Source of the DNA: Halorhodospira halophila SL1
GTDB taxonomy: Bacteria; Pseudomonadota; Gammaproteobacteria; Nitrococcales; Halorhodospiraceae
NCBI RefSeq assembly: GCF_000015585.1
Contig: NC_008789.1
Coordinates: 2,610,001-2,642,000, forward strand
Length of the DNA: 32,000 bases
Direction: 5' to 3'
In this document: in pieces, positions 1 through 32,000 of the stretch
Position numbering within the stretch: the first letter of the stretch is position 1
Layout: every line of letters begins with the position of its first letter
The notes under the pieces: model-generated
What the model was told of the DNA's origin: nothing
What the model saw: only the letters and a program-made list of their open reading frames with translations
Database searches by the model: none
Translations under genes and position numbers: made by a program

Positions 1-1
1 C

Positions 2-448
2 GGCCTGGGCGTCGAGGACACCGATGCGCTGAGCGAGGCGGAGGGGGTCGATGACGACGCCGCAGAGTCCGACACCGGGGCCAAAGACGACTCGCCCGCC
101 GATCCGGCTGATACCGCCGGGCAGATCGCCCGCGAGGAACTCGAGTCCCTGGAACAGCAGTTTCGCGAAGATCCCGGCCAGATCACCCGCATGGTGCAGG
201 TACGGCCGGTGATGGGCGACGGCGCCATCCGGGGTTTCCGGCTCAGCGCCATGGATGACCGGGGGGCGGAACTGATGGATCAGCTCGGGCTGCGCAACGA
301 GGACGTGATCACCGAGGTGGAGGGCGTCTCGGTAGCTGATCAGCAGGGGCTGCAGTCCCTGGTCGAGGAGATGCGCGAGGCCTCGCGGGTACGGGTGCGC
401 CTGGAGCGCAACGGCAGCGAGCAAGAGATGACCCTGAGGATCGAGTAA
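2..448 (+). CDS. gspC: Type II secretion system protein GspC, C-terminal part (5' end lies outside the window)
   Basis: Frame 2 is open from the window edge to TAA 446-448. It has a PDZ-like C-terminal segment (GFRLSAM...GLRNEDVITEVEGVSV...VRLERNG). The stop overlaps the gspE ATG (TAATG). Confidence 0.6.
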   Translation, partial: GLGVEDTDALSEAEGVDDDAAESDTGAKDDSPADPADTAGQIAREELESLEQQFREDPGQITRMVQVRPVMGDGAIRGFRLSAMDDRGAELMDQLGLRNEDVITEVEGVSVADQQGLQSLVEEMREASRVRVRLERNGSEQEMTLRIE

Positions 449-1917
449 TGGACGAGATCCCCTTCGCCTTCGCCCGCCGCCACGGCCTGGTACCGCTGGA
501 GATCGGCGACGGCCAGGTCCGCGTCGCCTACCGCACCGGGGTGCAGCCGAGCGCTATCGCCGAACTGCGCCGGCGCCTGGGCCAGCCCCTGGCCCTGGAG
601 CGGGTCGATACCGAGCGCTTCGAGGCACTGCTGCGCGAAGTCTACGAACGCTCCTCCGGCGAGGCGGCACAGGCCATGGAGGGGATCGGCGACGACATGG
701 ACCTGCAGAGCGTGGCCAGCGAACTGGCCGAGCCGCAGGACCTCATGGAGACCGAGGACGACGCCCCGGTCATCCGCCTGATCAACGCCCTGCTCACCGA
801 GGCGATCAAGGAGGACGCCTCGGACATCCACATCGAGACCTTCGAGTCCCGCCTGGTGGTCCGCTTTCGGGTCGACGGCGTGCTGCGCGAGGTCCTCGAG
901 CCGCCGCCGGCCCTGGCGCCGCTGCTGATCTCCCGGGTGAAGGTGATGGCGCGACTGGACATCGCCGAGAAGCGCCTCCCCCAGGACGGGCGCATCTCCC
1001 TGCGCATCGCCGGGCGCCCGGTGGACGTGCGCGTCTCCACCCTGCCCGTCGGTCAGGGCGAGCGAGTGGTGCTGCGCCTGCTCGACAAGCAGGCCGGGCG
1101 GCTCAATCTCACTCATCTGGGCATGGACGAGCGCAACCTGGCCAGCCTCCAGCGGGTCATCCACGCGCCCCACGGCATCCTGCTGGTCACCGGGCCCACC
1201 GGCTCGGGCAAGACCACGACCCTCTACGCCGCTCTGGCCGCCATCAACGACCGCCAGCGCAACATCATGACCGTGGAGGACCCCATCGAGTACTACATCG
1301 ACGGGGTCAACCAGACGCAGATCAACCCGAAGGTGGACATGACCTTCGCCCGCGGCCTGCGCGCCATCCTGCGCCAGGACCCGGACGTGGTGATGGTCGG
1401 CGAGATCCGCGACGTGGAGACCATGGAGATCGCCATCCAGGCCTCGCTGACCGGCCACCTGGTGCTCTCCACTCTGCACACCAACACCTCCATCGGCGCC
1501 GTCACCCGGCTGCGGGATATGGGCATCGAGCCCTTCCTGCTCGCCTCCAGCCTCATCGGCGTCATGGCCCAGCGCCTGGTGCGCCTGCTCTGCCCCGAGT
1601 GCAAAACCCCGTACCAGCCGACGCCCTCCGATCTGGAGCGGCTCGGCATCGACGCCCGGGGGGAACTGCCGACGCTCTACCAGGCCGTGGGCTGCGAGGC
1701 GTGCAACCACCTGGGCTACCGCGGCCGGACCGGGATCTACGACGTGGTGGAGCTCGACCCCACGCTCCGGCAGATGATCCACGACGGCGCCGGTGAGCAG
1801 GATATGGAGCGCTACGCCCGGCGCAGCAACCCCTCCATGGCCGCCGATGGCGCACGGCGCATCCTCAACGGCGAGACCACGGTGGAAGAGGTCTTGCGGG
1901 TGACGCAGGAGGGGTAA
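448..1917 (+). CDS. gspE: Type II secretion ATPase GspE
   Basis: 489 aa. N-terminal GspE-type domain (IPFAFARRHGLV), Walker A GPTGSGKTT, Asp/His boxes, and the tetracysteine motif CPECK...CEACN typical of GspE. Confidence 0.95.
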   Translation: MDEIPFAFARRHGLVPLEIGDGQVRVAYRTGVQPSAIAELRRRLGQPLALERVDTERFEALLREVYERSSGEAAQAMEGIGDDMDLQSVASELAEPQDLMETEDDAPVIRLINALLTEAIKEDASDIHIETFESRLVVRFRVDGVLREVLEPPPALAPLLISRVKVMARLDIAEKRLPQDGRISLRIAGRPVDVRVSTLPVGQGERVVLRLLDKQAGRLNLTHLGMDERNLASLQRVIHAPHGILLVTGPTGSGKTTTLYAALAAINDRQRNIMTVEDPIEYYIDGVNQTQINPKVDMTFARGLRAILRQDPDVVMVGEIRDVETMEIAIQASLTGHLVLSTLHTNTSIGAVTRLRDMGIEPFLLASSLIGVMAQRLVRLLCPECKTPYQPTPSDLERLGIDARGELPTLYQAVGCEACNHLGYRGRTGIYDVVELDPTLRQMIHDGAGEQDMERYARRSNPSMAADGARRILNGETTVEEVLRVTQEG

Positions 1918-1990
1918 CCCGGCACCAAGCCGAACACGGGGCAGAGGCGCCCCTCCGCCCCGCAGCCTTCAGCTTGGCACGAGGCCTTCC

Positions 1991-2311
1991 TCAAGCCGGC
2001 GCGAAGACGTCGCACCAACCGTCCGCGCTGACCAGGACGTCGGCGAAGTCCGGGTGGGAACACTCGCCGTAGCCGCCCTCCACCTCGCCCTCCCAGAACC
2101 TGCAGTCCTGGCACTGCTGTCCGGCCTGGTAGCGGGCGTGGTCCTCGGCATCCGCGGCATCGCCGACGTAGTCGTGGGCGTGGCCGTCGTCGGCCTGCGG
2201 CGCGGCCGTGGCCGTGCGGTGATGCACCAGGGCACTCAGCGGGATGGCGGCGGCCATCAGCGTCGAGGCCTGCAGCAGCCGGCGGCGGTTGTGGTCGATG
2301 GATTCCGTCAT
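1991..2311 (-). CDS. High-potential iron-sulfur protein (HiPIP) with twin-arginine signal peptide
   Basis: ATG at 2311 is preceded by AAGGAG (2321-2326). Tat motif NRRRLLQAS. Mature part has the four-Cys HiPIP pattern (QQCQDCRFW...GECSHPDF...GWCDVFAPA). The longer ORF start at 2413 has no SD and no signal logic. Confidence 0.9.
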
Positions 2312-2374
2312 AACCTCGTCCTCCTTGGCTTTTTCCCACAACTTTTTGAAACCAAGGTCAGCAACCCCCTGTTC

Positions 2375-2410
2375 ACCGCCCCCGGGCAGTCGACCTGCTT
2401 CGGGGGCGGT
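2375..2410 (-). other. Intercistronic GC-rich stem-loop between the large cytochrome gene and the HiPIP gene
   Basis: ACCGCCCCCG (2375-2384) pairs perfectly with CGGGGGCGGT (2401-2410). There is an inner GCAG/CTGC extension and no U-tract on the transcribed strand. Confidence 0.4.
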
Positions 2411-2442
2411 CACTCAAAAGGTATGCCTCGACGTTCACACCA

Positions 2443-5400
2443 CTACTCTTGAGGCACCTCCAGCGGGTACTCACTGTAATTCCTCAAATTGAGATCGGTG
2501 GCTTCGTGGCCTTGAGGCGCCAGCCGCGGGGCGATCCCGCCTCGCTCCCAGATATGCCACCCGAGCACATCTCCGTCGTCCGAAGCCCCTCCCGGTCGCT
2601 CGATCCCGCCATCGTGACAGGAGGTACAGGCAGCCGAGACCGGGCTCATCTTACGGTGCGCACCGATATCGTGGATCTCCGCGTCGCTGATGAAGTAATG
2701 GATTCCATACCAGTCCCCCGTCAGGGCCGTGGAGCCGATCACGCCATCTCCCATGGCTTCGAGCGAAACCGCTGCAGGGAAGTGGCAAGACCAGCAGCTG
2801 TCCTCCCCGGCCGGGAAACTCGTCTTGTTACGGAACTCGTCTCGGACCTGCAGCGGCTCCTGGCGAAAGCCACCGCCAGCCCGGCCCGAGGTATGGACTG
2901 CGTGGATGAGACGTTTGAAATCCGTCGCCTCTTCAAACTTCCCGTCGTGCTCACCAGGCATCTTCAGTTCATCGTAGAGAGCCTTCTGGTCCGCGCCGAA
3001 CGGCGACCCCTCGAATTGCGAGCGGTCCGGCCATGCGGTATCGGTCATATTCGGGGTGTGGCAAGTCACACAGACCTGCGGGTTGTTGGTGCGATTATCC
3101 CCATGGACCGAGAGCTGCATATGGCAGCTACGGCAGCCGAGAACCCCTTGGTTTTGCTGATCGAGGGGCACGTTCTCGTCGTTCACCTCAAACTGCACGA
3201 GTTGAGCACGACCGTCCGTCGCAGCGCGTGCCGGGGTCGACCCGGGCTGGATCTCCCACTCCTGCAGCGGGCTGCCGTCGAAGGCAAAGTCCTCGGCCTG
3301 ACTCGTCAGCCTCAACTCACGGGTATCAAGAATGCCGCCGTTACCGTCTTCAATGTCCCGGGTTATGGTTCCCTCGGCTACGGCAGTTGCAACGGCCCCA
3401 GAATCCGTGAAGTCGAAATCAGCGGCGCTGTAACCGGTGATTTCCTCCCAGCCGAGCTCGACCCTGAACTCACCGCCGCCGAGTTCTTCAACTACGCCAA
3501 CCCCGGTACCAGCAGGCTCACCGCCTTCATCCGTAGCGATACTGACACTGGCGGTCGGGGCGCCAGGCTGGCGATGATCACTAGTGGAGTGAGTGTAGTC
3601 TTTGAACCCTTCGTCCATCCAGGCGAAGAAGACGCTCAGATCCAAATCCTGGTCCCAAAGATTTCCGTTGGCAGCGTCCTCGACGTAGACGACCGCCTCG
3701 AAGCCATCTTCCGTTACCTCCGGAGGACCTCCGTTAAGACCCTCGATCACCACCTCAAAGCGGTCCGCAACCATAGCGTGACGGAGGCCCTGCAGGTGGG
3801 AGCTGAGGAGATGCGGGTCATCATCTACATCGTCACCGTCAAGCGGATCATACGCTCTCAACGGTGCAAGGCTTCCAGCGGGCCCGACGCCCACATGGGT
3901 CTCCAGGTCCTCATTTATCCAGTCGCTAAGGGGCTTCGACGCACCCGCAGCGTGGCACCCGGACGAGCAGGTCTCATGCGGGGCATAAGTCGTATCTTCT
4001 TCACCGTGGCGGTGGCTCTCCAGCCAGTCTGTGCCGACATCCAAGTAGTCTGCGCCCCACAGGGCCTCTACGGGCTCACTACTATCGTTTACGTGCCAGT
4101 ACTGATCATCGTGGCACGAACGACACGCCTGCACGTTGAAGACATCGTGCCAGTTGTCTCCCTGAGCGGTTACTTCGGCGGTATCGAGCCGGTCGGCGAC
4201 GTACCCCTCCTCAAGCCCGAAGTCTTCCTCGGCTAAGTGGTCCAGTAAAGCCGCACTATCCTCGCCCTGATGGCACTTCACACAGTTGGTGATGCCCTTG
4301 TCGAAATCCGTTCTCTCCGCAACGCCCTCGCGTGCGTCGGTATTCCAGATCCCATCCTGGCCGGGCGACGGACCCTGCGGGAACCGAACCGTACTCCAGT
4401 CGCTAGCCGCCGGGGCGGCGGCCAGCAGGTCCACCTCTGCATCTCCGTCCACGCCATAGGCGGGGAGATCAGAGCCACGGTGGATGCGGTGGACGAATTG
4501 CTTGAAGTCCCCGCTGCGCCCGGACGCTGCATAAATGTGGCCCGGGTTGTGGCAAGTGACACACTGCTCAACCTCGGAGCGGTTGCCGCCGTGCTGGGAA
4601 AAACCGTTGTGGCAGCTATTGCAGCTCTCCGTGGTAACGACATTGCGCACCGCCGGGACGTCATCCCGGTCCGTGGTCTGATGCATCATATCGACCGGAT
4701 CGTAGGCGCCCGGATCGATAATCGCCGCGTTCTCGACCTTCCCCTCGATCCACGCATAGTTCGCCACCGGCTCTGGGACGAAGTCGTAGGTCTCGTTATA
4801 GGCCGTGACCCCGCTCACCTCCAGCCCGAGTCGGTGGGTATGACGGGCATCGAACTCCACGACGAACTGATCATCCTCTGTGACAAATACGCCCTGGGGC
4901 AGCGCCGTGCCATCGGGCCACCAACAGATCACTTCCTGTGTATGGATGCCGTCTTCGGTGTTGGTCTCGTCGGTGCAGTTGATGTGCTGACCCAGGCCTC
5001 CATGATCCGAGATCTCCGTAAAGGCACCGCGCTCAATAGTGAGGGTCTCGTCTACGCCAGACGCAGTAATACTGACCTGTTCGTTCTCGCGCCATTCCCA
5101 GTTCGTGAGCTCCTGGTCCTCGAGATCGACTCGGAGCGTCTCGCCGTCCACCATCTCGACCCCCGCGGTGACCGGCTCCGGCGCCGGGTAAAGCACGGCC
5201 GTATCGGCGTCACCGGCCCGGAAAGGCACGGAGTCCGCCCTGTGCGGGATGTTGAAGTAGTTCTGCCAGTCGTGGCCGATTTCGTTTTCATCGATTTCAC
5301 CGGCCGGATCGTCGTCTTCTGAAGCGCGCAACCGCGGGGAAAGCCGCGCGAACGTCACGGTGAAGTCCCCGGCTTGTCTGTCCGACAGATCCTGGGACAG

Positions 5401-5778
5401 GCTGATGGTCAACTCCGGCCCATCGTTGTCTTCGAATTCGACACGCTCGATCAGATTCTCATCCTCACCGCCGGGTATCTGATCGCGGGTTGACCCCTGA
5501 GCCAAATCGTGGACCTCGTTGATCGGCTGTGGATCCTCACCGGGCTCGTGGCAGTCGGCGCACTCCTCACTTCGCGGATCCAGATCCTCGATGTCCGCCC
5601 ATTCACCCTCATGGAAACTCGTGGCCGCGGCGGTTCCACCATCACCGCCTTCCTCCACGATCTCCGTGGTCTCGTCGCGGTCACAGGCGGAGAGGGCCAG
5701 GACCGCTGCGATGGCGCAGCTGGTGACCAGGCCCCGACGCCCATACCGTGATCGTTGTGTTGCGATGGTCTCGGTCAT
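2443..5778 (-). CDS. Large multihaem c-type cytochrome lipoprotein, OmcA/MtrC-like (9 CXXCH plus 1 CX3CH)
   Basis: ATG 5778 with AGGAGGGGG SD (5783-5791). Signal peptide ends in the lipobox LSAC. Haem motifs: CADCH, CNSCH, CVTCH, CVKCH, CRSCH, CSSGCH, CRSCH, CVTCH, CWSCH, CTSCH. The module CxSCH-x5-HG(G/D)NR-x5/6-CVTCH(N/T)P is duplicated (4540-4623 and 3049-3135). Confidence 0.85.
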   Translation of the reverse strand: MTETIATQRSRYGRRGLVTSCAIAAVLALSACDRDETTEIVEEGGDGGTAAATSFHEGEWADIEDLDPRSEECADCHEPGEDPQPINEVHDLAQGSTRDQIPGGEDENLIERVEFEDNDGPELTISLSQDLSDRQAGDFTVTFARLSPRLRASEDDDPAGEIDENEIGHDWQNYFNIPHRADSVPFRAGDADTAVLYPAPEPVTAGVEMVDGETLRVDLEDQELTNWEWRENEQVSITASGVDETLTIERGAFTEISDHGGLGQHINCTDETNTEDGIHTQEVICWWPDGTALPQGVFVTEDDQFVVEFDARHTHRLGLEVSGVTAYNETYDFVPEPVANYAWIEGKVENAAIIDPGAYDPVDMMHQTTDRDDVPAVRNVVTTESCNSCHNGFSQHGGNRSEVEQCVTCHNPGHIYAASGRSGDFKQFVHRIHRGSDLPAYGVDGDAEVDLLAAAPAASDWSTVRFPQGPSPGQDGIWNTDAREGVAERTDFDKGITNCVKCHQGEDSAALLDHLAEEDFGLEEGYVADRLDTAEVTAQGDNWHDVFNVQACRSCHDDQYWHVNDSSEPVEALWGADYLDVGTDWLESHRHGEEDTTYAPHETCSSGCHAAGASKPLSDWINEDLETHVGVGPAGSLAPLRAYDPLDGDDVDDDPHLLSSHLQGLRHAMVADRFEVVIEGLNGGPPEVTEDGFEAVVYVEDAANGNLWDQDLDLSVFFAWMDEGFKDYTHSTSDHRQPGAPTASVSIATDEGGEPAGTGVGVVEELGGGEFRVELGWEEITGYSAADFDFTDSGAVATAVAEGTITRDIEDGNGGILDTRELRLTSQAEDFAFDGSPLQEWEIQPGSTPARAATDGRAQLVQFEVNDENVPLDQQNQGVLGCRSCHMQLSVHGDNRTNNPQVCVTCHTPNMTDTAWPDRSQFEGSPFGADQKALYDELKMPGEHDGKFEEATDFKRLIHAVHTSGRAGGGFRQEPLQVRDEFRNKTSFPAGEDSCWSCHFPAAVSLEAMGDGVIGSTALTGDWYGIHYFISDAEIHDIGAHRKMSPVSAACTSCHDGGIERPGGASDDGDVLGWHIWERGGIAPRLAPQGHEATDLNLRNYSEYPLEVPQE

Positions 5779-5820
5779 CGTTCCCCCTCCTGGCGGAGTC
5801 GTTCTTATCCGGTCCAACAC

Positions 5821-7866
5821 TCAGAACTTGAAGCCCACCGATCCGACGACCAGGTGAGCGGTGTAGTCGTAGGCCTCCCGCCCCATGAGCACGAATTCGC
5901 CGTCGTCGTCGGGGTCGGGGTCGGGGCCAAAGCCTTTCATCCAGTCCTGCTCTTCAAAGCGCTGACCGACGTAGGCGAGGCGCACCCATCCGGAGTCGGT
6001 GATCTGGTGCTCGCCGTAGAGCTGGAGCTGGGTGAGACGGGTCTCGAGGGTCGGGTAGCGCTGGTCGCCGTCGGGGTCGGCGACGAGGATGTCGCTGTCC
6101 GAGGTGGCGTAGAGCAGCTCGGTACCGAGCGTCCAGCGCTGATCGTTGTCGAGGCTCGTCTCGCCGCCGACCCCGAGGGTGAGGATCTCCTCCTCCTGGG
6201 TCAGGCTGCGGTCGTCACCGCCCTGGGCGCGATCCCGCTCCTCGTAGGTGAGGAAGGCGTAACCGCTGGTGGTCTCTACCGGGAAGTAGTCGGCGGAGAG
6301 GGTGACGGCGCTGCGGTCATCGCCCTCAAGGCCGGCATCCGAGTGCACATAGTCATCCTCGAGGTAAGTGAACTCGGCACCTAGAGCAAGCTCGGGGATA
6401 AGGTGGTAGGTAGCGCTCGCACCGATATCCAGCCGCGTCAAATCGGCCATGTGGTAAAGATCGAGCTCCGGAATATTATCGGCCAGAGCCGAGCCACCCC
6501 CGGCATAGCTCGCCCCCCACCGGTCCATATACGCACCGCGCACGGTTATGCTCAGATTGTCGGTGGGCTGACTGCGCAGACGGCCGCGGTAGGTGTCTTC
6601 GATGGTTTCGTCGTCGGCGTAGGTACGATCTTTCTCCTCGTACTGGTAACCGACCATCAGATTACTGCGCATCGGCAGCCGGAAGTCCGCATCGAACCCC
6701 GCCCTGTGGCGGGTCCAGTCGTGAACGCGCGTGGAGCGGTTCATGGTCGGCAGGTCGTCCCACTGAGCCGACTGGTTGTCCCGGTCCTCGTACTCGTACT
6801 CCGCCTTCACCCGTACGCGGGGGTGGAAGCGATGTGTACCCTGGAGACCTAGACGGGTCGTATCGATCCGGCCATCGAGGTTGTTGCCGAGGACATCCAG
6901 GACGTCCTCGTAGGCCGAATCGTCGATGAAGGACTCATCCTGCTCCGCGCGCCCGTAGACCAGGCTGCCGCTGACCGACGTGCCCGGTTGCAGGGCGTAC
7001 GCCATGGAGCCACTGAACTGATGGTAGCGGTTCTCCGGGGGCCGGGACAGGCGGTGCCGATCACCCTCCTCTAGATTGGTCCAGTCATCCGCTCGGGGGT
7101 CGTCGACGTCGAAAGAGTCTCCGCTGAGCTGCGTGAACTCGGAGAGGTGATAGCCAACCCGCGCCTGGAGGGCATCACCGGCGTACTCCGCACCGAGGTC
7201 GAGCTGGTCGGTGCGCTGATCCACCGGGGCGGGCATCTGGAACCCCCGCGGCGCCGCATCGCTCCATATGCCATAGCCGCGGTACTGGTGCCCCTCCTTC
7301 TCCTCGCGGCTGAAACCAACATCGAGTTTCCAGTTGTCGCCGAGGACGCGATGGGCCCCCACCGCTGTGCGTTCACGCTGGGTGCCCACTTCCCAGTCAC
7401 GGCTGTCGGTCTCGACGTCGCCGGTCACTTGAGGCAACCGCAGATCACCCCCCTCATCCCGCAACGGGCTGACCACATCGTGATCGTAAGATCGCGGCAG
7501 CTCGTCGTACTGCAGATGCAGCCCGTAGGACCCCTGTACCCCGTAGCGGCCACGCAGGCGCCGCGAATCCAGCCCCAGATCGCGCCCCTCAAGGCGGCCA
7601 TACCGTCCTTCCTGTTCGTCCTCGCCGCGATAGCGCAGATCAAGCTCCAGGGCCGGGTAGAGCCCGTCCTCGACGGGCCCCGTGTAGCGGCGGAAGTGGC
7701 TGTTGTCCTGATCTAGATAGCCGAAGCCGAGCCAGATCTCCGACTCCGTCGGACCCACAAAGGTCGCGGAGGACTCGGGCGTGCCGGCATCGGCGCCGGC
7801 CACGATGAATAATGCCGTCGCCGATAGCGCCAGTGAGCTTCCCAATTTGGTGGTGGTTCGAGTCAT
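5821..7866 (-). CDS. Outer-membrane beta-barrel protein, MtrB/PioB family (cytochrome-associated porin)
   Basis: 681 aa. Sec signal peptide (ALFIVAGADA). Alternating Y/G/D-rich beta-strand pattern throughout. C-terminal VGFKF with terminal Phe. Lies between two multihaem cytochrome genes with 31- and 42-nt gaps. Confidence 0.8.
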   Translation of the reverse strand: MTRTTTKLGSSLALSATALFIVAGADAGTPESSATFVGPTESEIWLGFGYLDQDNSHFRRYTGPVEDGLYPALELDLRYRGEDEQEGRYGRLEGRDLGLDSRRLRGRYGVQGSYGLHLQYDELPRSYDHDVVSPLRDEGGDLRLPQVTGDVETDSRDWEVGTQRERTAVGAHRVLGDNWKLDVGFSREEKEGHQYRGYGIWSDAAPRGFQMPAPVDQRTDQLDLGAEYAGDALQARVGYHLSEFTQLSGDSFDVDDPRADDWTNLEEGDRHRLSRPPENRYHQFSGSMAYALQPGTSVSGSLVYGRAEQDESFIDDSAYEDVLDVLGNNLDGRIDTTRLGLQGTHRFHPRVRVKAEYEYEDRDNQSAQWDDLPTMNRSTRVHDWTRHRAGFDADFRLPMRSNLMVGYQYEEKDRTYADDETIEDTYRGRLRSQPTDNLSITVRGAYMDRWGASYAGGGSALADNIPELDLYHMADLTRLDIGASATYHLIPELALGAEFTYLEDDYVHSDAGLEGDDRSAVTLSADYFPVETTSGYAFLTYEERDRAQGGDDRSLTQEEEILTLGVGGETSLDNDQRWTLGTELLYATSDSDILVADPDGDQRYPTLETRLTQLQLYGEHQITDSGWVRLAYVGQRFEEQDWMKGFGPDPDPDDDGEFVLMGREAYDYTAHLVVGSVGFKF

Positions 7867-7897
7867 GGTTCTCGCGCCCTCGCCGTGATTGCAGAGC

Positions 7898-8845
7898 TCA
7901 GCGCTTGAAGAAGGCGCCGCCCGGGTGATTGGAGCCGTGAACCTCGGAGTGGCAGTTGGTACAGCCCTGCCCCCGTGTCATGAACTGCCCCTGCGACAGG
8001 CCTTCGTGATCCGGCCCAAGCAAATCACCGGGATGACCTGTGGTGACGTGACAGGACTGGCAAAGCTGGGCCGTGCGCGCCTCCAGCATGTTCGGGTGGA
8101 TCGAGCCGTGCGGGTTGTGGCAATGGGTGCAGTCTTCGGCCACCGGCTGGTGCTCCCAGAGGAACGGTCCCCGATACTCCGCGTGGCAGTTATGGCAGGT
8201 CTCATTCACCCCCCCGCCGCGGAGCATCGCGTGGCCAGTGGTGCCGTGGGGGTTGTGGCAGTCCGTGCACTCCACCTGGCCTTCCCGGACCGGATGGTGG
8301 TGCGGCCGGTTGAAGTCCACCCGACGCTCCTGGTGGCAACTGCTGCACAGCGTCAGCTGATCCTCCTCGCGGAGCAGGGTGTCGTTGTTGCTGTGCATGT
8401 TGTGGCAGTCGACGCAGGCCATGTCCTGGAACTCGTGAGCGCCACCATCCCAGTGCATGCGGTCCCCGCCGCTGTGGCAGTCCAGGCACGTCTCGTTGGC
8501 CTGGCTGGTGCTCACGTCTTCGCCGATCTCGAAGAAGTGCTCCCAGCCGTCGCCGTGACACTGGTAGCAGTAGTTGCCATCCTCTCGCGTCTGGCCCGCT
8601 GGTGTGCGTGGATCGGACCCCACGGCGTGGGGCGTCTCCTCCATGCGGCCGATGTGGGCGCGCAGATCCTCGGCACGGCGCTCGGCCACAACCGGTGAGA
8701 GACCACGCACCTCCTCGACGAGCTCCTCGAGCTGTTCGGGATCAAGGTCCTCACCCCCAGCCACCGGGGCGATCACCAGCAATGCGAAACAGGCCGCAGC
8801 GCACCCAAACGGCATCAGACGCCGGATCAGTCTTTGCGCGAACAA
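7898..8845 (-). CDS. Periplasmic multihaem c-type cytochrome, MtrA/DmsE/PioA/MtoA family (nine CXXCH motifs)
   Basis: Nine CXXCH motifs. The C-terminus CTNCHSEVHGSNHPGGAFFKR is the family hallmark. Preferred start is TTG 8845, 6 nt after AGGGAGGAG (8852-8860), which gives a normal signal peptide (FAQRLIRRLMPFGCAAACFALLVIAPVAG). An alternative is ATG 8815. The track start at 8911 overlaps the predicted promoter. Confidence 0.85.
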   Translation of the reverse strand: MFAQRLIRRLMPFGCAAACFALLVIAPVAGGEDLDPEQLEELVEEVRGLSPVVAERRAEDLRAHIGRMEETPHAVGSDPRTPAGQTREDGNYCYQCHGDGWEHFFEIGEDVSTSQANETCLDCHSGGDRMHWDGGAHEFQDMACVDCHNMHSNNDTLLREEDQLTLCSSCHQERRVDFNRPHHHPVREGQVECTDCHNPHGTTGHAMLRGGGVNETCHNCHAEYRGPFLWEHQPVAEDCTHCHNPHGSIHPNMLEARTAQLCQSCHVTTGHPGDLLGPDHEGLSQGQFMTRGQGCTNCHSEVHGSNHPGGAFFKR

Positions 8846-8895
8846 GGCGCGCTCCTCCCTATCGATGGAGTTTTGATTGTTATCAACGCCGGGAG

Positions 8896-8910
8896 GCAAA
8901 AGGCGGGCCA
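8896..8910 (-). promoter_or_regulatory. Candidate sigma-54 (-24/-12) promoter of the cytochrome-porin operon
   Basis: The minus strand reads TGGCCC-GCCTT-TTGC, with GG and GC exactly 12 nt apart as in the TGGCAC-N5-TTGC consensus. It lies about 50 nt upstream of the TTG start at 8845. Confidence 0.55.
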
Positions 8911-8989
8911 AAATGGGCCGACCGGCGTAACGGCCCCGTCATACGGGGGTTTCGATACGATTCCCGGGGACAAGACAGAGCCCTGTCGG

Positions 8990-9038
8990 GACCGCCGCGC
9001 GGTCAGGCGCTGCGCAGCGTGGTCTCAGGCTGCGCAGC
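8990..9038. promoter_or_regulatory. Array of palindromes, candidate enhancer (UAS) sites for the adjacent sigma-54 activator
   Basis: The 10-bp perfect palindrome GCTGCGCAGC occurs twice (9009-9018 and 9029-9038), exactly 20 bp apart, inside an imperfect 20-bp tandem repeat (9001-9020 / 9021-9040). It is preceded by GACCGC-CGC-GCGGTC (8990-9004). The array lies 80-130 bp upstream of the -24 element. Confidence 0.45.
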
Positions 9039-9130
9039 CGGAGATCGGTTGGGACGGCCGGCCCCTTGTGCCACCACGGCTGGGTTGATTAATGTCAACC
9101 CATTAGGGAACCGGTCGCTGGGAGGGATTC

Positions 9131-10495
9131 ATGCGCGGATGCGTCCTGGTCGTGGATGACCATCGCGAGGTGGTCTACGCCGTCCGGCGGCTGCTGCAGA
9201 GCCGCGGGCTGGAGGTGATCAGCGCCCCCTCCGCCGCCGAGGCGGAGCCGCTGGTGCCCCGGGCAGACGCGCTGATCCTGGATATCCAGCTGGAGCAGGA
9301 CAACGGCCTGGCGCTGCTTCAACGCCTGCGCAGCGCCGGGGATGAGACACCGGCGGTGGTCCTGTCGGCGCACACCTTCCCCGACAACGTGGTCGAGGCG
9401 AGCAAGCGCGGCGCGATGCAGATCCTGGCCAAGCCCATCGAGGCCGAGGCCCTGGTCGGGGCCGTGGAAGAGGCGTTGAGCCAGACGCACTCCGACGCCT
9501 CGGCGTCCGCCCTGAGCGCCGAGGCCCACGATGTGCTCGGCACCTCGGCGGCGATGATGGAGGTCTTCAAGGCCCTGGGCGTGGCCGCGGCCAACGACCT
9601 CAACGTCCTACTCACCGGCGAAACCGGGGTCGGCAAAGAGGTTTCGGCGGAGCTCGTCCACCGCCACTCCCACCGGGCCGACGGCCCCTTCGTGGCCATC
9701 AACTGCACCGCCATGCCCGAGAGCCTCCTCGAGGCCGAACTGTTCGGCCACGCCAGCGGCGCCTTCACCGGCGCCAGCCGGGCCGCCGAGGGCAAGGTGG
9801 AGGCCGCCGCCGGCGGCACCCTGTTCCTGGACGAGATCGGCGACATGCCGCTGGCCTTTCAGGCCAAGCTGCTGCGCTTCCTGGAGGACAAGCGCTTCTA
9901 CCGCCTGGGGGAGTCGGCGCCGCGTCACGCCGATGTGCGCGTGATCGCCGCCACCAACCGCCAGCTGCTCGGCGCGGACGCCAGTCAGTTCCGCAGCGAT
10001 CTCTACTACCGCCTGGCGCAGATCCCGGTGCACATCCCGCCGCTGCGCGACCGGTTGGAAGACGTGCCGGCGCTGATCGAGGTCTTCATCCGGGCGGCCA
10101 ACCAGGAGATGGGGCTGGATATCCACGGTATCACCCCCGAGGTCCGCCAACAGGCCCAGGGCCACAGCTGGCCGGGCAACGTCCGCGAGCTCAAGAACGC
10201 CGTCTACCGCGCCGCAGCGAAGCGCCAGCGGGGGCTGATCGATACCCTGGAGCTGGCCGGCGCGGCCGCCGAACCCGCCGGTGACAGCGACTTCGACACC
10301 GCCCTGGACCGCGCTCTGGACCGTGCCCTGGCCCAGGACCGGCTGCCGGAGCTGCTCAACGACCTGGAGCGCCGGGCCGTCCAGCGCGCCCTGACCCACT
10401 ACAACGGCAACAAGAGCCGGGTGGCCGAGGCCTTGAACGTCTCCCGCAACACCCTGCGCGCCCGGCTGCAGGCCATGCAGGAGCCGACGGATTGA
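9131..10495 (+). CDS. Sigma-54-dependent response regulator (NtrC family bacterial enhancer-binding protein)
   Basis: Receiver domain (VVDDH, LILDIQ, AKP). AAA+ domain with Walker A GETGVGKE, the GAFTGA loop and ELFGH. C-terminal Fis-type HTH ([16 protein letters not shown]). SD GGAGGG at 9121-9126. Confidence 0.9.
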
Positions 10496-10515
10496 GGTGC
10501 TGGCTGCCACGCAAC

Positions 10516-11970
10516 ATGGCCGTCCGGCTCGGCGCCACCTTCCTGCTGGTGACCCTGATGGTCGCCCTGCCGCTGACGCTGTGGTTCGACCACTACGCGA
10601 GGGGCATGATCGAGGCCGGCGTCGAGCGCGCCGTCGAGGGGGCCGACGCGCGGGTCATCCTCGACGCCGCGGTGGTCTCGGAGGCTTTCGATCGCGTGCG
10701 CGGCCTGGCGCTGCTGGTGGTGGGGCTCAGCGCCCTGCTGGCCGCCGGCGTCGGGGCGCTGATCGCGGCGCGCTGGCGGACGCGGATGCGCAGTATCGTC
10801 GAGCAGGGCCACCGCCGTGCCCGGCGCGCCCAGGGCGACGGCAAGCAGCCCGCGCGCTGCCCCGGCACACCCCGGCCACGCCCCGGCGAGGACGAACTGG
10901 ACGCCGTCGAGCGGCAACTGCTCAACACCGTCGACCAGCTGGGCCGCTCGCAGTGGCTGCTCGACAGCGTCGAGGACCTGGTGATGCTGGTCGACGCCGA
11001 TGGCACCATCCGCCACGGTAACGCCGCCATCGGCACACACTGCGCGAGTTGTCCGGTTCCCGACTGCATGGGGGCCACGGTGCCGGATCTCCTCGGCGGC
11101 GGACTGTGGCTGCGCATCCGCACCGGGATCGAGCGCGCCGAGACCGGGACCTTCGAGCAGGAGGTGCGGCTGGACGGGCGGTCCTGGCCGGCCCTGGTCT
11201 CCTACCGCCGTCTCGGGGAGCTGACCCTGGTCAAGATCACCGACCTGAGCGAGTACCGCCGGCTGAACGAACATCTGGAGAAGCTCCAGGCCCTCTCCAC
11301 CCTGGGCGAGATGTCCACCGAGCTGGCCCACGACATCAAGAACAGCATCGTGCCGGTGCGCCTGCTCTGCGAGGTGGCCCCGCTGGAGGCCGAAGACCGG
11401 CAGGCGATCTTCCGCTCGCTGGATCACATCCACGAGCTGGTCAATGACTTTATGGCCTTCGGCTGCGGGCGCAGCAGCGAACCGCGCAGCGGCGCTCTCA
11501 CCGAGATCCTGCAGAGCTGGACCACGGTCCTGCGCAACGAGGCCCAGGCCAAGGGCGTCTCCCTGACGGCGGCGTTCGCCGACGCGCGGGTCGAACTGCC
11601 GGGGGGCTTTCGGATCGTCTACGCCAACCTGGTGCGCAACGCGGTCCAGGCCGTACCCGCCGGCGGCCAGGTGTGGGTGGACGCCCGAGTGGATCGCCGC
11701 GACACCCTGGTGCTGCAGGTGGCGGACAACGGCCCGGGCATCCCCGAGGCGCTACGCGAGCGGCTGTTCGAGCCCTTTGCCACCAGTCGCGCCGACGGCA
11801 CTGGGCTGGGACTGCCACTGGTCCAGCGCTATGTGCAGGAGGCCGGCGGTGAGGTGGTCTGCGACTCCACCCCCGGCACCGGGACCAGTTTCACGGTCCA
11901 CTGGCCGGGGGCCGGGGAAACCACAGGCCGTACACTCACCCACCACGCCGGGATCGCCTCTGCGGGCTGA
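10516..11970 (+). CDS. Sensor histidine kinase (two TM segments, PAS-like domain, HisKA, HATPase_c)
   Basis: H-box ELAHDIKNS, N-box NLVRNAVQA, G1 DNGPGIP, F-box FEPFAT, G2 GTGLGL. Start is ATG 10516. An alternative is TTG 10492, overlapping the regulator stop. Confidence 0.85.
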   Translation: MAVRLGATFLLVTLMVALPLTLWFDHYARGMIEAGVERAVEGADARVILDAAVVSEAFDRVRGLALLVVGLSALLAAGVGALIAARWRTRMRSIVEQGHRRARRAQGDGKQPARCPGTPRPRPGEDELDAVERQLLNTVDQLGRSQWLLDSVEDLVMLVDADGTIRHGNAAIGTHCASCPVPDCMGATVPDLLGGGLWLRIRTGIERAETGTFEQEVRLDGRSWPALVSYRRLGELTLVKITDLSEYRRLNEHLEKLQALSTLGEMSTELAHDIKNSIVPVRLLCEVAPLEAEDRQAIFRSLDHIHELVNDFMAFGCGRSSEPRSGALTEILQSWTTVLRNEAQAKGVSLTAAFADARVELPGGFRIVYANLVRNAVQAVPAGGQVWVDARVDRRDTLVLQVADNGPGIPEALRERLFEPFATSRADGTGLGLPLVQRYVQEAGGEVVCDSTPGTGTSFTVHWPGAGETTGRTLTHHAGIASAG

Positions 11971-12040
11971 CGCCTTGGATCCTTCCGTATCAGGCGGCTA
12001 GGCGCTGGATGGGTCCAAACCGCTCGTGACGACACTGCCG

Positions 12041-12070
12041 TTGACACGCCACGCAGGTTTGGAGTATACT
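12041..12070 (+). promoter_or_regulatory. Near-consensus sigma-70 promoter upstream of the NYN gene
   Basis: TTGACA (12041-12046), 18-nt spacer, TATACT (12065-12070). Confidence 0.5.
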
Positions 12071-12125
12071 TTTTCCACGACTCACCCCGTGACCGCTTGG
12101 TTCGACCAAGTGCTCTCGGGGCGAC

Positions 12126-12155
12126 AAGCCGCCTCCGGGCGGCTTTGTCATTTCT
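12126..12155 (+). terminator. Terminator-like hairpin in the leader of the NYN gene (or 3' end of a short RNA, or of the kinase operon)
   Basis: AAGCCGCC (12126-12133), loop TCCG, GGCGGCTT (12138-12145), followed by TGTCATTTCT. A second hairpin CTTGGT-TCG-ACCAAG lies at 12096-12110. Confidence 0.35.
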
Positions 12156-12166
12156 GGAGATGGGTT

Positions 12167-12823
12167 TTGCGAACCGTCGTCTACGTCGATGGGTACAACC
12201 TGTACTACGGACTGCTGAGAAAAACCGCGTTCAAGTGGTTGGATCTCGTCGTTCTGTTCCGCGATCACGCCCTGGATCCGCAAGTCGATCTGGTGGAAGT
12301 CCGATACTACACCGCCCCAGTGCTTGGGCGAATGTGCGACGACCCCAAATCACCCCAGCGCCAACGGCGCTACCTACAGGCGTTGCGCACGATGCACCCC
12401 GAACGACTTTCCATCATCGAGGGCAAAATCATCGCAACGACCCCCTTCAAGCGCCTAGCCCAACCTATCCCAGAGCGTCCGGATCTCGAGCGAGTTCAGG
12501 TCCTTGACTTCCATGAGAAAAAAACCGATGTCAACCTCGCCGCTGACTTAATCGCCGGGTCTTGGGTTGGTTCGTATGAGCAGGCGGTTGTGTGCAGCAA
12601 CGACACAGATCTCGACGCGGCACTTGCGACCGTACGCCGCTATCAGCCCAGTATCCGCCTAGGCCTCGTCGCGCCCATCCCCGGCCATGATCACCGGCGC
12701 ATCCCAGCCGACCTAGCCAAGCACACACATTGGTCCAAAACCCTTAGCCCCGTACACCTGAGCAACGCTCAACTACCTGAACGCATCCCACACTCAACTC
12801 TTCGAAAACCCGATACATGGTAA
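12167..12823 (+). CDS. NYN-domain (PIN-like, LabA/DUF88-type) protein, putative RNase
   Basis: N-terminus RTVVYVDGYNLYY is typical of NYN proteins. Later KKTDVNLAADL and VVCSNDTDL acidic motifs. Start TTG 12167 lies 6 nt after GGAGA (12156-12160). The track start at 12026 would overlap the promoter and hairpins. Confidence 0.7.
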   Translation: MRTVVYVDGYNLYYGLLRKTAFKWLDLVVLFRDHALDPQVDLVEVRYYTAPVLGRMCDDPKSPQRQRRYLQALRTMHPERLSIIEGKIIATTPFKRLAQPIPERPDLERVQVLDFHEKKTDVNLAADLIAGSWVGSYEQAVVCSNDTDLDAALATVRRYQPSIRLGLVAPIPGHDHRRIPADLAKHTHWSKTLSPVHLSNAQLPERIPHSTLRKPDTW

Positions 12824-12981
12824 GTGGTTTGGCCCTGATAGGCTCGGGTCCATCCCGAGCCACCCGCCACTCTGGCACCACCCGATCGCCATGGACACCA
12901 GCCCATGAAGACGCCCGGAACCCGCCCTGCTGACGCCCTGATCCGGAACGCTGGATGGCGCGGTACTGCCGAGGTCCGCCG

Positions 12982-13569
12982 ATGAGGCGCAGGTGGGCGA
13001 CGACGGCCGGCTGTCTGCTGGTGGCCGGGGTGGCCGCGGGCGGCAACGCCGCCGCGGACGAGCGCGCCTACGGCGGGGTCCTCGAAGACGGCTGGCGGGT
13101 AGCCGTGGTCACCGGGACGCTGGCGGTATCCGACGGCACCGATACCGGAACGGCCCGCACCGTGGCCCTGGCCAACGGGGCCCATGTGATCAACGATCGT
13201 GGGCGGTATTGGGACTTCGAGGTCGGCCTGGCCTACACCCAGACCGCCGCCCACCCGAAGGGGGCCGGCGGGGAGACCGTCCGCGTCAACCAGACGGACG
13301 CCTACTACCAGGCGCGGCGGCTATTCGGCGAGTCGCCCTGGTTCCTCGGCTGGCACGTGGCGCTGACGCGCACGAGCATCCAGCCGGCCGACACCGGCTC
13401 CGATCGTGACCTGGGATTCACCGCCGGGGTCATCGCCGGCTACCGCGGGTCCGGCCGTTTCGGCTTCCAGGTCGACGCCCTGGTGACGGACCCCGATCCG
13501 GAGTTTGGCGACCTGACCCTTGGCTACGAGACACGCCAGTACCGCGCCTCGCTGCAGTTTCGCTTCTGA
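12982..13569 (+). CDS. Small outer-membrane beta-barrel protein (OmpW/OMP_b-brl-like), function unknown
   Basis: ATG 12982 lies 7 nt after GAGG. Signal peptide RRRWATTAGCLLVAGVAAGGNAAA. Alternating hydrophobic strands. C-terminal SLQFRF. Confidence 0.55.
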   Translation: MRRRWATTAGCLLVAGVAAGGNAAADERAYGGVLEDGWRVAVVTGTLAVSDGTDTGTARTVALANGAHVINDRGRYWDFEVGLAYTQTAAHPKGAGGETVRVNQTDAYYQARRLFGESPWFLGWHVALTRTSIQPADTGSDRDLGFTAGVIAGYRGSGRFGFQVDALVTDPDPEFGDLTLGYETRQYRASLQFRF

Positions 13570-13578
13570 CCCCCCGGG

Positions 13579-14412
13579 CTAAAGGGTCCCTTCGATACCC
13601 ACGTGCACCCCGTCTTCCCGGCGGGGCCCGGCCATCTCGATGCTGCGGGTCAGGATGTCCGCGGCGCCGTCCCGCGTATCCACGACGGCATCCAGCTCAT
13701 AGGAACCGGCCGGATCCAGCCGCCAGCCCCCGCCCAACTGAAGCGGGCCACCGGTATCGCCGAGCTCACCAACCAGCGCGCCGTCCTCGGCCCGCAGCTG
13801 AGTGGTCAGGCCGCCGAGCTCAACGTATTCGTCAACAGTGACGGCGGCGTCGTGCCAGGCGAGGCGGCCATCGACCTGCTGCAGGCGACCTCCACGGTCG
13901 ACCCGTAAGGTGTCGATGGCAAAGGCGAACGTCCCGGCGAGCAGCACTTCCTCGCCGAACTGGGCGGCCAACCGGCTCCACGGCGCCGCCGGGAAGCGGC
14001 CGTGGACATCGCGCAGGCTCAGCCCGCCGGCGGCGAGGGTCGCCCGCCCCTCGGCGAACCCGTCCCCCATTGAGGCCTCGATCGTTGCCTCCAGCCGACC
14101 GGTGAGCAGCGCCGCCGGACGGACGCGCCAGCGGATCTGCTCCGCCTGCAGGTCTGTCGTCCCGACCTGGATGCCCTGGCCGTCCCAGACGGTACCGTCC
14201 AGAGTGCCCACTTGCACCTCGGGCGGCACGGACAGGTAGCGCTCGGCCAACGACCAGGCGTGGGCCGCCGGCCAGTGCGCCAGGAGGAAGGCGCAGTAGG
14301 CACCGAGGCCCAGCACCGTGAACCCCCAGAATCGTCGCCCCGGCCACCTGAGCCGGGGCGCACCCCGGCTTCGACGTCGCAACAACCGGACCCACGGGCG
14401 GGCGGCGGTCAC
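13579..14412 (-). CDS. gspN: Type II secretion system protein GspN
   Basis: 277 aa with a single N-terminal TM segment. The GTG start overlaps the gspM stop (GTGA). Its position after gspM is as in canonical gsp operons. Confidence 0.65.
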   Translation of the reverse strand: MTAARPWVRLLRRRSRGAPRLRWPGRRFWGFTVLGLGAYCAFLLAHWPAAHAWSLAERYLSVPPEVQVGTLDGTVWDGQGIQVGTTDLQAEQIRWRVRPAALLTGRLEATIEASMGDGFAEGRATLAAGGLSLRDVHGRFPAAPWSRLAAQFGEEVLLAGTFAFAIDTLRVDRGGRLQQVDGRLAWHDAAVTVDEYVELGGLTTQLRAEDGALVGELGDTGGPLQLGGGWRLDPAGSYELDAVVDTRDGAADILTRSIEMAGPRREDGVHVGIEGTL

Positions 14413-14933
14413 GTGCCCACCTCCAGGGTCAGGCGCACGTTGACCAAGCCGTCCTCTTGCGTCCGCTCCACAGTCAAGGCATCTACCTCAACGCCGGCGG
14501 CGCGCTGCAGGCCGTCGAGCCAGTTCATGAGCTCATCGAAGGGGACCCGGTCCATCCACACCCGGAGGGTGCCATCCCCGTCCGGCTGCACCCGGCTGAG
14601 CTGATCATCGATCCCGGCCTCCCGGGCGGCCCGATCCACCAGGCTGAGCAGGGATCGCTCGTCGGTGACCGGCTCTGCCGAACCGTTATCCCCATCATGG
14701 GCGTGGATCTCTTCCGCGGCCGAGCGCATCCAGGCCAGATCCTGGCGCTGCTCGGCGACCTGAGCTTGGAGCTGGTCCCGACGCTCGGTCAACGGCTCCC
14801 AAACCGCCACGTACGGCACCACCACCAGCACCAGCAAGCCGCCGCTACCCAGCAGCCAGCGTTCCCGAGGGTTACGCGCCGACCAGAAGCGTTCAGCCTC
14901 GGCGCGGAGCTGCTGCAGCGCCTCGCGGATCAC
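14409..14933 (-). CDS. gspM: Type II secretion system protein GspM
   Basis: 174 aa. N-terminal FWSARNPRERWLL plus a TM segment, typical of GspM. The GTG start overlaps the gspL stop (GTGA). Confidence 0.8.
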   Translation of the reverse strand: MIREALQQLRAEAERFWSARNPRERWLLGSGGLLVLVVVPYVAVWEPLTERRDQLQAQVAEQRQDLAWMRSAAEEIHAHDGDNGSAEPVTDERSLLSLVDRAAREAGIDDQLSRVQPDGDGTLRVWMDRVPFDELMNWLDGLQRAAGVEVDALTVERTQEDGLVNVRLTLEVGT

Positions 14934-16162
14934 GCCGACTCCTCTTCGCGAATGACCAGGCGACCGTCCACGCGACCCTCCCGCGCCGACGCCGAGCGGA
15001 TCTCGACGGCCAGGCCGGCGTCGCCCTCCAGCGCTCTCCGCAGGCCCTCCAGGGTCTCGATGTCCACGGTATCCAGTTCCACCTCCAGGCTGCCGTCACG
15101 CAGCCGCAGGGTCCGCACCCGGAGTCCGTCGCCGGCCAGGGCGGGTGCCGCCTTGCCCAGCAGGCGGGCGAGGTGCCCGCCCCCCTCACCGCCGCGATCG
15201 CCGCGTATCGTGCGCAGGTGGTGCTCCATCTGCACCCGCGGATTGACCACCCGACCTTCCGGGAAGGTCTCCCGGTAGACCTGCTCGATCTCCGCCGTGA
15301 GCTGTTCAGCCTCGCGTTCCAGCCGCTGGACCTCCAGCCACTGCAGCGCCCCCTGACCGAGCAGCCAGACAGCGAGGAGCGCAGCCGCTGGGCGTAAGGG
15401 CCGCCATAACCAACCCCAGCGCTCGCGGCGGGCGTACGGCCCCTGGCGCAGGTCAACGGCGGTGCGCGGGTGGTACCAGGCGGCCAGACGAGGCAGGAGA
15501 TCGGCATCCACCGCCCGCGACTCCAGCTCCGGCGCCGGCTCCGCCGCTGCCGCCGCCGACTCCAGGCGCGTCTGCAGCGCCGCCGGTGCCTGCAGCGTGA
15601 GGCGCTGCGGCGGTCGCTCGGCAACGGCCAGCGCGGCCTCGAGGGTCACCGGCGCCGAGGCCGGCTCCAGGGCAAAGCCGTCCGCCCCGAGGGCGAGCAC
15701 CACCTGGTTGCGGTCCGCCTCGACGCGCCAGTGCCCGGAGTCGGCCGGGAGCAGCCCGTTTTCCGGGACCAGGGCGTCGACCTCCAGCCCCAGGGATGCG
15801 AACTCATCGAGCCACGCCTGCATGGCAGCGTGCTCGACGACGGCGGCGTGCACGCCGCCGTCCGCATCGATCCGCCGGATGGCGAAGTGCAGCGCCTCCA
15901 GATCGCTGGTCAGCTGCTCCTCCAGCGCGTACGGCAAGGCCTGGAGCACGCGCGGACGGCGCCGAGTGGGCAGCCAGACCCGGGTCACCAGGACCTGCGC
16001 CCCGGGGACGACGCCGACACAGCGCCGGCCAGCGCGGTGGGGTGCGACCACCTCCGGCCGCAGAAGACCTTGATCCAGGATCGCGCCCCCCTCGGCAACG
16101 ACGGCAAAGCGATACCGGCCATCGTCGCACCGCGGGAGCTGGATCAGCAGATACTCGGGCAT
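14930..16162 (-). CDS. gspL: Type II secretion system protein GspL
   Basis: Start MPEYLLIQLP at ATG 16162. Conserved LQALPYALEEQLTSDLEALHFA segment. Single TM segment in the C-terminal third. Confidence 0.85.
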   Translation of the reverse strand: MPEYLLIQLPRCDDGRYRFAVVAEGGAILDQGLLRPEVVAPHRAGRRCVGVVPGAQVLVTRVWLPTRRRPRVLQALPYALEEQLTSDLEALHFAIRRIDADGGVHAAVVEHAAMQAWLDEFASLGLEVDALVPENGLLPADSGHWRVEADRNQVVLALGADGFALEPASAPVTLEAALAVAERPPQRLTLQAPAALQTRLESAAAAAEPAPELESRAVDADLLPRLAAWYHPRTAVDLRQGPYARRERWGWLWRPLRPAAALLAVWLLGQGALQWLEVQRLEREAEQLTAEIEQVYRETFPEGRVVNPRVQMEHHLRTIRGDRGGEGGGHLARLLGKAAPALAGDGLRVRTLRLRDGSLEVELDTVDIETLEGLRRALEGDAGLAVEIRSASAREGRVDGRLVIREEESA

Positions 16163-16193
16163 GGGGTCACCGTACCATCGCCACTCGGCCCCG

Positions 16194-17054
16194 CTAACAG
16201 GGGCGGAGACGGCGCACCACCACTTCGCCGCTCGGGGCGTGCACCACACTGCACTGGTGGTGGAGGCGGCCGTCCACCTCCAGCCTCAGGGCCACCTGGA
16301 CGTAATCGCCCAGGCCCTCATCCCCCGGGTCCATATCCTCGGGATCCGGCAGGTTGTAAGCCTCGCGCAACCGTTCCGGCGCAGCCAGGGCGTTGAACCG
16401 GGTGCCCACCTCCGGTAACGCAGCCACATACGGCTCCAGGATGCGGTATGAGTCGGCATCCACGCCGCGGATCTGCAGCAGTTCACTGGGCACCGCCAAG
16501 GGCCGATTGGAAGGGCGGTAGGGGGGGGCCTGCCGGCTGTACCAGTCGTCTTCCACCTCGGGATCAGCCCAGTCGCGCAGGGCACGGATGACCTCATCCG
16601 GGTCCAGCCGGAAGTCGCCGTGGTCGCGGTTAAGGGCCTCGACCAGTTCGATGAAGCCGACCTCGGTCTCCTCATCCTCCTCGTCGATGAGGTTATTGAG
16701 GTTGATCCGGCAATGGAGATCTTCCAGGCGCACCTCCACGACGGCTCCCCCCACCTCTGTAGTAAAAGGCGGTGTACGACAGTCTTCGTCGAGCATCTGC
16801 GCCGCCTGATCGGTGTCGATCTGCGCCTCCTGGACCGCCTCGGCGGCCAGCGCCTCGACGCTCATGGCGTGGAGCTGCGCCTGGCTGGCCGCGTGGCTGG
16901 TCTGCGCCCGGCGCAGGTCGATCTGGTGACTGGCGGTCAGCGAGACAGCCGCCACCGAGGCCAGTGCCACCACCAGTAGGGCCGTGATCAGCGCAACACC
17001 GCGCTGAGTCCAAGGTGGAGTCTGAGGGCCAGGAATATCGCCATACGCTCTCAT
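16194..17054 (-). CDS. gspK: Type II secretion minor pseudopilin GspK
   Basis: QRGVALITALLVVALASVA prepilin-like N-terminus and GspK-type body. Start is ATG 17054 (GTG 17060 also possible). Confidence 0.8.
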   Translation of the reverse strand: MRAYGDIPGPQTPPWTQRGVALITALLVVALASVAAVSLTASHQIDLRRAQTSHAASQAQLHAMSVEALAAEAVQEAQIDTDQAAQMLDEDCRTPPFTTEVGGAVVEVRLEDLHCRINLNNLIDEEDEETEVGFIELVEALNRDHGDFRLDPDEVIRALRDWADPEVEDDWYSRQAPPYRPSNRPLAVPSELLQIRGVDADSYRILEPYVAALPEVGTRFNALAAPERLREAYNLPDPEDMDPGDEGLGDYVQVALRLEVDGRLHHQCSVVHAPSGEVVVRRLRPC

Positions 17055-17271
17055 GGTCACTCAAGCTTACACCGAGCGTCATGAAGCCGTCTCGATCCGG
17101 TCGCAGGGCGGCGTCGCCGTGCAGCGACAATCTCGAGCACTGCAGATCAGCAACTTAGCGCGCGCTCCCTGCCGTAGTGTTGCCTGACGGCGACAAAACG
17201 GGGCGCCCCGGCCTGCCTCCGCTCCGGGCCGCCGATCCTATCTTCTTGTTTTCCCGGTTTTTTACAGATGT

Positions 17272-17288
17272 TGGCACGCACCCTGCTT
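17272..17288 (+). promoter_or_regulatory. Candidate sigma-54 promoter upstream of the acidic secreted peptide gene
   Basis: TGGCAC-GCACC-CTGC-TT with GG/GC spacing of 12 nt. It starts 99 nt upstream of ATG 17371 and follows a T-rich tract (17241-17263). Confidence 0.5.
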
Positions 17289-17370
17289 AGAGAAGGGCGA
17301 GTGGTCGAAGTCGATCACGGCGACGACGCACACGACAGAGCAACGAAGCAACCGAAAGCGGAGGTAACGT

Positions 17371-17616
17371 ATGCATCACAAGCACTGGATCGCCGGTCTC
17401 CTGGCCCTGATGGTCGGCATGGGCTCCACCGCCGCCATGGCGTTCGACACCGAGGGCGAGGCAGACGACCAGTGGGAAGAGCCGGCTGATGACGGCTTTG
17501 AGGATGACGGCTTCGAAGACGACGGCTTCGAGTTCGAGGAGCAGGACGACGAGATCGACCCCTGGGACGAGGATGCCGACGATACTGATGCCGGCGACGA
17601 GGAGCTGGACTTCTAA
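17371..17616 (+). CDS. Small secreted polyacidic protein (81 aa) with three DDGFE repeats
   Basis: GGAGG lies 6 nt before the ATG. Sec signal peptide ends in AMA. The 57-aa mature part has 32 Asp/Glu and no Lys/Arg/His. A strong terminator follows. Confidence 0.65.
   Translation: MHHKHWIAGLLALMVGMGSTAAMAFDTEGEADDQWEEPADDGFEDDGFEDDGFEFEEQDDEIDPWDEDADDTDAGDEELDF
17488..17532 (+). repeat. 3 x 15-bp tandem repeat encoding DDGFE
   Basis: gatgacggctttgag / gatgacggcttcgaa / gacgacggcttcgag. Confidence 0.9.
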
Positions 17617-17653
17617 TACTGGCTGCTTGTAACCCCTATCGGGCTCTCTATCG

Positions 17654-17691
17654 GGAGGCCCAATCCAGGACGGATTGGGCCTCCTTTTTTT
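17654..17691 (+). terminator. Rho-independent terminator of the acidic peptide gene
   Basis: 13-bp perfect stem GGAGGCCCAATCC / GGATTGGGCCTCC, loop AGGAC, followed by seven T. Confidence 0.8.
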
Positions 17692-17717
17692 GCGCCGCCA
17701 GAACGGTGCCGATACCC

Positions 17718-17755
17718 AAAAAAAGCCCCGGAATCCGGGGGGAGGGATCCGGGGC
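17718..17755 (-). terminator. Rho-independent terminator downstream of engB
   Basis: On the minus strand: GCCCCGGA...TCCGGGGC (or the inner CCCCGG-ATT-CCGGGG hairpin) followed by seven T (A-run 17718-17724 on the plus strand). Confidence 0.65.
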
Positions 17756-17857
17756 CAACAGCCAACCCGACCTTGGGGGGAGCCGGGTTGTGTGCGCCAC
17801 GCTAGAGAGGAGGTTGTGGACCGCACATCAGCGACGCTCACTAGGTGCGACCATCGG

Positions 17858-18478
17858 TCACGCCTGAGAGTTCCCCACCGCGAACCACTCATCGAGGACG
17901 CCGGTCAGCTCGTCGATCCCCTCGCCCTTCAGCGCCGAGAACAGCTGCACGCTCGGCAGCGTCACCCCGTCCTCGGCGGTGGCCCGCTGCACCGCCTGCA
18001 ACCGGTTGTGGGCGGCGCCCCGCTTGAGCTTGTCCGCCTTGGTCAGCACCCCATGGAGCACCAGCCCGGCGTCGGCGCACCAGCGCAGCATCTGCAGATC
18101 CAGGTCAGTGGGGGCGTGCCGGACATCCATGATCACCACCACGCCGTAGAGCGACTGCCGGTTCCGCAGGTAGTCGGGCAGGGCGCGCTCCCAGCGCCGT
18201 TTGACCGCCTGGGGCACCTTAGCGTAGCCGTACCCGGGCAGATCGATGAGCCGGCGCGTCTCGTCCAGGTCGAAGCAGTTGATCGCCTGGGTGCGCCCCG
18301 GCGTGCCGCTGGTCCGCGCCAGCTTGCGCTGGCCGGTGAGGGCGTTGAGTACGCTGGACTTGCCCACGTTGGAGCGCCCGGCGAAGGCCACCTCGACCCC
18401 CTCATCCGGGCCCAGGTCGGCGGGTGTGGGGGCGCTTAGCCGGAACTGCGCCCGGCGGTAGATACGGTCTGCTGTCAT
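17858..18478 (-). CDS. engB: Ribosome-biogenesis GTPase EngB/YihA
   Basis: G1 motif GRSNVGKSS, DLPGYG, and TKADK (G4). Full-length at 206 aa. Confidence 0.95.
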   Translation of the reverse strand: MTADRIYRRAQFRLSAPTPADLGPDEGVEVAFAGRSNVGKSSVLNALTGQRKLARTSGTPGRTQAINCFDLDETRRLIDLPGYGYAKVPQAVKRRWERALPDYLRNRQSLYGVVVIMDVRHAPTDLDLQMLRWCADAGLVLHGVLTKADKLKRGAAHNRLQAVQRATAEDGVTLPSVQLFSALKGEGIDELTGVLDEWFAVGNSQA

Positions 18479-18562
18479 GCCTGCCTCTCTTGCCAGGATT
18501 CGGTCGGATCATGGTTTCATAGGCGGAACGCATCGTCGCCGGTTCAGGCGCCGCCGGACAAA

Positions 18563-18591
18563 TTGACGCTTGCGGATGCTGCTGATATAAG
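18563..18591 (+). promoter_or_regulatory. Candidate sigma-70 promoter of the cytochrome c4 gene
   Basis: TTGACG (18563-18568), 17-nt spacer, TATAAG (18586-18591). Confidence 0.5.
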
Positions 18592-18658
18592 TGGCAGCGT
18601 TCTGCGTCCGAGTTACGCACAAGGAAAGCCCACTCCATTAGCGGAGCGAACACAAGTC

Positions 18659-19303
18659 ATGCACAAGCGCACCCTGACCGGCTACACGGTCGCTGCCCTC
18701 GCGCTCGGCGCGACCACCGCCCAGGCCGAGATCGACCTGGATGCGGGCGAGCAGCTCAACAACGAGGTCTGCGTGGCCTGCCACGGCGCCACCGGTGTCA
18801 GCGATGTGCCCGAGTGGCCGAGCCACGCCGGGCAGCATAAGGACTACATCGTCTACCACATGGAACTGTTCCGGGACGAGAACCGCTGGGACCCGGAGTT
18901 CCTGATGACGCCCAACGCCACGGAGCTCTCGGATGAGGACATCCGCAACGTGGCCGCCTGGCTCGAGAAGCAGGATCCGCCGCCGTCCCAGGACGTGGAC
19001 GAAGAGCTGGCCGAGCAGGGCCGCGAGATCTACCACAGCGGTATCGCCGATCAGAACGTCGCCTCCTGCGCCTCGTGCCACGGGCCCAACGGCGAGGGCA
19101 TCAAGGGCGGCCAGTTCGCTGCGGTGGCCGGTCAGCAAGAGATCTACCTCAACGACTCCCTGACGGCGTTCAAGAACGAGGACCGCGAGAGCGATCGCAA
19201 CCGCATGATGCGCGACACCGCGGGCCGTATGACCGAGGAGGACATCGAGGCCGTCTCCGCCTACATGGCGAGCATGACGCTGCTCGACGACGAGGACGAG
19301 TGA
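18659..19303 (+). CDS. Dihaem cytochrome c4
   Basis: Signal peptide ending in AQA. Two class-I domains with CVACHG and CASCHG plus distal Met regions. It is divergent from engB, a common gammaproteobacterial synteny. Confidence 0.85.
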   Translation: MHKRTLTGYTVAALALGATTAQAEIDLDAGEQLNNEVCVACHGATGVSDVPEWPSHAGQHKDYIVYHMELFRDENRWDPEFLMTPNATELSDEDIRNVAAWLEKQDPPPSQDVDEELAEQGREIYHSGIADQNVASCASCHGPNGEGIKGGQFAAVAGQQEIYLNDSLTAFKNEDRESDRNRMMRDTAGRMTEEDIEAVSAYMASMTLLDDEDE

Positions 19304-19338
19304 TCGCGGGGCATCGCTGTTCCGGCCCGGCCGCCGAG

Positions 19339-19383
19339 AAGCCCGGCTGTCCCCCGTACCCGCGGGGATAGTCGGGCTTTTTC
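19339..19383 (+). terminator. Rho-independent terminator after cytochrome c4
   Basis: AAGCCCG (19339-19345) pairs with CGGGCTT (19373-19379), with a nested CCCCG/CGGGG stem, followed by TTTTT. Confidence 0.6.
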
Positions 19384-19431
19384 CTGTGCAACAGGCAGAA
19401 CCGACCTCACTCGCTCCAGACTTCGGCACCC

Positions 19432-20265
19432 ATGACCAACATCTCCTACCGGCTGCGCGAGGGGGCCTACGCCACCCTCCACCCCACGCTCTCGCCCGAG
19501 GCGCCGGCCACCATTCGAGTGGTCAGCTACAACATCCAGAACGCCATCGCCACCTCGCGCTACCACCACTACTTCACGCGGGGCTGGAAGCACGTGCTCC
19601 CGGACCGCCAGCGACAGGGGAATCTGGAGCGCATCGGCGGCTGGATCGAGCCCTACGACCTGGTCGGGCTGCAGGAGGTGGACGCCGGGAGCTTCCGGAC
19701 CGGGTTCATGAACCAGGTGGAGCACCTGGCCTACAAGGCGGACTTCCCCTACTGGTACATCCAGACCAACCGCAACATGGGCCGCCTGGCGCAGCAGAGC
19801 AACGGGCTGCTGGCCCGCTACCGGCCGGCAGAGATCCGCGAGCACCGGCTGCCCGGTCTGATCCCCGGGCGCGGGGCGCTGCAGATCCGTTTCGGGTCCG
19901 GTAGCGAGGCGCTCAACGTCATCCAGGTGCACATGGCCCTGGGACGACGCACCCGGATGCGGCAGATGGACTTCCTGGCCGAGCTGGTCAACGCCCACCG
20001 GCACATCATCGTGATGGGCGATCTCAACTGCCAGGCGGACAGCCCCGAGCTGCTCCGCCTCGGCCGGCGCACAGACCTCTCCGAGCCCATCCACGGCCTG
20101 CACACCTTCCCCAGCTGGCGCCCGAAGCACAATATCGATCACATCCTGATCAGCTCCACACTGCAGGTGCAGCGGGCCCGGGTCCTGGAACACGCGCTCT
20201 CCGACCATCTGCCGATCGCCATGGAGCTGGCCCTGCCCGAGGCGGTCCGCCTGCCTGCGGCATAA
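19432..20265 (+). CDS. Endonuclease/exonuclease/phosphatase (EEP) family protein
   Basis: Motifs VVSYNIQ, GLQEVD, GDLN and SDHLPI. Confidence 0.8.
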   Translation: MTNISYRLREGAYATLHPTLSPEAPATIRVVSYNIQNAIATSRYHHYFTRGWKHVLPDRQRQGNLERIGGWIEPYDLVGLQEVDAGSFRTGFMNQVEHLAYKADFPYWYIQTNRNMGRLAQQSNGLLARYRPAEIREHRLPGLIPGRGALQIRFGSGSEALNVIQVHMALGRRTRMRQMDFLAELVNAHRHIIVMGDLNCQADSPELLRLGRRTDLSEPIHGLHTFPSWRPKHNIDHILISSTLQVQRARVLEHALSDHLPIAMELALPEAVRLPAA

Positions 20266-20337
20266 CGCGCAGGGATTTGTTGCCGCCCGCGGAACTGTAT
20301 TACGCTCCCGCGTCAAGTTCCGACGGGGAGCACGGCC

Positions 20338-21699
20338 ATGAAGGATTTGCGGCAGTCGATCCACGGAGAGTGGGGATCGCGATGGGCCTTCATCCTGGCG
20401 GCGACGGGGTCCGCCGTGGGCCTGGGCAACATCTGGCGCTTCCCCTACGTCGTCGGTGAGTACGGCGGGGGCGCCTTCATCCTGATCTACCTGGCTTGCA
20501 TCCTCGCCATCGGCATTCCGGTGATGATGGCCGAGATCCTCATCGGCCGCCGCGGCCGCCAGAGCCCGATCAACACCATGCGGGCGCTGCCCGCCGAGTT
20601 CGGCGCCGGGCGCTGGTGGCAGATCCTCGGCTGGCTGGGGGTGATCGCCGGCTTCCTGGTGCTCTCGTTCTACTCGGTGGTGGCCGGCTGGTCGCTGGCC
20701 TACGTCCCGTACACCGCCGCCGGCACCTTCACCGGCACGGAGACCAGCCAGGTCGAGGCGATCTTCAACGACCTGCTGGCCAGCCCGTGGCAGATGCTCT
20801 TCTGGCATACCGTGTTCATGGGGGCCACCGCCTTCATCGTCCTGCGCGGGGTGCAGAACGGGCTGGAGCGCGCCGTGCGCCTGCTCATGCCGATCCTCTT
20901 CCTGCTCCTGCTGGTGATGGTCGGCTACGGCATGGGTGCCGGGGCGTTCGTCGAGGCGATGGACTTCATGTTCTCGCCGGACTTCAGCGCCATCGGCGGC
21001 GATGCAGTGCTGGTCGCCATGGGCCAGGCCTTCTTCACCCTGAGCCTGGGTCTGGGGGCAATCATGGCCTACGGCTCGTACCTGTCGAAGCGCTCCTCGA
21101 TCCCCGGCAACAGCGGACTGATCGCCGGCGCCGACACGGTCATCGCCCTGCTCGCTGGCCTGGCCATCTTCCCCATCGTGCTGGCCGCCGGGCTCGATCC
21201 GGACAGCGGGCCAGGGCTGGTCTTCGTGACCCTCTCCTACGGCTTCGGGCAGATGCCGCTGGGGGCACTGTTCGGCACGCTGTTCTTCCTGCTGCTCTCC
21301 TTCGCGGCGCTGACCTCGGCGATCTCCATCATGGAGCCGGCCACCGCTTACCTGGTGGAGACCCGCGGCTGGAAGCGGCCCAAGGCGGCCGCGGCCGTCG
21401 CCGCCGCGGCGTGGCTGGTGGGCATCGGCTCGCTGCTGGCCTTCAACGTGTGGGCCGGCTTCACCATCGCCGGGCTGAACTTCCAGGAGCTGGCCGAGTA
21501 CCTCTCCACCAGCGTCATGCTACCCCTAGGCGGCCTGCTGATGGCCCTGTTTGCCGGCTGGGTGCTGCCGCGCAGCGTGACCACCGAGGAGCTGGCGCTG
21601 CCCGATTGGGTCTACCGGGGCTGGCTGGTGCTGGTGCGCTTCGTCGTGCCGGCGGCCATCCTGGTGGTCTTCGCCAACAGCCTCGGGCTGCTCGGCTGA
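20338..21699 (+). CDS. Sodium-dependent transporter, neurotransmitter:sodium symporter (NSS/SNF) family
   Basis: N-terminal WGSRWAFILAATGSAVGLGNIWRFPY signature and a multi-TM body. Confidence 0.9.
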   Translation: MKDLRQSIHGEWGSRWAFILAATGSAVGLGNIWRFPYVVGEYGGGAFILIYLACILAIGIPVMMAEILIGRRGRQSPINTMRALPAEFGAGRWWQILGWLGVIAGFLVLSFYSVVAGWSLAYVPYTAAGTFTGTETSQVEAIFNDLLASPWQMLFWHTVFMGATAFIVLRGVQNGLERAVRLLMPILFLLLLVMVGYGMGAGAFVEAMDFMFSPDFSAIGGDAVLVAMGQAFFTLSLGLGAIMAYGSYLSKRSSIPGNSGLIAGADTVIALLAGLAIFPIVLAAGLDPDSGPGLVFVTLSYGFGQMPLGALFGTLFFLLLSFAALTSAISIMEPATAYLVETRGWKRPKAAAAVAAAAWLVGIGSLLAFNVWAGFTIAGLNFQELAEYLSTSVMLPLGGLLMALFAGWVLPRSVTTEELALPDWVYRGWLVLVRFVVPAAILVVFANSLGLLG

Positions 21700-21705
21700 C
21701 CAGCC

Positions 21706-21739
21706 GCGAGCCGGGACCGCCGCGGCGGTCCCGGCTCGC
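21706..21739. terminator. 15-bp perfect hairpin between convergent genes (possible bidirectional terminator)
   Basis: GCGAGCCGGGACCGC (21706-21720), loop CGCG, GCGGTCCCGGCTCGC (21725-21739). No U-tract on either strand. Confidence 0.45.
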
Positions 21740-21773
21740 ACCGCCGGAGTCGCTGGACCGACACCGCGGTGGC

Positions 21774-22304
21774 CTAGGCGCTGCCGCGGTGTCGCTCTTT
21801 CAGGCCCACGTAGTGGTTGGCGGAGTAGCGCAGGTGCTCGCGCTCCTGATCAGTAAGCTCGCGCACCGGCTTGGCGGGGTTGCCCAGGTAGAGGTAGCCG
21901 CCCTCCAGCTCCTTGCCCGGCGGCACTAGGGCGCCGGCGCCAATGATGCTCTCTGGGCCGACCACGGCGCCGTCGAGGATCACCGAACCGATCCCCACCA
22001 GGCAGTGGTCCCCGACCCGACAGGCGTGGATCACGGCCTTGTGGCCGACGGTGACCTCGGCGCCGATCAGCGCCGGGAACCCCCCCGGGCTATAGGGGCC
22101 GTCGTGGGCGACGTGGACCACCGCGCCGTCCTGGATATTGGTCCGTGCCCCGACCTCGATGCGGTGAACGTCCCCCCGCAGCACGGCGGTAGGCCAGACC
22201 GAGACCTCCTCGTGCAGGCTCACATCGCCGATGACCAGGGCCGTGGCGTCGACCCAGGCGCCGGGCCCCAACTGCGGGCGAATGCCTCCGAATTCGCGGA
22301 TCAT
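21774..22304 (-). CDS. Gamma-carbonic-anhydrase-like / hexapeptide-repeat protein (YrdA/PaaY family)
   Basis: Start MIREFGG at ATG 22304 with GGGAG SD. Left-handed beta-helix repeats and conserved His residues (VHVAHD, GHKAVIH). Confidence 0.85.
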   Translation of the reverse strand: MIREFGGIRPQLGPGAWVDATALVIGDVSLHEEVSVWPTAVLRGDVHRIEVGARTNIQDGAVVHVAHDGPYSPGGFPALIGAEVTVGHKAVIHACRVGDHCLVGIGSVILDGAVVGPESIIGAGALVPPGKELEGGYLYLGNPAKPVRELTDQEREHLRYSANHYVGLKERHRGSA

Positions 22305-22320
22305 GTCGGCTCCCTTGCGC

Positions 22321-23682
22321 TCACAGGGTGACCAGTTCTTCGGCGCTGGTGGGGTGGATGGCCACTGTGTTGTCGAAATCGGCCTTGGTGGCCCCCATGC
22401 GCACCGCCACGGCGAAACCCTGGAGCATCTCGTCGGCGGCCTCGCCGAAGATGTGCACGCCGACCACCCGCTCCTCGGCACCCACGGTCACCAGCTTCAT
22501 GGCCGTGCGCCGCTTCACCGCCTGCGGGGCCAGGGCGTAGTTCATGGGGAAGAACCGCGTCTGATAGCAGGTGACCTGATCGGCGCCGTAGGCGGCCTCG
22601 GCCTCCGGCTCGGTCATGCCCACGGTGCCCAGCGGCGGGTGGGTGAAGACCACGGAGGGGATGTCCCGGTACGCCAGCCGGCTGTCGCTCTGGCCGGCGA
22701 AGAGCCGGTCGGCCAGCCGGCGTCCGGCGGCGATGGCCACGGGGGTCAGCGGGAAGTCGTTGCCGGTGACGTCCCCCACGGCGAGCACCGAGTCGACCTC
22801 GGTGCGCTGGTAGTCGTCCACCGGAATGGTGCCATCCGCCCGCGGGGTGATGCCGGCCCGCTCAAGACCCAGGTCCGCGGTGGCGGCATCCCGGCCGATG
22901 GCCCAGATGACGGTATCCACGTCCTCGATCCGTTGACCGTCTTCGGCCAGCAGCGTGAGCCGCCCATCGGCCTGGCGCTCGCAGGCGGCGGGGACGAAGT
23001 GGGTGCGCAGGTCGAACCCGTCCACTTCCAGGCTCTCGGCCAGCGACTCCCGTAGCAGCGGATCGAAGCCACGCAGGGGACCGTCCCGGCGCACGGTCAG
23101 GGTGGTCTCGGTGCCCAGGTGGTGGAGCACGCCGGCCAGTTCCACGGCGATGTAACCGGCCCCCACCACCACGGCCCGACGCGGCTGCTCGTGGAGCTGG
23201 AAGAAGCCGTCGGAGTCGATGCCGTAATCGGCGCCGGGGATGTCCGGCCGGCTCGGCCGCCCGCCCGGGGCGAGGAGTATATAGCGGCCGCGCAGGGGCT
23301 GGCCATCCACCGCCACGGTATGGGCGTCACGGAGCTCTCCGGTGCCCCGGTAGAGATCGATGCCGGCGCGCTCGACGTTGCTGGCGTAGATGCCGTTGAG
23401 CCGCTCGACGTAGGCGTCCCGGGCCCGGCACAGCCCCCCCCAGTCGAACTCCGGAGCCTGCTCGAGGCTGAAGCCGAAGTCGGCAGCGCGCTCCAGCGCC
23501 GCCGCCGTCTCGCTGGCGTACCACATCACCTTCTTGGGCACGCAGCCGACGTTGACGCAGGTGCCCCCCAGGCGATCGCGCTCGACCATGGCCACGCGAG
23601 CACCGTGGGCCGCGGCGCGTCGTGCCGTCGCCATGCCGCCGCTACCGCCACCGATGACGATCAGATCGTACTCGTCCGTCAT
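22321..23682 (-). CDS. gor: Glutathione-disulfide reductase
   Basis: Start [16 protein letters not shown] at ATG 23682 with AGGAGGG SD. Redox-active [13 protein letters not shown]. Second Rossmann fold [12 protein letters not shown]-terminal HPTSAEE. Confidence 0.9.
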
Positions 23683-23793
23683 GGACCCTCCTCGACAAGC
23701 AGCTTCGGGCGAACGGATCGCCCCGGCTCGGGTACAGGGATCGTTCGCCGCACGCGTGCTAGAGTGTAACGCGTCCGCTCCAAAGGTGGTGAT

Positions 23794-25851
23794 ATGTCGG
23801 AAAACCCGCTGCTTAGCGATCACCTGCTACCGCCGTTTTCGAGCATCCAGGCCGAGCACGTCGAGCCGGCCGTCGACTCTCTGATCGAGACCAGTCGCCA
23901 GGCCCTCGAGACGGCCCTGGCCGCCGGCCCACCCTACACCTGGGACAACCTGATGCGGCCCCTTGAGGACGCCGACGACCGGCTGGCCCGGGCCTGGGCA
24001 CCGATCTCGCACCTGCACGCCGTGGCGGATTCGCCGGCCCTGCGTCAGGCCTACAACGCGGCACTGCCGGCGCTTAGCGCGCACTACGCCGAACAGGCCC
24101 AGGACCCACGCCTCTTCCAGGCGGTGCAGGACCTGGCCGAGCGGGCCGCCGCCCTCGGGCTCGACGCCGCGCAGCGCAAGGTGATCACCGACACCCTGCG
24201 CGATCTCGAACTCGCCGGAGTGGGGCTGGAGGAGCCGGCCCGCAGCCGCTTCCGGGCCAATGCCCAGCGTCTGGCCGAACTGGGCGCCCGATTCCAGGAA
24301 AACGTGCTCGATGCCACCCAGGCGTGGCACCTGGATGTCGACGAAGCAGCACTTGCCGGGCTACCCGATTCGGCCCGCTCCATGGCGCGCCAGGCCGCGG
24401 CCGAGGCCGGCGCCGGGGGTTACCGGCTGACCCTGCAGATGCCCAGCGTGCTGGCGGTGCTGCAGCACGCCGAGGATCGCGAGCTGCGCCGCGAGGTCTA
24501 CACCGCCCACGCCACTCGCGCCTCGGACGCCGGCCCCCACGCCGGGCAGTACGACAACACCCCGGTCATGGAGGAGATCCTGCGCCTGCGCGCGGAGCAG
24601 GCCGAGCTGCTCGGCTACCGGAGTTACGCCGATCAGGCGCTGGCACGGCGCATGGCCGACTCCCCGGAGGAGGTGCACGGCTTCCTCACCGATCTGGCCG
24701 AGCGGGCCCGTCCCCGCGCACAGGCCGAGTTCGACGAGCTGCAGCGCTTCGCGTTCGAGCGTGACGGCATCGACCATCTGGAGGTCTGGGACGTCGCCTA
24801 CTACAGCGAGCGGCTGCGCGAGGAGCGCTTCCAGCTCTCCGACGAGACGCTGCGACCGTACTTCCCGGCCGAACACGTGGTCGAGGGGCTGTTCACCATC
24901 GCCGAGCGACTGTTCGGGGCCCGGTTCCGCCTGCGCAACGACGTCGACACCTGGCACCCGGACGTGCGCTACTACGAGCTGCTGGACACCGACGGCAGCC
25001 CGCGCGGCGGCCTCTACGCCGATCTCTACGCGCGCACCGGCAAACGCAGCGGCGCCTGGATGGGCGAGTGTTGCAGTCGCCGCCAGCGCGAGCACGACAT
25101 CCAGCCGCCGGTGGCCTTCCTCACCTGCAACTTTACGCCCACCGCCGAGGGCGAGCCCGCCCTGCTCACTCACGACGAGGTGGTCACCCTCTTCCATGAG
25201 TTCGGCCACACCCTGCACCACCTGCTCACCCGGCAGGACTGGCGTCCGGTGGCGGGCATCCATGGGGTGGAGTGGGACGCCGTCGAGTTACCCAGCCAGC
25301 TGCTCGAGAACTGGTGCTGGGAGCGCGAGGGGCTGGACCTGATGGCCGCCCACTACCAGACCGGCGAGCCGCTCCCCCGGGAGCTGTTTGAGCGGCTACG
25401 GGCGTCCCGCGACTTCCAGGTTGGCCTGCACATGCTCCGCCAGCTGGAGTTCTCGCTGTTCGATCTGGAACTCCACCAGCGCAAAGACGCGCCGGAGGCG
25501 GCCAGCATCCTGAGCACCCTCGAGGATGTCCGCCGCCGCGTGGCGGTGGTCCATCCGCCGGCCTGGCAGCGCTTCCCGCACAGCTTCGCGCACATCTTCG
25601 CCGGCGGCTACGCCGCGGGCTACTACAGCTACAAGTGGGCGGAGGTGCTCTCGGCCGACGCCTTCGAGCGGTTCCGCGAGGAGGGCCTGCTGGAGCGCAG
25701 CGTGGGCCAGTCGCTGGCCGAGAACATCCTGGAGATGGGCGGCGCCGCCCCGGCACGGGAGCTGTTCCAGGGGTTCCGCGGCCGTTCGCCGAGCATCGAG
25801 CCGCTGCTGCGCCAGAGCGGGCTCAGCGAAGATCCCCCGACGCGCGGCTAG
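23794..25851 (+). CDS. prlC: Oligopeptidase A (M3 family zinc metallopeptidase)
   Basis: 685 aa. HEFGH zinc motif and M3A-type sequence throughout. Confidence 0.9.
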
Positions 25852-25879
25852 CCAGCCCGCCGAGGCGGGCCGGCTAGCC
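25846..25879. terminator. Hairpin between convergent prlC and trmB with both stop codons inside the arms
   Basis: GGCTAGCCAGCCCGCC / GGCGGGCCGGCTAGCC with one mismatch. TAG 25849-25851 (prlC) and CTA 25874-25876 (trmB stop, minus strand) lie in the stem. Confidence 0.4.
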
Positions 25880-26569
25880 GGCGGTGTCCGGCCGCAGACG
25901 GTAGATCAGATCGTGGACCTGGTGCCCCTTGCGCAGGCCGCGGCGCTCGAACTTGGTCTGCGGGCGCGGCGGCGGAGGCGGCACGAAGGCGCGCGGACCA
26001 CAGGTGTTCTCGAAGCGCGCGTCGGCCTCCAGCGTGTCGAGCATCCACTCGGCGTAGTCCGCCCAGTCGGTGGCCAGGTGCAGCGCCCCCCCGGGCACCA
26101 ATCGCTCGGCGAGGAGGTCGAGGAAGGCGGGCTGGATGATCCGCCGCTTGTGGTGGCGCTTCTTCGGCCAGGGATCCGGAAAGAAGATCTGCACGGTCTC
26201 CAGGCTGGGCCCGGGCAGGTGGTGGCGCACCAGCTCGACGGCATCCACCGTCGCCACGCGGAGGTTGTCGAGCCCGGCCTGCTCGGCGCAGAGCAGGCAG
26301 TGCCCCACCCCCGGCCGGTGGACCTCGACCCCCAGGTAATCGCGCTCCGGGTCGGCGGCAGCCATCTCCACCAGGGCCTCGCCGTCGCCAAAGCCGATAT
26401 CCAGCACCCGCGGCGCGGCACGACCGAACAGGCCGTCGAGGTCGATCACCCCGCGCTCGGGGACATCGACCCCGAATTGCGGCCAGAGCCCCTCCAGGGC
26501 CCGCTGCTGGCCCTGGGTCAGGCGCCCCTCGCGGCGGACGAATGTGCGGGTCTGTCGCGGCTGGCTCAC
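25874..26569 (-). CDS. trmB: tRNA (guanine46-N7)-methyltransferase
   Basis: [13 protein letters not shown]-terminus, SAM motif LDIGFGDGE and [14 protein letters not shown]. Confidence 0.9.
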
Positions 26570-27354
26570 TCGAAGAAGGTCCCTTCCTCGGGCGACGACG
26601 CCGCGGCGTAGCGCTTCTTGGGGATGCGACCGGCACGGTACGCCTCGCGCCCGGCCTCGACGCCCTTGCGCATGGCCGAGGCCATGAGCACCGGATCCCG
26701 CGCACCGGCGATGGCCGTATTGAGCAACACGGCGTCACAGCCGAGCTCCATGGCCACGGCCACGTCGGAGGCGGTCCCCACCCCGGCGTCCACCAGGACC
26801 GGGACCTCCAGGCGGTCGACGATCTCCAGGATGTTGTAGCGGTTCTGGATCCCGAGCCCCGAACCGATGGGGGCGGCCAGCGGCATCACGGCCACGCAGC
26901 CGATCTCTTCGAGCCGTTTGGCGGTGATGGGGTCGTCGCTGGTATAGGCCATGACCTCGAAGCCCTCGGCCACCAGCTGCTCGGCGGCCTCCAGGGTCCC
27001 GGGCACATCCGGGTAGAGGGTGCGCTCGTCGCCGATGACCTCGAGCTTGACCAGGTTGTGGCCGTCAAGCAGCTCGCGGCCCAACCGGCAGGTGCGCACC
27101 GCATCCTTGACCGTATAGCAGCCGGCGGTATTGGGCAGGATGGTGTAGCGATCCGGCGGTACGGCGTCGAGCAGGTTCGGCTCGTCGGGATTCTGGCCGA
27201 TGTTGCTGCGACGCAGGGCGATGGTGACGATCTCTGCACCGCTCGCCTCGATGGCCGCGCGGGTCTGCTCCATATCACGGTACTTGCCGGTACCGACCAG
27301 CAGACGCGAGTGGTACTCACGCCCGGCGATGACCAGGGGATCGCGATCCGCCAT
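26566..27354 (-). CDS. thiG: Thiazole synthase ThiG
   Basis: [19 protein letters not shown], and [13 protein letters not shown] near the C-terminal half. The stop overlaps the trmB start. Confidence 0.95.
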
Positions 27355-27390
27355 CTTTCTCTTGGACTCCGTGCTGTTTCGGGACTCGGG

Positions 27391-27615
27391 TCAGCCGCCG
27401 CCGATGGCCTGGATGACCTCCACGCGATCGCCATCGGCCAGTTGGTGGTCGCCGAGCTGACTGCGGGGGACGATGGTCTCGTTGACCTCCACCGCCAGGC
27501 GCTGCTCTTCGCTGACACCGAGCCGCTGCAGGACGTCGGCACAGCTCGCCCCGGCCGGCAGGGTCATGCCCTCGCCGTTGACCTGAACCTGTATGCTGGT
27601 TGCCATACTACTCAT
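27391..27615 (-). CDS. thiS: Sulfur-carrier protein ThiS
   Basis: IQVQVNGE beta-grasp start and C-terminal GGG immediately upstream of thiG. The start could be ATG 27615 or ATG 27606. Confidence 0.85.
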   Translation of the reverse strand: MSSMATSIQVQVNGEGMTLPAGASCADVLQRLGVSEEQRLAVEVNETIVPRSQLGDHQLADGDRVEVIQAIGGG

Positions 27616-27655
27616 CTCAGATAGTGTAACGCGGCGTGCGGCACTGCGGCACCGG

Positions 27656-27684
27656 TTGTCCTCGGCGGCTTACAGCGCTATGAT
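27656..27684 (+). promoter_or_regulatory. Candidate sigma-70 promoter of tRNA-Gly
   Basis: TTGTCC (27656-27661), 17-nt spacer, TATGAT (27679-27684). It ends 14 nt before the mature tRNA 5' end. Confidence 0.45.
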
Positions 27685-27698
27685 TTCGACTGTCCGCA

Positions 27699-27772
27699 GC
27701 GGGTGTAGCTCAATGGTAGAGCTCCAGCTTCCCACGCTGGCGATGTGGGTTCGATTCCCATCACCCGCTCCA
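27699..27772 (+). tRNA. tRNA-Gly (anticodon CCC)
   Basis: Hand-folded cloverleaf. Acceptor GCGGGTG/CACCCGC, D-arm GCTC-AATGGTA-GAGC, anticodon arm CCAGC-TTCCCAC-GCTGG, T-arm GTGGG-TTCGATT-CCCAT, discriminator T, encoded CCA. Confidence 0.9.
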
Positions 27773-27814
27773 GACCCTTCCTTGCTCTTCGACTCGACGA
27801 CCCCCGGGCTGCGT

Positions 27815-28273
27815 TCAGCCGGTCTCCGCCGCGCGCCGGTCGATCAGATTGAGGTCCACGGCCAGGGCGCCGCGGTTGTGCAGCAGATCGGCCAGCGTGT
27901 AGCGATCGAGTACCGCCAGGAAGGCGTGCAGGGCCTCGTCCAGGACGGCACGGACGGCGCAGGTGCCCTCGATCCGACAGCGCTGGTCCTCCTCCCGGAA
28001 ACACTCCACCAGGGTGAAGTCTTCCTCGGTGCGCCGGAGCAGTTCGCCCAGTGGGATCGTCTCCGGCGGCTGGGCCAGCCGAATCCCCCCGCGCTTGCCG
28101 CGCACGGTCTCCACGAAGCCGTGGGCGGCCAGGCGGTTGACCACCTTCATCAGGTGGTTGCGCGAGATCTCGAAGCGCTCGGCAATGGCCCCGATGGTGA
28201 CCAGCTCGCCCTGTGCAGCCCCCAGGAAGAGCAGGACCCGCAGGGCGTAGTCGCTGTGGCGGGTTAGACGCAT
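27815..28273 (-). CDS. Rrf2-family transcriptional regulator (NsrR/IscR-like, three-Cys cluster ligands)
   Basis: MRLTRHSDYALRVLLFL N-terminus, wHTH ISRNHLMKVVNRL, and the Cys triad CFREEDQRCRIEGTC. Confidence 0.85.
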   Translation of the reverse strand: MRLTRHSDYALRVLLFLGAAQGELVTIGAIAERFEISRNHLMKVVNRLAAHGFVETVRGKRGGIRLAQPPETIPLGELLRRTEEDFTLVECFREEDQRCRIEGTCAVRAVLDEALHAFLAVLDRYTLADLLHNRGALAVDLNLIDRRAAETG

Positions 28274-28328
28274 GATCCGGCTCCGTTGGCTGCCCCGGAC
28301 ACTATAGCAGTGCCCGGGGCCTTCCGGA

Positions 28329-28715
28329 TCAGCCCAGGCCGACGATCAGCAGCGGTTCGCGGGTGACGCTGTAGAGGTACAGGTAACCGATCACCACGAT
28401 GCCGCCGACAAAGGCGGCCATGCGGATCGGCCGGGGACGGCTCCGCCCCAGGGCCACCACCCCGAGGGCGATGTAGGCGATCAGGCCGAGGAGCTTGACG
28501 GTGAGCCAGCCGTCGACGAACGGGTACTGGGCGATCATCACCATCAGCACCACCGCTGTGAGCAGCAGCACGGTGTCGGCGACCCGCGGCGCCACGCGCA
28601 GGACCTTGTGATCCAGGGCCGCAGAACCGCGGAACATCAGGATCCCCCGGGCGATGAACAGACCGAGACTGGCCACGGCGGCCAGCACGTGCGTCGACAG
28701 CAGCACCTGGTGCAT
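28329..28715 (-). CDS. SirB2-like small integral membrane protein
   Basis: 128 aa with four predicted TM helices. The N-terminal THVLAAVASLGLFIARGILMFRG resembles the SirB2/YchQ family. It lies upstream of, and is probably co-transcribed with, the Rrf2 gene. Confidence 0.55.
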   Translation of the reverse strand: MHQVLLSTHVLAAVASLGLFIARGILMFRGSAALDHKVLRVAPRVADTVLLLTAVVLMVMIAQYPFVDGWLTVKLLGLIAYIALGVVALGRSRPRPIRMAAFVGGIVVIGYLYLYSVTREPLLIVGLG

Positions 28716-28796
28716 TCCTACCCCCTCGCATCGTCCGCATCAGAAAGCGGCTATTCTTCCTGCCGGTCGGGGCCGCCTGCAACCACGCCGGGCCCA

Positions 28797-28835
28797 CGCA
28801 CCGGGGTGGTGCGGCCACCGTGCCGGACTGGTGCA
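28797..28835. promoter_or_regulatory. NtrC-type palindromic sites (candidate UAS) upstream of the TorF-family porin gene
   Basis: CGCACC-GGGGT-GGTGCG (28797-28813) is a perfect 6-bp inverted repeat matching the TGCACC-N5-GGTGCA core in 5 of 6 positions per half-site. A second weaker site ends in GGTGCA (28819-28835). Confidence 0.45.
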
Positions 28836-28908
28836 GGGCGGCCGCCGAGCATCCCCACAGCGCCTTCGCTACGCCGTAACCCCCTGACTCTTGGGGACCA
28901 CCCCTCGC

Positions 28909-28924
28909 TGGCACGCATCATGCT
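28909..28924 (+). promoter_or_regulatory. Candidate sigma-54 promoter of the TorF-family porin gene
   Basis: TGGCAC-GCATC-ATGC-T with GG/GC spacing of 12 nt. It starts 101 nt upstream of ATG 29010. Confidence 0.55.
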
Positions 28925-29009
28925 TAAGGGTTCCGTGAGCGCGCCATACGCCGAGACCGGCGGTGGCCGCCCCGACCCACGGACCCAGAACTAGACAAGG
29001 TGCCCGATC

Positions 29010-29672
29010 ATGAAGAAGCCTCTCCCGTTCCTCGCCGCCGCCGGCGGCCTGCTCCTCGGCCTCTCCGCCAACGCCCAGGCCGAAGAGCTCGGCGCCGGGT
29101 GGAGCCTGTCGTCCAACGTGGCGATCACCTCCAACTATCTTCTCCGCGGTGGGTCCGAAAGCGACGAGGATCCCGCCATCCAGGGCGGTTTCGATCTCGA
29201 CCACGCTAGCGGGTTCTACATCGGGACTTGGGGTAGCAGTGTCGTCCTCGGGGAGGACGCAACGGAAATCGACTTTTATGCCGGGTATGCCTTTGAGTTC
29301 GCCCCTGGCCTCAGCCTGGATCTTGGCGCCGTGGCTTATACCTATTACCCAGCGGGGGACTCGGACGACGAGGAACTCTACGCCGGGATCGCTTCGTCAT
29401 TCGGCGAACTAGACTACGATTTCTACCTCTACTCCAATAGCGAGCCCGACATCACCGGCGAGTTAAATCTGGCTCACCCCATCGGGGCCGGTGTATCGGC
29501 TTTGGGTCAGCTGGGCTTCGTGGAGCCCGATGACGACAATGGCGATTACATCTACTACGCCGTGGGGGCCAGCTACACCTATCAGACCCTGGACTTCAGT
29601 GTGATGTGGACAGATACGGATGAATCTGGGAGTGACGACCAGTTCGCAGTAATGGTTTCACGGTCCTTCTAA
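29010..29672 (+). CDS. TorF-family putative outer-membrane porin
   Basis: Signal peptide ends in ANAQA. The N-terminal signature NVAITSNYLLRGGSESDEDPAIQGGFDLDHASGFYIGTWGS matches the proteobacterial TorF-type porin family. C-terminal VSRSF. Confidence 0.7.
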   Translation: MKKPLPFLAAAGGLLLGLSANAQAEELGAGWSLSSNVAITSNYLLRGGSESDEDPAIQGGFDLDHASGFYIGTWGSSVVLGEDATEIDFYAGYAFEFAPGLSLDLGAVAYTYYPAGDSDDEELYAGIASSFGELDYDFYLYSNSEPDITGELNLAHPIGAGVSALGQLGFVEPDDDNGDYIYYAVGASYTYQTLDFSVMWTDTDESGSDDQFAVMVSRSF

Positions 29673-29680
29673 CCTGAGCC

Positions 29681-29701
29681 GGGGGCGCCGCCGGCGCCCC
29701 C
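29681..29701. terminator. GC hairpin between convergent porin and comM genes
   Basis: GGGGGCGCC (29681-29689), loop GCC, GGCGCCCCC (29693-29701). There is a weak CTTTC tail on the plus strand. Confidence 0.4.
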
Positions 29702-29704
29702 CTT

Positions 29705-31216
29705 TCACCCCACCCCGCCCCGCTGCTCGAGCCCCCGGCGCAACCCCACCGCCTCGGCCACGTAGCGGGCGTCGATGGCATCCATGCCTTCCAGATCGGC
29801 GATCGTCCGCGCCACCCGCAGCAGGCGGTGGTGCCCCCGCGGCGAGAGGCCGATGACCTCGGTGGCCCGCTCCAGGGTCGCCTCGGCCTCCGGCTCGAGG
29901 GGGCAGGCCGCGTGCAGGACCTCCCCGCTGAGCTCGGCGGCGATCCGCCCGGAGCGCTCCCGCCGCCGCTCCCGGGCCCGGGCCACCCGTTCGGCCACCT
30001 GCTCGGTGGCCTCAGCCGCCGGCGCGGCGGTCAGCTCCCGGGCGCTGAGCCGCGGCACCTCGACGGCGATATCGAAGCGATCGAGCAGCGGCCCGGTGAT
30101 CCGGTCGCGGTAGCGCGCCACCTGATCCGGGGTGCAGCGGCACTCGCCGCGGGGGTCGCCGTGGTAGCCGCAGGGACAGGGGTTCATGGCCGCCACCAGC
30201 TGGAAGGCCGCCGGGTAGGTGACCCGGGCGTTGCTGCGGGCGATGCTCACCCGCCGCGCCTGCAGGGGCTCACGCAGCGCCTCCAGGGCGTTGCGGGGCA
30301 GTTCGGGGAACTCGTCGAGGAAGAGCACGCCGCGGTGGGCCAGGGAGACCTCGCCGGGGCGGGGCGGCTGCCCGCCACCGATCAGCGCCGCCGGGGAGAT
30401 GCTGTGGTGGGGGGCCCGGAAGGCCGGGATCCGCCAGCTGGCCGGATCCACCCCCTCGCCACTGACCGAGCGCACCGCCGCCGCCTCCAGGGCCTCGTCT
30501 TCCGGGAGCGGCGGCAACAGCCCGGGCAGGCGTTCGGCGAGCATGCTCTTGCCGGTACCGGGCGGGCCGCTGAGCAGCAGGTTGTGCCCCCCCGCGGCGG
30601 CGACCTCCAGCGCCCGGCGCGGGCCGGCCTGGCCGCGGACGTCGGCGAGATCGGGGCCTGGAGAGCGTTCCTGCGCCCCGGTCGGCGACCCCACCGGGGG
30701 CAGGGGCTCGCGGCCGTCCAGGTGGTCCAGCACCGCCAGCAGGCGCTGCGCGGCCACCGTGCCCCCGGGGTGAACCAATGCCGCCTCGGCGGCGTCGCCG
30801 CCCGGGATGATCAGCCGCCGGCCGGCCTCGCGGGCGGCCCGTGCCGCCGGGAGGATGGCGCCCACTTCGCGGAGCTGGCCGCCCAGGGCCAGCTCGCCGA
30901 TGAACTCCAGCGATTCGAGTTCGCCGTGGGCCTGACCCGACGCCGCCAGCACGCCGACCGCGATGGCCAGATCGAAGCGTCCGCCGCCCTTGGGCAGATC
31001 CGCCGGGGCCAGGTTGACCGTGACGCGGCCGACGGGAAACTCCAGGCCGCTGTTGATGATGGCGCTGCGGACCCGGTCCCGGGCCTCGCGCACCTCGGCC
31101 TGGGGCAGGCCGACCAGTGAGAACGCAGGCAGCCCCGGCGCCAGGTGGACCTCCACCTGGACCTCGGGGGCCGCCACACCGAGCGCCGCCCGCGCCCGGG
31201 TAACCGCCAGTGCCAT
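29705..31216 (-). CDS. comM: Mg-chelatase-like AAA+ ATPase YifB/ComM
   Basis: 503 aa. N-terminal Lon-protease-like domain (VEVHLAPGLPAFSLVGLP), Walker A GPPGTGKS, and a ChlI-type C-terminal region. Confidence 0.9.
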   Translation of the reverse strand: MALAVTRARAALGVAAPEVQVEVHLAPGLPAFSLVGLPQAEVREARDRVRSAIINSGLEFPVGRVTVNLAPADLPKGGGRFDLAIAVGVLAASGQAHGELESLEFIGELALGGQLREVGAILPAARAAREAGRRLIIPGGDAAEAALVHPGGTVAAQRLLAVLDHLDGREPLPPVGSPTGAQERSPGPDLADVRGQAGPRRALEVAAAGGHNLLLSGPPGTGKSMLAERLPGLLPPLPEDEALEAAAVRSVSGEGVDPASWRIPAFRAPHHSISPAALIGGGQPPRPGEVSLAHRGVLFLDEFPELPRNALEALREPLQARRVSIARSNARVTYPAAFQLVAAMNPCPCGYHGDPRGECRCTPDQVARYRDRITGPLLDRFDIAVEVPRLSARELTAAPAAEATEQVAERVARARERRRERSGRIAAELSGEVLHAACPLEPEAEATLERATEVIGLSPRGHHRLLRVARTIADLEGMDAIDARYVAEAVGLRRGLEQRGGVG

Positions 31217-31284
31217 GGGAACCCTCCCTGGTTCATGGGCACAGAGGACGACCTACGCGGCGAGCCCGCAGGCCCGCCTGCGGA

Positions 31285-32000
<716 letters not shown>

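Follow-up and report, generated by a model that had tools for sequence, protein, structure and literature searches.

The two gsp operons around the mtr-HiPIP cluster of Halorhodospira halophila: a probable case of inherited synteny

[quoted passage not shown] The shared neighbourhood would then be inherited synteny, implying neither a dedicated system nor an operon broken by insertion. Here, we examine a window of 32,000 nucleotides, by which we mean the whole stretch of DNA that was analysed (contig NC_008789.1, positions 2,610,001 to 2,642,000), in which an earlier sequence-only reading had described a fragmented T2SS locus, split by a past insertion or inversion and bracketing a cytochrome island with which it would form a secretion-substrate pair. 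The first operon would consist of the eight genes gspD-F-G-H-I-J-C-E, with only the final 1.9 kb inside the window, and the second of the four genes gspK-L-M-N; both would converge on a segment of 11.7 kb in H. halophila. The gsp genes in the window are:

1 to 448, forward strand: gspC, 3' part comprising the final 148 codons with the PDZ domain (NCBIfam GspC models, Pfam PDZ_2)
448 to 1917, forward strand: gspE, type II secretion ATPase, terminal gene of the proposed gspD-F-G-H-I-J-C-E operon (TIGR02533)
13579 to 14412, reverse strand: gspN (PF01203, 117 bits; GTGA overlap with gspM)
14409 to 14933, reverse strand: gspM (PF04612, 176 bits; GTGA overlap with gspL)
14930 to 16162, reverse strand: gspL, 410 aa (TIGR01709, 243 bits, cut-off 65; 100% identical to ABM63151)
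16194 to 17060, reverse strand: gspK, opening gene of the proposed four-gene gspK-L-M-N operon (NF037980, 142 bits, cut-off 130)

Much of the layout first described within the window is borne out. The gene gspC runs into gspE by a TAATG overlap, no gspD lies between them, tblastn finds no match to gspD or gspF-J anywhere in the 32 kb, and the second gsp block lies about 11.6 kb to the right on the opposite strand (11.66 kb from the gspE stop to the gspN stop), with no gsp gene upstream of gspK in the window. The GTGA coupling ascribed to the whole of gspK-L-M-N is seen between L and M and between M and N, but not between K and L, where the annotated start of the 410-aa GspL (ATG at 16162) leaves a gap of 31 nt. 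All visible gsp genes are intact open reading frames that score above their family cut-offs. GspE, identical (100%) to ABM63140 of H. halophila, belongs over its full length to the GspE equivalog family (TIGR02533, 707.9 bits, cut-off 630.25), and the platform proteins GspL, GspM and GspN as well as the minor pseudopilin GspK are all present by profile score, GspK aligning only to the first 215 of the 307 positions of the NCBIfam model.

The fragmentation itself is an edge artefact: gspC-E looks fragmented because the window starts inside gspC. The window opens about 200 codons into this gene, whose reading frame continues past the left edge, and the part of GspC inside the window matches residues 207-349 of the GspC (349 aa) from a close metagenomic relative (L045) with 79.6% identity. 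In this relative, GspE and MtrC are 97.8% and 86% identical to the window proteins. The accessions of the H. halophila proteins run consecutively (ABM63134 GspF, 63135 GspG, 63136 GspH, 63138 GspJ, 63140 GspE), the same series continues with 63142 for the MtrC-like protein and 63151 for GspL, and a second assembly (MBK1729313..30) has identical offsets. The gaps in the numbering match exactly gspI, gspC, the HiPIP gene and the eight window genes between mtrC and gspL. The seemingly missing gspD and gspF-J are thus placed just upstream of gspC, beyond the window edge, by accessions ABM63134-63140 and by L045, which has the whole operon. GspF, GspG, GspH and GspJ exist in H. halophila outside the window, with accessions adjoining that of GspE, while for gspD, gspI and the 5' portion of gspC we infer a position left of the window from the accession gaps and the relatives; the order of genes in that part of the H. 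halophila genome is likewise deduced from how the accessions are numbered and from the relatives.

The combination of gspD-F-G-H-I-J-C-E with a separate gspK-L-M-N is common to L045, H. halochloris and H. abdelmalekii, and gsp orthologues of similar length are kept across the genus. In L045, mtrC is followed by a convergent gspE-C-J-I-H-G-F-D and then bamD. The order in H. halochloris is bamD, gspD-F-G-H-I-J-C-E, about 18 kb of other genes, mtrC-B-A, a regulator and kinase, an outer-membrane protein (OMP) and gspN-M-L-K. The bracketing of the cytochrome cluster by convergent gsp blocks, as read in the window, therefore recurs in H. halochloris, with the gsp operons about 29 kb apart, and on the gspE side in L045. 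In H. abdelmalekii, D-F-G-H-I-J-C-E is followed by an aminotransferase gene and glnE, K-L-M-N lies on another contig, followed by an OMP and an ABC transporter, and no mtr genes occur within 10 kb of either operon. In the outgroup Thiohalophilus, gspF-D is divergent from bamD-gspK-L-M-N-G-H-I-J-C-E, which indicates that the J-C-E end and the K-L-M-N module predate the genus Halorhodospira. An S8 peptidase gene accompanies gspK or gspJ more constantly than the mtr genes do. Compared with the canonical T2SS (Gsp/Pul/Xcp; gspC-N of Klebsiella and Vibrio), the same twelve core components C-N are found, with strong family-level matches, whereas the Halorhodospira order departs from the canonical C-D-E-F-G-H-I-J-K-L-M-N. 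In the same scan, the order E ... K-L-M is retained by Gammaproteobacteria that are further removed, and related families are rearranged in other ways (Thiohalophilus D-F / K-L-M-N-G-H-I-J-C-E; Alkalilimnicola C-D / E / F-G-H-I-J).

Between the gsp blocks, profile matches recover the HiPIP, cytochrome, porin and regulatory genes that had been read there; the NYN gene and small OMP of that reading are also present, with scores below the Pfam gathering thresholds:

1991 to 2311, reverse strand: HiPIP, 106 aa, twin-arginine signal, final gene of the mtr operon (PF01355)
2443 to 5778, reverse strand: MtrC/OmcA-like multihaem lipoprotein, 1111 aa (PF22113, 143 bits; 100% identical to ABM63142)
5821 to 7866, reverse strand: MtrB/PioB outer-membrane porin of the 26-strand type (PF11854, 600.6 bits, profile positions 1-635 of 635)
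7898 to 8845, reverse strand: MtrA-type periplasmic multihaem cytochrome, 315 aa (Paired_CXXCH_1, 118 bits)
8896 to 8910, reverse strand: sigma54-type -24/-12 promoter-like site TGGCCCGCCTTTTGC, upstream of mtrA (match to TGGCNC-N5-TTGC)
9131 to 10495, forward strand: sigma54-dependent response regulator (receiver, AAA+, Fis HTH; Pfam), divergent from mtrA
10492 to 11970, forward strand: PAS histidine kinase, the regulator's partner (Pfam HATPase_c, PAS_4)
12026 to 12823, forward strand: NYN-like gene (NYN, 22.7 bits, gathering 24.2)
12955 to 13569, forward strand: small beta-barrel OMP, convergent on gspN (OMP_b-brl, 25.5 bits)

The genes mtrA, mtrB, the mtrC-like gene and the HiPIP gene would be transcribed apart from the gsp operons and are predicted to encode an electron conduit of the porin-cytochrome type, in which a decahaem lipoprotein lies at the surface and a high-potential carrier in the periplasm. 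The MtrC-like protein scores below the cut-off of TIGR03507 (194.1 bits, cut-off 209.3), while the Pfam MtrC-MtrF domain II/IV covers it in two stretches; it contains nine CXXCH motifs and one CX3CH motif, spread 1 + 5 + 4. A lipoprotein signal is present, with the lipobox LSAC, Cys32 and Asp at +2. The lipobox is kept in 28 of the 29 MtrC family members, and Asp at +2 is found in the Halorhodospira proteins alone. Asp at this position is an inner-membrane retention signal that also occurs in the secreted lipoprotein PulA; on the less likely reading of a dedicated export module, discussed below, it would keep the MtrC-like lipoprotein in the inner membrane. MtrA starts at a TTG codon with the Shine-Dalgarno sequence AGGGAGGAG and contains nine CXXCH motifs, as many as its orthologues in H. 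halochloris and a further locus (L050). The HiPIP domain is recognized with 74.6 bits, the C-terminal Cys pattern with the four cluster cysteines is visible and the GC3 of 0.91 is as in native genes; the HiPIP gene is this 106-aa frame, and a 175-aa open reading frame at 1812 to 2339 is an off-frame artefact. HiPIP is absent at the equivalent position in L045 and from the H. halochloris cluster, both clusters being otherwise identical. That HiPIP adjoins MtrABF in H. halophila is already on record (PMC8877833). The GC3 of the mtrC-like, mtrB and mtrA genes is 0.72-0.82, compared to 0.85-0.94 in their neighbours, which makes an old horizontal acquisition into this site possible.

The motif TGGCNC-N5-TTGC has a single match on the two strands of the 32 kb, where 0.35 would be expected, and this match falls in the intergenic region between mtrA and the response regulator gene, on the mtrA strand, suggesting that the mtr operon has its own putative sigma54-type promoter. 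Orthologues of the response regulator adjoin mtrA in H. halochloris and the MtrC-like gene in the next relative (L128), and the divergent sigma54 activator and kinase most likely control the mtr operon. The NYN-like gene has a GC3 of 0.65, compared to about 0.85-0.94 in its neighbours, and none of the loci of relatives that were compared gives a tblastn match (E<=1e-6); it is probably a recent insertion, with its true start probably downstream of 12026. In H. halochloris, H. abdelmalekii and L040 the small OMP has its orthologue beside gspN, the gene with which it travels across the genus.

Like MtrCAB of Shewanella oneidensis, the H. halophila cluster combines a porin (MtrB/PioB) with a periplasmic cytochrome of MtrA type and a predicted surface lipoprotein of MtrC/OmcA type. 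It differs in the size of the MtrC-like protein (1111 aa, compared to about 670 aa for MtrC), with an N-terminal extension that carries one haem motif, in MtrA (nine CXXCH motifs, ten in the MtrCAB reference) and in the HiPIP gene that closes the operon. In PioABC of Rhodopseudomonas palustris TIE-1, which functions in phototrophic Fe(II) oxidation, an MtrA-like cytochrome, an MtrB/PioB porin and a HiPIP are encoded in one operon, a combination shared by H. halophila, likewise an anoxygenic phototroph. To our knowledge, Pio has no MtrC-type surface lipoprotein, in contrast to the very large one of the H. halophila cluster. The order A-B-C is that of the 'Group 7' clusters of Ectothiorhodospiraceae (PMC8805035; Baker et al., 2022), and the MtrA-like/porin/HiPIP combination has been taken as suggesting Fe(II) oxidation (PMC8877833).

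Among the alternatives to inherited synteny, the one that survives best, unlikely as it is, holds that gsp-mtr-gsp is kept by selection as a functional module, with the T2SS dedicated to the export of the giant MtrC-like lipoprotein. In favor are the bracket kept in H. halophila, H. halochloris and, on the gspE side, L045, the restriction of Asp at +2 to Halorhodospira within the family, an independent metagenomic locus (L098) in which true gspD-E-F genes are convergent on mtrCAB, and the requirement of type II secretion for MtrC and OmcA to reach the surface in Shewanella (PMC1974784). However, 78 of the 79 other mtrC loci (0.9 Mb) have no gsp genes, and one chance match is roughly what would be expected. 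In L128 the MtrC-like gene adjoins ccm genes and the regulator pair, without gsp neighbours, H. abdelmalekii retains both gsp operons without adjacent mtr genes, the S8 peptidase gene is the steadier neighbour, and the mtr operon has its own regulators and putative promoter. Apparent gsp matches in L050 and L051 are actually pilB-pilC-pilD-coaE. The bracketing is lineage-specific, and since only L098 adjoins true gsp genes, adjacency adds little to the case for a pairing. What stands of the proposed pairing is the MtrC/OmcA-type lipoprotein and the Shewanella precedent: by this analogy a dependence of the MtrC-like cytochrome on type II secretion is plausible, and this T2SS would probably carry it to the cell surface. 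Proximity may confer some selective advantage, as the bracket occurs in two deeply diverging lineages of Halorhodospira and, independently, in L098. Slightly less likely again is the more specific proposal that the arrangement is selectively kept in Halorhodospiraceae and that the T2SS is the obligatory exporter of the large Asp+2 lipoprotein in an electron-uptake conduit. If it were true, the conduit so kept would combine the nine-haem MtrA with, in H. halophila, a recruited HiPIP, for phototrophic Fe(II) or mineral oxidation in an extreme halophile.

That the cytochrome island split a once-contiguous gsp operon by insertion or inversion is very improbable. Two convergent gsp blocks just 11.7 kb apart, the lower GC3 of the mtr genes and the reported mobility of mtrCAB clusters (PMC8805035) would fit such an event, and K-L-M-N within the G-H-I-J-C-E operon of Thiohalophilus implies that some earlier rearrangement happened. 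Nevertheless, the island is flanked by the 3' ends of two complete operons and does not lie within one, H. halochloris holds another 18 kb of unrelated genes in the same gap, and no tRNA gene, IS element, integrase gene or flanking repeats marking an insertion were found. Because H. abdelmalekii has the same split with neither operon adjoining mtr genes, an arrangement that the earlier reading itself had named as counting against an insertion, the cytochrome cluster did not cause it. A decaying, non-functional T2SS remnant, suggested by the presence of only C', E, K, L, M and N in the window and by the partial GspK alignment, is scarcely credible given the intact genes above family cut-offs, the accession-adjacent F, G, H and J and the orthologues of similar length across the genus.

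Overall, the result is an ordinary one that changes little, as the genome annotation already names every gsp gene and multihaem cytochrome and the MtrABF-HiPIP cluster is already in print (PMC8877833). It corrects the picture of the T2SS, which would be complete, its apparent gap a window-edge effect, and it records a non-canonical two-operon gsp order in Halorhodospira. It also cautions that gene adjacency by itself does not support a dedicated secretion-substrate pair. The nine-haem MtrA, the enlarged MtrC and its Asp at +2 may be of interest to researchers of extracellular electron transfer.

The gene calls of the sequence-only reading for this stretch were borne out by Pfam and NCBIfam scans, which place type II secretion (gsp) genes on either side of genes for a MtrA/MtrB/MtrC-like porin-cytochrome conduit (mtr), as listed below; the right half of the window carries unrelated housekeeping genes.

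Genes of the gsp/mtr locus (window positions, strand, Pfam/NCBIfam assignment)
1..448 (+), C-terminal, PDZ-bearing part of gspC; the ORF continues past the left edge
448..1917 (+), gspE
1991..2311 (-), HiPIP
2443..5778 (-), MtrC/OmcA-like protein, 1111 aa
5821..7866 (-), MtrB/PioB
7898..8845 (-), MtrA-type cytochrome
9131..10495 (+), sigma54-dependent response regulator
10492..11970 (+), PAS histidine kinase
12026..12823 (+), NYN gene, weak match
12955..13569 (+), small beta-barrel outer membrane protein (OMP), OmpA/OmpW-like
13579..17060 (-), gspN, gspM, gspL, gspK

By orientation and spacing, three transcription units are present at the locus. The TAATG overlap between gspC and gspE was found as described, while the proposed coupling of gspK-L-M-N by GTGA overlaps holds at the L/M and M/N junctions and fails at K/L, where the annotated GspL start leaves a gap of 31 nt. 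A 175-aa ORF at 1812..2339 was tried as the HiPIP gene and rejected as an off-frame artefact. A single tRNA gene, tRNA-Gly (CCC) at 27699..27772 (+), occurs in the window, distant from the locus.

The sequence-only reading described the gsp locus as fragmented, and tblastn with GspD, F, G, H, I, and J of a close relative indeed gave no match in the 32 kb. The first base of the window lies about 200 codons inside gspC (GspC of relatives has 334-357 aa), so the remainder of the operon was invisible to that reading. GspL, GspE, and the cytochrome encoded in the window match H. halophila proteins at 100% identity. Cluster look-ups returned H. halophila GenBank accessions for GspF (ABM63134), GspG (ABM63135), GspH (ABM63136), GspJ (ABM63138), GspE (ABM63140), the MtrC-like protein (ABM63142), and GspL (ABM63151), and the gaps in this series match GspI (63137), GspC (63139), and HiPIP (63141); the gap from mtrC to gspL matches the eight intervening genes of the window. 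Equal offsets occur in a second H. halophila assembly (MBK1729313 to MBK1729330). Together with the window, the series gives the order [D]-F-G-H-I-J-C-E, HiPIP, mtrC, mtrB, mtrA, regulator, kinase, NYN, OMP, gspN-M-L-[K], in which the part left of the window comes from accession numbering and not from DNA. The locus is thus not fragmented, since the gspF, G, H, and J accessions directly precede that of GspE and relatives hold the whole operon.

The gsp genes of Halorhodospira form two complete operons throughout the genus. In L045, a metagenomic contig from a close relative of H. halophila (GspE 97.8%, MtrC-like protein 86% identical), mtrB'-mtrC meets convergent gspE-C-J-I-H-G-F-D, beyond which lies bamD. 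In H. halochloris, bamD accompanies gspD-F-G-H-I-J-C-E, and gspK-L-M-N is about 30 kb off on the opposite strand; the interval contains about 18 kb of other genes, then mtrC-B-A, the regulator/kinase pair known from H. halophila, and the OMP gene. In H. abdelmalekii, gspD-F-G-H-I-J-C-E is followed by a class IV aminotransferase gene and glnE, while gspK-L-M-N, on a separate contig, precedes the OMP gene and an ABC transporter; no Mtr homologues were found within 10 kb of either operon. The metagenome-assembled genome L040 carries engB, an S8 peptidase gene, gspK-L-M-N, the OMP gene, a gene for a beta-propeller protein of 907 aa, and kinase and regulator genes, with no mtr genes within reach. 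The cysNC and bamD flanks of the gsp operons disagree between the two green species. Further out, Thiohalophilus (outgroup) has gspF-gspD divergent from bamD-gspK-L-M-N-G-H-I-J-C-E, and Alkalilimnicola has gspC-D, gspE alone, and gspF-G-H-I-J with an S8 peptidase gene after it. Both the J-C-E junction and K-L-M-N as a module are older than the genus Halorhodospira. More distant Gammaproteobacteria in the same scan retain the canonical E ... K-L-M order, compared to which the Halorhodospira arrangement is non-canonical, a modest organizational variant.

Two neighbors of the K-L-M-N module recur. In each of the four Halorhodospira-group genomes, whether mtr genes lie nearby or not, the OMP gene converges on gspN (orthologues at L035 12641..13363 in H. 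abdelmalekii, L037 13513..14100 in H. halochloris, and L040 12588..13172). A gene for an S8 subtilisin-like peptidase adjoins gspK, or in Alkalilimnicola stands after gspJ, in every relative examined (L035 5829..8318; L037 5982..8585; L040 4996..7308; L047 from 20876). It is missing beside H. halophila gspK (window 17061..17857), where the sole gene between engB and gspK encodes a very acidic secreted protein of 81 aa (17371..17616, +).

It had also been proposed that insertion or inversion of a cytochrome island split an ancestral gsp operon. This reading is not supported, as the same two-operon split occurs in H. abdelmalekii, where cytochrome genes adjoin neither operon, and the cytochrome cluster of H. 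halophila is bounded by the 3' ends of the gsp operons, both of them whole, and interrupts neither. The segment has neither a tRNA gene nor an IS element or integrase gene, and direct or inverted repeats do not flank it. GC at third codon positions (GC3) is 0.72 for the MtrC-like gene, 0.80 for mtrB, and 0.82 for mtrA, against 0.80-0.94 for the gsp and regulator genes. Mobility of mtr genes has been reported (PMC8805035), and with their lower GC3 an old horizontal origin is therefore possible. If so, acquisition would predate the divergence of H. halophila and H. halochloris and would not have caused the gsp split.

The NYN gene (GC 0.58, GC3 0.65, in a background of 0.70/0.90) had no tblastn match in any of the relative loci compared and is probably a recent insertion; its true start is probably later than annotated, as the annotated 5' end contains a hairpin (12126..12145) and, ahead of it, a strong sigma70-like site (12041..12070). 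The HiPIP gene, at the end of the mtr operon, has a GC3 of 0.91. It is absent from the otherwise collinear L045, where mtrC and gspE are spaced by 79 nt (L045 3718..3796, vs. window 1918..2442), and green Halorhodospira species have no HiPIP genes whatever (PMC8877833). It seems to be a native gene that the H. halophila operon recruited.

The nesting had further been taken to suggest a functional pairing of secretion system and substrate. An alignment of the large family of MtrC-like proteins was used to scan metagenome contigs, and the resulting 80 loci (0.9 Mb) were searched for Gsp proteins; L048, the same contig as L045, was set aside from this count. True gspD-E-F beside mtrCAB (NCBIfam equivalogs above cut-off) occurred in one of the 79 other loci, L098, which is about the chance expectation for a cluster of about 12 kb when the genome measures a few Mb. 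The gspE/gspF matches beside mtr in contigs L050 and L051 were rejected as a type IV pilus operon (pilB-pilC-pilD-coaE). Among relatives, the S8 peptidase gene is a more regular neighbor of gspK/gspJ than mtr. From these gene neighborhoods, the gsp system is evidently no dedicated Mtr exporter, and gsp-mtr adjacency is best read as synteny inherited within Halorhodospira. Adjacency adds little, and a functional gsp/mtr link is plausible on precedent only: in Shewanella, surface display of MtrC/OmcA requires type II secretion (PMC1974784). Given this and the lipoprotein nature of the cytochrome, type II secretion through this gsp system is most likely its export route.

The MtrC-like protein is one of a family of lipoproteins of about 1000-1200 aa (about 37 full-length matches, 28-40% identity) and scores slightly below the cut-off of TIGR03507, the OmcA/MtrC decahaem family model. 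Its lipobox is LSAC, with Cys32 present in 28 of 29 family members. Only three members, from Halorhodospira, have Asp after this Cys (residues 32-33, window 5680..5685 region), where the residue is S, F, M, or L in the rest of the family. By E. coli rules, Asp in this position is a Lol-avoidance signal, and it also occurs in the type II-secreted lipoprotein PulA. One haem motif lies in an N-terminal extension (C73ADCH); of the others, the first MtrC-type domain carries five, one of which is CX3CH in Halorhodospira, and the second domain carries four. The MtrA paired with this family has nine CXXCH motifs in H. halophila (7898..8845, -), H. halochloris (L037 17159..18181), and L050 (6916..7869), with an acidic N-terminal stretch where the first haem would be, while that of L098 (5995..6942), partner of a normal-sized MtrC, has ten. 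By sequence, the next closest relative of the H. halophila cytochrome is in contig L128 (1..13048; 1015 aa, 36% identical), which lacks mtrAB and gsp; the gene follows directly on ccmA-I and an orthologous sigma54 regulator/kinase pair. The regulator pair therefore tracks the cytochrome and ccm genes and not gsp.

Every component of the locus falls in a known family. Earlier publications describe the A-B-C order and a distinct MtrCAB group of Ectothiorhodospiraceae (PMC8805035), as well as HiPIP adjacency to the mtr genes of H. halophila (PMC8877833), and the main text of neither paper mentions type II secretion genes. Overall, the earlier observation is partly confirmed. A sigma54 -24/-12 pattern matches once in the 32 kb, as TGGCCCGCCTTTTGC at 8896..8910 (-), at a chance expectation of 0.35 per window; downstream of this site, at a distance of about 50 nt, come the TTG start of mtrA and its ribosome-binding site AGGGAGGAG, and the divergent sigma54 activator gene is opposite. 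A simple scan for sigma70 promoters and terminators at the operon boundaries gave nothing above shuffle expectation. In the proposed scheme, the kinase and sigma54 activator would switch on mtrA-mtrB-mtrC-HiPIP, MtrA would be seated inside the MtrB porin, and the Gsp machinery would move the MtrC-like lipoprotein to the surface. HiPIP would connect this conduit with photosynthetic electron transport, which the authors of PMC8877833 took as an indication of Fe(II) oxidation and not Fe(III) reduction.

Follow-up and report, generated by a model that had tools for sequence, protein, structure and literature searches.

Three described systems come closest to the locus studied here. PioABC of Rhodopseudomonas palustris TIE-1, through which this phototroph oxidizes Fe(II) and takes up electrons, consists of an MtrA-family cytochrome, an MtrB/PioB porin and a Tat-exported HiPIP. 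Shewanella MtrCAB (6R2Q; MtrC 6QYC) combines the porin and internal MtrA-family cytochrome with a lipoprotein surface cytochrome of the MtrC family. In the chemolithotrophic Fe(II) oxidizer Sideroxydans lithotrophicus, the MtoAB-MtoD-CymA/ImoA system pairs an MtrAB-type conduit with a small periplasmic carrier of high potential, and its proposed direction is inward. However, this carrier is a monohaem cytochrome c rather than a HiPIP; a surface MtrC is missing, and one of the genes is for an inner-membrane quinone reductase, which has no equivalent in the cluster described below.

We analyzed a 32-kb stretch of DNA (the window) with a cluster that encodes proteins identical to ABM63141-ABM63143 of Halorhodospira halophila SL1. 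An earlier note on this DNA described four co-oriented minus-strand genes as a hybrid of MtrCAB, with its surface cytochrome, and PioABC, with its HiPIP. That description is accurate: the reading frames, sizes and spacers (31, 42 and 131 nt) were all confirmed in the order mtrA, mtrB/pioB, MtrC-type lipoprotein gene and HiPIP gene, and Pfam and TIGR profile searches bear out the four family assignments (Table 1). Contrary to what the note had supposed, the layout is not new. Baker et al. 2022 (mBio, PMC8805035) place H. halophila SL1 within "Group 7" MtrCAB, with the order A-B-C and no mtrC duplication, and give the EET activity of Halorhodospira as 'ND'. Imhoff et al. 2022 (PMC8877833) reported that MtrABF of H. 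halophila has a HiPIP gene next to it and, because of this adjacency, independently suggested Fe(II) oxidation. Our literature search found neither an experimental characterization of the SL1 cluster nor a report of Halorhodospira oxidizing Fe(II) or taking up electrons from an electrode. The main text and two supplementary files of PMC8805035 do not mention the HiPIP gene, a nine-haem MtrA, the 1+5+4 MtrC haem layout, the sigma-54/FNR region or the mtrC-less sister loci described below.

Table 1. Features of the SL1 mtr-HiPIP locus and its flanks (positions in the window).
Feature	Position	Strand	Basis
gspE, last gene of type II secretion operon converging on HiPIP gene	448..1917	+	T2SSE E 1e-156
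Strong hairpin between convergent HiPIP and gspE genes	1922..1981	-	RNA fold -51 kcal/mol, z -4.45
HiPIP gene, 106 aa, ABM63141	1991..2311	-	PF01355 E 8e-21
GC-rich hairpin ACCGCCCCCG...CGGGGGCGGU between mtrC and HiPIP gene	2375..2410	-	fold, conservation
MtrC/OmcA-type lipoprotein cytochrome, 1111 aa	2443..5778	-	PF22113, TIGR03507, lipobox
mtrB/pioB, outer-membrane beta-barrel, 681 aa	5821..7866	-	PF11854, TIGR03509
mtrA, MtrA/DmsE-family periplasmic cytochrome, 315 aa	7898..8845	-	TIGR03508 233 bits, cut-off 192
Perfect FNR/FixK-type box TTGAT-N4-ATCAA, directly downstream of sigma-54 element	8873..8886		motif search
Sigma-54-type -24/-12 element TGGCCCGCCTTTTGCC, upstream of mtrA	8895..8910	-	match to TGGCMCGNNNNTTGCH
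Two GCTGCGCAGC palindromes, 20 bp apart	9009..9038		sole two copies in window
Second FNR/FixK-type box TTGACATTAATCAA, 1 mismatch, beside regulator gene start	9085..9098		motif search
NtrC-type sigma-54-dependent response regulator, divergent	9131..10495	+	Pfam Response_reg + Sigma54_activat + HTH_8
Membrane histidine kinase with PAS, partner of regulator	10492..11970	+	HATPase_c, PAS_4, HisKA
gspK-L-M-N, second type II secretion operon, converging from other side	13579..17060	-	T2SSK, T2SSL, T2SSM, T2SSN

The cluster shares with PioABC its component order, an anoxygenic phototroph as host and FNR/FixK-type boxes in the promoter region, and sister Halorhodospira strains have exactly the A-B-HiPIP arrangement. 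It differs in its added 1111-aa surface cytochrome, in the nine haem motifs of its MtrA, in its iso-1-like HiPIP and in its host, a gammaproteobacterial extreme haloalkaliphile. SL1 MtrA also presumably lacks the long N-terminal extension of PioA. Compared with Shewanella MtrCAB, the order is A-B-C, MtrA lacks haem 1 and a HiPIP gene is adjacent; both have type II secretion genes at hand, but no CymA, FccA or STC gene lies near the SL1 cluster.

When aligned to 6R2Q chain A (E = 1.5e-59), SL1 MtrA has no counterpart of Shewanella MtrA haem 1, and a conserved haem-free N-terminal segment takes the place of this region. The protein contains nine CXXCH motifs rather than ten, as do all Group-7-type MtrA homologues examined, whereas all others examined have ten. 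Judged by its motifs, SL1 MtrA is predicted to be a nonahaem member of the MtrA family. The earlier note began the gene at TTG 8911, an unlikely start that falls inside the sigma-54-type element. We moved the likely start to TTG 8845, which is preceded by GGGAGGAG and yields the protein length called on an independent assembly of the locus.

The earlier note had allowed that the porin candidate might miss the MtrB/PioB models. It aligns over its full length with PF11854 (MtrB_PioB; E = 5e-180, 600 bits), scores 344 bits against TIGR03509 (cut-off 240) and is, by sequence, a complete MtrB/PioB barrel. The third protein has an LSAC lipobox (Cys32), read from the sequence, and matches PF22113, the MtrC/MtrF domains II/IV (E = 8e-42), and canonical MtrC (hhalign probability 100%, E = 8e-109). 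Foldseek searches with its model returned MtrC 6QYC (E = 3e-13) and UndA 3UCP as best matches, and its score against TIGR03507 (OmcA/MtrC) is 194 bits, slightly below the curated cut-off of 209. Its ten haem motifs are distributed 1+5+4 (C73; C386, C406, C499, C552, C604 (CX3CH); C882, C903, C995, C1051) at positions conserved in 40 homologues. Shewanella MtrC is ~450 aa shorter and has a haem-10 motif that is missing from the SL1 protein, which in turn carries one more haem motif near its N-terminus and, at haem 5, a CX3CH motif. These matches identify it as a predicted lipoprotein of the MtrC/OmcA/UndA superfamily that has the usual four-domain order in expanded form.

The HiPIP encoded by the fourth gene is acidic and of Halorhodospira type, and its sequence includes a Tat signal (NRRRLLQ). 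It is the fourth HiPIP paralogue of H. halophila, ~70% identical to iso-1, and in the PDB it is closest to 1PIH and 2HIP, both of them iso-1 of H. halophila (E = 5e-28). The match to 8Z82, the reaction-centre-bound iso-3, is weak, and PioC is not among its PDB sequence matches. The earlier note had the operon end in this gene. The gene order stands, but a single transcript is called into question by the hairpin after mtrC, by a HiPIP-less relative and by a contrast in GC3. The 131-nt spacer folds at -56 kcal/mol (z = -3.4). In an alignment with locus L082, which encodes an MtrC 86% identical to that of SL1 in a cluster without HiPIP, this hairpin is kept, the ~445-nt HiPIP segment is absent and mtrC is the last gene. 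GC3 is 0.91 (host-like) in the HiPIP gene and 0.72-0.81 across mtrABC, with mtrC at 0.72. Because a conserved hairpin separates the two genes, their cotranscription is only presumed. Read-through is common at GC-rich hairpins that lack a U-tract, and no sigma-70-type promoter was detected in 1800-9200, the mtrC-HiPIP spacer included. The hairpin beyond the HiPIP gene lacks a U-tract and is probably a terminator.

Upstream of mtrA, the -24/-12 element is the sole zero-mismatch match to its consensus in the window. Equivalent elements precede mtrA in H. halochloris (12/12 positions), H. abdelmalekii, L085, L086, L088 and L089, and at several Ectothiorhodospira loci. FNR/FixK-type boxes with at most one mismatch occur twice in the window (0.1 expected), and the perfect one is conserved in L085, L088 and L089. 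The palindromes lie ~100-140 bp upstream of the -24/-12 element; their TGCGCA core is invariant in a four-species intergenic alignment and duplicated in L085, L088 and L089, making them candidate binding sites for a sigma-54 activator. Homologues of the divergent regulator adjoin Group-7-type mtr clusters in Halorhodospira and Ectothiorhodospira, and its partner kinase has a pair of hydrophobic helices in its N-terminal part and, within the PAS region, a CxxCx4C motif. We predict from these candidate sites that the operon is under a sigma-54 promoter, FNR/FixK boxes and the divergent sigma-54 two-component system. In contrast, pioABC has a class II FixK promoter under FixK control (PMC3050613). 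The FNR/FixK boxes parallel that control, and we count this parallel in favor of an inward direction of electron transfer.

Type II secretion genes converge on the cluster from both sides. At the gspE position, L082 has a full gspD-F-G-H-I-J-C-E set, and gspK-L-M-N are likewise neighbors in H. halochloris and L086. This system probably exports the surface cytochrome.

Comparison with relatives indicates that the HiPIP link recurs but is modular, because mtrA-mtrB-HiPIP loci and a HiPIP-less relative both exist. Three other "H. halophila" assemblies contain mtrA-mtrB-HiPIP without mtrC, the PioABC layout, at the orthologous locus and with the same regulatory region; their mtrB-HiPIP spacer is 65 nt and, by eye only, has no long hairpin. 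In a metagenomic relative, two HiPIP genes stand in tandem next to mtrABC. Elsewhere such adjacency is rare, with a HiPIP beside an MtrA or MtrC homologue at 3 of 80 genome loci (one being the SL1 locus itself, L001) and at none of 80 metagenome loci, so its recurrence in Halorhodospira stands above background. The synteny thereby strengthens the functional Mtr-HiPIP link proposed earlier. The conduit nevertheless has no need of a HiPIP at the locus, since H. halochloris has none there (nor anywhere in its genome; PMC8877833) and no HiPIP gene adjoins the marine Group-7-type clusters examined or most of the Ectothiorhodospira ones. Between SL1 and L085, the regulator, kinase and HiPIP are 89%, 86% and 85% identical, compared with 71% for MtrA and 53% for MtrB. 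Together with GC3, which agrees, this difference between flanks and core points to a mosaic origin.

We favor, at about an even chance, a Group 7 MtrABC conduit with a dedicated periplasmic HiPIP that feeds photosynthesis by inward electron uptake, a direction that we infer. The type II secretion system would place the MtrC-like protein on the cell surface, where it would be reduced by an extracellular donor, most plausibly Fe(II) or Fe-S minerals, or a cathode standing in for them. Soluble Fe(II) is expected to be scarce in sulfidic soda brines, which counts against this reading. Electrons would then cross to the periplasm via MtrA inside MtrB and reduce the HiPIP, which would pass them to the reaction-centre cytochrome, directly or via other HiPIP isozymes. 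Mtr haems are low-potential in characterized systems, and transfer from HiPIP to them would be uphill. Transfer from HiPIP to the reaction centre would be downhill, because H. halophila iso-1 and iso-2 lie at +110 and +50 mV and the special pair at ~+270 mV (PMC11724841). The earlier claim that the locus HiPIP is the photosystem donor is weakened: iso-3 is the isozyme that cryo-EM showed on the H. halophila reaction centre (PMC11724841), and the locus protein is iso-1-like, so direct donation is something we infer.

The same parts could work outward, in Shewanella-like disposal of excess reductant or dark anaerobic maintenance, with HiPIP carrying electrons from bc1 to MtrA. Characterized MtrC-containing clusters are reductive, and MtrC has been discussed as a possible determinant of reductive capacity (PMC8805035); in H. 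halophila, the bc1 complex naturally passes its electrons to HiPIP (PMC8877833, PMC11724841). FNR-type boxes are compatible with anaerobic respiratory control, and type II secretion with a surface lipoprotein cytochrome is typical of the Shewanella reductive system. However, we consider outward transfer unlikely: the 32-kb window contains no CymA/NapC-type quinol dehydrogenase or other multihaem gene, nor is a NetBCD-type one nearby, and a carrier at +50 to +110 mV would be poorly suited to reducing Fe(III) phases at pH 9-10. In addition, the sister strains retain mtrAB and HiPIP without MtrC, which is the oxidative Pio layout, and the host is an obligately anaerobic phototroph that is not known to respire metals. 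An inward conduit dedicated to re-oxidizing extracellular elemental sulfur, an option that the earlier note listed, drew no specific support and appears very improbable. The host does deposit sulfur outside the cell, its re-uptake is described in general terms only, and a surface cytochrome could in principle contact the solid. Yet this use would need sulfur-atom chemistry beyond electron withdrawal, polysulfide solubilizes sulfur at alkaline pH, and MAGs labelled Alcanivoracaceae and Oceanospirillaceae also carry this type of cluster. To our knowledge, neither is a phototrophic group. Although external deposition is family-wide, mtrCAB was found in only 2/7 Halorhodospira and 2/7 Ectothiorhodospira genomes (PMC8805035).

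It is also rather improbable, in our view, that the HiPIP adjacency has no function for SL1 mtrABC. The HiPIP gene would then be a resident paralogue, transcribed separately and left in place when a foreign cassette with its own terminator replaced mtrAB, and the conduit would use other carriers, such as the cytochrome c4 encoded 10 kb away. The conserved post-mtrC hairpin, the relative with a close MtrC and no HiPIP, the drop in GC3 between the HiPIP gene and mtrC, the divergence of MtrB from the A-B-HiPIP strains relative to the flanking genes, and the H. halochloris, Ectothiorhodospira and marine MAG clusters without an adjacent HiPIP all fit such a replacement. Against it, the exchange left the HiPIP gene in place, on the same strand and with an intact frame, HiPIP and mtr genes are found together in three different arrangements within the lineage, and the HiPIP gene has no detected sigma-70-type promoter of its own in the interval searched, behind a hairpin of a kind that is often leaky.

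The layout is real but previously published, and we regard it as a useful lead rather than a discovery. New here are the mtrC-less sister loci at the same locus and the HiPIP-less relative with an 86%-identical MtrC; the conserved mtrC/HiPIP hairpin, the nine-motif MtrA and the 1+5+4 MtrC motifs; and the sigma-54 promoter, candidate activator sites, FNR/FixK boxes, divergent two-component system and type II secretion flanks. If electrons do run inward, the SL1 scheme would amount to PioABC logic with an added surface module. In evolutionary terms, the HiPIP and the two-component system would form a conserved host frame, between which the mtrAB(C) core may have been exchanged.

The earlier note described four minus-strand ORFs across 1991-8911, with spacers of 31, 42 and 131 nt, and reading the ORFs of the window bears this out. 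Profile searches with all four proteins also upheld its family assignments. The 681-aa protein (ABM63143), which it had called MtrB/PioB, matches PF11854 over its full length (600 bits, E 5e-180) and passes TIGR03509 with 344 bits against a cut-off of 240. The mtrA product passes TIGR03508, the DmsE/MtrA family model (233 bits, cut-off 192). The 1111-aa protein (ABM63142) contains two matches to PF22113, the MtrC/MtrF domain II/IV family (E 8e-42), scores 194 bits on the OmcA/MtrC model TIGR03507, slightly under the cut-off of 209, and carries a lipobox, LSAC, with the cysteine at position 32. The HiPIP (ABM63141) covers the whole PF01355 domain (74.6 bits, E 8e-21) and has four cysteines and a twin-arginine signal, NRRRLLQ, with an RRR motif. 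These three database entries, from a 2,678,452-bp contig of Halorhodospira halophila SL1, are identical in sequence to the window's proteins. The gene identities are correct, and the observation is real.

One boundary probably has to move. The cluster had been taken to end at TTG 8911 as the start of mtrA, a codon that we reject because it falls inside a sigma-54 promoter element, whereas a start at TTG 8845 would have a strong ribosome-binding site behind it and a better signal peptide in front. The sequence GGGAGGAG precedes TTG 8845, which is the likelier start, and the resulting 315-aa product matches the call on an independent assembly.

Features of the mtr island and its surroundings in the window
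Feature	Position	Strand	Remark
gspE, end of gspD...E type II secretion operon	448-1917	+	ends at 1917, convergent on the island
HiPIP gene	1991-2311	-	
mtrC-type gene	2443-5778	-	1111 aa
mtrB/pioB	5821-7866	-	681 aa
mtrA	7898-8845	-	start at TTG 8845
Perfect FNR/FixK-type box, TTGAT-N4-ATCAA	8873-8886		just downstream of the -12 element
Sigma-54 -24/-12 element, TGGCCCGCCTTTTGCC	8895-8910		sole perfect pattern match in 32 kb
Two GCTGCGCAGC palindromes, 20 bp apart	100-140 bp upstream of the -24/-12 element		only copies in the window
Second FNR/FixK-type box	9085-9098		adjoins the regulator gene
NtrC-type regulator gene	9131-10495	+	
PAS histidine kinase gene	10492-11970	+	
NYN-domain ORF	12026-12823	+	GC3 0.65
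Outer-membrane beta-barrel gene	12955-13569	+	about 200 aa
gspKLMN, type II secretion operon	13579-17060	-	convergent from the island's other side
One-mismatch sigma-54 match	17272-17287	+	
Small GTPase gene	17858-18478		
Dihaem cytochrome c4 gene	18563-19303	+	
One-mismatch sigma-54 match	28909-28924	+	
One-mismatch sigma-54 match	30220-30235		
One-mismatch sigma-54 match	31695-31710	+	

The label "hybrid Mtr/Pio" given to the cluster is apt, although it is already in print as an annotation-level remark. As in PioABC, genes for MtrA, MtrB/PioB and a HiPIP are clustered and co-oriented, here in the order A-B-(C)-HiPIP; PioABC has no surface MtrC-type cytochrome, and in this SL1 departs from it, with the gene for the 1111-aa MtrC-type protein inserted between those for MtrB and the HiPIP. 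The earlier note had also offered the four-gene architecture as new and said that a prior description would refute it. A literature search found just such a description of the SL1 cluster, at annotation level, and at that level the claim to novelty therefore falls. In the survey of Baker et al. 2022 (PMC8805035), SL1 MtrCAB falls into Group 7, an Ectothiorhodospiraceae group with the order A-B-C and an unduplicated mtrC, and its EET activity is tabulated as "ND". Imhoff et al. 2022 (PMC8877833) remark on a HiPIP gene beside MtrABF in H. halophila and suggest Fe(II) oxidation. Our search of the literature found no paper on the expression, biochemistry or physiology of the SL1 mtr cluster, no report of Fe(II) or electrode use by Halorhodospira, and no description of the haem features set out below. 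The cluster is a variant of a known system in which several features are undescribed: a nine-haem MtrA, an MtrC with a 1+5+4 haem layout, predicted sigma-54/FNR control, and naturally occurring loci that have or lack MtrC or the HiPIP. With the basic arrangement of the genes published already, the interest of the cluster is in these details and the experiments that they enable.

SL1 MtrA is a homologue of the MtrA/DmsE family but no decahaem cytochrome, having nine CXXCH motifs instead of ten. In an alignment with Shewanella baltica MtrA (6R2Q chain A) its first motif pairs with haem 2 and none pairs with haem 1, although the segment that stands in place of haem 1 is conserved. All 12 Group-7-type MtrA proteins examined, drawn from Halorhodospira, Ectothiorhodospira and Alcanivoracaceae- or Oceanospirillaceae-type MAGs, have nine motifs, and every full-length MtrA of other groups among 80 genome loci has ten. 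Judged from these sequences, the nine-haem MtrA is a clean character of the Group-7 type. A metagenome scan with a nine-haem MtrA profile is useful as background: it returned only generic MtrA, MtoA and PioA relatives at no more than 46% identity, no further Group-7 loci, and no HiPIP with any of these relatives.

The MtrC-like protein belongs to a family of proteins of about 1000-1150 aa and matches canonical MtrC by profile-profile comparison (hhalign probability 100%, E 8e-109). With an AF2 model of the protein as the Foldseek query, MtrC (6QYC) and UndA (3UCP) were the only significant matches; the model is poor (mean pLDDT 49.5, haem domains not modelled), and we therefore used it for domain order and a coarse fold match only. 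Whereas canonical OmcA/MtrC proteins have four domains with 5+5 haems, the ten conserved motifs of the SL1 protein are grouped 1+5+4, with an extra N-terminal motif at C73, five motifs in domain II and four in domain IV. The fifth motif of domain II is CX3CH, and the canonical C-terminal haem-10 motif is missing. In the published MtrCAB structure, haem 1 of MtrA is said to form the periplasmic end of the wire and haem 10 of MtrC its distal exit, so both ends of the wire differ in the SL1 conduit. A Thioalkalivibrio MAG holds what appears to be an orphan large-MtrC arrangement (L002, 1-5452), in which a large MtrC homologue (36% identity) comes immediately after a sigma-54 regulator and a kinase; neither mtrA nor mtrB was detected on this 15-kb contig.

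The 286-bp region between mtrA and the regulator gene is densely packed with candidate elements. It contains both of the FNR/FixK-type boxes in the 32-kb window, where 0.1 would be expected, and in this respect resembles R. palustris pioABC, which is controlled via two FixK boxes (PMC3050613). The perfect box lies approximately at the expected start of a sigma-54 transcript, a position that looks more like that of a repressor than of an activator. The intergenic elements are kept in the other red Halorhodospira loci, and the -24/-12 element is also found in H. halochloris (12/12 positions), H. abdelmalekii and several Ectothiorhodospira loci. With four further one-mismatch matches, the window holds five matches to the sigma-54 pattern, where chance alone would give 1.1. 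Of the two divergent genes, one codes for an NtrC-type sigma-54 activator and the other for a membrane PAS histidine kinase; a cysteine cluster in the PAS region of the kinase, HCASCPVPDC, could be a site for a metal, an Fe-S cluster or a redox cofactor. In Ectothiorhodospira the homologous sigma-54 activator gene comes after mtrC, with a CRP/FNR-family regulator gene alongside. In one such locus (L090, 10565-12795) the activator lacks a receiver domain and the CRP/FNR-family gene that follows is divergent; upstream of mtrA there we found no FNR box and no clear -24/-12 element.

Bracketed by two convergent type II secretion operons, the island is made up of genes for an outer-membrane beta-barrel, an NYN-domain protein, the kinase and the regulator, with mtrABC and the HiPIP gene. 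L085 and L088, and probably also L083 and L086, keep a barrel counterpart of similar size beside the kinase. The NYN-domain ORF, a weak match in a stretch of 60% GC (12001-13000), may be a small insertion; no NYN-matching gene is called at the corresponding position in L085 or L088. Genes of the gsp type flank the mtrC-bearing loci of SL1, its HiPIP-less relative L082, H. halochloris and the metagenomic relative L086, and are absent at the three mtrC-less sister loci L085, L088 and L089. The Shewanella type II system exports MtrC and OmcA. This co-variation of mtrC and gsp across single loci is suggestive only, and hints at a putative type II export of MtrC to the surface. Within the 32-kb window there is no gene for a quinol dehydrogenase of the CymA/NapC type (or NetBCD), and the only c-type cytochrome genes are mtrA, mtrC and that of a dihaem c4. 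The c4 gene adjoins a small GTPase gene, an arrangement kept in every red Halorhodospira locus examined; cytochrome c4 is a possible alternative periplasmic carrier, or the pairing may be just housekeeping synteny.

Does the HiPIP belong to the conduit? The 131-nt spacer between mtrC and the HiPIP gene, with a fold of -56 kcal/mol (z -3.4), is predicted to form a strong hairpin at 2375-2410. L082, whose MtrC is 86% identical, keeps that hairpin after mtrC and continues directly into convergent gspE, the HiPIP segment of about 445 nt being missing. The HiPIP gene has a host-like GC3 of 0.91 (flanking genes 0.91-0.94), as against 0.81, 0.80 and 0.72 in mtrA, mtrB and mtrC. In H. halochloris the two-component system and mtrABC have no HiPIP beside them, and that species lacks any HiPIP gene according to Imhoff et al. 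(PMC8877833). Taken together, these features would count against a simple operon. A scan of 1800-9200 for sigma-70 promoters and intrinsic terminators gave no promoters, in the mtrC-HiPIP spacer or elsewhere, and terminator-like sites at chance level, which is uninformative at about 65% G+C.

The orthologous locus in GCA_022227925.1, GCA_016653405.1 and GCA_016653275.1, all labelled H. halophila, consists of kinase-regulator and mtrA-mtrB-HiPIP. These three sister loci (L085, L088 and L089), in the order A-B-HiPIP without mtrC and with an mtrB-HiPIP spacer of 65 nt, have exactly the PioABC layout of R. palustris. In L086 two tandem HiPIP genes are followed by gspNMLK and then mtrABC. Such neighbours are rare elsewhere: of 80 genome loci, 3 have a HiPIP no more than about 10 kb from the MtrC homologue, one of them the SL1 locus itself (L001), and of 80 metagenome loci none has one near the MtrA homologue, both lower bounds because our home-made HMM and regular expression may overlook HiPIPs that are very short or divergent. 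H. halophila and H. halochloris themselves were not among the results of the genome scan, and their loci were obtained by exact-protein look-ups. Given the sister loci and the relatives without it, the HiPIP link is recurrent in the Halorhodospira lineage yet modular. An independent HiPIP-Mtr adjacency occurs in a gammaproteobacterial MAG (L072, 3555-9520), with a ten-haem MtrA, the order C-A-B, and a convergent HiPIP gene immediately past mtrB. Between SL1 and L085, identity is 89% for the regulator, 86% for the kinase and 85% for the HiPIP, 71% for MtrA and just 53% for MtrB, and L085 mtrAB have a near-native GC3 of 0.87-0.88. Read most simply, these figures would mean that the conduit core was replaced within a frame of regulators and HiPIP passed down vertically, the incoming SL1 cassette probably being mtrABC plus its own terminal hairpin.

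The SL1 HiPIP is probably none of the purified H. halophila isozymes. It is only about 70% identical to iso-1 (2HIP, 1PIH), matches iso-3 weakly and is presumably not iso-2 either. We also discarded a specific kinship to PioC, which is missing from the PDB sequence matches. The HiPIP that binds the reaction centre is iso-3 and differs from the mtr-adjacent one.

We favour a conduit that runs inward, from an extracellular reductant to the photosynthetic chain, at about even odds. Electrons would pass from the reductant to MtrC, through MtrA inside MtrB to the HiPIP, and on to the photosynthetic chain. Four points speak for this direction: the sister strains have the Pio-type layout, a HiPIP seldom accompanies Mtr genes elsewhere, no quinol dehydrogenase gene lies nearby, and the thermodynamics are suitable, since the special pair is near +270 mV, above the +50 to +110 mV measured for H. 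halophila HiPIPs (PMC11724841). It is weakened by the closeness of the SL1 HiPIP to iso-1 instead of the reaction-centre-bound iso-3, and by the lack of an evident natural donor in sulfidic soda brine. Outward electron transfer we consider unlikely. That the HiPIP is an incidental neighbour of mtrABC would suit the evidence against an operon, sits less easily with its recurrence in the lineage, and seems to us comparably improbable. A sulfur-specific role for the conduit is very hard to credit, because mtrCAB occurs in only 2/7 genomes of each genus, Halorhodospira and Ectothiorhodospira (Baker et al. 2022, PMC8805035), and the cluster type is also present in MAGs of groups not known as phototrophic.

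Inward flow can be taken a step further, more tentatively, in a reading that we consider less likely than not: Group 7 may be a structurally distinct 19-haem Mtr system, rewired at both ends. MtrA would have lost haem 1, its entry point in the periplasm, and acquired at the N-terminus a conserved segment that carries no haem and serves for docking, while MtrC would have lost its distal haem 10 and gained an N-terminal haem, with CX3CH at the haem expected to face MtrA. Such a conduit would be adapted to inward flow, with high-potential carriers as its electron acceptors; in red Halorhodospira the fourth HiPIP, dedicated to this task, would pass the electrons on to the reaction centre. If true, this would be the first time that extracellular electron uptake is seen to feed photosynthesis in either a purple sulfur bacterium or an extreme haloalkaliphile, and comparing SL1 with the A-B-HiPIP strains would reveal what the surface cytochrome adds.

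The genetics of extracellular electron uptake by phototrophs comes mainly from one alphaproteobacterium, via PioABC, and Baker et al. 2022 (PMC8805035) explicitly ask what part surface cytochromes of the MtrC type play in the direction that electrons take. The strains of Halorhodospira amount to a natural experiment on this, in which the locus, regulators and HiPIP are the same and the surface cytochrome and flanking secretion genes vary by strain. The nine-haem MtrA and 1+5+4 MtrC are concrete structural variants worth solving, and the undescribed features of SL1 make the direction of Mtr-type conduits experimentally approachable. If flow is inward, the uncharacterised fourth HiPIP of a model organism would gain a function, and mineral- or electrode-driven photosynthesis would extend to the purple sulfur bacteria of hypersaline soda lakes.

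What the first reader, a model, noticed from the sequence alone, without database searches (positions are those of the whole stretch)
2443..5778. Oversized two-module multihaem lipoprotein with an extra N-terminal haem and a CX3CH site
At 1111 aa the protein is roughly 400 aa longer than Shewanella MtrC/OmcA, which I recall as about 670-735 aa. It carries nine canonical CXXCH motifs plus one CSSGCH (CX3CH) at 3952-3969. The segment CNSCHNGFSQHGGNRSEVEQCVTCHNPG (4540-4623) recurs as CRSCHMQLSVHGDNRTNNPQVCVTCHTPN (3049-3135). This shows two duplicated haem modules, as in MtrC domains II and IV. The haems are distributed 1 + 5 + 4. A solitary CADCH lies at 5548-5562. About 310 haem-free, very acidic residues follow before module 1, and about 270 haem-free residues separate the two modules. 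Domain 1 also holds an isolated Cys pair (INC...EVIC). I do not recognise this layout from any described surface cytochrome.
Basis: seen in the sequence. Interest (0 to 1): 0.7.

Follow-up and report, generated by a model that had tools for sequence, protein, structure and literature searches.

The report
Circularly permuted MtrC-type decahaem cytochrome
This gene encodes the cell-surface ten-haem cytochrome of an MtrAB-type electron conduit in the purple sulfur bacterium Halorhodospira halophila. Its "extra" N-terminal haem is the family's usual last haem-binding segment moved to the front of the chain, so the protein is an enlarged, rearranged member of a known family, not a new kind of cytochrome.

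Summary
The minus-strand ORF 5778..2443 encodes 1111 aa with a lipobox, nine CXXCH motifs and one CSSGCH, laid out 1+5+4, plus a conserved Cys pair.

The window is Halorhodospira halophila. The gene is the third in the operon mtrA-mtrB-mtrC-HiPIP, which lies between type II secretion genes.

The protein belongs to the OmcA/MtrC decahaem family. The N-terminal haem is not an extra one. Six sequence tests show it is homologous to the C-terminal haem-10 segment of canonical MtrC, and domain IV lacks exactly that segment. When the segment is moved back, every conserved Cys and His of the family is present.

The CX3CH site is canonical haem 5, the haem that faces MtrA in the solved complex. Its spacing varies from CX2 to CX5 within this clade.

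The 1+5+4 layout is shared by 36 of 37 long homologues. It also occurs in 21 normal-length family members placed elsewhere in the tree, so the segment switched termini more than once. I found no paper describing this.

AlphaFold2 could not place the N-terminal segment, so its position in 3D is inferred. The co-operonic HiPIP suggests inward electron flow to photosynthesis; this is also inferred, and others have proposed it before.

Verdict: a new variant of a known kind, of moderate interest.

The parts
2443..5778 (-). mtrC-type gene: 1111-aa decahaem lipoprotein cytochrome (N-type, permuted)
   Evidence: ORF and motifs. It is 100% identical to an H. halophila protein that NCBI names 'multiheme c-type cytochrome'. 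Pfam PF22113 matches twice. TIGR03507 gives 195 bits against a cut-off of 209.3. Foldseek finds only UndA, OmcA and MtrC as significant hits.
5683..5778 (-). Signal peptide with lipobox LSAC (aa 1-32; Cys32 is the predicted lipidation site)
   Evidence: Read directly from the translation. C32 is conserved in the alignments.
5494..5616 (-). N-terminal haem segment (aa 55-95: FHEGEWADIEDLDPRSEECADCHEPGEDPQPINEVHDLAQG), homologous to the canonical C-terminal haem-10 segment. It supplies C73, C76, H77 and H90.
   Evidence: hhalign's best hit is the haem-10 region. An HMM of this segment hits the tenth motif in its top 7 targets. BLASTP gives E 1e-5 and 7e-6 to the C-termini of P0048 and P0124. A reciprocal HMM hits aa 47-95 with E 3.6e-5. 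Re-appending the segment raises family-model scores. The conserved columns are filled.
4774..5466 (-). Domain I, an enlarged beta-barrel (aa 105-335) containing the invariant Cys pair C268/C285
   Evidence: AF2 gives beta strands with pLDDT mostly 75-93, and the strands at 267-270 and 283-286 carry the two cysteines. C268 and C285 are invariant. The domain aligns colinearly with domain III.
3889..4653 (-). Domain II, the pentahaem module (aa 376-630): haems 1-4 with CXXCH and haem 5 with CX3CH
   Evidence: Pfam PF22113 covers aa 378-614. The motifs are listed. The conserved distal His residues H396, H430, H433 and H589 are present.
3952..3969 (-). CSSGCH (CX3CH) at the position of canonical haem 5, the haem that faces MtrA haem A10 in the solved complex
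   Evidence: It aligns to the fifth motif column of 72 canonical proteins. Spacing varies CX2/CX3/CX4/CX5 within the clade. The role of haem C5 is taken from PMC7198977.
3274..3810 (-). Linker helix (aa 657-673) and domain III beta-barrel (aa 674-835)
   Evidence: AF2 gives helices at 657-661 and 663-673, then strands with pLDDT 70-94. H661 is invariant.
2524..3156 (-). Domain IV (aa 875-1085) with only four haem motifs (haems 6-9). The canonical fifth motif is missing here.
   Evidence: Motifs are at 882, 903, 995 and 1051. Family HMMs stop matching at profile position 690/757 or 626/672 unless the N-terminal segment is appended. The distal His residues H892, H959, H962 and H1075 are conserved.
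5821..7866 (-). mtrB/pioB-type outer-membrane porin (681 aa)
   Evidence: PF11854 matches with E 5e-180, and TIGR03509 gives 344 bits, above its cut-off.
7898..8911 (-). mtrA-type periplasmic multihaem cytochrome. It has nine CXXCH motifs, and its real start is probably TTG at 8845.
   Evidence: TIGR03508 gives 233 bits, above its cut-off. Eight relatives have the same nine motifs.
8896..8910 (-). Sigma-54-type -24/-12 promoter-like site, TGGCCCGCCTTTTGC, upstream of mtrA
   Evidence: It has one mismatch to TGGCAC-N5-TTGC, although across the whole window such matches are not enriched over chance. Similar sites lie upstream of mtrA in L003, L011, L012 and L014. It is a weak pattern match, supported mainly by the conserved neighbouring activator gene.
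1991..2311 (-). HiPIP with a twin-arginine signal peptide, immediately downstream of mtrC; the likely periplasmic partner
   Evidence: PF01355 matches with E 1e-20. It is about 65% identical to H. halophila HiPIP I, 2HIP. No terminator-like or sigma-70-like site was found between it and mtrC. The adjacency was already noted in PMC8877833.
9131..11970 (+). Sigma-54-dependent response regulator (9131-10495) and PAS histidine kinase (10492-11970), transcribed divergently from mtrA
   Evidence: Pfam and NCBIfam matches. Homologues are adjacent to mtrC in most related loci.
448..1917 (+). Type II secretion ATPase GspE, flanking the cluster. GspN/M/L/K lie on the other side at 13579-17060 (-).
   Evidence: TIGR02533 gives 708 bits. 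T2SS N, M, L and K are identified.

Best explanation
The gene encodes the extracellular, lipid-anchored decahaem cytochrome (MtrC type) of an MtrAB porin-cytochrome conduit in Halorhodospira halophila.

Layout along the chain:
- lipobox
- an acidic tether of about 22 residues
- a 40-residue haem-binding segment
- beta-barrel domain I
- domain II with five haems
- a helix, then beta-barrel domain III
- domain IV with four haems

The N-terminal segment is the family's haem-10 segment, a CXXCH followed about 12 residues later by a conserved His. In canonical MtrC, OmcA, MtrF and UndA this segment ends the protein. Here it has been moved to the start, which is a circular permutation.

The two halves of the protein are pseudo-repeats, so I infer that the segment packs onto the far end of domain IV and restores the usual staggered cross of ten bis-His haems. 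The relation of the haem-10 segment to barrel I mirrors that of the haem-5 segment to barrel III, so the chain break can sit on either side of the segment.

The CX3CH motif binds haem 5, the haem that faces the last haem of MtrA at the mouth of the porin.

Likely operation (inferred):
1. The protein is exported by Sec, its haems are attached in the periplasm, and it is lipidated.
2. The flanking type II secretion system moves it to the cell surface.
3. It exchanges electrons with external solids or chelates, and haem 5 passes them to or from the nine-haem MtrA inside MtrB.
4. In this phototroph the electrons then go to the co-operonic HiPIP and on to the photosynthetic reaction centre. That would be extracellular electron uptake, as in PioABC.
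For: Family and context:
- Pfam PF22113 matches twice and TIGR03507 gives 195 bits.
- The PDB sequence hits are MtrF, OmcA and MtrC.
- The AF2 model from a 120-sequence alignment has pTM 0.78. Its only significant Foldseek hits are UndA, OmcA and MtrC, over about 1000 columns with TMt 0.48-0.58.
- The gene sits in the order mtrA-mtrB-mtrC-HiPIP. This order is conserved in relatives.

Permutation:
- A profile of the N-terminal segment hits the haem-10 region of a 72-sequence canonical alignment best (P 5.5e-5). The next-best hit is haem 5, its pseudo-symmetric twin.
- An HMM of the segment hits the tenth motif in its top 7 targets (E 6.5e-8 to 3.6e-5) and in 12 of 15 hits with E<0.01.
- BLASTP of the single sequence gives E 1e-5 and 7e-6 to the C-termini of P0048 and P0124. 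All other motifs score at least 1000-fold worse.
- A reciprocal HMM built from 167 C-terminal segments picks the N-terminal motif in 39 of 40 N-type proteins. For this protein it matches aa 47-95 with E 3.6e-5.
- Appending the segment to the C-terminus raises my canonical HMM score from 287.4 to 299.4. Thirty shuffled controls gave 287.7 +/- 2.7.
- The same change raises TIGR03507 from 194.5 to 203.3, against 194.9 for a shuffled control. Profile coverage extends from position 626 to 665 of 672.
- In the permuted alignment, all ten motifs and all conserved distal His residues of the family are occupied.
- The halves aa 50-598 and 599-1090 align colinearly (hhalign probability 99.7%, E 1e-24). 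The N-terminal haem pairs with haem 5, H90 with H661, barrel I with barrel III, and haems 1-4 with haems 6-9.
- The closest C-type relatives (Ectothiorhodospira, H. abdelmalekii) keep the segment at the C-terminus.

Haem 5 role: in the solved complex, MtrC haem C5 lies 8 A from MtrA haem A10 (PMC7198977).

Direction of electron flow:
- The HiPIP has a Tat signal and lies directly downstream with no terminator-like site between.
- PMC8877833 draws the same inference.
Against: - AF2 does not place the N-terminal segment. Its pLDDT is 32-46 in both models, even when the haem domains reach 60-92. Docking at the haem-10 site is therefore inferred from homology and pseudo-symmetry, not observed.
- The protein stays below the curated NCBIfam cut-off even after the segment is moved back (203.3 against 209.3).
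- The pseudo-twofold argument rests on my recollection of the MtrF/MtrC structure papers plus the internal repeat alignment. I did not measure coordinates.
- Haem occupancy of the CX3CH site and the N-terminal site is untested.
- Nothing here shows expression, surface localisation or the direction of electron flow.
- Long-family members in Alcanivoracaceae MAGs have no HiPIP next to the cluster, so the direction may differ between hosts.
- My trees are neighbour-joining on very divergent sequences.
Confidence: 0.7

Rival explanations
1. The N-terminal haem is a truly additional, independent mono-haem module. It could be a tethered or swinging haem near the lipid anchor, or a new entry port. 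On this reading domain IV has become a genuine tetrahaem module, so the haem wire has a different geometry from MtrC.
For: AF2 leaves residues 24-104 unplaced (pLDDT <50) in both models. The segment carries its own CXXCH and two conserved His residues (H56, H90), so it could ligate a haem without domain IV. It follows a flexible acidic tether.
Against: The segment is specifically homologous to the haem-10 segment, not to a generic haem motif. Domain IV lacks exactly that segment and nothing else. N-type proteins end where the segment would begin in C-type proteins. The low AF2 confidence is expected here, because the model has no haems and only about 45 sequences cover the segment.
Confidence: 0.15
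2. The architecture is as in the best explanation, but the conduit runs outwards. On this reading it serves dissimilatory reduction of Fe(III), Mn(IV) or other external acceptors, as in Shewanella, and not electron uptake for photosynthesis.
For: The family is best known for metal reduction (PMC7198977; PMC8805035). Related long-type clusters occur in non-phototrophic Alcanivoracaceae and Oceanospirillaceae MAGs without a HiPIP, and one of them lies next to an ABC transporter with a periplasmic solute-binding protein. Published modelling cited in PMC7198977 suggests MtrC supports electron transfer in both directions.
Against: In H. halophila a Tat-exported HiPIP sits in the operon. It is a paralogue of the organism's own HiPIP I. 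HiPIPs have high potentials, which fits an acceptor role downstream of MtrA, and this is the PioABC arrangement. From general knowledge, H. halophila is an obligate anaerobic phototroph with no reported metal respiration.
Confidence: 0.3
3. One or both unusual sites, the N-terminal CADCH and the CSSGCH, carry no haem, so the protein is a nona- or octahaem cytochrome.
For: No experimental data exist. CX3CH is a minority motif. The spacing at this site drifts from CX2 to CX5 in relatives, which could be read as relaxed constraint.
Against: Both Cys residues and the His of each site are invariant or nearly so across 37 to 120 homologues, despite 30% overall identity. The matching distal His residues are conserved too. 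The inserted residues are all Gly, Ser or Ala, which fits a bulged loop. CX3CH and CX4CH are accepted haem-binding motifs (PMC9250108). Loss of haem 5 would cut the wire to MtrA.
Confidence: 0.07

Closest known systems
Shewanella MtrC / MtrF / OmcA / UndA (OmcA/MtrC family decahaem outer-membrane cytochromes; PDB 4LM8, 6QYC, 6R2Q, 3PMQ, 4LMH, 3UCP)
   Same: - Lipoprotein with four domains: barrel I, pentahaem II, barrel III, haem domain IV.
- Ten haem motifs and ten conserved distal His residues.
- Encoded next to mtrA and mtrB, with type II secretion genes nearby.
- These are the best and only significant fold matches.
   Different: - The haem-10 segment is at the N-terminus instead of the C-terminus.
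- Haem 5 uses CX3CH.
- The mature protein is about 350 aa longer, with the extra residues spread over all domains.
- The conserved Cys pair lies in domain I. From memory, the redox-active disulfide of Shewanella MtrC is in domain III.
- Gene order is A-B-C rather than C-A-B.
- The score is 14 bits below the TIGR03507 cut-off.
C-type MtrC of Ectothiorhodospira spp. and Halorhodospira abdelmalekii (P0048, P0122, P0124/L003; 'Group 7' of Baker et al. 2022, PMC8805035)
   Same: - Sister clade with 100% NJ bootstrap support.
- Enlarged proteins of 880-1010 aa.
- A-B-C gene order, a nine-haem MtrA, and an adjacent sigma-54 regulator.
- The domain I Cys pair is present in most members.
- Variable spacing at haem 5 (CX2, CX3, CX4).
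   Different: These proteins keep the haem-10 segment at the C-terminus and have no N-terminal haem.
Short N-type OmcA/MtrC proteins from metagenomes (e.g. P0131 Geopsychrobacteraceae, P0213 Anaeromyxobacter; 700-900 aa)
   Same: They have the same 1+5+4 order: lipobox, linker, E-x-C-x-x-C-H-G-P-G...V-H, then domain I. The chain ends about 28 aa after haem 9.
   Different: They are of normal length and lack the upstream FH-GEW-I--LDP motif. They do not group with the long clade; all N-types together are monophyletic in 0 of 200 bootstrap replicates. The rearrangement therefore seems to have arisen, or reverted, independently.
PioABC of Rhodopseudomonas palustris TIE-1 (photoferrotrophy / extracellular electron uptake; PMC6831781, PMC10304953)
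   Same: It is an operon encoding an MtrA-type cytochrome, an MtrB-type porin and a Tat-exported HiPIP in an anoxygenic phototroph. The implied path is outside, then porin-cytochrome, then HiPIP, then reaction centre.
   Different: Pio has no extracellular MtrC-type cytochrome, whereas here one is inserted between the porin gene and the HiPIP gene. Function in H. halophila is untested.

Membership tests
OmcA/MtrC family decahaem outer-membrane cytochromes | Ten covalent haem-binding motifs | tested here: met
   Nine CXXCH plus one CX3CH. All ten align to the ten family motif columns once the N-terminal segment is placed last.
OmcA/MtrC family decahaem outer-membrane cytochromes | Two MtrC/MtrF-type pentahaem domains (Pfam PF22113) | tested here: met
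   142.5 bits, E 1.3e-41, two stretches; the gathering score is 30.
OmcA/MtrC family decahaem outer-membrane cytochromes | Score at or above the curated NCBIfam TIGR03507 cut-off (209.3 bits) | tested here: not met
   The native protein scores 195.0 and the re-permuted protein 203.3. The shortfall reflects divergence and insertions. NCBI names the protein only 'multiheme c-type cytochrome'. This is an annotation threshold, not a structural feature of the family.
OmcA/MtrC family decahaem outer-membrane cytochromes | Bis-His ligation: ten conserved distal histidines | tested here: met
   H396, H430, H433, H589, H628 (or H661), H892, H959, H962, H1075 and H90 occupy the conserved His columns of 72 canonical sequences. 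The ligation itself is not testable here.
OmcA/MtrC family decahaem outer-membrane cytochromes | Four-domain fold: split beta-barrels I and III alternating with haem domains II and IV | tested here: met
   The AF2 model has pTM 0.78, with beta-rich regions at 110-335 and 674-835. Foldseek matches UndA, OmcA and MtrC with E 1e-14 to 8e-11 and TMt 0.48-0.58. The model has no haems and moderate confidence.
OmcA/MtrC family decahaem outer-membrane cytochromes | Canonical motif order, 5+5, with haem 10 at the extreme C-terminus | tested here: not met
   The order here is 1+5+4. Of 224 family members I examined, 168 are C-type and 56 are N-type. The order is therefore typical of the family but not universal.
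OmcA/MtrC family decahaem outer-membrane cytochromes | N-terminal lipoprotein signal | tested here: met
   The lipobox is LSAC with Cys32. It is conserved in homologues.
OmcA/MtrC family decahaem outer-membrane cytochromes | Encoded beside an MtrA-type cytochrome and an MtrB-type porin | tested here: met
   TIGR03508 and TIGR03509 both score above their cut-offs for the two upstream genes. The arrangement is conserved in relatives.
OmcA/MtrC family decahaem outer-membrane cytochromes | Surface exposure, and electron exchange with MtrA through haem 5 | not testable with these tools
   This needs protease accessibility, a structure of the complex, or electrochemistry.
PioABC-type phototrophic electron-uptake conduit | Operon of an MtrA-type cytochrome, an MtrB-type porin and a Tat-exported HiPIP in an anoxygenic phototroph | tested here: met
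   The organism is identified.
PioABC-type phototrophic electron-uptake conduit | Light-dependent oxidation of Fe(II), minerals or a cathode that requires the operon | not testable with these tools
   I found no experimental report for Halorhodospira.

The most novel reading that the evidence does not exclude
The relocated haem does not return to the canonical haem-10 pocket. Held on its acidic tether next to the lipid anchor, it would form a new membrane-proximal or mobile port on a wire otherwise one haem shorter. Together with the nine-haem MtrA and the operon's HiPIP, this would make a distinct inward-directed conduit. Such a conduit could let an extremely halophilic purple sulfur bacterium draw photosynthetic electrons from external solids, such as iron minerals or its own extracellular sulfur.
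Probability: 0.12. Interest if true: 0.75.

Novelty: new variant of a known kind. Interest (0 to 1): 0.48.

Why it matters
MtrC-type cytochromes are the standard model for how bacteria wire themselves to minerals and electrodes. All solved structures come from Shewanella and share one motif order.

Three points follow from this analysis:
- The terminal, solvent-exposed haem-10 segment is a self-contained peptide that evolution has moved between the two ends of the chain more than once. I found no earlier report of a natural circular permutation in a multihaem cytochrome. It suggests a simple design rule for engineering or splitting these wires.
- The spacing at the MtrA-facing haem 5 varies from CX2CH to CX5CH. 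This marks the inter-protein contact as an evolvable spot. It also points to a CX5CH motif that is absent from the motif lists I found.
- For the organism, the operon with its HiPIP gives a directly testable route for extracellular electron uptake in a halophilic purple sulfur bacterium.

Tried and rejected
- **AF2 with the 37-sequence long-family alignment.** Mean pLDDT was 47 and only the two barrels were confident, so the model was unusable for the haem domains.
- **AF2 with 120 sequences.** The overall fold was good (pTM 0.78), but residues 24-104 and 1060-1111 stayed below pLDDT 50. It neither supports nor refutes docking of the N-terminal haem. The tool returns no coordinates, so distances could not be measured.
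- **My first idea that the permutation is unique to the long clade.** This was rejected. Twenty-one normal-length N-type proteins turned up among the representative hits.
- **Search for an 11-haem intermediate carrying both an N-terminal and a canonical C-terminal haem-10 segment.** None was found among 224 proteins. P0173 and the P0064/P0150/P0161 group have an unrelated Cys-rich C-terminal extension instead.
- **Moving the segment back to lift the protein over the TIGR03507 cut-off.** The score rose by 8.8 bits but stayed below the cut-off.
- **Literature.** I found no paper on MtrC permutation and no occurrence of 'CX5CH'. Baker et al. 2022 do not mention Halorhodospira in the main text.
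- **Sigma-54 site.** It is a single 1-mismatch pattern match. Such matches are not enriched across the window as a whole (23 found, 32 expected), so I treat it only as a lead.
- **Acidity as a special feature of the haem-free stretch.** This was rejected, because neighbouring proteins are similarly acidic and lysine-poor.

Full report
**1. The observation**

The minus-strand ORF 5778..2443 starts at ATG and gives 1111 aa. Its N-terminus is a lipoprotein signal ending in LSAC, with Cys32 as the predicted lipidation site.

It carries nine CXXCH motifs, at aa 73, 386, 406, 499, 552, 882, 903, 995 and 1051, and one CSSGCH at aa 604.

The haem-free stretches are 308 and 272 aa. Residues 81-385 are 22.6% Asp+Glu and 0.3% Lys. 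The Cys pair is C268/C285.

The acidity is not special to this protein. MtrB, GspM, the HiPIP and others in the window are similarly acidic and lysine-poor. This fits the organism.

**2. Organism and context**

The protein is 100% identical to a Halorhodospira halophila entry on a 2.68-Mb contig.

On the same strand, directly upstream, lie two genes:
- An MtrA-type multihaem cytochrome at 8911..7898. TIGR03508 scores above its cut-off.
- An MtrB/PioB porin at 7866..5821. PF11854 matches with E 5e-180.

Directly downstream is a HiPIP with a twin-arginine signal, at 2311..1991. It is about 65% identical to the classical H. halophila HiPIP I. No terminator-like site separates it from mtrC.

A sigma-54 response regulator and a PAS histidine kinase are transcribed divergently from mtrA. 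A sigma-54-like -24/-12 site lies upstream of mtrA, and similar sites occur in relatives.

The whole block sits between type II secretion genes: gspE on one side and gspN/M/L/K on the other. The GC3 of mtrC, mtrB and mtrA is 0.72-0.81, against 0.85-0.95 for the neighbours. This is compatible with the horizontal spread of mtr clusters described by Baker et al. 2022 (PMC8805035).

Imhoff, Kyndt and Meyer 2022 (PMC8877833) already noted an 'MtrABF' cluster with an adjacent HiPIP in Hrs. halophila and suggested Fe(II) oxidation. The locus is therefore known at the gene-name level. I found no description of the haem layout.

**3. Family**

- Pfam PF22113 (MtrC/MtrF domains II/IV) matches twice.
- TIGR03507 (OmcA/MtrC family) gives 195 bits, just under its cut-off of 209.3.
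- The only PDB sequence hits are MtrF, OmcA and MtrC.
- An AF2 model from a 120-sequence alignment has pTM 0.78. It shows two confident beta-rich domains (110-335 and 674-835) and two moderately confident helical haem domains.
- Its only significant Foldseek matches are UndA, OmcA and MtrC, over about 1000 columns, with TM normalised to the target of 0.48-0.58.

**4. The 'extra' N-terminal haem is haem 10 moved to the front**

Thirty-six of the 37 long homologues (1000-1200 aa) share the 1+5+4 layout. The exception is P0048 from Ectothiorhodospira. It has no N-terminal haem and has a fifth motif at the extreme C-terminus, and the two segments look alike.

I tested this resemblance in several independent ways:

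- **(a) Profile against profile.** A profile of the N-terminal segment, compared with a 72-sequence canonical alignment, hits the C-terminal haem-10 region best (P 5.5e-5). The second-best hit is haem 5, its pseudo-symmetric twin.
- **(b) Segment HMM against other family members.** Searched against 78 proteins outside the long family, about 780 haem sites, the top seven hits all fall on the tenth motif (E 6.5e-8 to 3.6e-5). Of the 15 hits with E<0.01, twelve are haem 10 and three are haem 5.
- **(c) Single-sequence BLASTP.** The 55-residue segment matches the C-termini of P0048 and P0124 at E 1e-5 and 7e-6. Every other motif scores at least a thousand-fold worse.
- **(d) Reciprocal HMM.** A model built from the C-terminal segments of 167 C-type proteins picks the N-terminal motif as best hit in 39 of 40 N-type proteins. 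In this protein it matches aa 47-95 with E 3.6e-5.
- **(e) Moving the segment back.** Cutting out the segment and appending it after residue 1086 raises my canonical HMM score from 287.4 to 299.4 bits. Thirty shuffled-flank controls gave 287.7 +/- 2.7, maximum 293.4. The curated TIGR03507 score rises from 194.5 to 203.3, against 194.9 for a control. Profile coverage extends from position 626 to 665 of 672.
- **(f) Conserved columns.** In an alignment of the re-permuted protein with 72 canonical and 6 sister sequences, the identical residue fills every Cys or His column conserved in at least 80% of canonical members. These are the ten motifs and the distal histidines. C73, C76, H77 and H90 supply the last motif and the terminal His.

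The haem count is therefore the family's usual ten. Domain IV lacks only the piece that now sits at the N-terminus.

**5. Why the move is easy**

The halves aa 50-598 and 599-1090 align colinearly (hhalign probability 99.7%, E 1e-24). The pairings are:
- the N-terminal haem with haem 5
- H90 with H661
- the start of barrel I with the start of barrel III
- haems 1-4 with haems 6-9

The protein thus reads as two full copies of a unit made of a haem segment, a barrel and four haems.

In the solved MtrC, a helix links the haem-5 end of domain II to barrel III (PMC7198977). From memory of the MtrF and MtrC structure papers, the two halves are related by a pseudo-twofold axis. If that holds, the end of the haem-10 segment lies as close to the start of barrel I as the haem-5 segment does to barrel III. 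The chain break could then sit on either side of the segment. This step is inference. AF2 left the segment unplaced (pLDDT 32-46), and I had no coordinates.

**6. Distribution**

I first took the permutation to be unique to the long clade, and that was wrong. Among 224 family members with 10-11 motifs:
- 35 are long N-type;
- 21 are normal-length N-type (700-900 aa), for example from Geopsychrobacteraceae and Anaeromyxobacter MAGs;
- 168 are C-type.

I built a neighbour-joining tree from an alignment that excludes the haem-10 segment (524 columns, 87 sequences, 200 bootstraps):
- The long N-type clade is monophyletic in 100% of replicates.
- It groups with the C-type Ectothiorhodospira/H. abdelmalekii clade in 100% of replicates.
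- All N-types together are never monophyletic.

The segment has therefore changed ends at least twice, or reverted. Within Halorhodospira in the broad sense, H. halophila and H. halochloris have the N-type and H. abdelmalekii has the C-type.

In GTDB species representatives, the long N-type occurs in a Thioalkalivibrio MAG and in Alcanivoracaceae and Oceanospirillaceae MAGs. Where the contig allows a check, the gene order is mtrA-mtrB-mtrC.

**7. The CX3CH site**

It aligns with canonical haem 5. In the S. baltica complex, haem C5 lies 8 A from MtrA haem A10, and the sequence around it is highly conserved within the Shewanella MtrC clade (PMC7198977).

In the clade studied here the spacing is not conserved:
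- CX2CH in three long members and in some sister sequences
- CX3CH in Halorhodospira
- CX4CH in two sister sequences
- CX5CH (CGSSGGCH) in 31 of 37 long members

The inserted residues are all Gly, Ser or Ala, and both Cys residues and the His are invariant. This fits a bulged loop that still binds haem. CX3CH and CX4CH are accepted motifs (PMC9250108). A full-text search found no mention of CX5CH.

**8. Size**

The extra length relative to the canonical median of 734 mature residues is spread as follows:
- about +40 aa for the tether before the first motif
- about +100 aa for domain I, counting the relocated segment
- about +80 aa for domain II
- about +90 aa for domain III
- about +30 aa for domain IV

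The C-type sister clade is already enlarged, with a median of 948 aa. The protein's large size is therefore a trait of the clade and not the result of an added domain.

**9. Function (inferred)**

By analogy with Shewanella, the protein is a surface-exposed lipoprotein delivered by the flanking type II secretion system, and it docks on MtrAB through haem 5.

In this phototroph, the operon's Tat-exported HiPIP is the likely periplasmic partner. HiPIPs have high potentials, and the PioABC operon of R. palustris has the same cytochrome-porin-HiPIP logic. I therefore favour inward electron flow, meaning extracellular electron uptake for photosynthesis, with roughly even confidence. The donor is unknown. 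Outward metal reduction remains a live alternative, especially for the non-phototrophic hosts, which lack the HiPIP.

**10. Verdict**

It is a divergent, enlarged, circularly permuted member of the OmcA/MtrC family in an mtrAB-mtrC-HiPIP operon.

The gene and cluster are annotated and have been mentioned in the literature. As far as I could find, the following have not been described:
- the permutation
- its recurrence across the family
- the variable CXnCH spacing at the MtrA-facing haem
- the nine-haem MtrA partner

Noticed in passing
window 7898-8911 (-); also L002, L003, L005, L006, L007, L011, L012, L014: The MtrA-type partner has nine CXXCH motifs, not ten. One N-terminal haem of Shewanella MtrA has no counterpart, and an acidic, apparently helical N-terminal extension precedes the first motif. 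The same nine-motif spacing occurs in all eight relatives checked.
   Followed up: partly
P0004-P0035 (long-family homologues); position equivalent to window 3952-3969: In 31 of 37 long homologues, the haem-5 site reads CGSSGGCH or a close variant, which is CX5CH. Two sister sequences have CX4CH. CX5CH is absent from the motif list in PMC9250108, and a full-text search for it returned no papers.
   Followed up: partly
window 8896-8910 (-) and 9131-11970 (+): A sigma-54-type -24/-12 site (TGGCCCGCCTTTTGC) lies upstream of mtrA and overlaps the TTG that the ORF list uses as the start. The real start is probably the TTG at 8845, which follows GGGAGGAG. A sigma-54 activator and a histidine kinase are adjacent here and in most Ectothiorhodospira and Halorhodospira loci, which carry similar sites.
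   Followed up: partly
window 191-1917 (+) and 13579-17060 (-); L002 188-3128 (-): The mtr block, with its regulators, is wedged between type II secretion genes: a PDZ fragment and gspE on one side, gspN/M/L/K on the other. An Alcanivoracaceae long-type cluster also lies next to T2SS-type E and F genes.
   Followed up: partly
window 2443-8911: The GC3 of mtrC (0.72), mtrB (0.80) and mtrA (0.81) is lower than that of the surrounding genes (0.85-0.95). The HiPIP gene has the local value (0.91). This suggests the three mtr genes were acquired horizontally and a resident HiPIP paralogue was recruited.
   Followed up: no
P0064, P0150, P0161 (also P0173, P0191): Some short N-type MtrC proteins carry a C-terminal extension ending in '...CGPGP.SSQPAGHTTRTDCCSCH..' or a related Cys-rich tail. 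This odd CCxCH-type motif is unrelated to the haem-10 segment.
   Followed up: no
L003 (Halorhodospira abdelmalekii) 3974-6706: This close relative has the C-type arrangement (904 aa, haem 10 at the C-terminus, CATACH at haem 5), whereas H. halochloris (P0003) and H. halophila have the N-type. Related phototrophs thus carry different versions of the gene.
   Followed up: partly
L001 (Thioalkalivibrio MAG) 1-13446: Here the long N-type mtrC directly follows the sigma-54 regulator and kinase genes. No mtrA or mtrB was detected in the 8 kb downstream or the 2.3 kb upstream held for this contig.
   Followed up: no
window 18563-19303 (+): A dihaem cytochrome c4-like gene (two cytochrome c domains) lies about 1.5 kb beyond the T2SS genes. 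It is another possible periplasmic carrier.
   Followed up: no
window 28329-28715 (-); L002 11469-11930 (+): A SirB-family membrane protein gene lies immediately downstream of mtrC in the Alcanivoracaceae locus, and one is also present in this window, but 23 kb away. This is probably coincidence.
   Followed up: no

Follow-up and report, generated by a model that had tools for sequence, protein, structure and literature searches.

A likely sigma-54 control region with a divergent two-component activator at an mtr-type conduit operon of Halorhodospira halophila

Genes on either side of the spacer

The window analysed here, a 32 kb (32,000-nucleotide) stretch of the Halorhodospira halophila SL1 genome, holds a minus-strand run of four genes, mtrA-mtrB-mtrC-hipip. 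The first of them (7898-8845) is predicted to encode a 315-aa periplasmic multihaem cytochrome of the MtrA/DmsE type with a signal peptide, in which only 9 CXXCH motifs were counted; it begins at a TTG codon behind a ribosome-binding site, GGGAGGAG (8859-8852), and its product matches the Paired_CXXCH profile and the DmsE family model TIGR03508 (233 bits, cutoff 192). It is followed by a gene for an MtrB/PioB outer-membrane porin (5821-7866, minus strand; PF11854 at 600 bits, TIGR03509 at 344 bits against a cutoff of 240), so that the locus has both the MtrA/PioA-type cytochrome and the MtrB/PioB porin by which an Mtr/Pio conduit is recognised. The third gene (2443-5820, minus strand) encodes an MtrC/OmcA-like outer-membrane multihaem cytochrome of up to 1125 aa, which scores 143 bits with PF22113 and, at 194 bits, falls just under the cutoff of 209 for TIGR03507. 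Missed by the preliminary description of this DNA was a PioC-like HiPIP gene (1991-2413, minus strand; PF01355 at 74 bits), the last gene on the operon strand; a HiPIP gene adjoining MtrABF in Hlr. halophila has been reported (PMC8877833). Judged by these profile matches, the cluster is a hybrid in which an MtrC-like protein, as in Mtr systems, and a HiPIP, as in Pio systems, are both present. No intrinsic terminator was found after the operon (1850-2500).

Divergent from these genes lies a putative two-component system. The NtrC-family response regulator (9131-10495, plus strand) carries PF00072, PF00158 (215 bits), PF25601 and PF02954, and the intact GAFTGA loop ascribed to it earlier is indeed there, as are Walker A and B motifs (FLDEIGD), the receiver Asp51 and a C-terminal Fis-type HTH. 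By its sequence the protein thus bears all the hallmarks of a group-I enhancer-binding protein. It scores below the curated cutoffs of all NCBIfam equivalogs for this class, including NtrC (384 bits against 558), AtoC, ZraR and LuxO, and on these scores it is a member of an unnamed orthologous group and not NtrC itself; its closest solved structures are NtrC1/NtrC4 and LuxO. The 19 residues of its recognition-helix region are conserved among orthologues. The sensor kinase is likewise where it had been placed, in the same divergent operon: its reading frame (10492-11970, plus strand) begins 4 nt before the activator stop codon and overlaps it. The predicted product is a PAS-HisKA-HATPase histidine kinase of the membrane; it has two transmembrane helices, and its cytoplasmic PAS domain contains a conserved CxxCx5C motif. 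Activator and kinase stay together in the orthologue loci described below.

A -24/-12 motif and palindromes in the 285-bp spacer

The spacer between mtrA and the activator gene had been proposed to contain a sigma-54 promoter, and the motif TGGCCCGCCTTTTGC does lie at 8910-8896 on the minus strand, resembling TGGCAC-N5-TTGC with GG-N10-GC spacing. As we delimit it, the candidate element reads TGGCCCG-CCTT-TTGCC (8895-8910, minus strand) and predicts a transcription start near 8884; motif match, weight matrix and relatives' loci all bear on this assignment. The motif is intergenic, points toward mtrA and sits at a plausible distance from it, with 65 nt from its TGG to the TTG start codon (8845), 50 nt from its end to the same codon, and the ribosome-binding site in between, 36 nt from the -12 GC. 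TGGCCCGCCTTTTGC has two mismatches to TGGCACG-N4-TTGCW; its deviations are a C in place of the A of TGGCAC and a C at -11. It is the sole match to TGGC-N7-TTGC in the window, although this pattern is not itself rare, with 1.22 matches expected window-wide. Scanning with a sigma-54 weight matrix, as the preliminary description had suggested, gives a moderate match of 11.6 bits that ranks fourth in the window, on a matrix that approximates the published consensus. The probability of finding an equally good site in the correct orientation within the spacer is about 0.02. By itself TGGCCCGCCTTTTGC is no more than a moderate match, and the argument for sigma-54 at this spacer comes from comparing it with other genomes. 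Elsewhere in the window, consensus sigma-54 sites stand before the PII gene glnB/K (31695), before a conserved small gene (17272) and before a Gcw_chp gene (28909). Together with the presence of an activator gene they suggest, indirectly, that the organism has sigma-54, whose gene rpoN would lie outside the window. A TGGCAC on the minus strand at 9071-9066 was ruled out as a promoter because it has no GC at -12, and no sigma-70-like promoter was detected on either strand from 8700 to 9300.

Further from mtrA, the 10-mer GCTGCGCAGC occurs exactly twice in the window, as had been described, at 9009-9018 (promoter-proximal) and 9029-9038 (promoter-distal). The two copies are 20 bp apart from start to start, that is two helical turns, and their centres lie at about -130 and -150 from the predicted start. 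We regard them as candidate activator sites, since they provide two dyads on one helical face within the 80-200 bp upstream of a -24/-12 element where an enhancer is expected. No IHF site (WATCAA-N4-TTR) was matched between them and the promoter, and the window's other three sigma-54 sites lack CTGCGCAG, the core motif of these palindromes. At 8 bp the core palindrome is unusually short for a dimer of a Fis-type HTH. The third palindrome pointed out beside the twin copies, GACCGC-CGC-GCGGTC, is present at 8990-9004, but its dyad symmetry is gone in L081, a locus whose activator is 90% identical, and we therefore reject it as a functional element.

Orthologous activator loci and the FixK/FNR boxes

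Orthologues of the activator, 52-90% identical where paralogues reach about 40%, mark eleven other loci when L173 and L174 are counted as one. At seven of these the activator has as its neighbour a cytochrome gene or operon that is preceded, at a distance of 52-137 nt, by a strong sigma-54 site. This neighbour may be mtrAB(C), cymA-EB_dh-mtrAB, an MtrC-like gene or a gene for a Cyc2-like fused cytochrome-porin. The site is the top-ranking one at six of the seven: upstream of mtrA in L081 (TGGCCTGCCTTTTGCT) and L083 (TGGCACGCGAATTGCT, a perfect consensus), of an mtrA-like gene in L086 (TGGCCCGCCAATTGCT), of cymA-EB_dh-mtrA-mtrB in the Thioalkalivibrio locus L089 (TGGCAAGGTCATTGCT), of cymA-EB_dh-mtrAB in L091 (TGGCATGACATCTGCA) and of the MtrC-like gene in L173/L174 (TGGTATCGAACTTGCA). 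It ranks second in L082 (TGGCCCGGTGATTGCT), where the downstream gene encodes the cytochrome-porin; this protein is Cyc2-like only in architecture, its few relatives being unnamed and no Pfam or NCBIfam match giving homology to Cyc2. The seven loci take in another genus and differing gene orders. In control loci totalling 2.8 Mb, sites that score 14.5 bits or more have a frequency of 0.9-3.4e-5 per position, so that one would be expected by chance in about 0.002-0.007 of 200-nt upstream windows for each independent lineage, and most of 80 unrelated MtrA loci have neither a sigma-54 site nor an activator. Scanning a genome collection with generic AAA+ motif patterns returned only paralogues of 35-41% identity, none with Mtr neighbours. 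Because the -24/-12 site recurs in the same place and orientation at seven other activator loci, the core of the earlier reading, in which the mtr operon has a sigma-54 promoter and the divergent activator works on it from upstream dyads, is upheld by comparative genomics.

It could also be that the sigma-54 promoter is real and answers to some other activator, while the adjoining pair controls cytochrome c maturation or distant genes, for example, and sits beside mtr incidentally. Four loci with orthologous activators (L084, L087, L090 and L172) have no adjoining cytochrome gene or good sigma-54 site, so the regulator may act on different genes or on further ones; in L086, L089, L090 and L173 the pair comes after ccmI of a ccm operon, and L082 has no CTGCGCAG within 330 nt despite an identical activator HTH and a sigma-54 site. 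(L172 contains a run of N, and a 404-aa ORF in it looks spurious.) Yet the pair adjoins an outer-membrane or periplasmic cytochrome gene with a sigma-54 site at 8 of the 12 orthologue loci, the window included, despite rearranged gene order; the ccm genes of the ccm-linked loci have no sigma-54 site in front of them; and CTGCGCAG keeps a fixed distance from the promoter in three lineages. We consider service by a different activator improbable.

The distance argument also bears on the palindromes. Measured from the TGG, exact CTGCGCAG cores lie at -127 and -107 in the window and in L081, at -124 in L083 and at -121 in L089, where a related copy, CTGCGCAC, follows at -89; the second copy is degenerate or has one mismatch in L083 and L089, and variants of the motif are found in L086 and L091. 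The expectation that the palindrome pair would recur upstream of orthologous clusters is borne out in part: H. halochloris and Thioalkalivibrio keep the CTGCGCAG core at 121-127 nt before the TGG, and L082 lacks it. This retention at a near-constant distance supports an enhancer role for the twin GCTGCGCAGC palindromes as candidate activator-binding sites. One might instead see in them a nucleic-acid hairpin, such as a leader stem-loop, an attenuator or a cruciform, as 9000-9048 folds into a 13-bp stem of -16.9 kcal/mol (z = -4.0 against shuffles). But the two copies of any palindrome can always pair, so the fold would be a by-product of the repeat, and the region has no T-run and no Rfam match at E <= 1 (8700-9300). 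Situated ahead of the start predicted for sigma-54, the palindromes would also be absent from the mtr mRNA, and with copies 32 bp apart in L089 and a degenerate second copy in L083 it is the motif that has been kept, not the stem. A hairpin function seems very improbable to us.

The spacer further contains two canonical TTGA-N6-TCAA boxes that had been overlooked. Box 1, TTGATTGTTATCAA (8873-8886), covers about -2 to +12 relative to the start predicted for sigma-54 and is a candidate site for a repressor or co-regulator; box 2, TTGATTAATGTCAA (9085-9098), is centred 39.5 bp upstream of the activator ATG. All matches to this pattern in the whole window and in L081, L082 and L083 are confined to this spacer. 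Box 1 is conserved in L081 and has a degenerate copy in L083 between promoter and start codon, and the box upstream of the activator gene is retained in L081, L082 and L083. From this pattern there is probably a second, CRP/FNR-type input to the control region.

Could the boxes be the whole of the control, with a FixK-type CRP/FNR activator working at a sigma-70 class II promoter as at pioABC and the -24/-12 motif fortuitous or secondary? That the only two canonical boxes in 32 kb both fall in this spacer and are conserved in Halorhodospira relatives speaks for it, as does the precedent of pioABC, whose FixK boxes are at -44.5 and -137.5 and whose leader measures 177 nt (PMC3050613): were minus-strand transcription to begin about 42 nt downstream of box 2, the leader here would be comparable, at about 200 nt. 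CRP, moreover, is used by Shewanella mtr (PMC4417206). However, examining the boxes by hand on both strands for class II geometry revealed no -10-like hexamer at the required distance from either box, in keeping with the empty sigma-70 scan, and with the centre of box 1 at 34.5 bp from the start codon, a class II start would lie within the gene. No TTGA-N6-TCAA box occurs in L086, L089, L091 or L173, where the sigma-54 site persists, and the role of the boxes may rather be to control the activator operon or to hold down the sigma-54 promoter by repression. We think it unlikely, though less so than the other two alternatives, that the operon is run by such a sigma-70 promoter. A CAAAAT at 8909-8914 was tried as a -10 element for box 1 in the direction of the activator gene; it is weak and not conserved in L081.

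A proposed mechanism and its place among known systems

Weighing these lines together, we find it likely that the 285-bp spacer controls the four-gene operon mtrA-mtrB-mtrC-hipip as a composite region, in which a sigma-54 promoter is combined with the divergent two-component activator. Sigma-54 RNA polymerase would bind the -24/-12 element at 8910-8895 and be held there as a closed complex, and transcription from near 8884 would leave about 39 nt of leader. On perceiving a signal, the PAS histidine kinase (10492-11970) would phosphorylate the NtrC-type activator (9131-10495); our guess that this signal is redox-related comes from the conserved Cys-rich motif in the PAS domain. Once phosphorylated, the activator may oligomerise on both CTGCGCAG dyads (centres about -130 and -150), if we have matched protein to site correctly, loop to the promoter and open it by means of ATP and its GAFTGA loop. 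A CRP/FNR-family protein probably provides the second input via the two TTGA-N6-TCAA boxes. The sign of its effect can be surmised from position: the box over the sigma-54 start would most simply act as a repressor site or roadblock, and the second box is found a short way before the activator gene. Given a conserved sigma-54 promoter with its own kinase and activator adjoining, the H. halophila conduit is probably turned on by a specific signal. In its predicted architecture this is a classical sigma-54/enhancer-binding-protein region with a new target; sigma-54 control is not known to have been reported for the Mtr or Pio systems, and the papers in the literature we searched link none of Mtr, Pio or Mto to sigma-54.

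That one regulator stands beside various conduit types suggests a regulon built on electron exchange with the outside and not on a single protein family. We are tempted to speculate further, with rather less than even confidence, that in haloalkaliphilic Gammaproteobacteria the activator and kinase act together as a master switch for electron exchange at the outer membrane, whatever the type of conduit. One orthologous regulator, often ccm-linked, would then drive the sigma-54 promoters of MtrAB(C)-HiPIP, CymA-EB_dh-MtrAB, MtrC-like proteins alone and Cyc2-like cytochrome-porins, and non-homologous conduits would have been swapped in and out beside it over evolution. The Cys-rich PAS kinase might respond to a cue that all these systems have in common, for instance redox state or Fe(II), and in Halorhodospira an FNR/FixK-type protein might add a gate at the sigma-54 start.

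Conduits of the Mtr/Pio/Mto type are the basis of iron reduction by microbes, of photoferrotrophy and of the uptake of electrons from electrodes, and those of their regulators that are known act globally, namely CRP in Shewanella and both FixK and RegSR in Rhodopseudomonas. If our reading is true, this would be the first such system to offer a specific signal-transduction handle, in the form of a kinase, an activator and a sigma-54 promoter next to the conduit genes. The arrangement singles out two proteins and one 40-bp DNA segment for testing, and makes the cue that switches on a phototroph's outer-membrane conduit a directly testable question; a sigma-54 promoter, tightly off or on, is also an engineering prospect.

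The general scheme is that of NtrBC-glnAp2, with which the window shares the order of a kinase, a receiver-AAA+-HTH activator and two dyads 100-150 bp upstream of a -24/-12 element. The target there is nitrogen assimilation, whereas here it would be respiratory or phototrophic, and the NtrC site, TGCACC-N5-GGTGCA, is unlike CTGCGCAG. Comparable too are the AioXSR/ArxXSR systems, present in relatives such as Alkalilimnicola, in which a kinase and an AtoC/NtrC-type sigma-54 regulator likewise stand beside a bioenergetic operon that has an RpoN promoter and, further upstream, a site to which the regulator binds (PMC5908839). These systems have a PhnD-like periplasmic binding protein (X) and an aio or arx operon, and the window has neither; their binding motif is gtaacaattcaagc where we propose CTGCGCAG, and the target here would be mtrAB(C)-hipip. 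Only L086 has a gene for a PhnD-like binding protein, between activator and kinase. In Geobacter sulfurreducens the response-regulator-type sigma-54 activator BccR is likewise divergent from a cytochrome operon with a -24/-12 promoter, cbcBA, and is required for induction of this component of extracellular electron transfer (bioRxiv 10.1101/2021.04.15.440034). The cbcBA product, however, is an inner-membrane bc-type quinol oxidoreductase and not an MtrAB-type outer-membrane conduit; BccR comes from a different phylum and an unrelated orthologous group, and it has no adjoining kinase and no described FixK/FNR boxes, whereas the window has both. Among conduit clusters themselves, the mtrCAB-type cluster of Shewanella oneidensis MR-1 is under transcriptional control of a CRP/FNR-family protein, as is proposed here in part, but PmtrC and PomcA depend on sigma-70, have their class I CRP sites near -61 and lack both a sigma-54 element and an adjoining two-component system (PMC4417206). 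Homologous in operon content is pioABC of the anoxygenic phototroph Rhodopseudomonas palustris TIE-1, with a decahaem MtrA/PioA, an MtrB/PioB porin and a HiPIP, and also with two canonical TTGA-N6-TCAA boxes upstream (PMC3050613). There, FixK at -44.5 serves a mapped sigma-70 class II promoter (PMC3050613), whereas in H. halophila the boxes are not class II-spaced, one lies over the predicted sigma-54 start, and a putative sigma-54 activator and its kinase stand alongside.

The conduit operon and its divergent regulators

The minus strand encodes a MtrA/DmsE-type multihaem cytochrome (7898-8845, with a TTG start, a strong ribosome-binding site and a signal peptide), an MtrB/PioB porin (5821-7866), an MtrC/OmcA-like cytochrome (2443-5820) and, directly after mtrC, a HiPIP (1991-2413); the MtrABF cluster and adjoining HiPIP gene of H. 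halophila have already been noted in a taxonomic paper (PMC8877833). Because a surface MtrC (Mtr type) and a HiPIP (Pio type) are both encoded, the operon combines the two types. H. halophila is a purple sulfur phototroph, and the HiPIP gene after mtrC, which makes for a pioABC-like operon plus an MtrC-like surface cytochrome, hints at electron uptake over metal reduction.

Two regulatory genes run in the opposite direction from mtrA: 9131-10495 encodes an NtrC-family response regulator, a sigma-54 activator, and 10492-11970 a PAS histidine kinase. The GAFTGA loop of the activator is intact, as the preliminary description had it, and Walker A and B motifs, the receiver aspartate and a Fis-type HTH are present as well. 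The activator's closest solved structures are NtrC1/NtrC4 and LuxO, and since it scores under every NCBIfam equivalog cutoff, we place it in an unnamed group within the NtrC family. The protein is 100% identical to an H. halophila entry, its orthologues form a clear series at 52-90% identity, with paralogues at about 40%, and the putative recognition helix is conserved across the orthologues compared. The kinase PAS domain carries a C-A-S/C-C-P-V-P-x-C motif (residues ~190-201) that is conserved in Halorhodospira orthologues, and its last cysteine, Cys192, is the only one invariant across all eight kinases; the motif may serve to sense redox state or metals.

The mtr/regulator block is flanked by type II secretion genes (gspE, 448-1917; gspN, M, L and K, 13579-17060), which similarly adjoin the block in two of our comparison loci (L-numbered genomic contexts fetched for activator or MtrA relatives), L083 and L084. 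In Shewanella, MtrC and OmcA are exported by type II secretion, and the linkage seen here may be functional. Two more genes come after the kinase (12163-12823 and 12955-13569): the first, for an NYN-domain protein, is visibly poorer in G+C and may have been inserted, and the second encodes a small OMP beta-barrel. L081 and L082 likewise have a small OMP gene after the kinase, and L086 has one at a greater distance downstream. Outside the H. halophila group (L086, L089, L090, L091, L173/L174) the orthologous pair usually adjoins ccmABCDEFGHI, the cytochrome c maturation operon, and no sigma-54 site was found upstream of the ccm genes in these loci.

Predicted sigma-54 sites before the cytochrome genes

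The proposed -24/-12 motif is present (8910-8896, minus strand) and is the single TGGC-N7-TTGC match in the window, where 1.22 would be expected by chance. The matrix scan that had been suggested as a check, run with an approximate sigma-54 weight matrix, recovered this site at 11.6 bits, but behind three much better window sites. A site this good would turn up by chance in this spacer, in the right orientation, roughly 2% of the time, and the match, taken alone, is suggestive rather than compelling. Elsewhere on the plus strand, a PII (glnB/glnK) gene (start 31786), a classical NtrC target, has a sigma-54 consensus site, TGGCACGCCTCCTGCA (31695-31710), 75 nt ahead of it, and this predicted site is indirect support for sigma-54 being active in H. 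halophila. Strong sites are also found 85 nt upstream of a Gcw_chp-family (PF09694) gene (29010-29672), at TGGCACGCATCATGCT (28909-28924), and before a small secreted-peptide gene (17371-17616), at TGGCACGCACCCTGCT (17272-17287); the 81-aa peptide is extremely acidic (D/E-rich), and both site and gene are conserved in L081 (9766) and L082 (9767).

The reading as a sigma-54/activator control region is better supported by the genomic context of twelve activator orthologues, where seven loci keep predicted sites before cytochrome genes. In Halorhodospira sp. 9622 (L081, activator 90% identical), TGGCCTGCCTTTTGCT lies 52 nt from the start of a divergent mtrB-mtrA cluster; in H. halochloris (L083, 67%, 54% G+C), a perfect site, TGGCACGCGAATTGCT, lies 68 nt from a divergent mtrC-mtrB-mtrA cluster; and in an assembled genome (L086, 70%), TGGCCCGCCAATTGCT lies 57 nt from a divergent, truncated multihaem mtrA-like gene. 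Thioalkalivibrio thiocyanodenitrificans (L089, 57%) has the ccm operon, then the pair, and about 900 bp downstream a cymA-like/EB_dh/mtrA/mtrB operon, with TGGCAAGGTCATTGCT 102 nt from the gene start. The same operon is found, rearranged, in a metagenome (L091, 52%; TGGCATGACATCTGCA, 137 nt), and a 1015-aa MtrC-like cytochrome follows the kinase in L173/L174 (57%; TGGTATCGAACTTGCA, 55 nt). In all six of these loci (9-15 kb, both strands) the site named is the top scorer. In 2.8 Mb of control loci, sites that reach 14.5 bits or more have a frequency of 0.9-3.4e-5 per position, so the chance is below 1% per 200-nt upstream window in each independent lineage. As a negative control, most of 80 diverse metagenomic MtrA loci lack both an activator and a good site ahead of mtrA; in a few exceptions (L122, L136, L140) a sigma-54 site goes together with a non-orthologous activator (34-44% identity). 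L122 (1614-8920) and L136 (17-5945) are MtrAB clusters that have such activators (34-35% identity) and kinases as neighbours; the good -24/-12 sites upstream are TGGCATGTCTATTGCT and TGGTATAAACTTTGCA. The predicted sites suggest that sigma-54 control of MtrAB-type clusters arose more than once, independently.

A further Halorhodospira genome (L082, with an activator 81% identical) lacks mtrAB. The product of its divergent gene (4157-5392, minus strand) is 411 aa long, carries a signal peptide and one CSACH haem motif, and ends in ...RYDIGF. Its C-terminal region is modelled as a beta-barrel (AlphaFold pLDDT 60, pTM 0.64) that matches 16-stranded porins (Foldseek E ~1e-10; OmpT, OmpF, OprP), and the predicted architecture resembles a Cyc2-type fused cytochrome-porin. 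Pfam and NCBIfam gave no hits for it and its relatives are all unnamed; the likeness to Cyc2 is one of architecture only. A putative sigma-54 site, TGGCCCGGTGATTGCT (5537-5522), lies 130 nt upstream, and by gene content the conduit changes here while the regulator stays in place.

A candidate enhancer and two FixK/FNR boxes

The palindromic 10-mer GCTGCGCAGC occurs, as described, in exactly two copies in the window, 20 bp apart. When the pair was sought upstream of orthologous clusters, its core, CTGCGCAG, was found at -127 and -107 relative to the TGG of the -24 element in the window and L081, at -124 in H. halochloris (where a second, degenerate copy lies about 20 bp nearer) and at -121 in Thioalkalivibrio (plus CTGCGCAC at -89); L086 and L091 have the variants CTGCGGCGCAG and CCTGCGCGGG. 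By an estimate from base composition, the probability that an exact 8-mer falls by chance within about 10 nt of the same position is ~1e-3 per lineage. The enhancer case is weakened by L082, which has the same HTH, yet lacks CTGCGCAG within 330 nt, and the 8-bp dyad is short for the Fis-type HTH class; we therefore consider the twin palindromes a probable, rather than established, enhancer of the activator. None of the other three sigma-54 sites of the window has the motif nearby. The third palindrome (8990-9004) exists as reported, but its symmetry is lost in the 90% relative L081 and it is best treated as chance. That the two copies can fold into a hairpin follows automatically from the repetition of a palindrome, and Rfam gave no match in the control region.

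The spacer also contains two canonical TTGA-N6-TCAA FixK/FNR boxes absent from the preliminary description, TTGATTGTTATCAA (8873-8886) and TTGATTAATGTCAA (9085-9098), the only such matches in the window. In L081, L082 and L083, all such boxes of the locus are confined to the spacer that precedes the activator gene; none occurs in the non-Halorhodospira loci. The parallel with pioABC is striking: it too has two FixK boxes upstream, and FixK binds one of them at -44.5 relative to a mapped sigma-70 promoter (PMC3050613), and for this reason an FNR-type promoter driving the operon is kept as the main rival to sigma-54 control. Neither box in the window, however, has a -10-like hexamer at the class II distance, and a scan of the spacer region detected no sigma-70-type promoter. 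Relative to the predicted sigma-54 start, the first box extends from about -2 to +12 (+1 to +14 in L081; a degenerate copy lies slightly further downstream in L083), a position more in keeping with a repressor or roadblock than with an activator. We favor sigma-54 control, to which an FNR-type regulator would likely be a second input.

Comparison with known regulatory systems

Taken together, the sequence comparisons support a canonical sigma-54/activator control region on a new kind of target, with a probable CRP/FNR-type layer. The reported regulators of Mtr and Pio systems are CRP (PMC4417206) and FixK (PMC3050613). The preliminary description knew of no reported sigma-54 control of either, and the literature searched, which takes in few subscription journals, likewise gave no report linking sigma-54 or RpoN with MtrA, mtrCAB, MtoA or PioB. 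The extracellular-electron-transfer field would gain a specific, testable regulator, and a single regulator found next to conduits that interchange is a pattern of further interest. The predicted mechanism is the textbook NtrBC-type scheme, and its nearest functional analogues are BccR-cbcBA in Geobacter, which also has a divergent sigma-54 regulator but whose target is an inner-membrane cytochrome (bioRxiv 10.1101/2021.04.15.440034), and AioXSR/ArxXSR, where the regulators adjoin arsenite oxidase genes (PMC5908839).

What the first reader, a model, noticed from the sequence alone, without database searches (positions are those of the whole stretch)
17272..17691. Sigma-54-driven gene for an 81-aa secreted peptide that is 56 % Asp/Glu with tandem DDGFE repeats
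The ORF has a textbook SD, a Sec signal peptide (cleavage after AMA) and a very strong terminator, so it looks real. The 57-residue mature peptide has 32 acidic residues, no basic residue, seven aromatic residues (five Phe, two Trp) and three DDGFE units encoded by a 3 x 15-bp tandem repeat. General halophilic acidity does not explain a complete absence of basic residues. Its promoter core, TGGCACGCACCCTGCTTA, is nearly identical to that of the TorF-type porin gene (TGGCACGCATCATGCTTA) and lies at the same distance from the ATG (99 vs 101 nt). This hints at co-regulation. The gene sits divergent to gspK. Its function is open: a periplasmic or secreted cation (Fe, Ca, Mg) buffer, an anti-encrustation factor for an iron- or mineral-facing envelope, or a T2SS substrate or chaperone.
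Basis: partly seen in the sequence, partly recalled or inferred. Interest (0 to 1): 0.55.

Follow-up and report, generated by a model that had tools for sequence, protein, structure and literature searches.

The report
Hyper-acidic exported peptide, GlrR-type sigma-54 control
This is a real, conserved small gene of salt-loving purple bacteria for an exported, almost purely acidic peptide, and its switch matches that of an envelope-sensing regulator (GlrR/QseF) that drives small calcium-binding proteins in related bacteria, so it probably binds metal ions in the cell envelope.

Summary
ORF 17371..17616 encodes an 81-aa protein with a Sec-type signal peptide. The 57-aa mature part has 32 Asp/Glu and no basic residue. 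A sigma-54 promoter, an SD, a 3 x 15-bp repeat and a strong terminator are all present.

The gene is real. Relatives occur only in Halorhodospira and soda-lake Ectothiorhodospiraceae. Substitutions between them fall mainly at third codon positions.

The new result is the control region. Every family member, in five different gene neighbourhoods, carries two palindromes (T/C)GTYGCC-N4-GGCGAC(A/G) at about -160 and -94 from the TGGCAC promoter element. This fits TGTC-N10-GACA, the published GlrR/QseF site. The same motif and geometry lie beside glrK-qseG-glrR genes of other Proteobacteria, where they most often drive small secreted EF-hand proteins.

The TorF-type porin promoter has NtrC-like sites instead. 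The gspK neighbourhood is not conserved. The DDGFE repeat varies from three copies to none.

Best reading: an envelope-regulon output, a disordered periplasmic polyanion that binds divalent cations. The function is inferred, and no GlrR gene was found for Halorhodospira.

The parts
17112..17129 (+). Distal upstream activator site CGTCGCCGTGCAGCGACA (TGTC-N10-GACA type palindrome). It starts 160 nt before TGGCAC, about -186 to -169 from the inferred start site.
   Evidence: One of only two matches in the window with at most 1 mismatch, against 0.13 expected. Aligned and conserved in all related loci.
17178..17195 (+). Proximal upstream activator site TGTTGCCTGACGGCGACA. It starts 94 nt before TGGCAC and lies 66 bp from the distal site.
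   Evidence: The distance from this site to the promoter is kept at 75-78 nt in the family. The glrR-adjacent promoter of L138/L141 has its sites at -161 and -94.
17238..17268 (+). T-rich stretch (CTATCTTCTTGTTTTCCCGGTTTTTTACAGA) between the activator sites and the promoter. It may be a bend or IHF site. This is inferred only.
   Evidence: Read. AT-rich DNA sits at the same place in L052. IHF is needed at GlrR-dependent promoters in E. coli (PMC3045617). No match to the IHF consensus was shown.
17272..17287 (+). Sigma-54 promoter TGGCACGCACCCTGCT, with the -24 GG at 17273-17274 and the -12 GC at 17285-17286.
   Evidence: 3 matches against 0.13 expected. Invariant TTGGCACG-N4-CTGCT in six aligned loci. 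Present in L010, L011, L013 and L052.
17295..17370 (+). Inferred transcription start region and 5' leader of about 73 nt. It holds the conserved GGGCGAG (17295-17301) and the SD GGAGG (17360-17364).
   Evidence: Conserved block in alignment A2. GGGCGA recurs in L010, L011 and L052. The start position is inferred from the usual spacing after the -12 element and was not mapped.
17371..17616 (+). Coding sequence, 81 aa. The signal peptide is 17371-17442 (24 aa, cleavage after AMA). The mature 57-aa polyanion is 17443-17613. The stop codon is 17614-17616.
   Evidence: Differences by codon position are 2/1/13 against L005, 6/10/31 against L001, and 6/3/23 for L010 against L052. GC3 is 0.83, like the neighbouring genes.
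17488..17532 (+). 3 x 15-bp tandem repeat encoding DDGFE x 3. The copy number varies among relatives.
   Evidence: A 15-nt deletion in L001 and the absence of the repeat in the L010 type are seen.
17653..17692 (+). Intrinsic terminator with a 14-bp stem, 5-nt loop and T7 tail.
   Evidence: Conserved, with changes that keep the base pairing (CCCAATCC/GGATTGGG against CCCCATCC/GGATGGGG).

Best explanation
The unit 17112..17692 is a self-contained, sigma-54-dependent gene module.

Shown from sequence and comparison:
- Two TGTC-N10-GACA palindromes lie about 160 and 94 nt before a conserved -24/-12 promoter.
- Downstream follow an inferred ~73-nt leader, an SD and a protein-coding ORF under purifying selection.
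- The product has a Sec-type signal peptide with an A-x-A cleavage site, and the gene ends in a strong terminator.

Inferred regulator: a GlrR/QseF-family enhancer-binding response regulator. In E. coli this three-component system (QseE/QseG/QseF) responds to a signal from the cell envelope. The activator is probably not the NtrC-like regulator encoded at 9131..10495.

Inferred product: after export and cleavage, a 57-residue peptide with a net charge of about -32, no basic residue and no predicted fold.

Inferred function: a high-capacity, low-affinity binder or buffer of divalent cations (Ca2+, Mg2+, possibly Fe) in the periplasm or at the outer membrane. It would be the functional counterpart of the small secreted EF-hand proteins that sit behind the same control region in related Proteobacteria.
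For: The gene is real:
- Relatives of 64-95 % identity exist.
- Substitutions fall mainly at third codon positions, and indels are multiples of 3.
- GC3 matches the neighbouring genes.

The control region travels with the ORF:
- It is conserved in five different neighbourhoods: after EBP-HK-OMP, after gspK, after another OMP, after a GNAT gene, and beside folD.
- The palindromes occur nowhere else in the window with at most 1 mismatch.

The motif is GlrR-type:
- It fits the experimentally defined GlrR site TGTCN10GACA, which lies more than 100 bp upstream of sigma-54 promoters (PMC3045617).
- A metagenome scan for proximal site plus promoter gave at least 120 loci. The spacings peak at 65-66, 75-77 and 86-88 nt, which is helical phasing.
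- Three of the activator genes beside these sites were scanned and score best as GlrR over their full length: 624-641 bits against 409-445 for NtrC. Eleven adjacent activators share the C-terminal helix-turn-helix motif.
- Loci fetched through the GlrR protein alone show the same module after glrR. In L138/L141 the sites lie at -161 and -94, against -160 and -94 here. Alkalilimnicola ehrlichii also has it.

Analogy for function:
- One of the two largest groups of downstream genes is small secreted EF-hand proteins of 80-95 aa (14 loci; bactofilins 15).
- They lie directly after glrR in relatives.

Disorder and composition:
- AlphaFold2 finds no secondary structure in the mature part.
- The repeat number varies.
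- The mature peptide is 56 % Asp+Glu, against about 20 % for H. halophila periplasmic proteins (PMC11724841).
Against: - No GlrR/GlrK gene was found for Halorhodospira. Two protein searches listed GlrR in Alkalilimnicola, Nitrococcus, Arhodomonas, Aquisalimonas and others, but none of the top 120 hits was named Halorhodospira.
- In five Halorhodospira loci the peptide gene lies two genes after a different sigma-54 activator, which could be the true regulator.
- Cation binding is inferred from composition and from the regulatory analogy only. The profile comparison with the EF-hand proteins shows no homology.
- Genes behind GlrR-type promoters are varied: bactofilins, BON proteins, lipoproteins, pilins and probable sRNAs. 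'Same slot' is therefore a weak guide to function.
- The start site, export, cleavage and final location are all unverified.
- The structure model rests on four sequences.
Confidence: 0.4

Rival explanations
1. The neighbouring two-component system (activator 9131..10495, kinase 10492..11970) controls the gene. The peptide would then belong to the MtrCAB/PioAB-like electron-transfer module and handle iron, for example keeping Fe(III) soluble at the envelope.
For: The order EBP-HK-OMP-peptide is kept in L005-L008 and L108. A decahaem/MtrB/MtrC cluster lies beside it in the window and in L005, L006 and L008. Polycarboxylate peptides bind Fe(III) well (general chemistry).
Against: The activator's helix-turn-helix ([21 protein letters not shown]) differs from that of the activators found beside this motif. 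The mtr operon's own sigma-54-like promoter has a different palindrome, GCTGCGCAGC x 2. L007 keeps EBP-HK-OMP-peptide without the mtr genes, and L010, L011 and L052 have the peptide module without any of these genes.
Confidence: 0.12
2. The peptide is a periplasmic accessory or feedback partner of the sensor kinase, following the logic of CpxP with CpxA or ZraP with ZraS. It would not be a bulk cation buffer.
For: In relatives, the gene right after glrK-qseG-glrR is a small periplasmic protein under GlrR-type control. Envelope two-component systems often induce a small periplasmic modulator (own knowledge of Cpx and Zra). The conserved motifs [WF]EEPA, EIDPW and the C-terminal Trp/Phe look like docking motifs.
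Against: There is no direct evidence. The gene is not next to a glrK gene in any locus seen. The variable repeat number fits a bulk physical role better than a specific interface.
Confidence: 0.15
3. The gene is co-regulated with the TorF-type porin gene and is functionally tied to the type II secretion system, as a substrate or chaperone.
For: The promoter cores are nearly identical and lie at similar distances from the ATG. gspK is divergent in the window and in L001.
Against: The upstream activator sites differ. The porin and glnK promoters have NtrC-like sites, and the peptide promoter has none. The gsp neighbourhood is absent in most relatives.
Confidence: 0.05
4. The palindromes are PpsR/CrtJ-type repressor sites (TGT-N12-ACA), so the gene would be controlled by light or oxygen as photosynthesis genes are.
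For: The sites fit TGT-N12-ACA and come as a pair. The host is a purple phototroph. The string TGTCN10GACA also occurs in a paper on the Rhodobacter AppA/PpsR system (PMC5747161, listed, not read); that it is the PpsR site is from my own knowledge.
Against: No sigma-70-type promoter is found for the sites to overlap. They lie at enhancer distance from a sigma-54 promoter. The same motif and geometry occur next to glrR genes in many non-phototrophs.
Confidence: 0.03
5. The transcript acts as a regulatory RNA and the ORF is incidental.
For: GlrR drives the sRNAs GlmY and GlmZ in enterobacteria (PMC3045617). L026 and L143 have non-coding stretches with terminators behind the same module.
Against: The ORF shows third-position substitution bias, in-frame indels, a conserved SD and signal peptide, and gene-like GC3. 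No Rfam family matches convincingly on the + strand.
Confidence: 0.02

Closest known systems
GlrR/QseF-dependent sigma-54 promoters of Enterobacteriaceae (glmY, glmZ, rpoE P2), controlled by QseE(GlrK)/QseG/QseF
   Same: A -24/-12 promoter with several TGTC-N10-GACA activator sites about 100 bp or more upstream. The system is tied to envelope homeostasis (PMC3045617, PMC6075780). The same motif and geometry lie beside glrR genes of other Proteobacteria.
   Different: The output here is an exported peptide, not an sRNA or a sigma factor. There are two sites instead of three. The cognate regulator has not been found in Halorhodospira, and the gene is not next to glrK-qseG-glrR.
Small secreted EF-hand proteins encoded after glrR (ruvB-glrK-qseG-glrR-EF-hand-ybgC-tolQRAB) in Alkalilimnicola ehrlichii and other Gammaproteobacteria
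   Same: Similar size (80-95 aa), a Sec signal peptide, an acidic mature part, and the same upstream sites plus sigma-54 promoter. In L138 the sites lie at -161 and -94, against -160 and -94 here.
   Different: The peptide has no DxDxDG loops and no Pfam EF-hand match. The profile comparison is negative. It is predicted to be unfolded, and it is far more acidic.
ZraP of the ZraSR system (own knowledge)
   Same: A small periplasmic metal-binding protein expressed from a sigma-54 promoter through a two-component enhancer-binding regulator as part of an envelope response.
   Different: There is no sequence similarity. ZraP is a folded oligomeric chaperone and uses a different regulator and site.
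Asp/Glu-rich disordered cation-binding proteins of eukaryotes, such as calsequestrin and the shell proteins Aspein and Asprich (own knowledge)
   Same: Extreme acidity, low complexity, variable repeats, and high-capacity, low-affinity Ca2+ binding or control of carbonate mineral nucleation.
   Different: They are unrelated in origin. No bacterial counterpart is established. Here the resemblance rests on composition only.

Membership tests
Sigma-54-dependent gene | -24 GG and -12 GC elements 10 nt apart within TGGCAC-N5-TTGCW | tested here: met
   TGGCACGCACCCTGCT at 17272-17287. Three such sites in the window against 0.13 expected. One of them drives glnK.
Sigma-54-dependent gene | Promoter conserved in orthologues while the flanking DNA diverges | tested here: met
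   Invariant in six aligned loci. Present in L010, L011, L013 and L052.
Sigma-54-dependent gene | Transcription depends on RpoN and an enhancer-binding ATPase | not testable with these tools
   This needs an rpoN mutant or in vitro transcription.
GlrR/QseF regulon | Several TGTC-N10-GACA sites about 100 bp or more upstream of the promoter | tested here: met
   Sites at 17112-17129 and 17178-17195, 2 matches against 0.13 expected. Consensus from PMC3045617.
GlrR/QseF regulon | The same motif and spacing occur beside glrR genes elsewhere | tested here: met
   Adjacent activators score best as NF011695 GlrR. Spacings show helical phasing. Loci fetched through the GlrR protein have sites at -161 and -94.
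GlrR/QseF regulon | GlrK-QseG-GlrR is encoded in the same genome | tested here: inconclusive
   None lies in the window or in the 10-19 kb related loci. The top 120 hits of two GlrR searches name relatives but not Halorhodospira. No whole genome could be searched.
GlrR/QseF regulon | IHF site between the activator sites and the promoter | tested here: inconclusive
   A T-rich stretch lies at 17238-17268, but no clear match to WATCAANNNNTTR was found.
NtrC regulon (shared with the TorF-type porin gene and glnK) | TGCACC-N5-GGTGCA sites upstream of the promoter | tested here: not met
   Tandem sites lie at 28797/28819 and 31583/31613, and none lies in 17000-17271.
EF-hand calcium-binding proteins | DxDxDG-type 12-residue loop flanked by helices, or a Pfam EF-hand match | tested here: not met
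   No Pfam or NCBIfam hit. hhalign probability is 0.1 against the EF-hand set. No helices are predicted.
Sec-exported protein cleaved by signal peptidase I | Basic n-region, hydrophobic core, A-x-A before the cleavage site, no lipobox Cys | tested here: met
   MHHKHW / IAGLLALMVGMG / STAAMA|FD. The pattern is conserved as A-x-A|F[DE] in all members. A helix at residues 6-18 is predicted. This was read by rule only; no signal-peptide predictor was available.
Type II secretion-linked gene | Conserved linkage to gsp genes | tested here: not met
   The linkage is present in the window and L001/L009 only. It is absent in L005-L008, L108, L010, L011 and L052.
PpsR/CrtJ-repressed genes | Paired TGT-N12-ACA sites overlapping a sigma-70 promoter | tested here: not met
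   The sites fit the form, but no sigma-70-like promoter is present, and they lie about 77 and 143 nt (site end to TGGCAC) before a sigma-54 promoter.

The most novel reading that the evidence does not exclude
Haloalkaliphilic purple bacteria would have replaced the folded EF-hand proteins that normally sit at the output of the GlrK/QseG/GlrR envelope pathway. In their place is a new kind of product: an unfolded peptide of charge about -32, studded with aromatic residues. It would buffer scarce Ca2+ and Mg2+ for the outer membrane, or block carbonate mineral nucleation in the periplasm of cells living in carbonate brine. That would be a bacterial counterpart of the Asp-rich biomineralisation proteins of animals.
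Probability: 0.2. Interest if true: 0.7.

Novelty: new variant of a known kind. Interest (0 to 1): 0.5.

Why it matters
Three reasons.

- It defines a small-protein family with no entry in Pfam, NCBIfam, PHROGs or the PDB. The one named database record (P0001) is called 'hypothetical protein'. The composition is extreme and the regulatory context is clear, so a synthetic 57-mer and one promoter fusion would give direct tests.
- The comparison suggests that the GlrR/QseF pathway has a much wider and different set of targets outside Enterobacteriaceae, the only group in which the papers found in this library describe it. These targets include small periplasmic EF-hand proteins, BON proteins, bactofilins, lipoproteins and probable sRNAs, often next to tol-pal. 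No paper in the library holds both 'GlrR' and 'EF-hand'.
- If the peptide does buffer divalent cations or prevent mineral nucleation, it bears on how Gram-negative envelopes are kept stable in soda brines.

Tried and rejected
- Wider homology. A profile search of 1.84 billion representative proteins found only two true members, P0003 and P0004, plus one spurious hit. The scan of GTDB species genomes found one MAG with two paralogues. Pfam, NCBIfam, PHROGs and PDB sequence searches gave nothing.
- Degenerate EF-hand pair. Some local resemblance (FAEVD against FDDVE, FDEID against EDEID) suggested this, but hhalign gave probability 0.1. Rejected.
- The local activator as cognate regulator. Its DNA-binding helix differs from the GlrR type, and its probable sites (GCTGCGCAGC) differ. 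Kept as a minor rival.
- Finding GlrR in Halorhodospira. Two database searches and four look-ups of candidate hits led to other organisms. Unresolved.
- OMP partnership. A small beta-barrel gene lies next to the peptide gene in three arrangements, but the three OMPs are not homologous, and L052 lacks one (its upstream ORF gave no OMP hit) while L011 shows none upstream before its contig ends. Left as an observation.
- C-terminal Trp/Phe as an OMP-like signal for DegS or BamA. Only the last residue is conserved, and there is no Y-x-F or beta-signal pattern. Not pursued.
- Known RNA family on the + strand. None was found.
- Literature search for the peptide motifs returned nothing.

Full report
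OBSERVATION. ORF 17371..17616 (+) encodes MHHKHWIAGLLALMVGMGSTAAMAFDTEGEADDQWEEPADDGFEDDGFEDDGFEFEEQDDEIDPWDEDADDTDAGDEELDF. GGAGG lies 6 nt before the ATG. The first 24 residues have the n/h/c layout of a Sec signal peptide with A-M-A before the cleavage site. The remaining 57 residues hold 19 Asp and 13 Glu and no Lys, Arg or His. A 15-bp unit is repeated three times at 17488-17532. A hairpin with a 14-bp stem followed by T7 lies at 17653-17692. TGGCACGCACCCTGCT lies at 17272-17287. The pattern TGGCAC-N6-TGCW occurs three times in the window against 0.13 expected. The other likely genes of the window have 5-19 % Asp+Glu. Periplasmic proteins of Halorhodospira halophila are reported at about 20 % (PMC11724841). 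The 56 % seen here is therefore well beyond ordinary halophilic acidity.

IS IT A GENE? Yes.
- The large protein collection holds three related clusters: P0001 (81 aa, 95 % identity, Halorhodospira halophila), P0002 (77 aa) and P0003 (70 aa).
- A profile search that read every one of 1.84 billion representative proteins added only P0004 (80 aa).
- The metagenome scan added L052/L100 (73 aa) and L108.
- The scan of GTDB species genomes found one soda-lake Ectothiorhodospiraceae MAG carrying two paralogues.
- Differences between members fall mainly on third codon positions: 2/1/13 against L005, 6/10/31 against L001, and 6/3/23 for L010 against L052.
- Indels are multiples of three, and GC3 is 0.83, like the neighbouring genes.

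The conserved parts are the signal peptide, A-x-A|F[DE], [WF]EEPA, [DE]E[IV]DPW[DE]x[DE][AG]DD, and a Trp or Phe as the last residue. The DDGFE unit occurs three times, twice or not at all. It is therefore not the core of the family. AlphaFold2 predicts a helix only in the signal peptide and coil elsewhere, from a shallow alignment with pLDDT 58. Pfam, NCBIfam, PHROGs and PDB sequence searches gave no hit.

THE CONTROL REGION. Aligning the upstream DNA of six loci shows three conserved islands in otherwise diverged sequence:
- two palindromes of the form (T/C)GTYGCC-N4-GGCGAC(A/G), at window 17112-17129 and 17178-17195;
- the promoter TTGGCACG-N4-CTGCT;
- GGGCGAG at the inferred transcription start.

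The same three elements precede the more distant members L010/L013, L011/L012 and L052. Their neighbours differ completely:
- EBP-HK-OMP in L005-L008 and L108;
- divergent gspK in the window and L001;
- a different OMP in L010;
- an ilv/leu/UDG/GNAT block in L011;
- ppc and folD in L052.

The unit from palindromes to terminator therefore moves as one module. In the window the palindrome occurs only at these two places with at most one mismatch, against 0.13 expected.

WHICH ACTIVATOR? TGTCGCC-N4-GGCGACA is a case of TGTC-N10-GACA. That is the site defined experimentally for GlrR (QseF) upstream of the sigma-54 promoters of glmY and glmZ (PMC3045617).

I scanned the metagenome collection for the proximal palindrome followed 65-95 nt later by TGGCAYG-N5-TGCT. 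The spacings are far from uniform: 60 hits at 65-66 nt, 18 at 75-77 and 12 at 86-88. These are steps of one helical turn. The peptide family sits in the second phase (75-78 nt).

Where enough DNA was available, an activator gene lies within about 0.1-2.2 kb of the motif. Three of these were scanned against NCBIfam and score best against the GlrR model over their whole length, 624-641 bits against 409-445 for NtrC. [quoted passage not shown]

As an independent check I fetched loci through the GlrR protein alone. Downstream of glrR they show the same module:
- in L138/L141 the sites start 161 and 94 nt before the promoter, against 160 and 94 in the window;
- in Alkalilimnicola ehrlichii (L142) and in L143/L144, one site each lies at -103 and -115.

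The activator encoded in the window (9131..10495) has a different helix-turn-helix, [21 protein letters not shown], and matches the GlrR model only over residues 5-366. Beside it, the MtrA-like operon has its own sigma-54-like promoter (TGGCCCGCCTTTTGCC, minus strand at 8895-8910). About 100-125 bp upstream of that promoter lie two copies of a different palindrome, GCTGCGCAGC.

I conclude that the peptide gene is most likely controlled by a GlrR-family activator encoded elsewhere. I could not show that Halorhodospira has one. Two searches listed GlrR in Alkalilimnicola, Nitrococcus, Arhodomonas, Aquisalimonas, Thiohalorhabdus and Natronocella, but not in Halorhodospira, among the top 120 hits. 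This is the main gap.

- The TorF-type porin gene (Gcw_chp, 29010..29672) does have a near-identical promoter core. However, it and the third sigma-54 promoter of the window, which drives glnK, each have a tandem pair of NtrC-like GCACC-N5-GGTGC sites. There are none before the peptide gene. A shared sigma factor is not shared regulation.
- The gspK neighbourhood is specific to the window and L001. In other Halorhodospira genomes gspKLMN lie elsewhere.

WHAT IT PROBABLY DOES. In E. coli the QseE/QseG/QseF system is thought to sense a signal from the cell envelope, and QseF activity rises when LPS synthesis is defective (PMC6075780). In the environmental loci, small secreted proteins of 80-95 aa with two EF-hand loops are one of the two largest groups of genes behind the GlrR-type module (14 loci, bactofilins 15; Pfam EF-hand_1/5/7). 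In Alkalilimnicola and other Gammaproteobacteria such a gene lies directly after glrK-qseG-glrR and before ybgC-tolQRAB-pal. Other outputs are BON-domain proteins, bactofilins, glycine-zipper lipoproteins, OmpA-like proteins, pilins and, in L026 and L143, non-coding stretches with terminators.

The Halorhodospira peptide has the size, export signal and control region of the EF-hand proteins. It is not homologous to them (hhalign probability 0.1). It is unfolded and much more acidic. The simplest reading is a periplasmic polyanion that binds or buffers divalent cations as part of an envelope response. The variable repeat number fits a bulk physical role. This step is inference. No tool here measures binding, and the variety of GlrR-type outputs weakens the analogy.

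Rival readings are a feedback partner of the sensor kinase, an iron-handling helper of the Mtr-like module under the local activator, a T2SS substrate, PpsR-type control, and a regulatory RNA. Each is listed with its tests.

NOVELTY AND SCORE. The promoter architecture is a known kind. The product is a new, lineage-restricted family with no characterised relative, and its placement behind a GlrR-type enhancer was not found in the searched literature. I rate it a new variant of a known kind, with interest 0.5. A specialist would find the composition and the regulatory link notable, and the hypotheses are cheap to test. However, the function is unproven and the family is narrow.

Noticed in passing
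window 17715-17840, minus strand (between engB and the peptide gene): A candidate small RNA downstream of engB. It has three hairpins, each with a C-rich loop (CCUCCUCUCU, UCCCCCC, CCCUCCCCCC), and ends in a U tail. It gives sub-threshold Rfam matches to ar14 (35.9 bits, E 8e-5) and sX13 (30.9 bits). It is almost invariant in L005, L007, L008 and L108, with a few pair-preserving changes.
   Followed up: partly
window 2443-8911 (minus) and 8895-9038: An MtrC/OmcA-like (1125 aa), MtrB/PioB (681 aa) and DmsE-type decahaem (337 aa) cluster. It has its own sigma-54-like promoter, TGGCCCGCCTTTTGCC, and two GCTGCGCAGC palindromes 20 bp apart (9009-9018 and 9029-9038). These are conserved in L005 and L008, and the promoter also in L006. 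The cluster is divergent from a sigma-54 activator and kinase pair at 9131-11970.
   Followed up: partly
window 12026-12823: An ORF with a weak NYN-domain match and much lower GC3 (0.65 against 0.8-0.93). It lies between the kinase gene and the OMP gene, where L005-L008 have only a 186-nt gap. It is probably an inserted gene.
   Followed up: partly
window 13579-17060 (minus) and 448-1917 (plus): gspN-M-L-K form a block separate from gspE. In the window and L001 the block is inserted between the OMP gene and the peptide gene. It is absent from that position in five other Halorhodospira loci.
   Followed up: partly
window 28797-28924 and 31583-31710: The TorF-type porin gene (Gcw_chp) and glnK each have a sigma-54 promoter preceded by a tandem pair of NtrC-like sites. 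This suggests the porin gene belongs to the nitrogen regulon.
   Followed up: partly
L138-L144 (ruvB-glrK-qseG-glrR-...-ybgC-tolQRAB), L014-L133: Outside Enterobacteriaceae, GlrR-type sites plus sigma-54 promoters precede small secreted EF-hand proteins, BON proteins, bactofilins, glycine-zipper lipoproteins, OmpA-like proteins and pilins. The glrKGR genes often lie next to tol-pal. No paper in the library holds both 'GlrR' and 'EF-hand'.
   Followed up: partly
L026 about 3320-3520 (minus strand) and L143 about 5620-6050: Behind glrR and the same enhancer/promoter module lie about 190 nt and about 430 nt of DNA with no credible ORF, each ending in a terminator. They may be sRNAs analogous to GlmY. 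L026 gave no Rfam match; L143 was not searched.
   Followed up: partly
L005 4176-4748, L010 316-1038, L009 10354-11055, window 12955-13569: A small beta-barrel outer-membrane protein gene lies beside the peptide gene in three different arrangements. The three OMP types are not detectably homologous to each other.
   Followed up: partly
window 27699-27769: A tRNA gene, the only Rfam match above its gathering score in the window.
   Followed up: no
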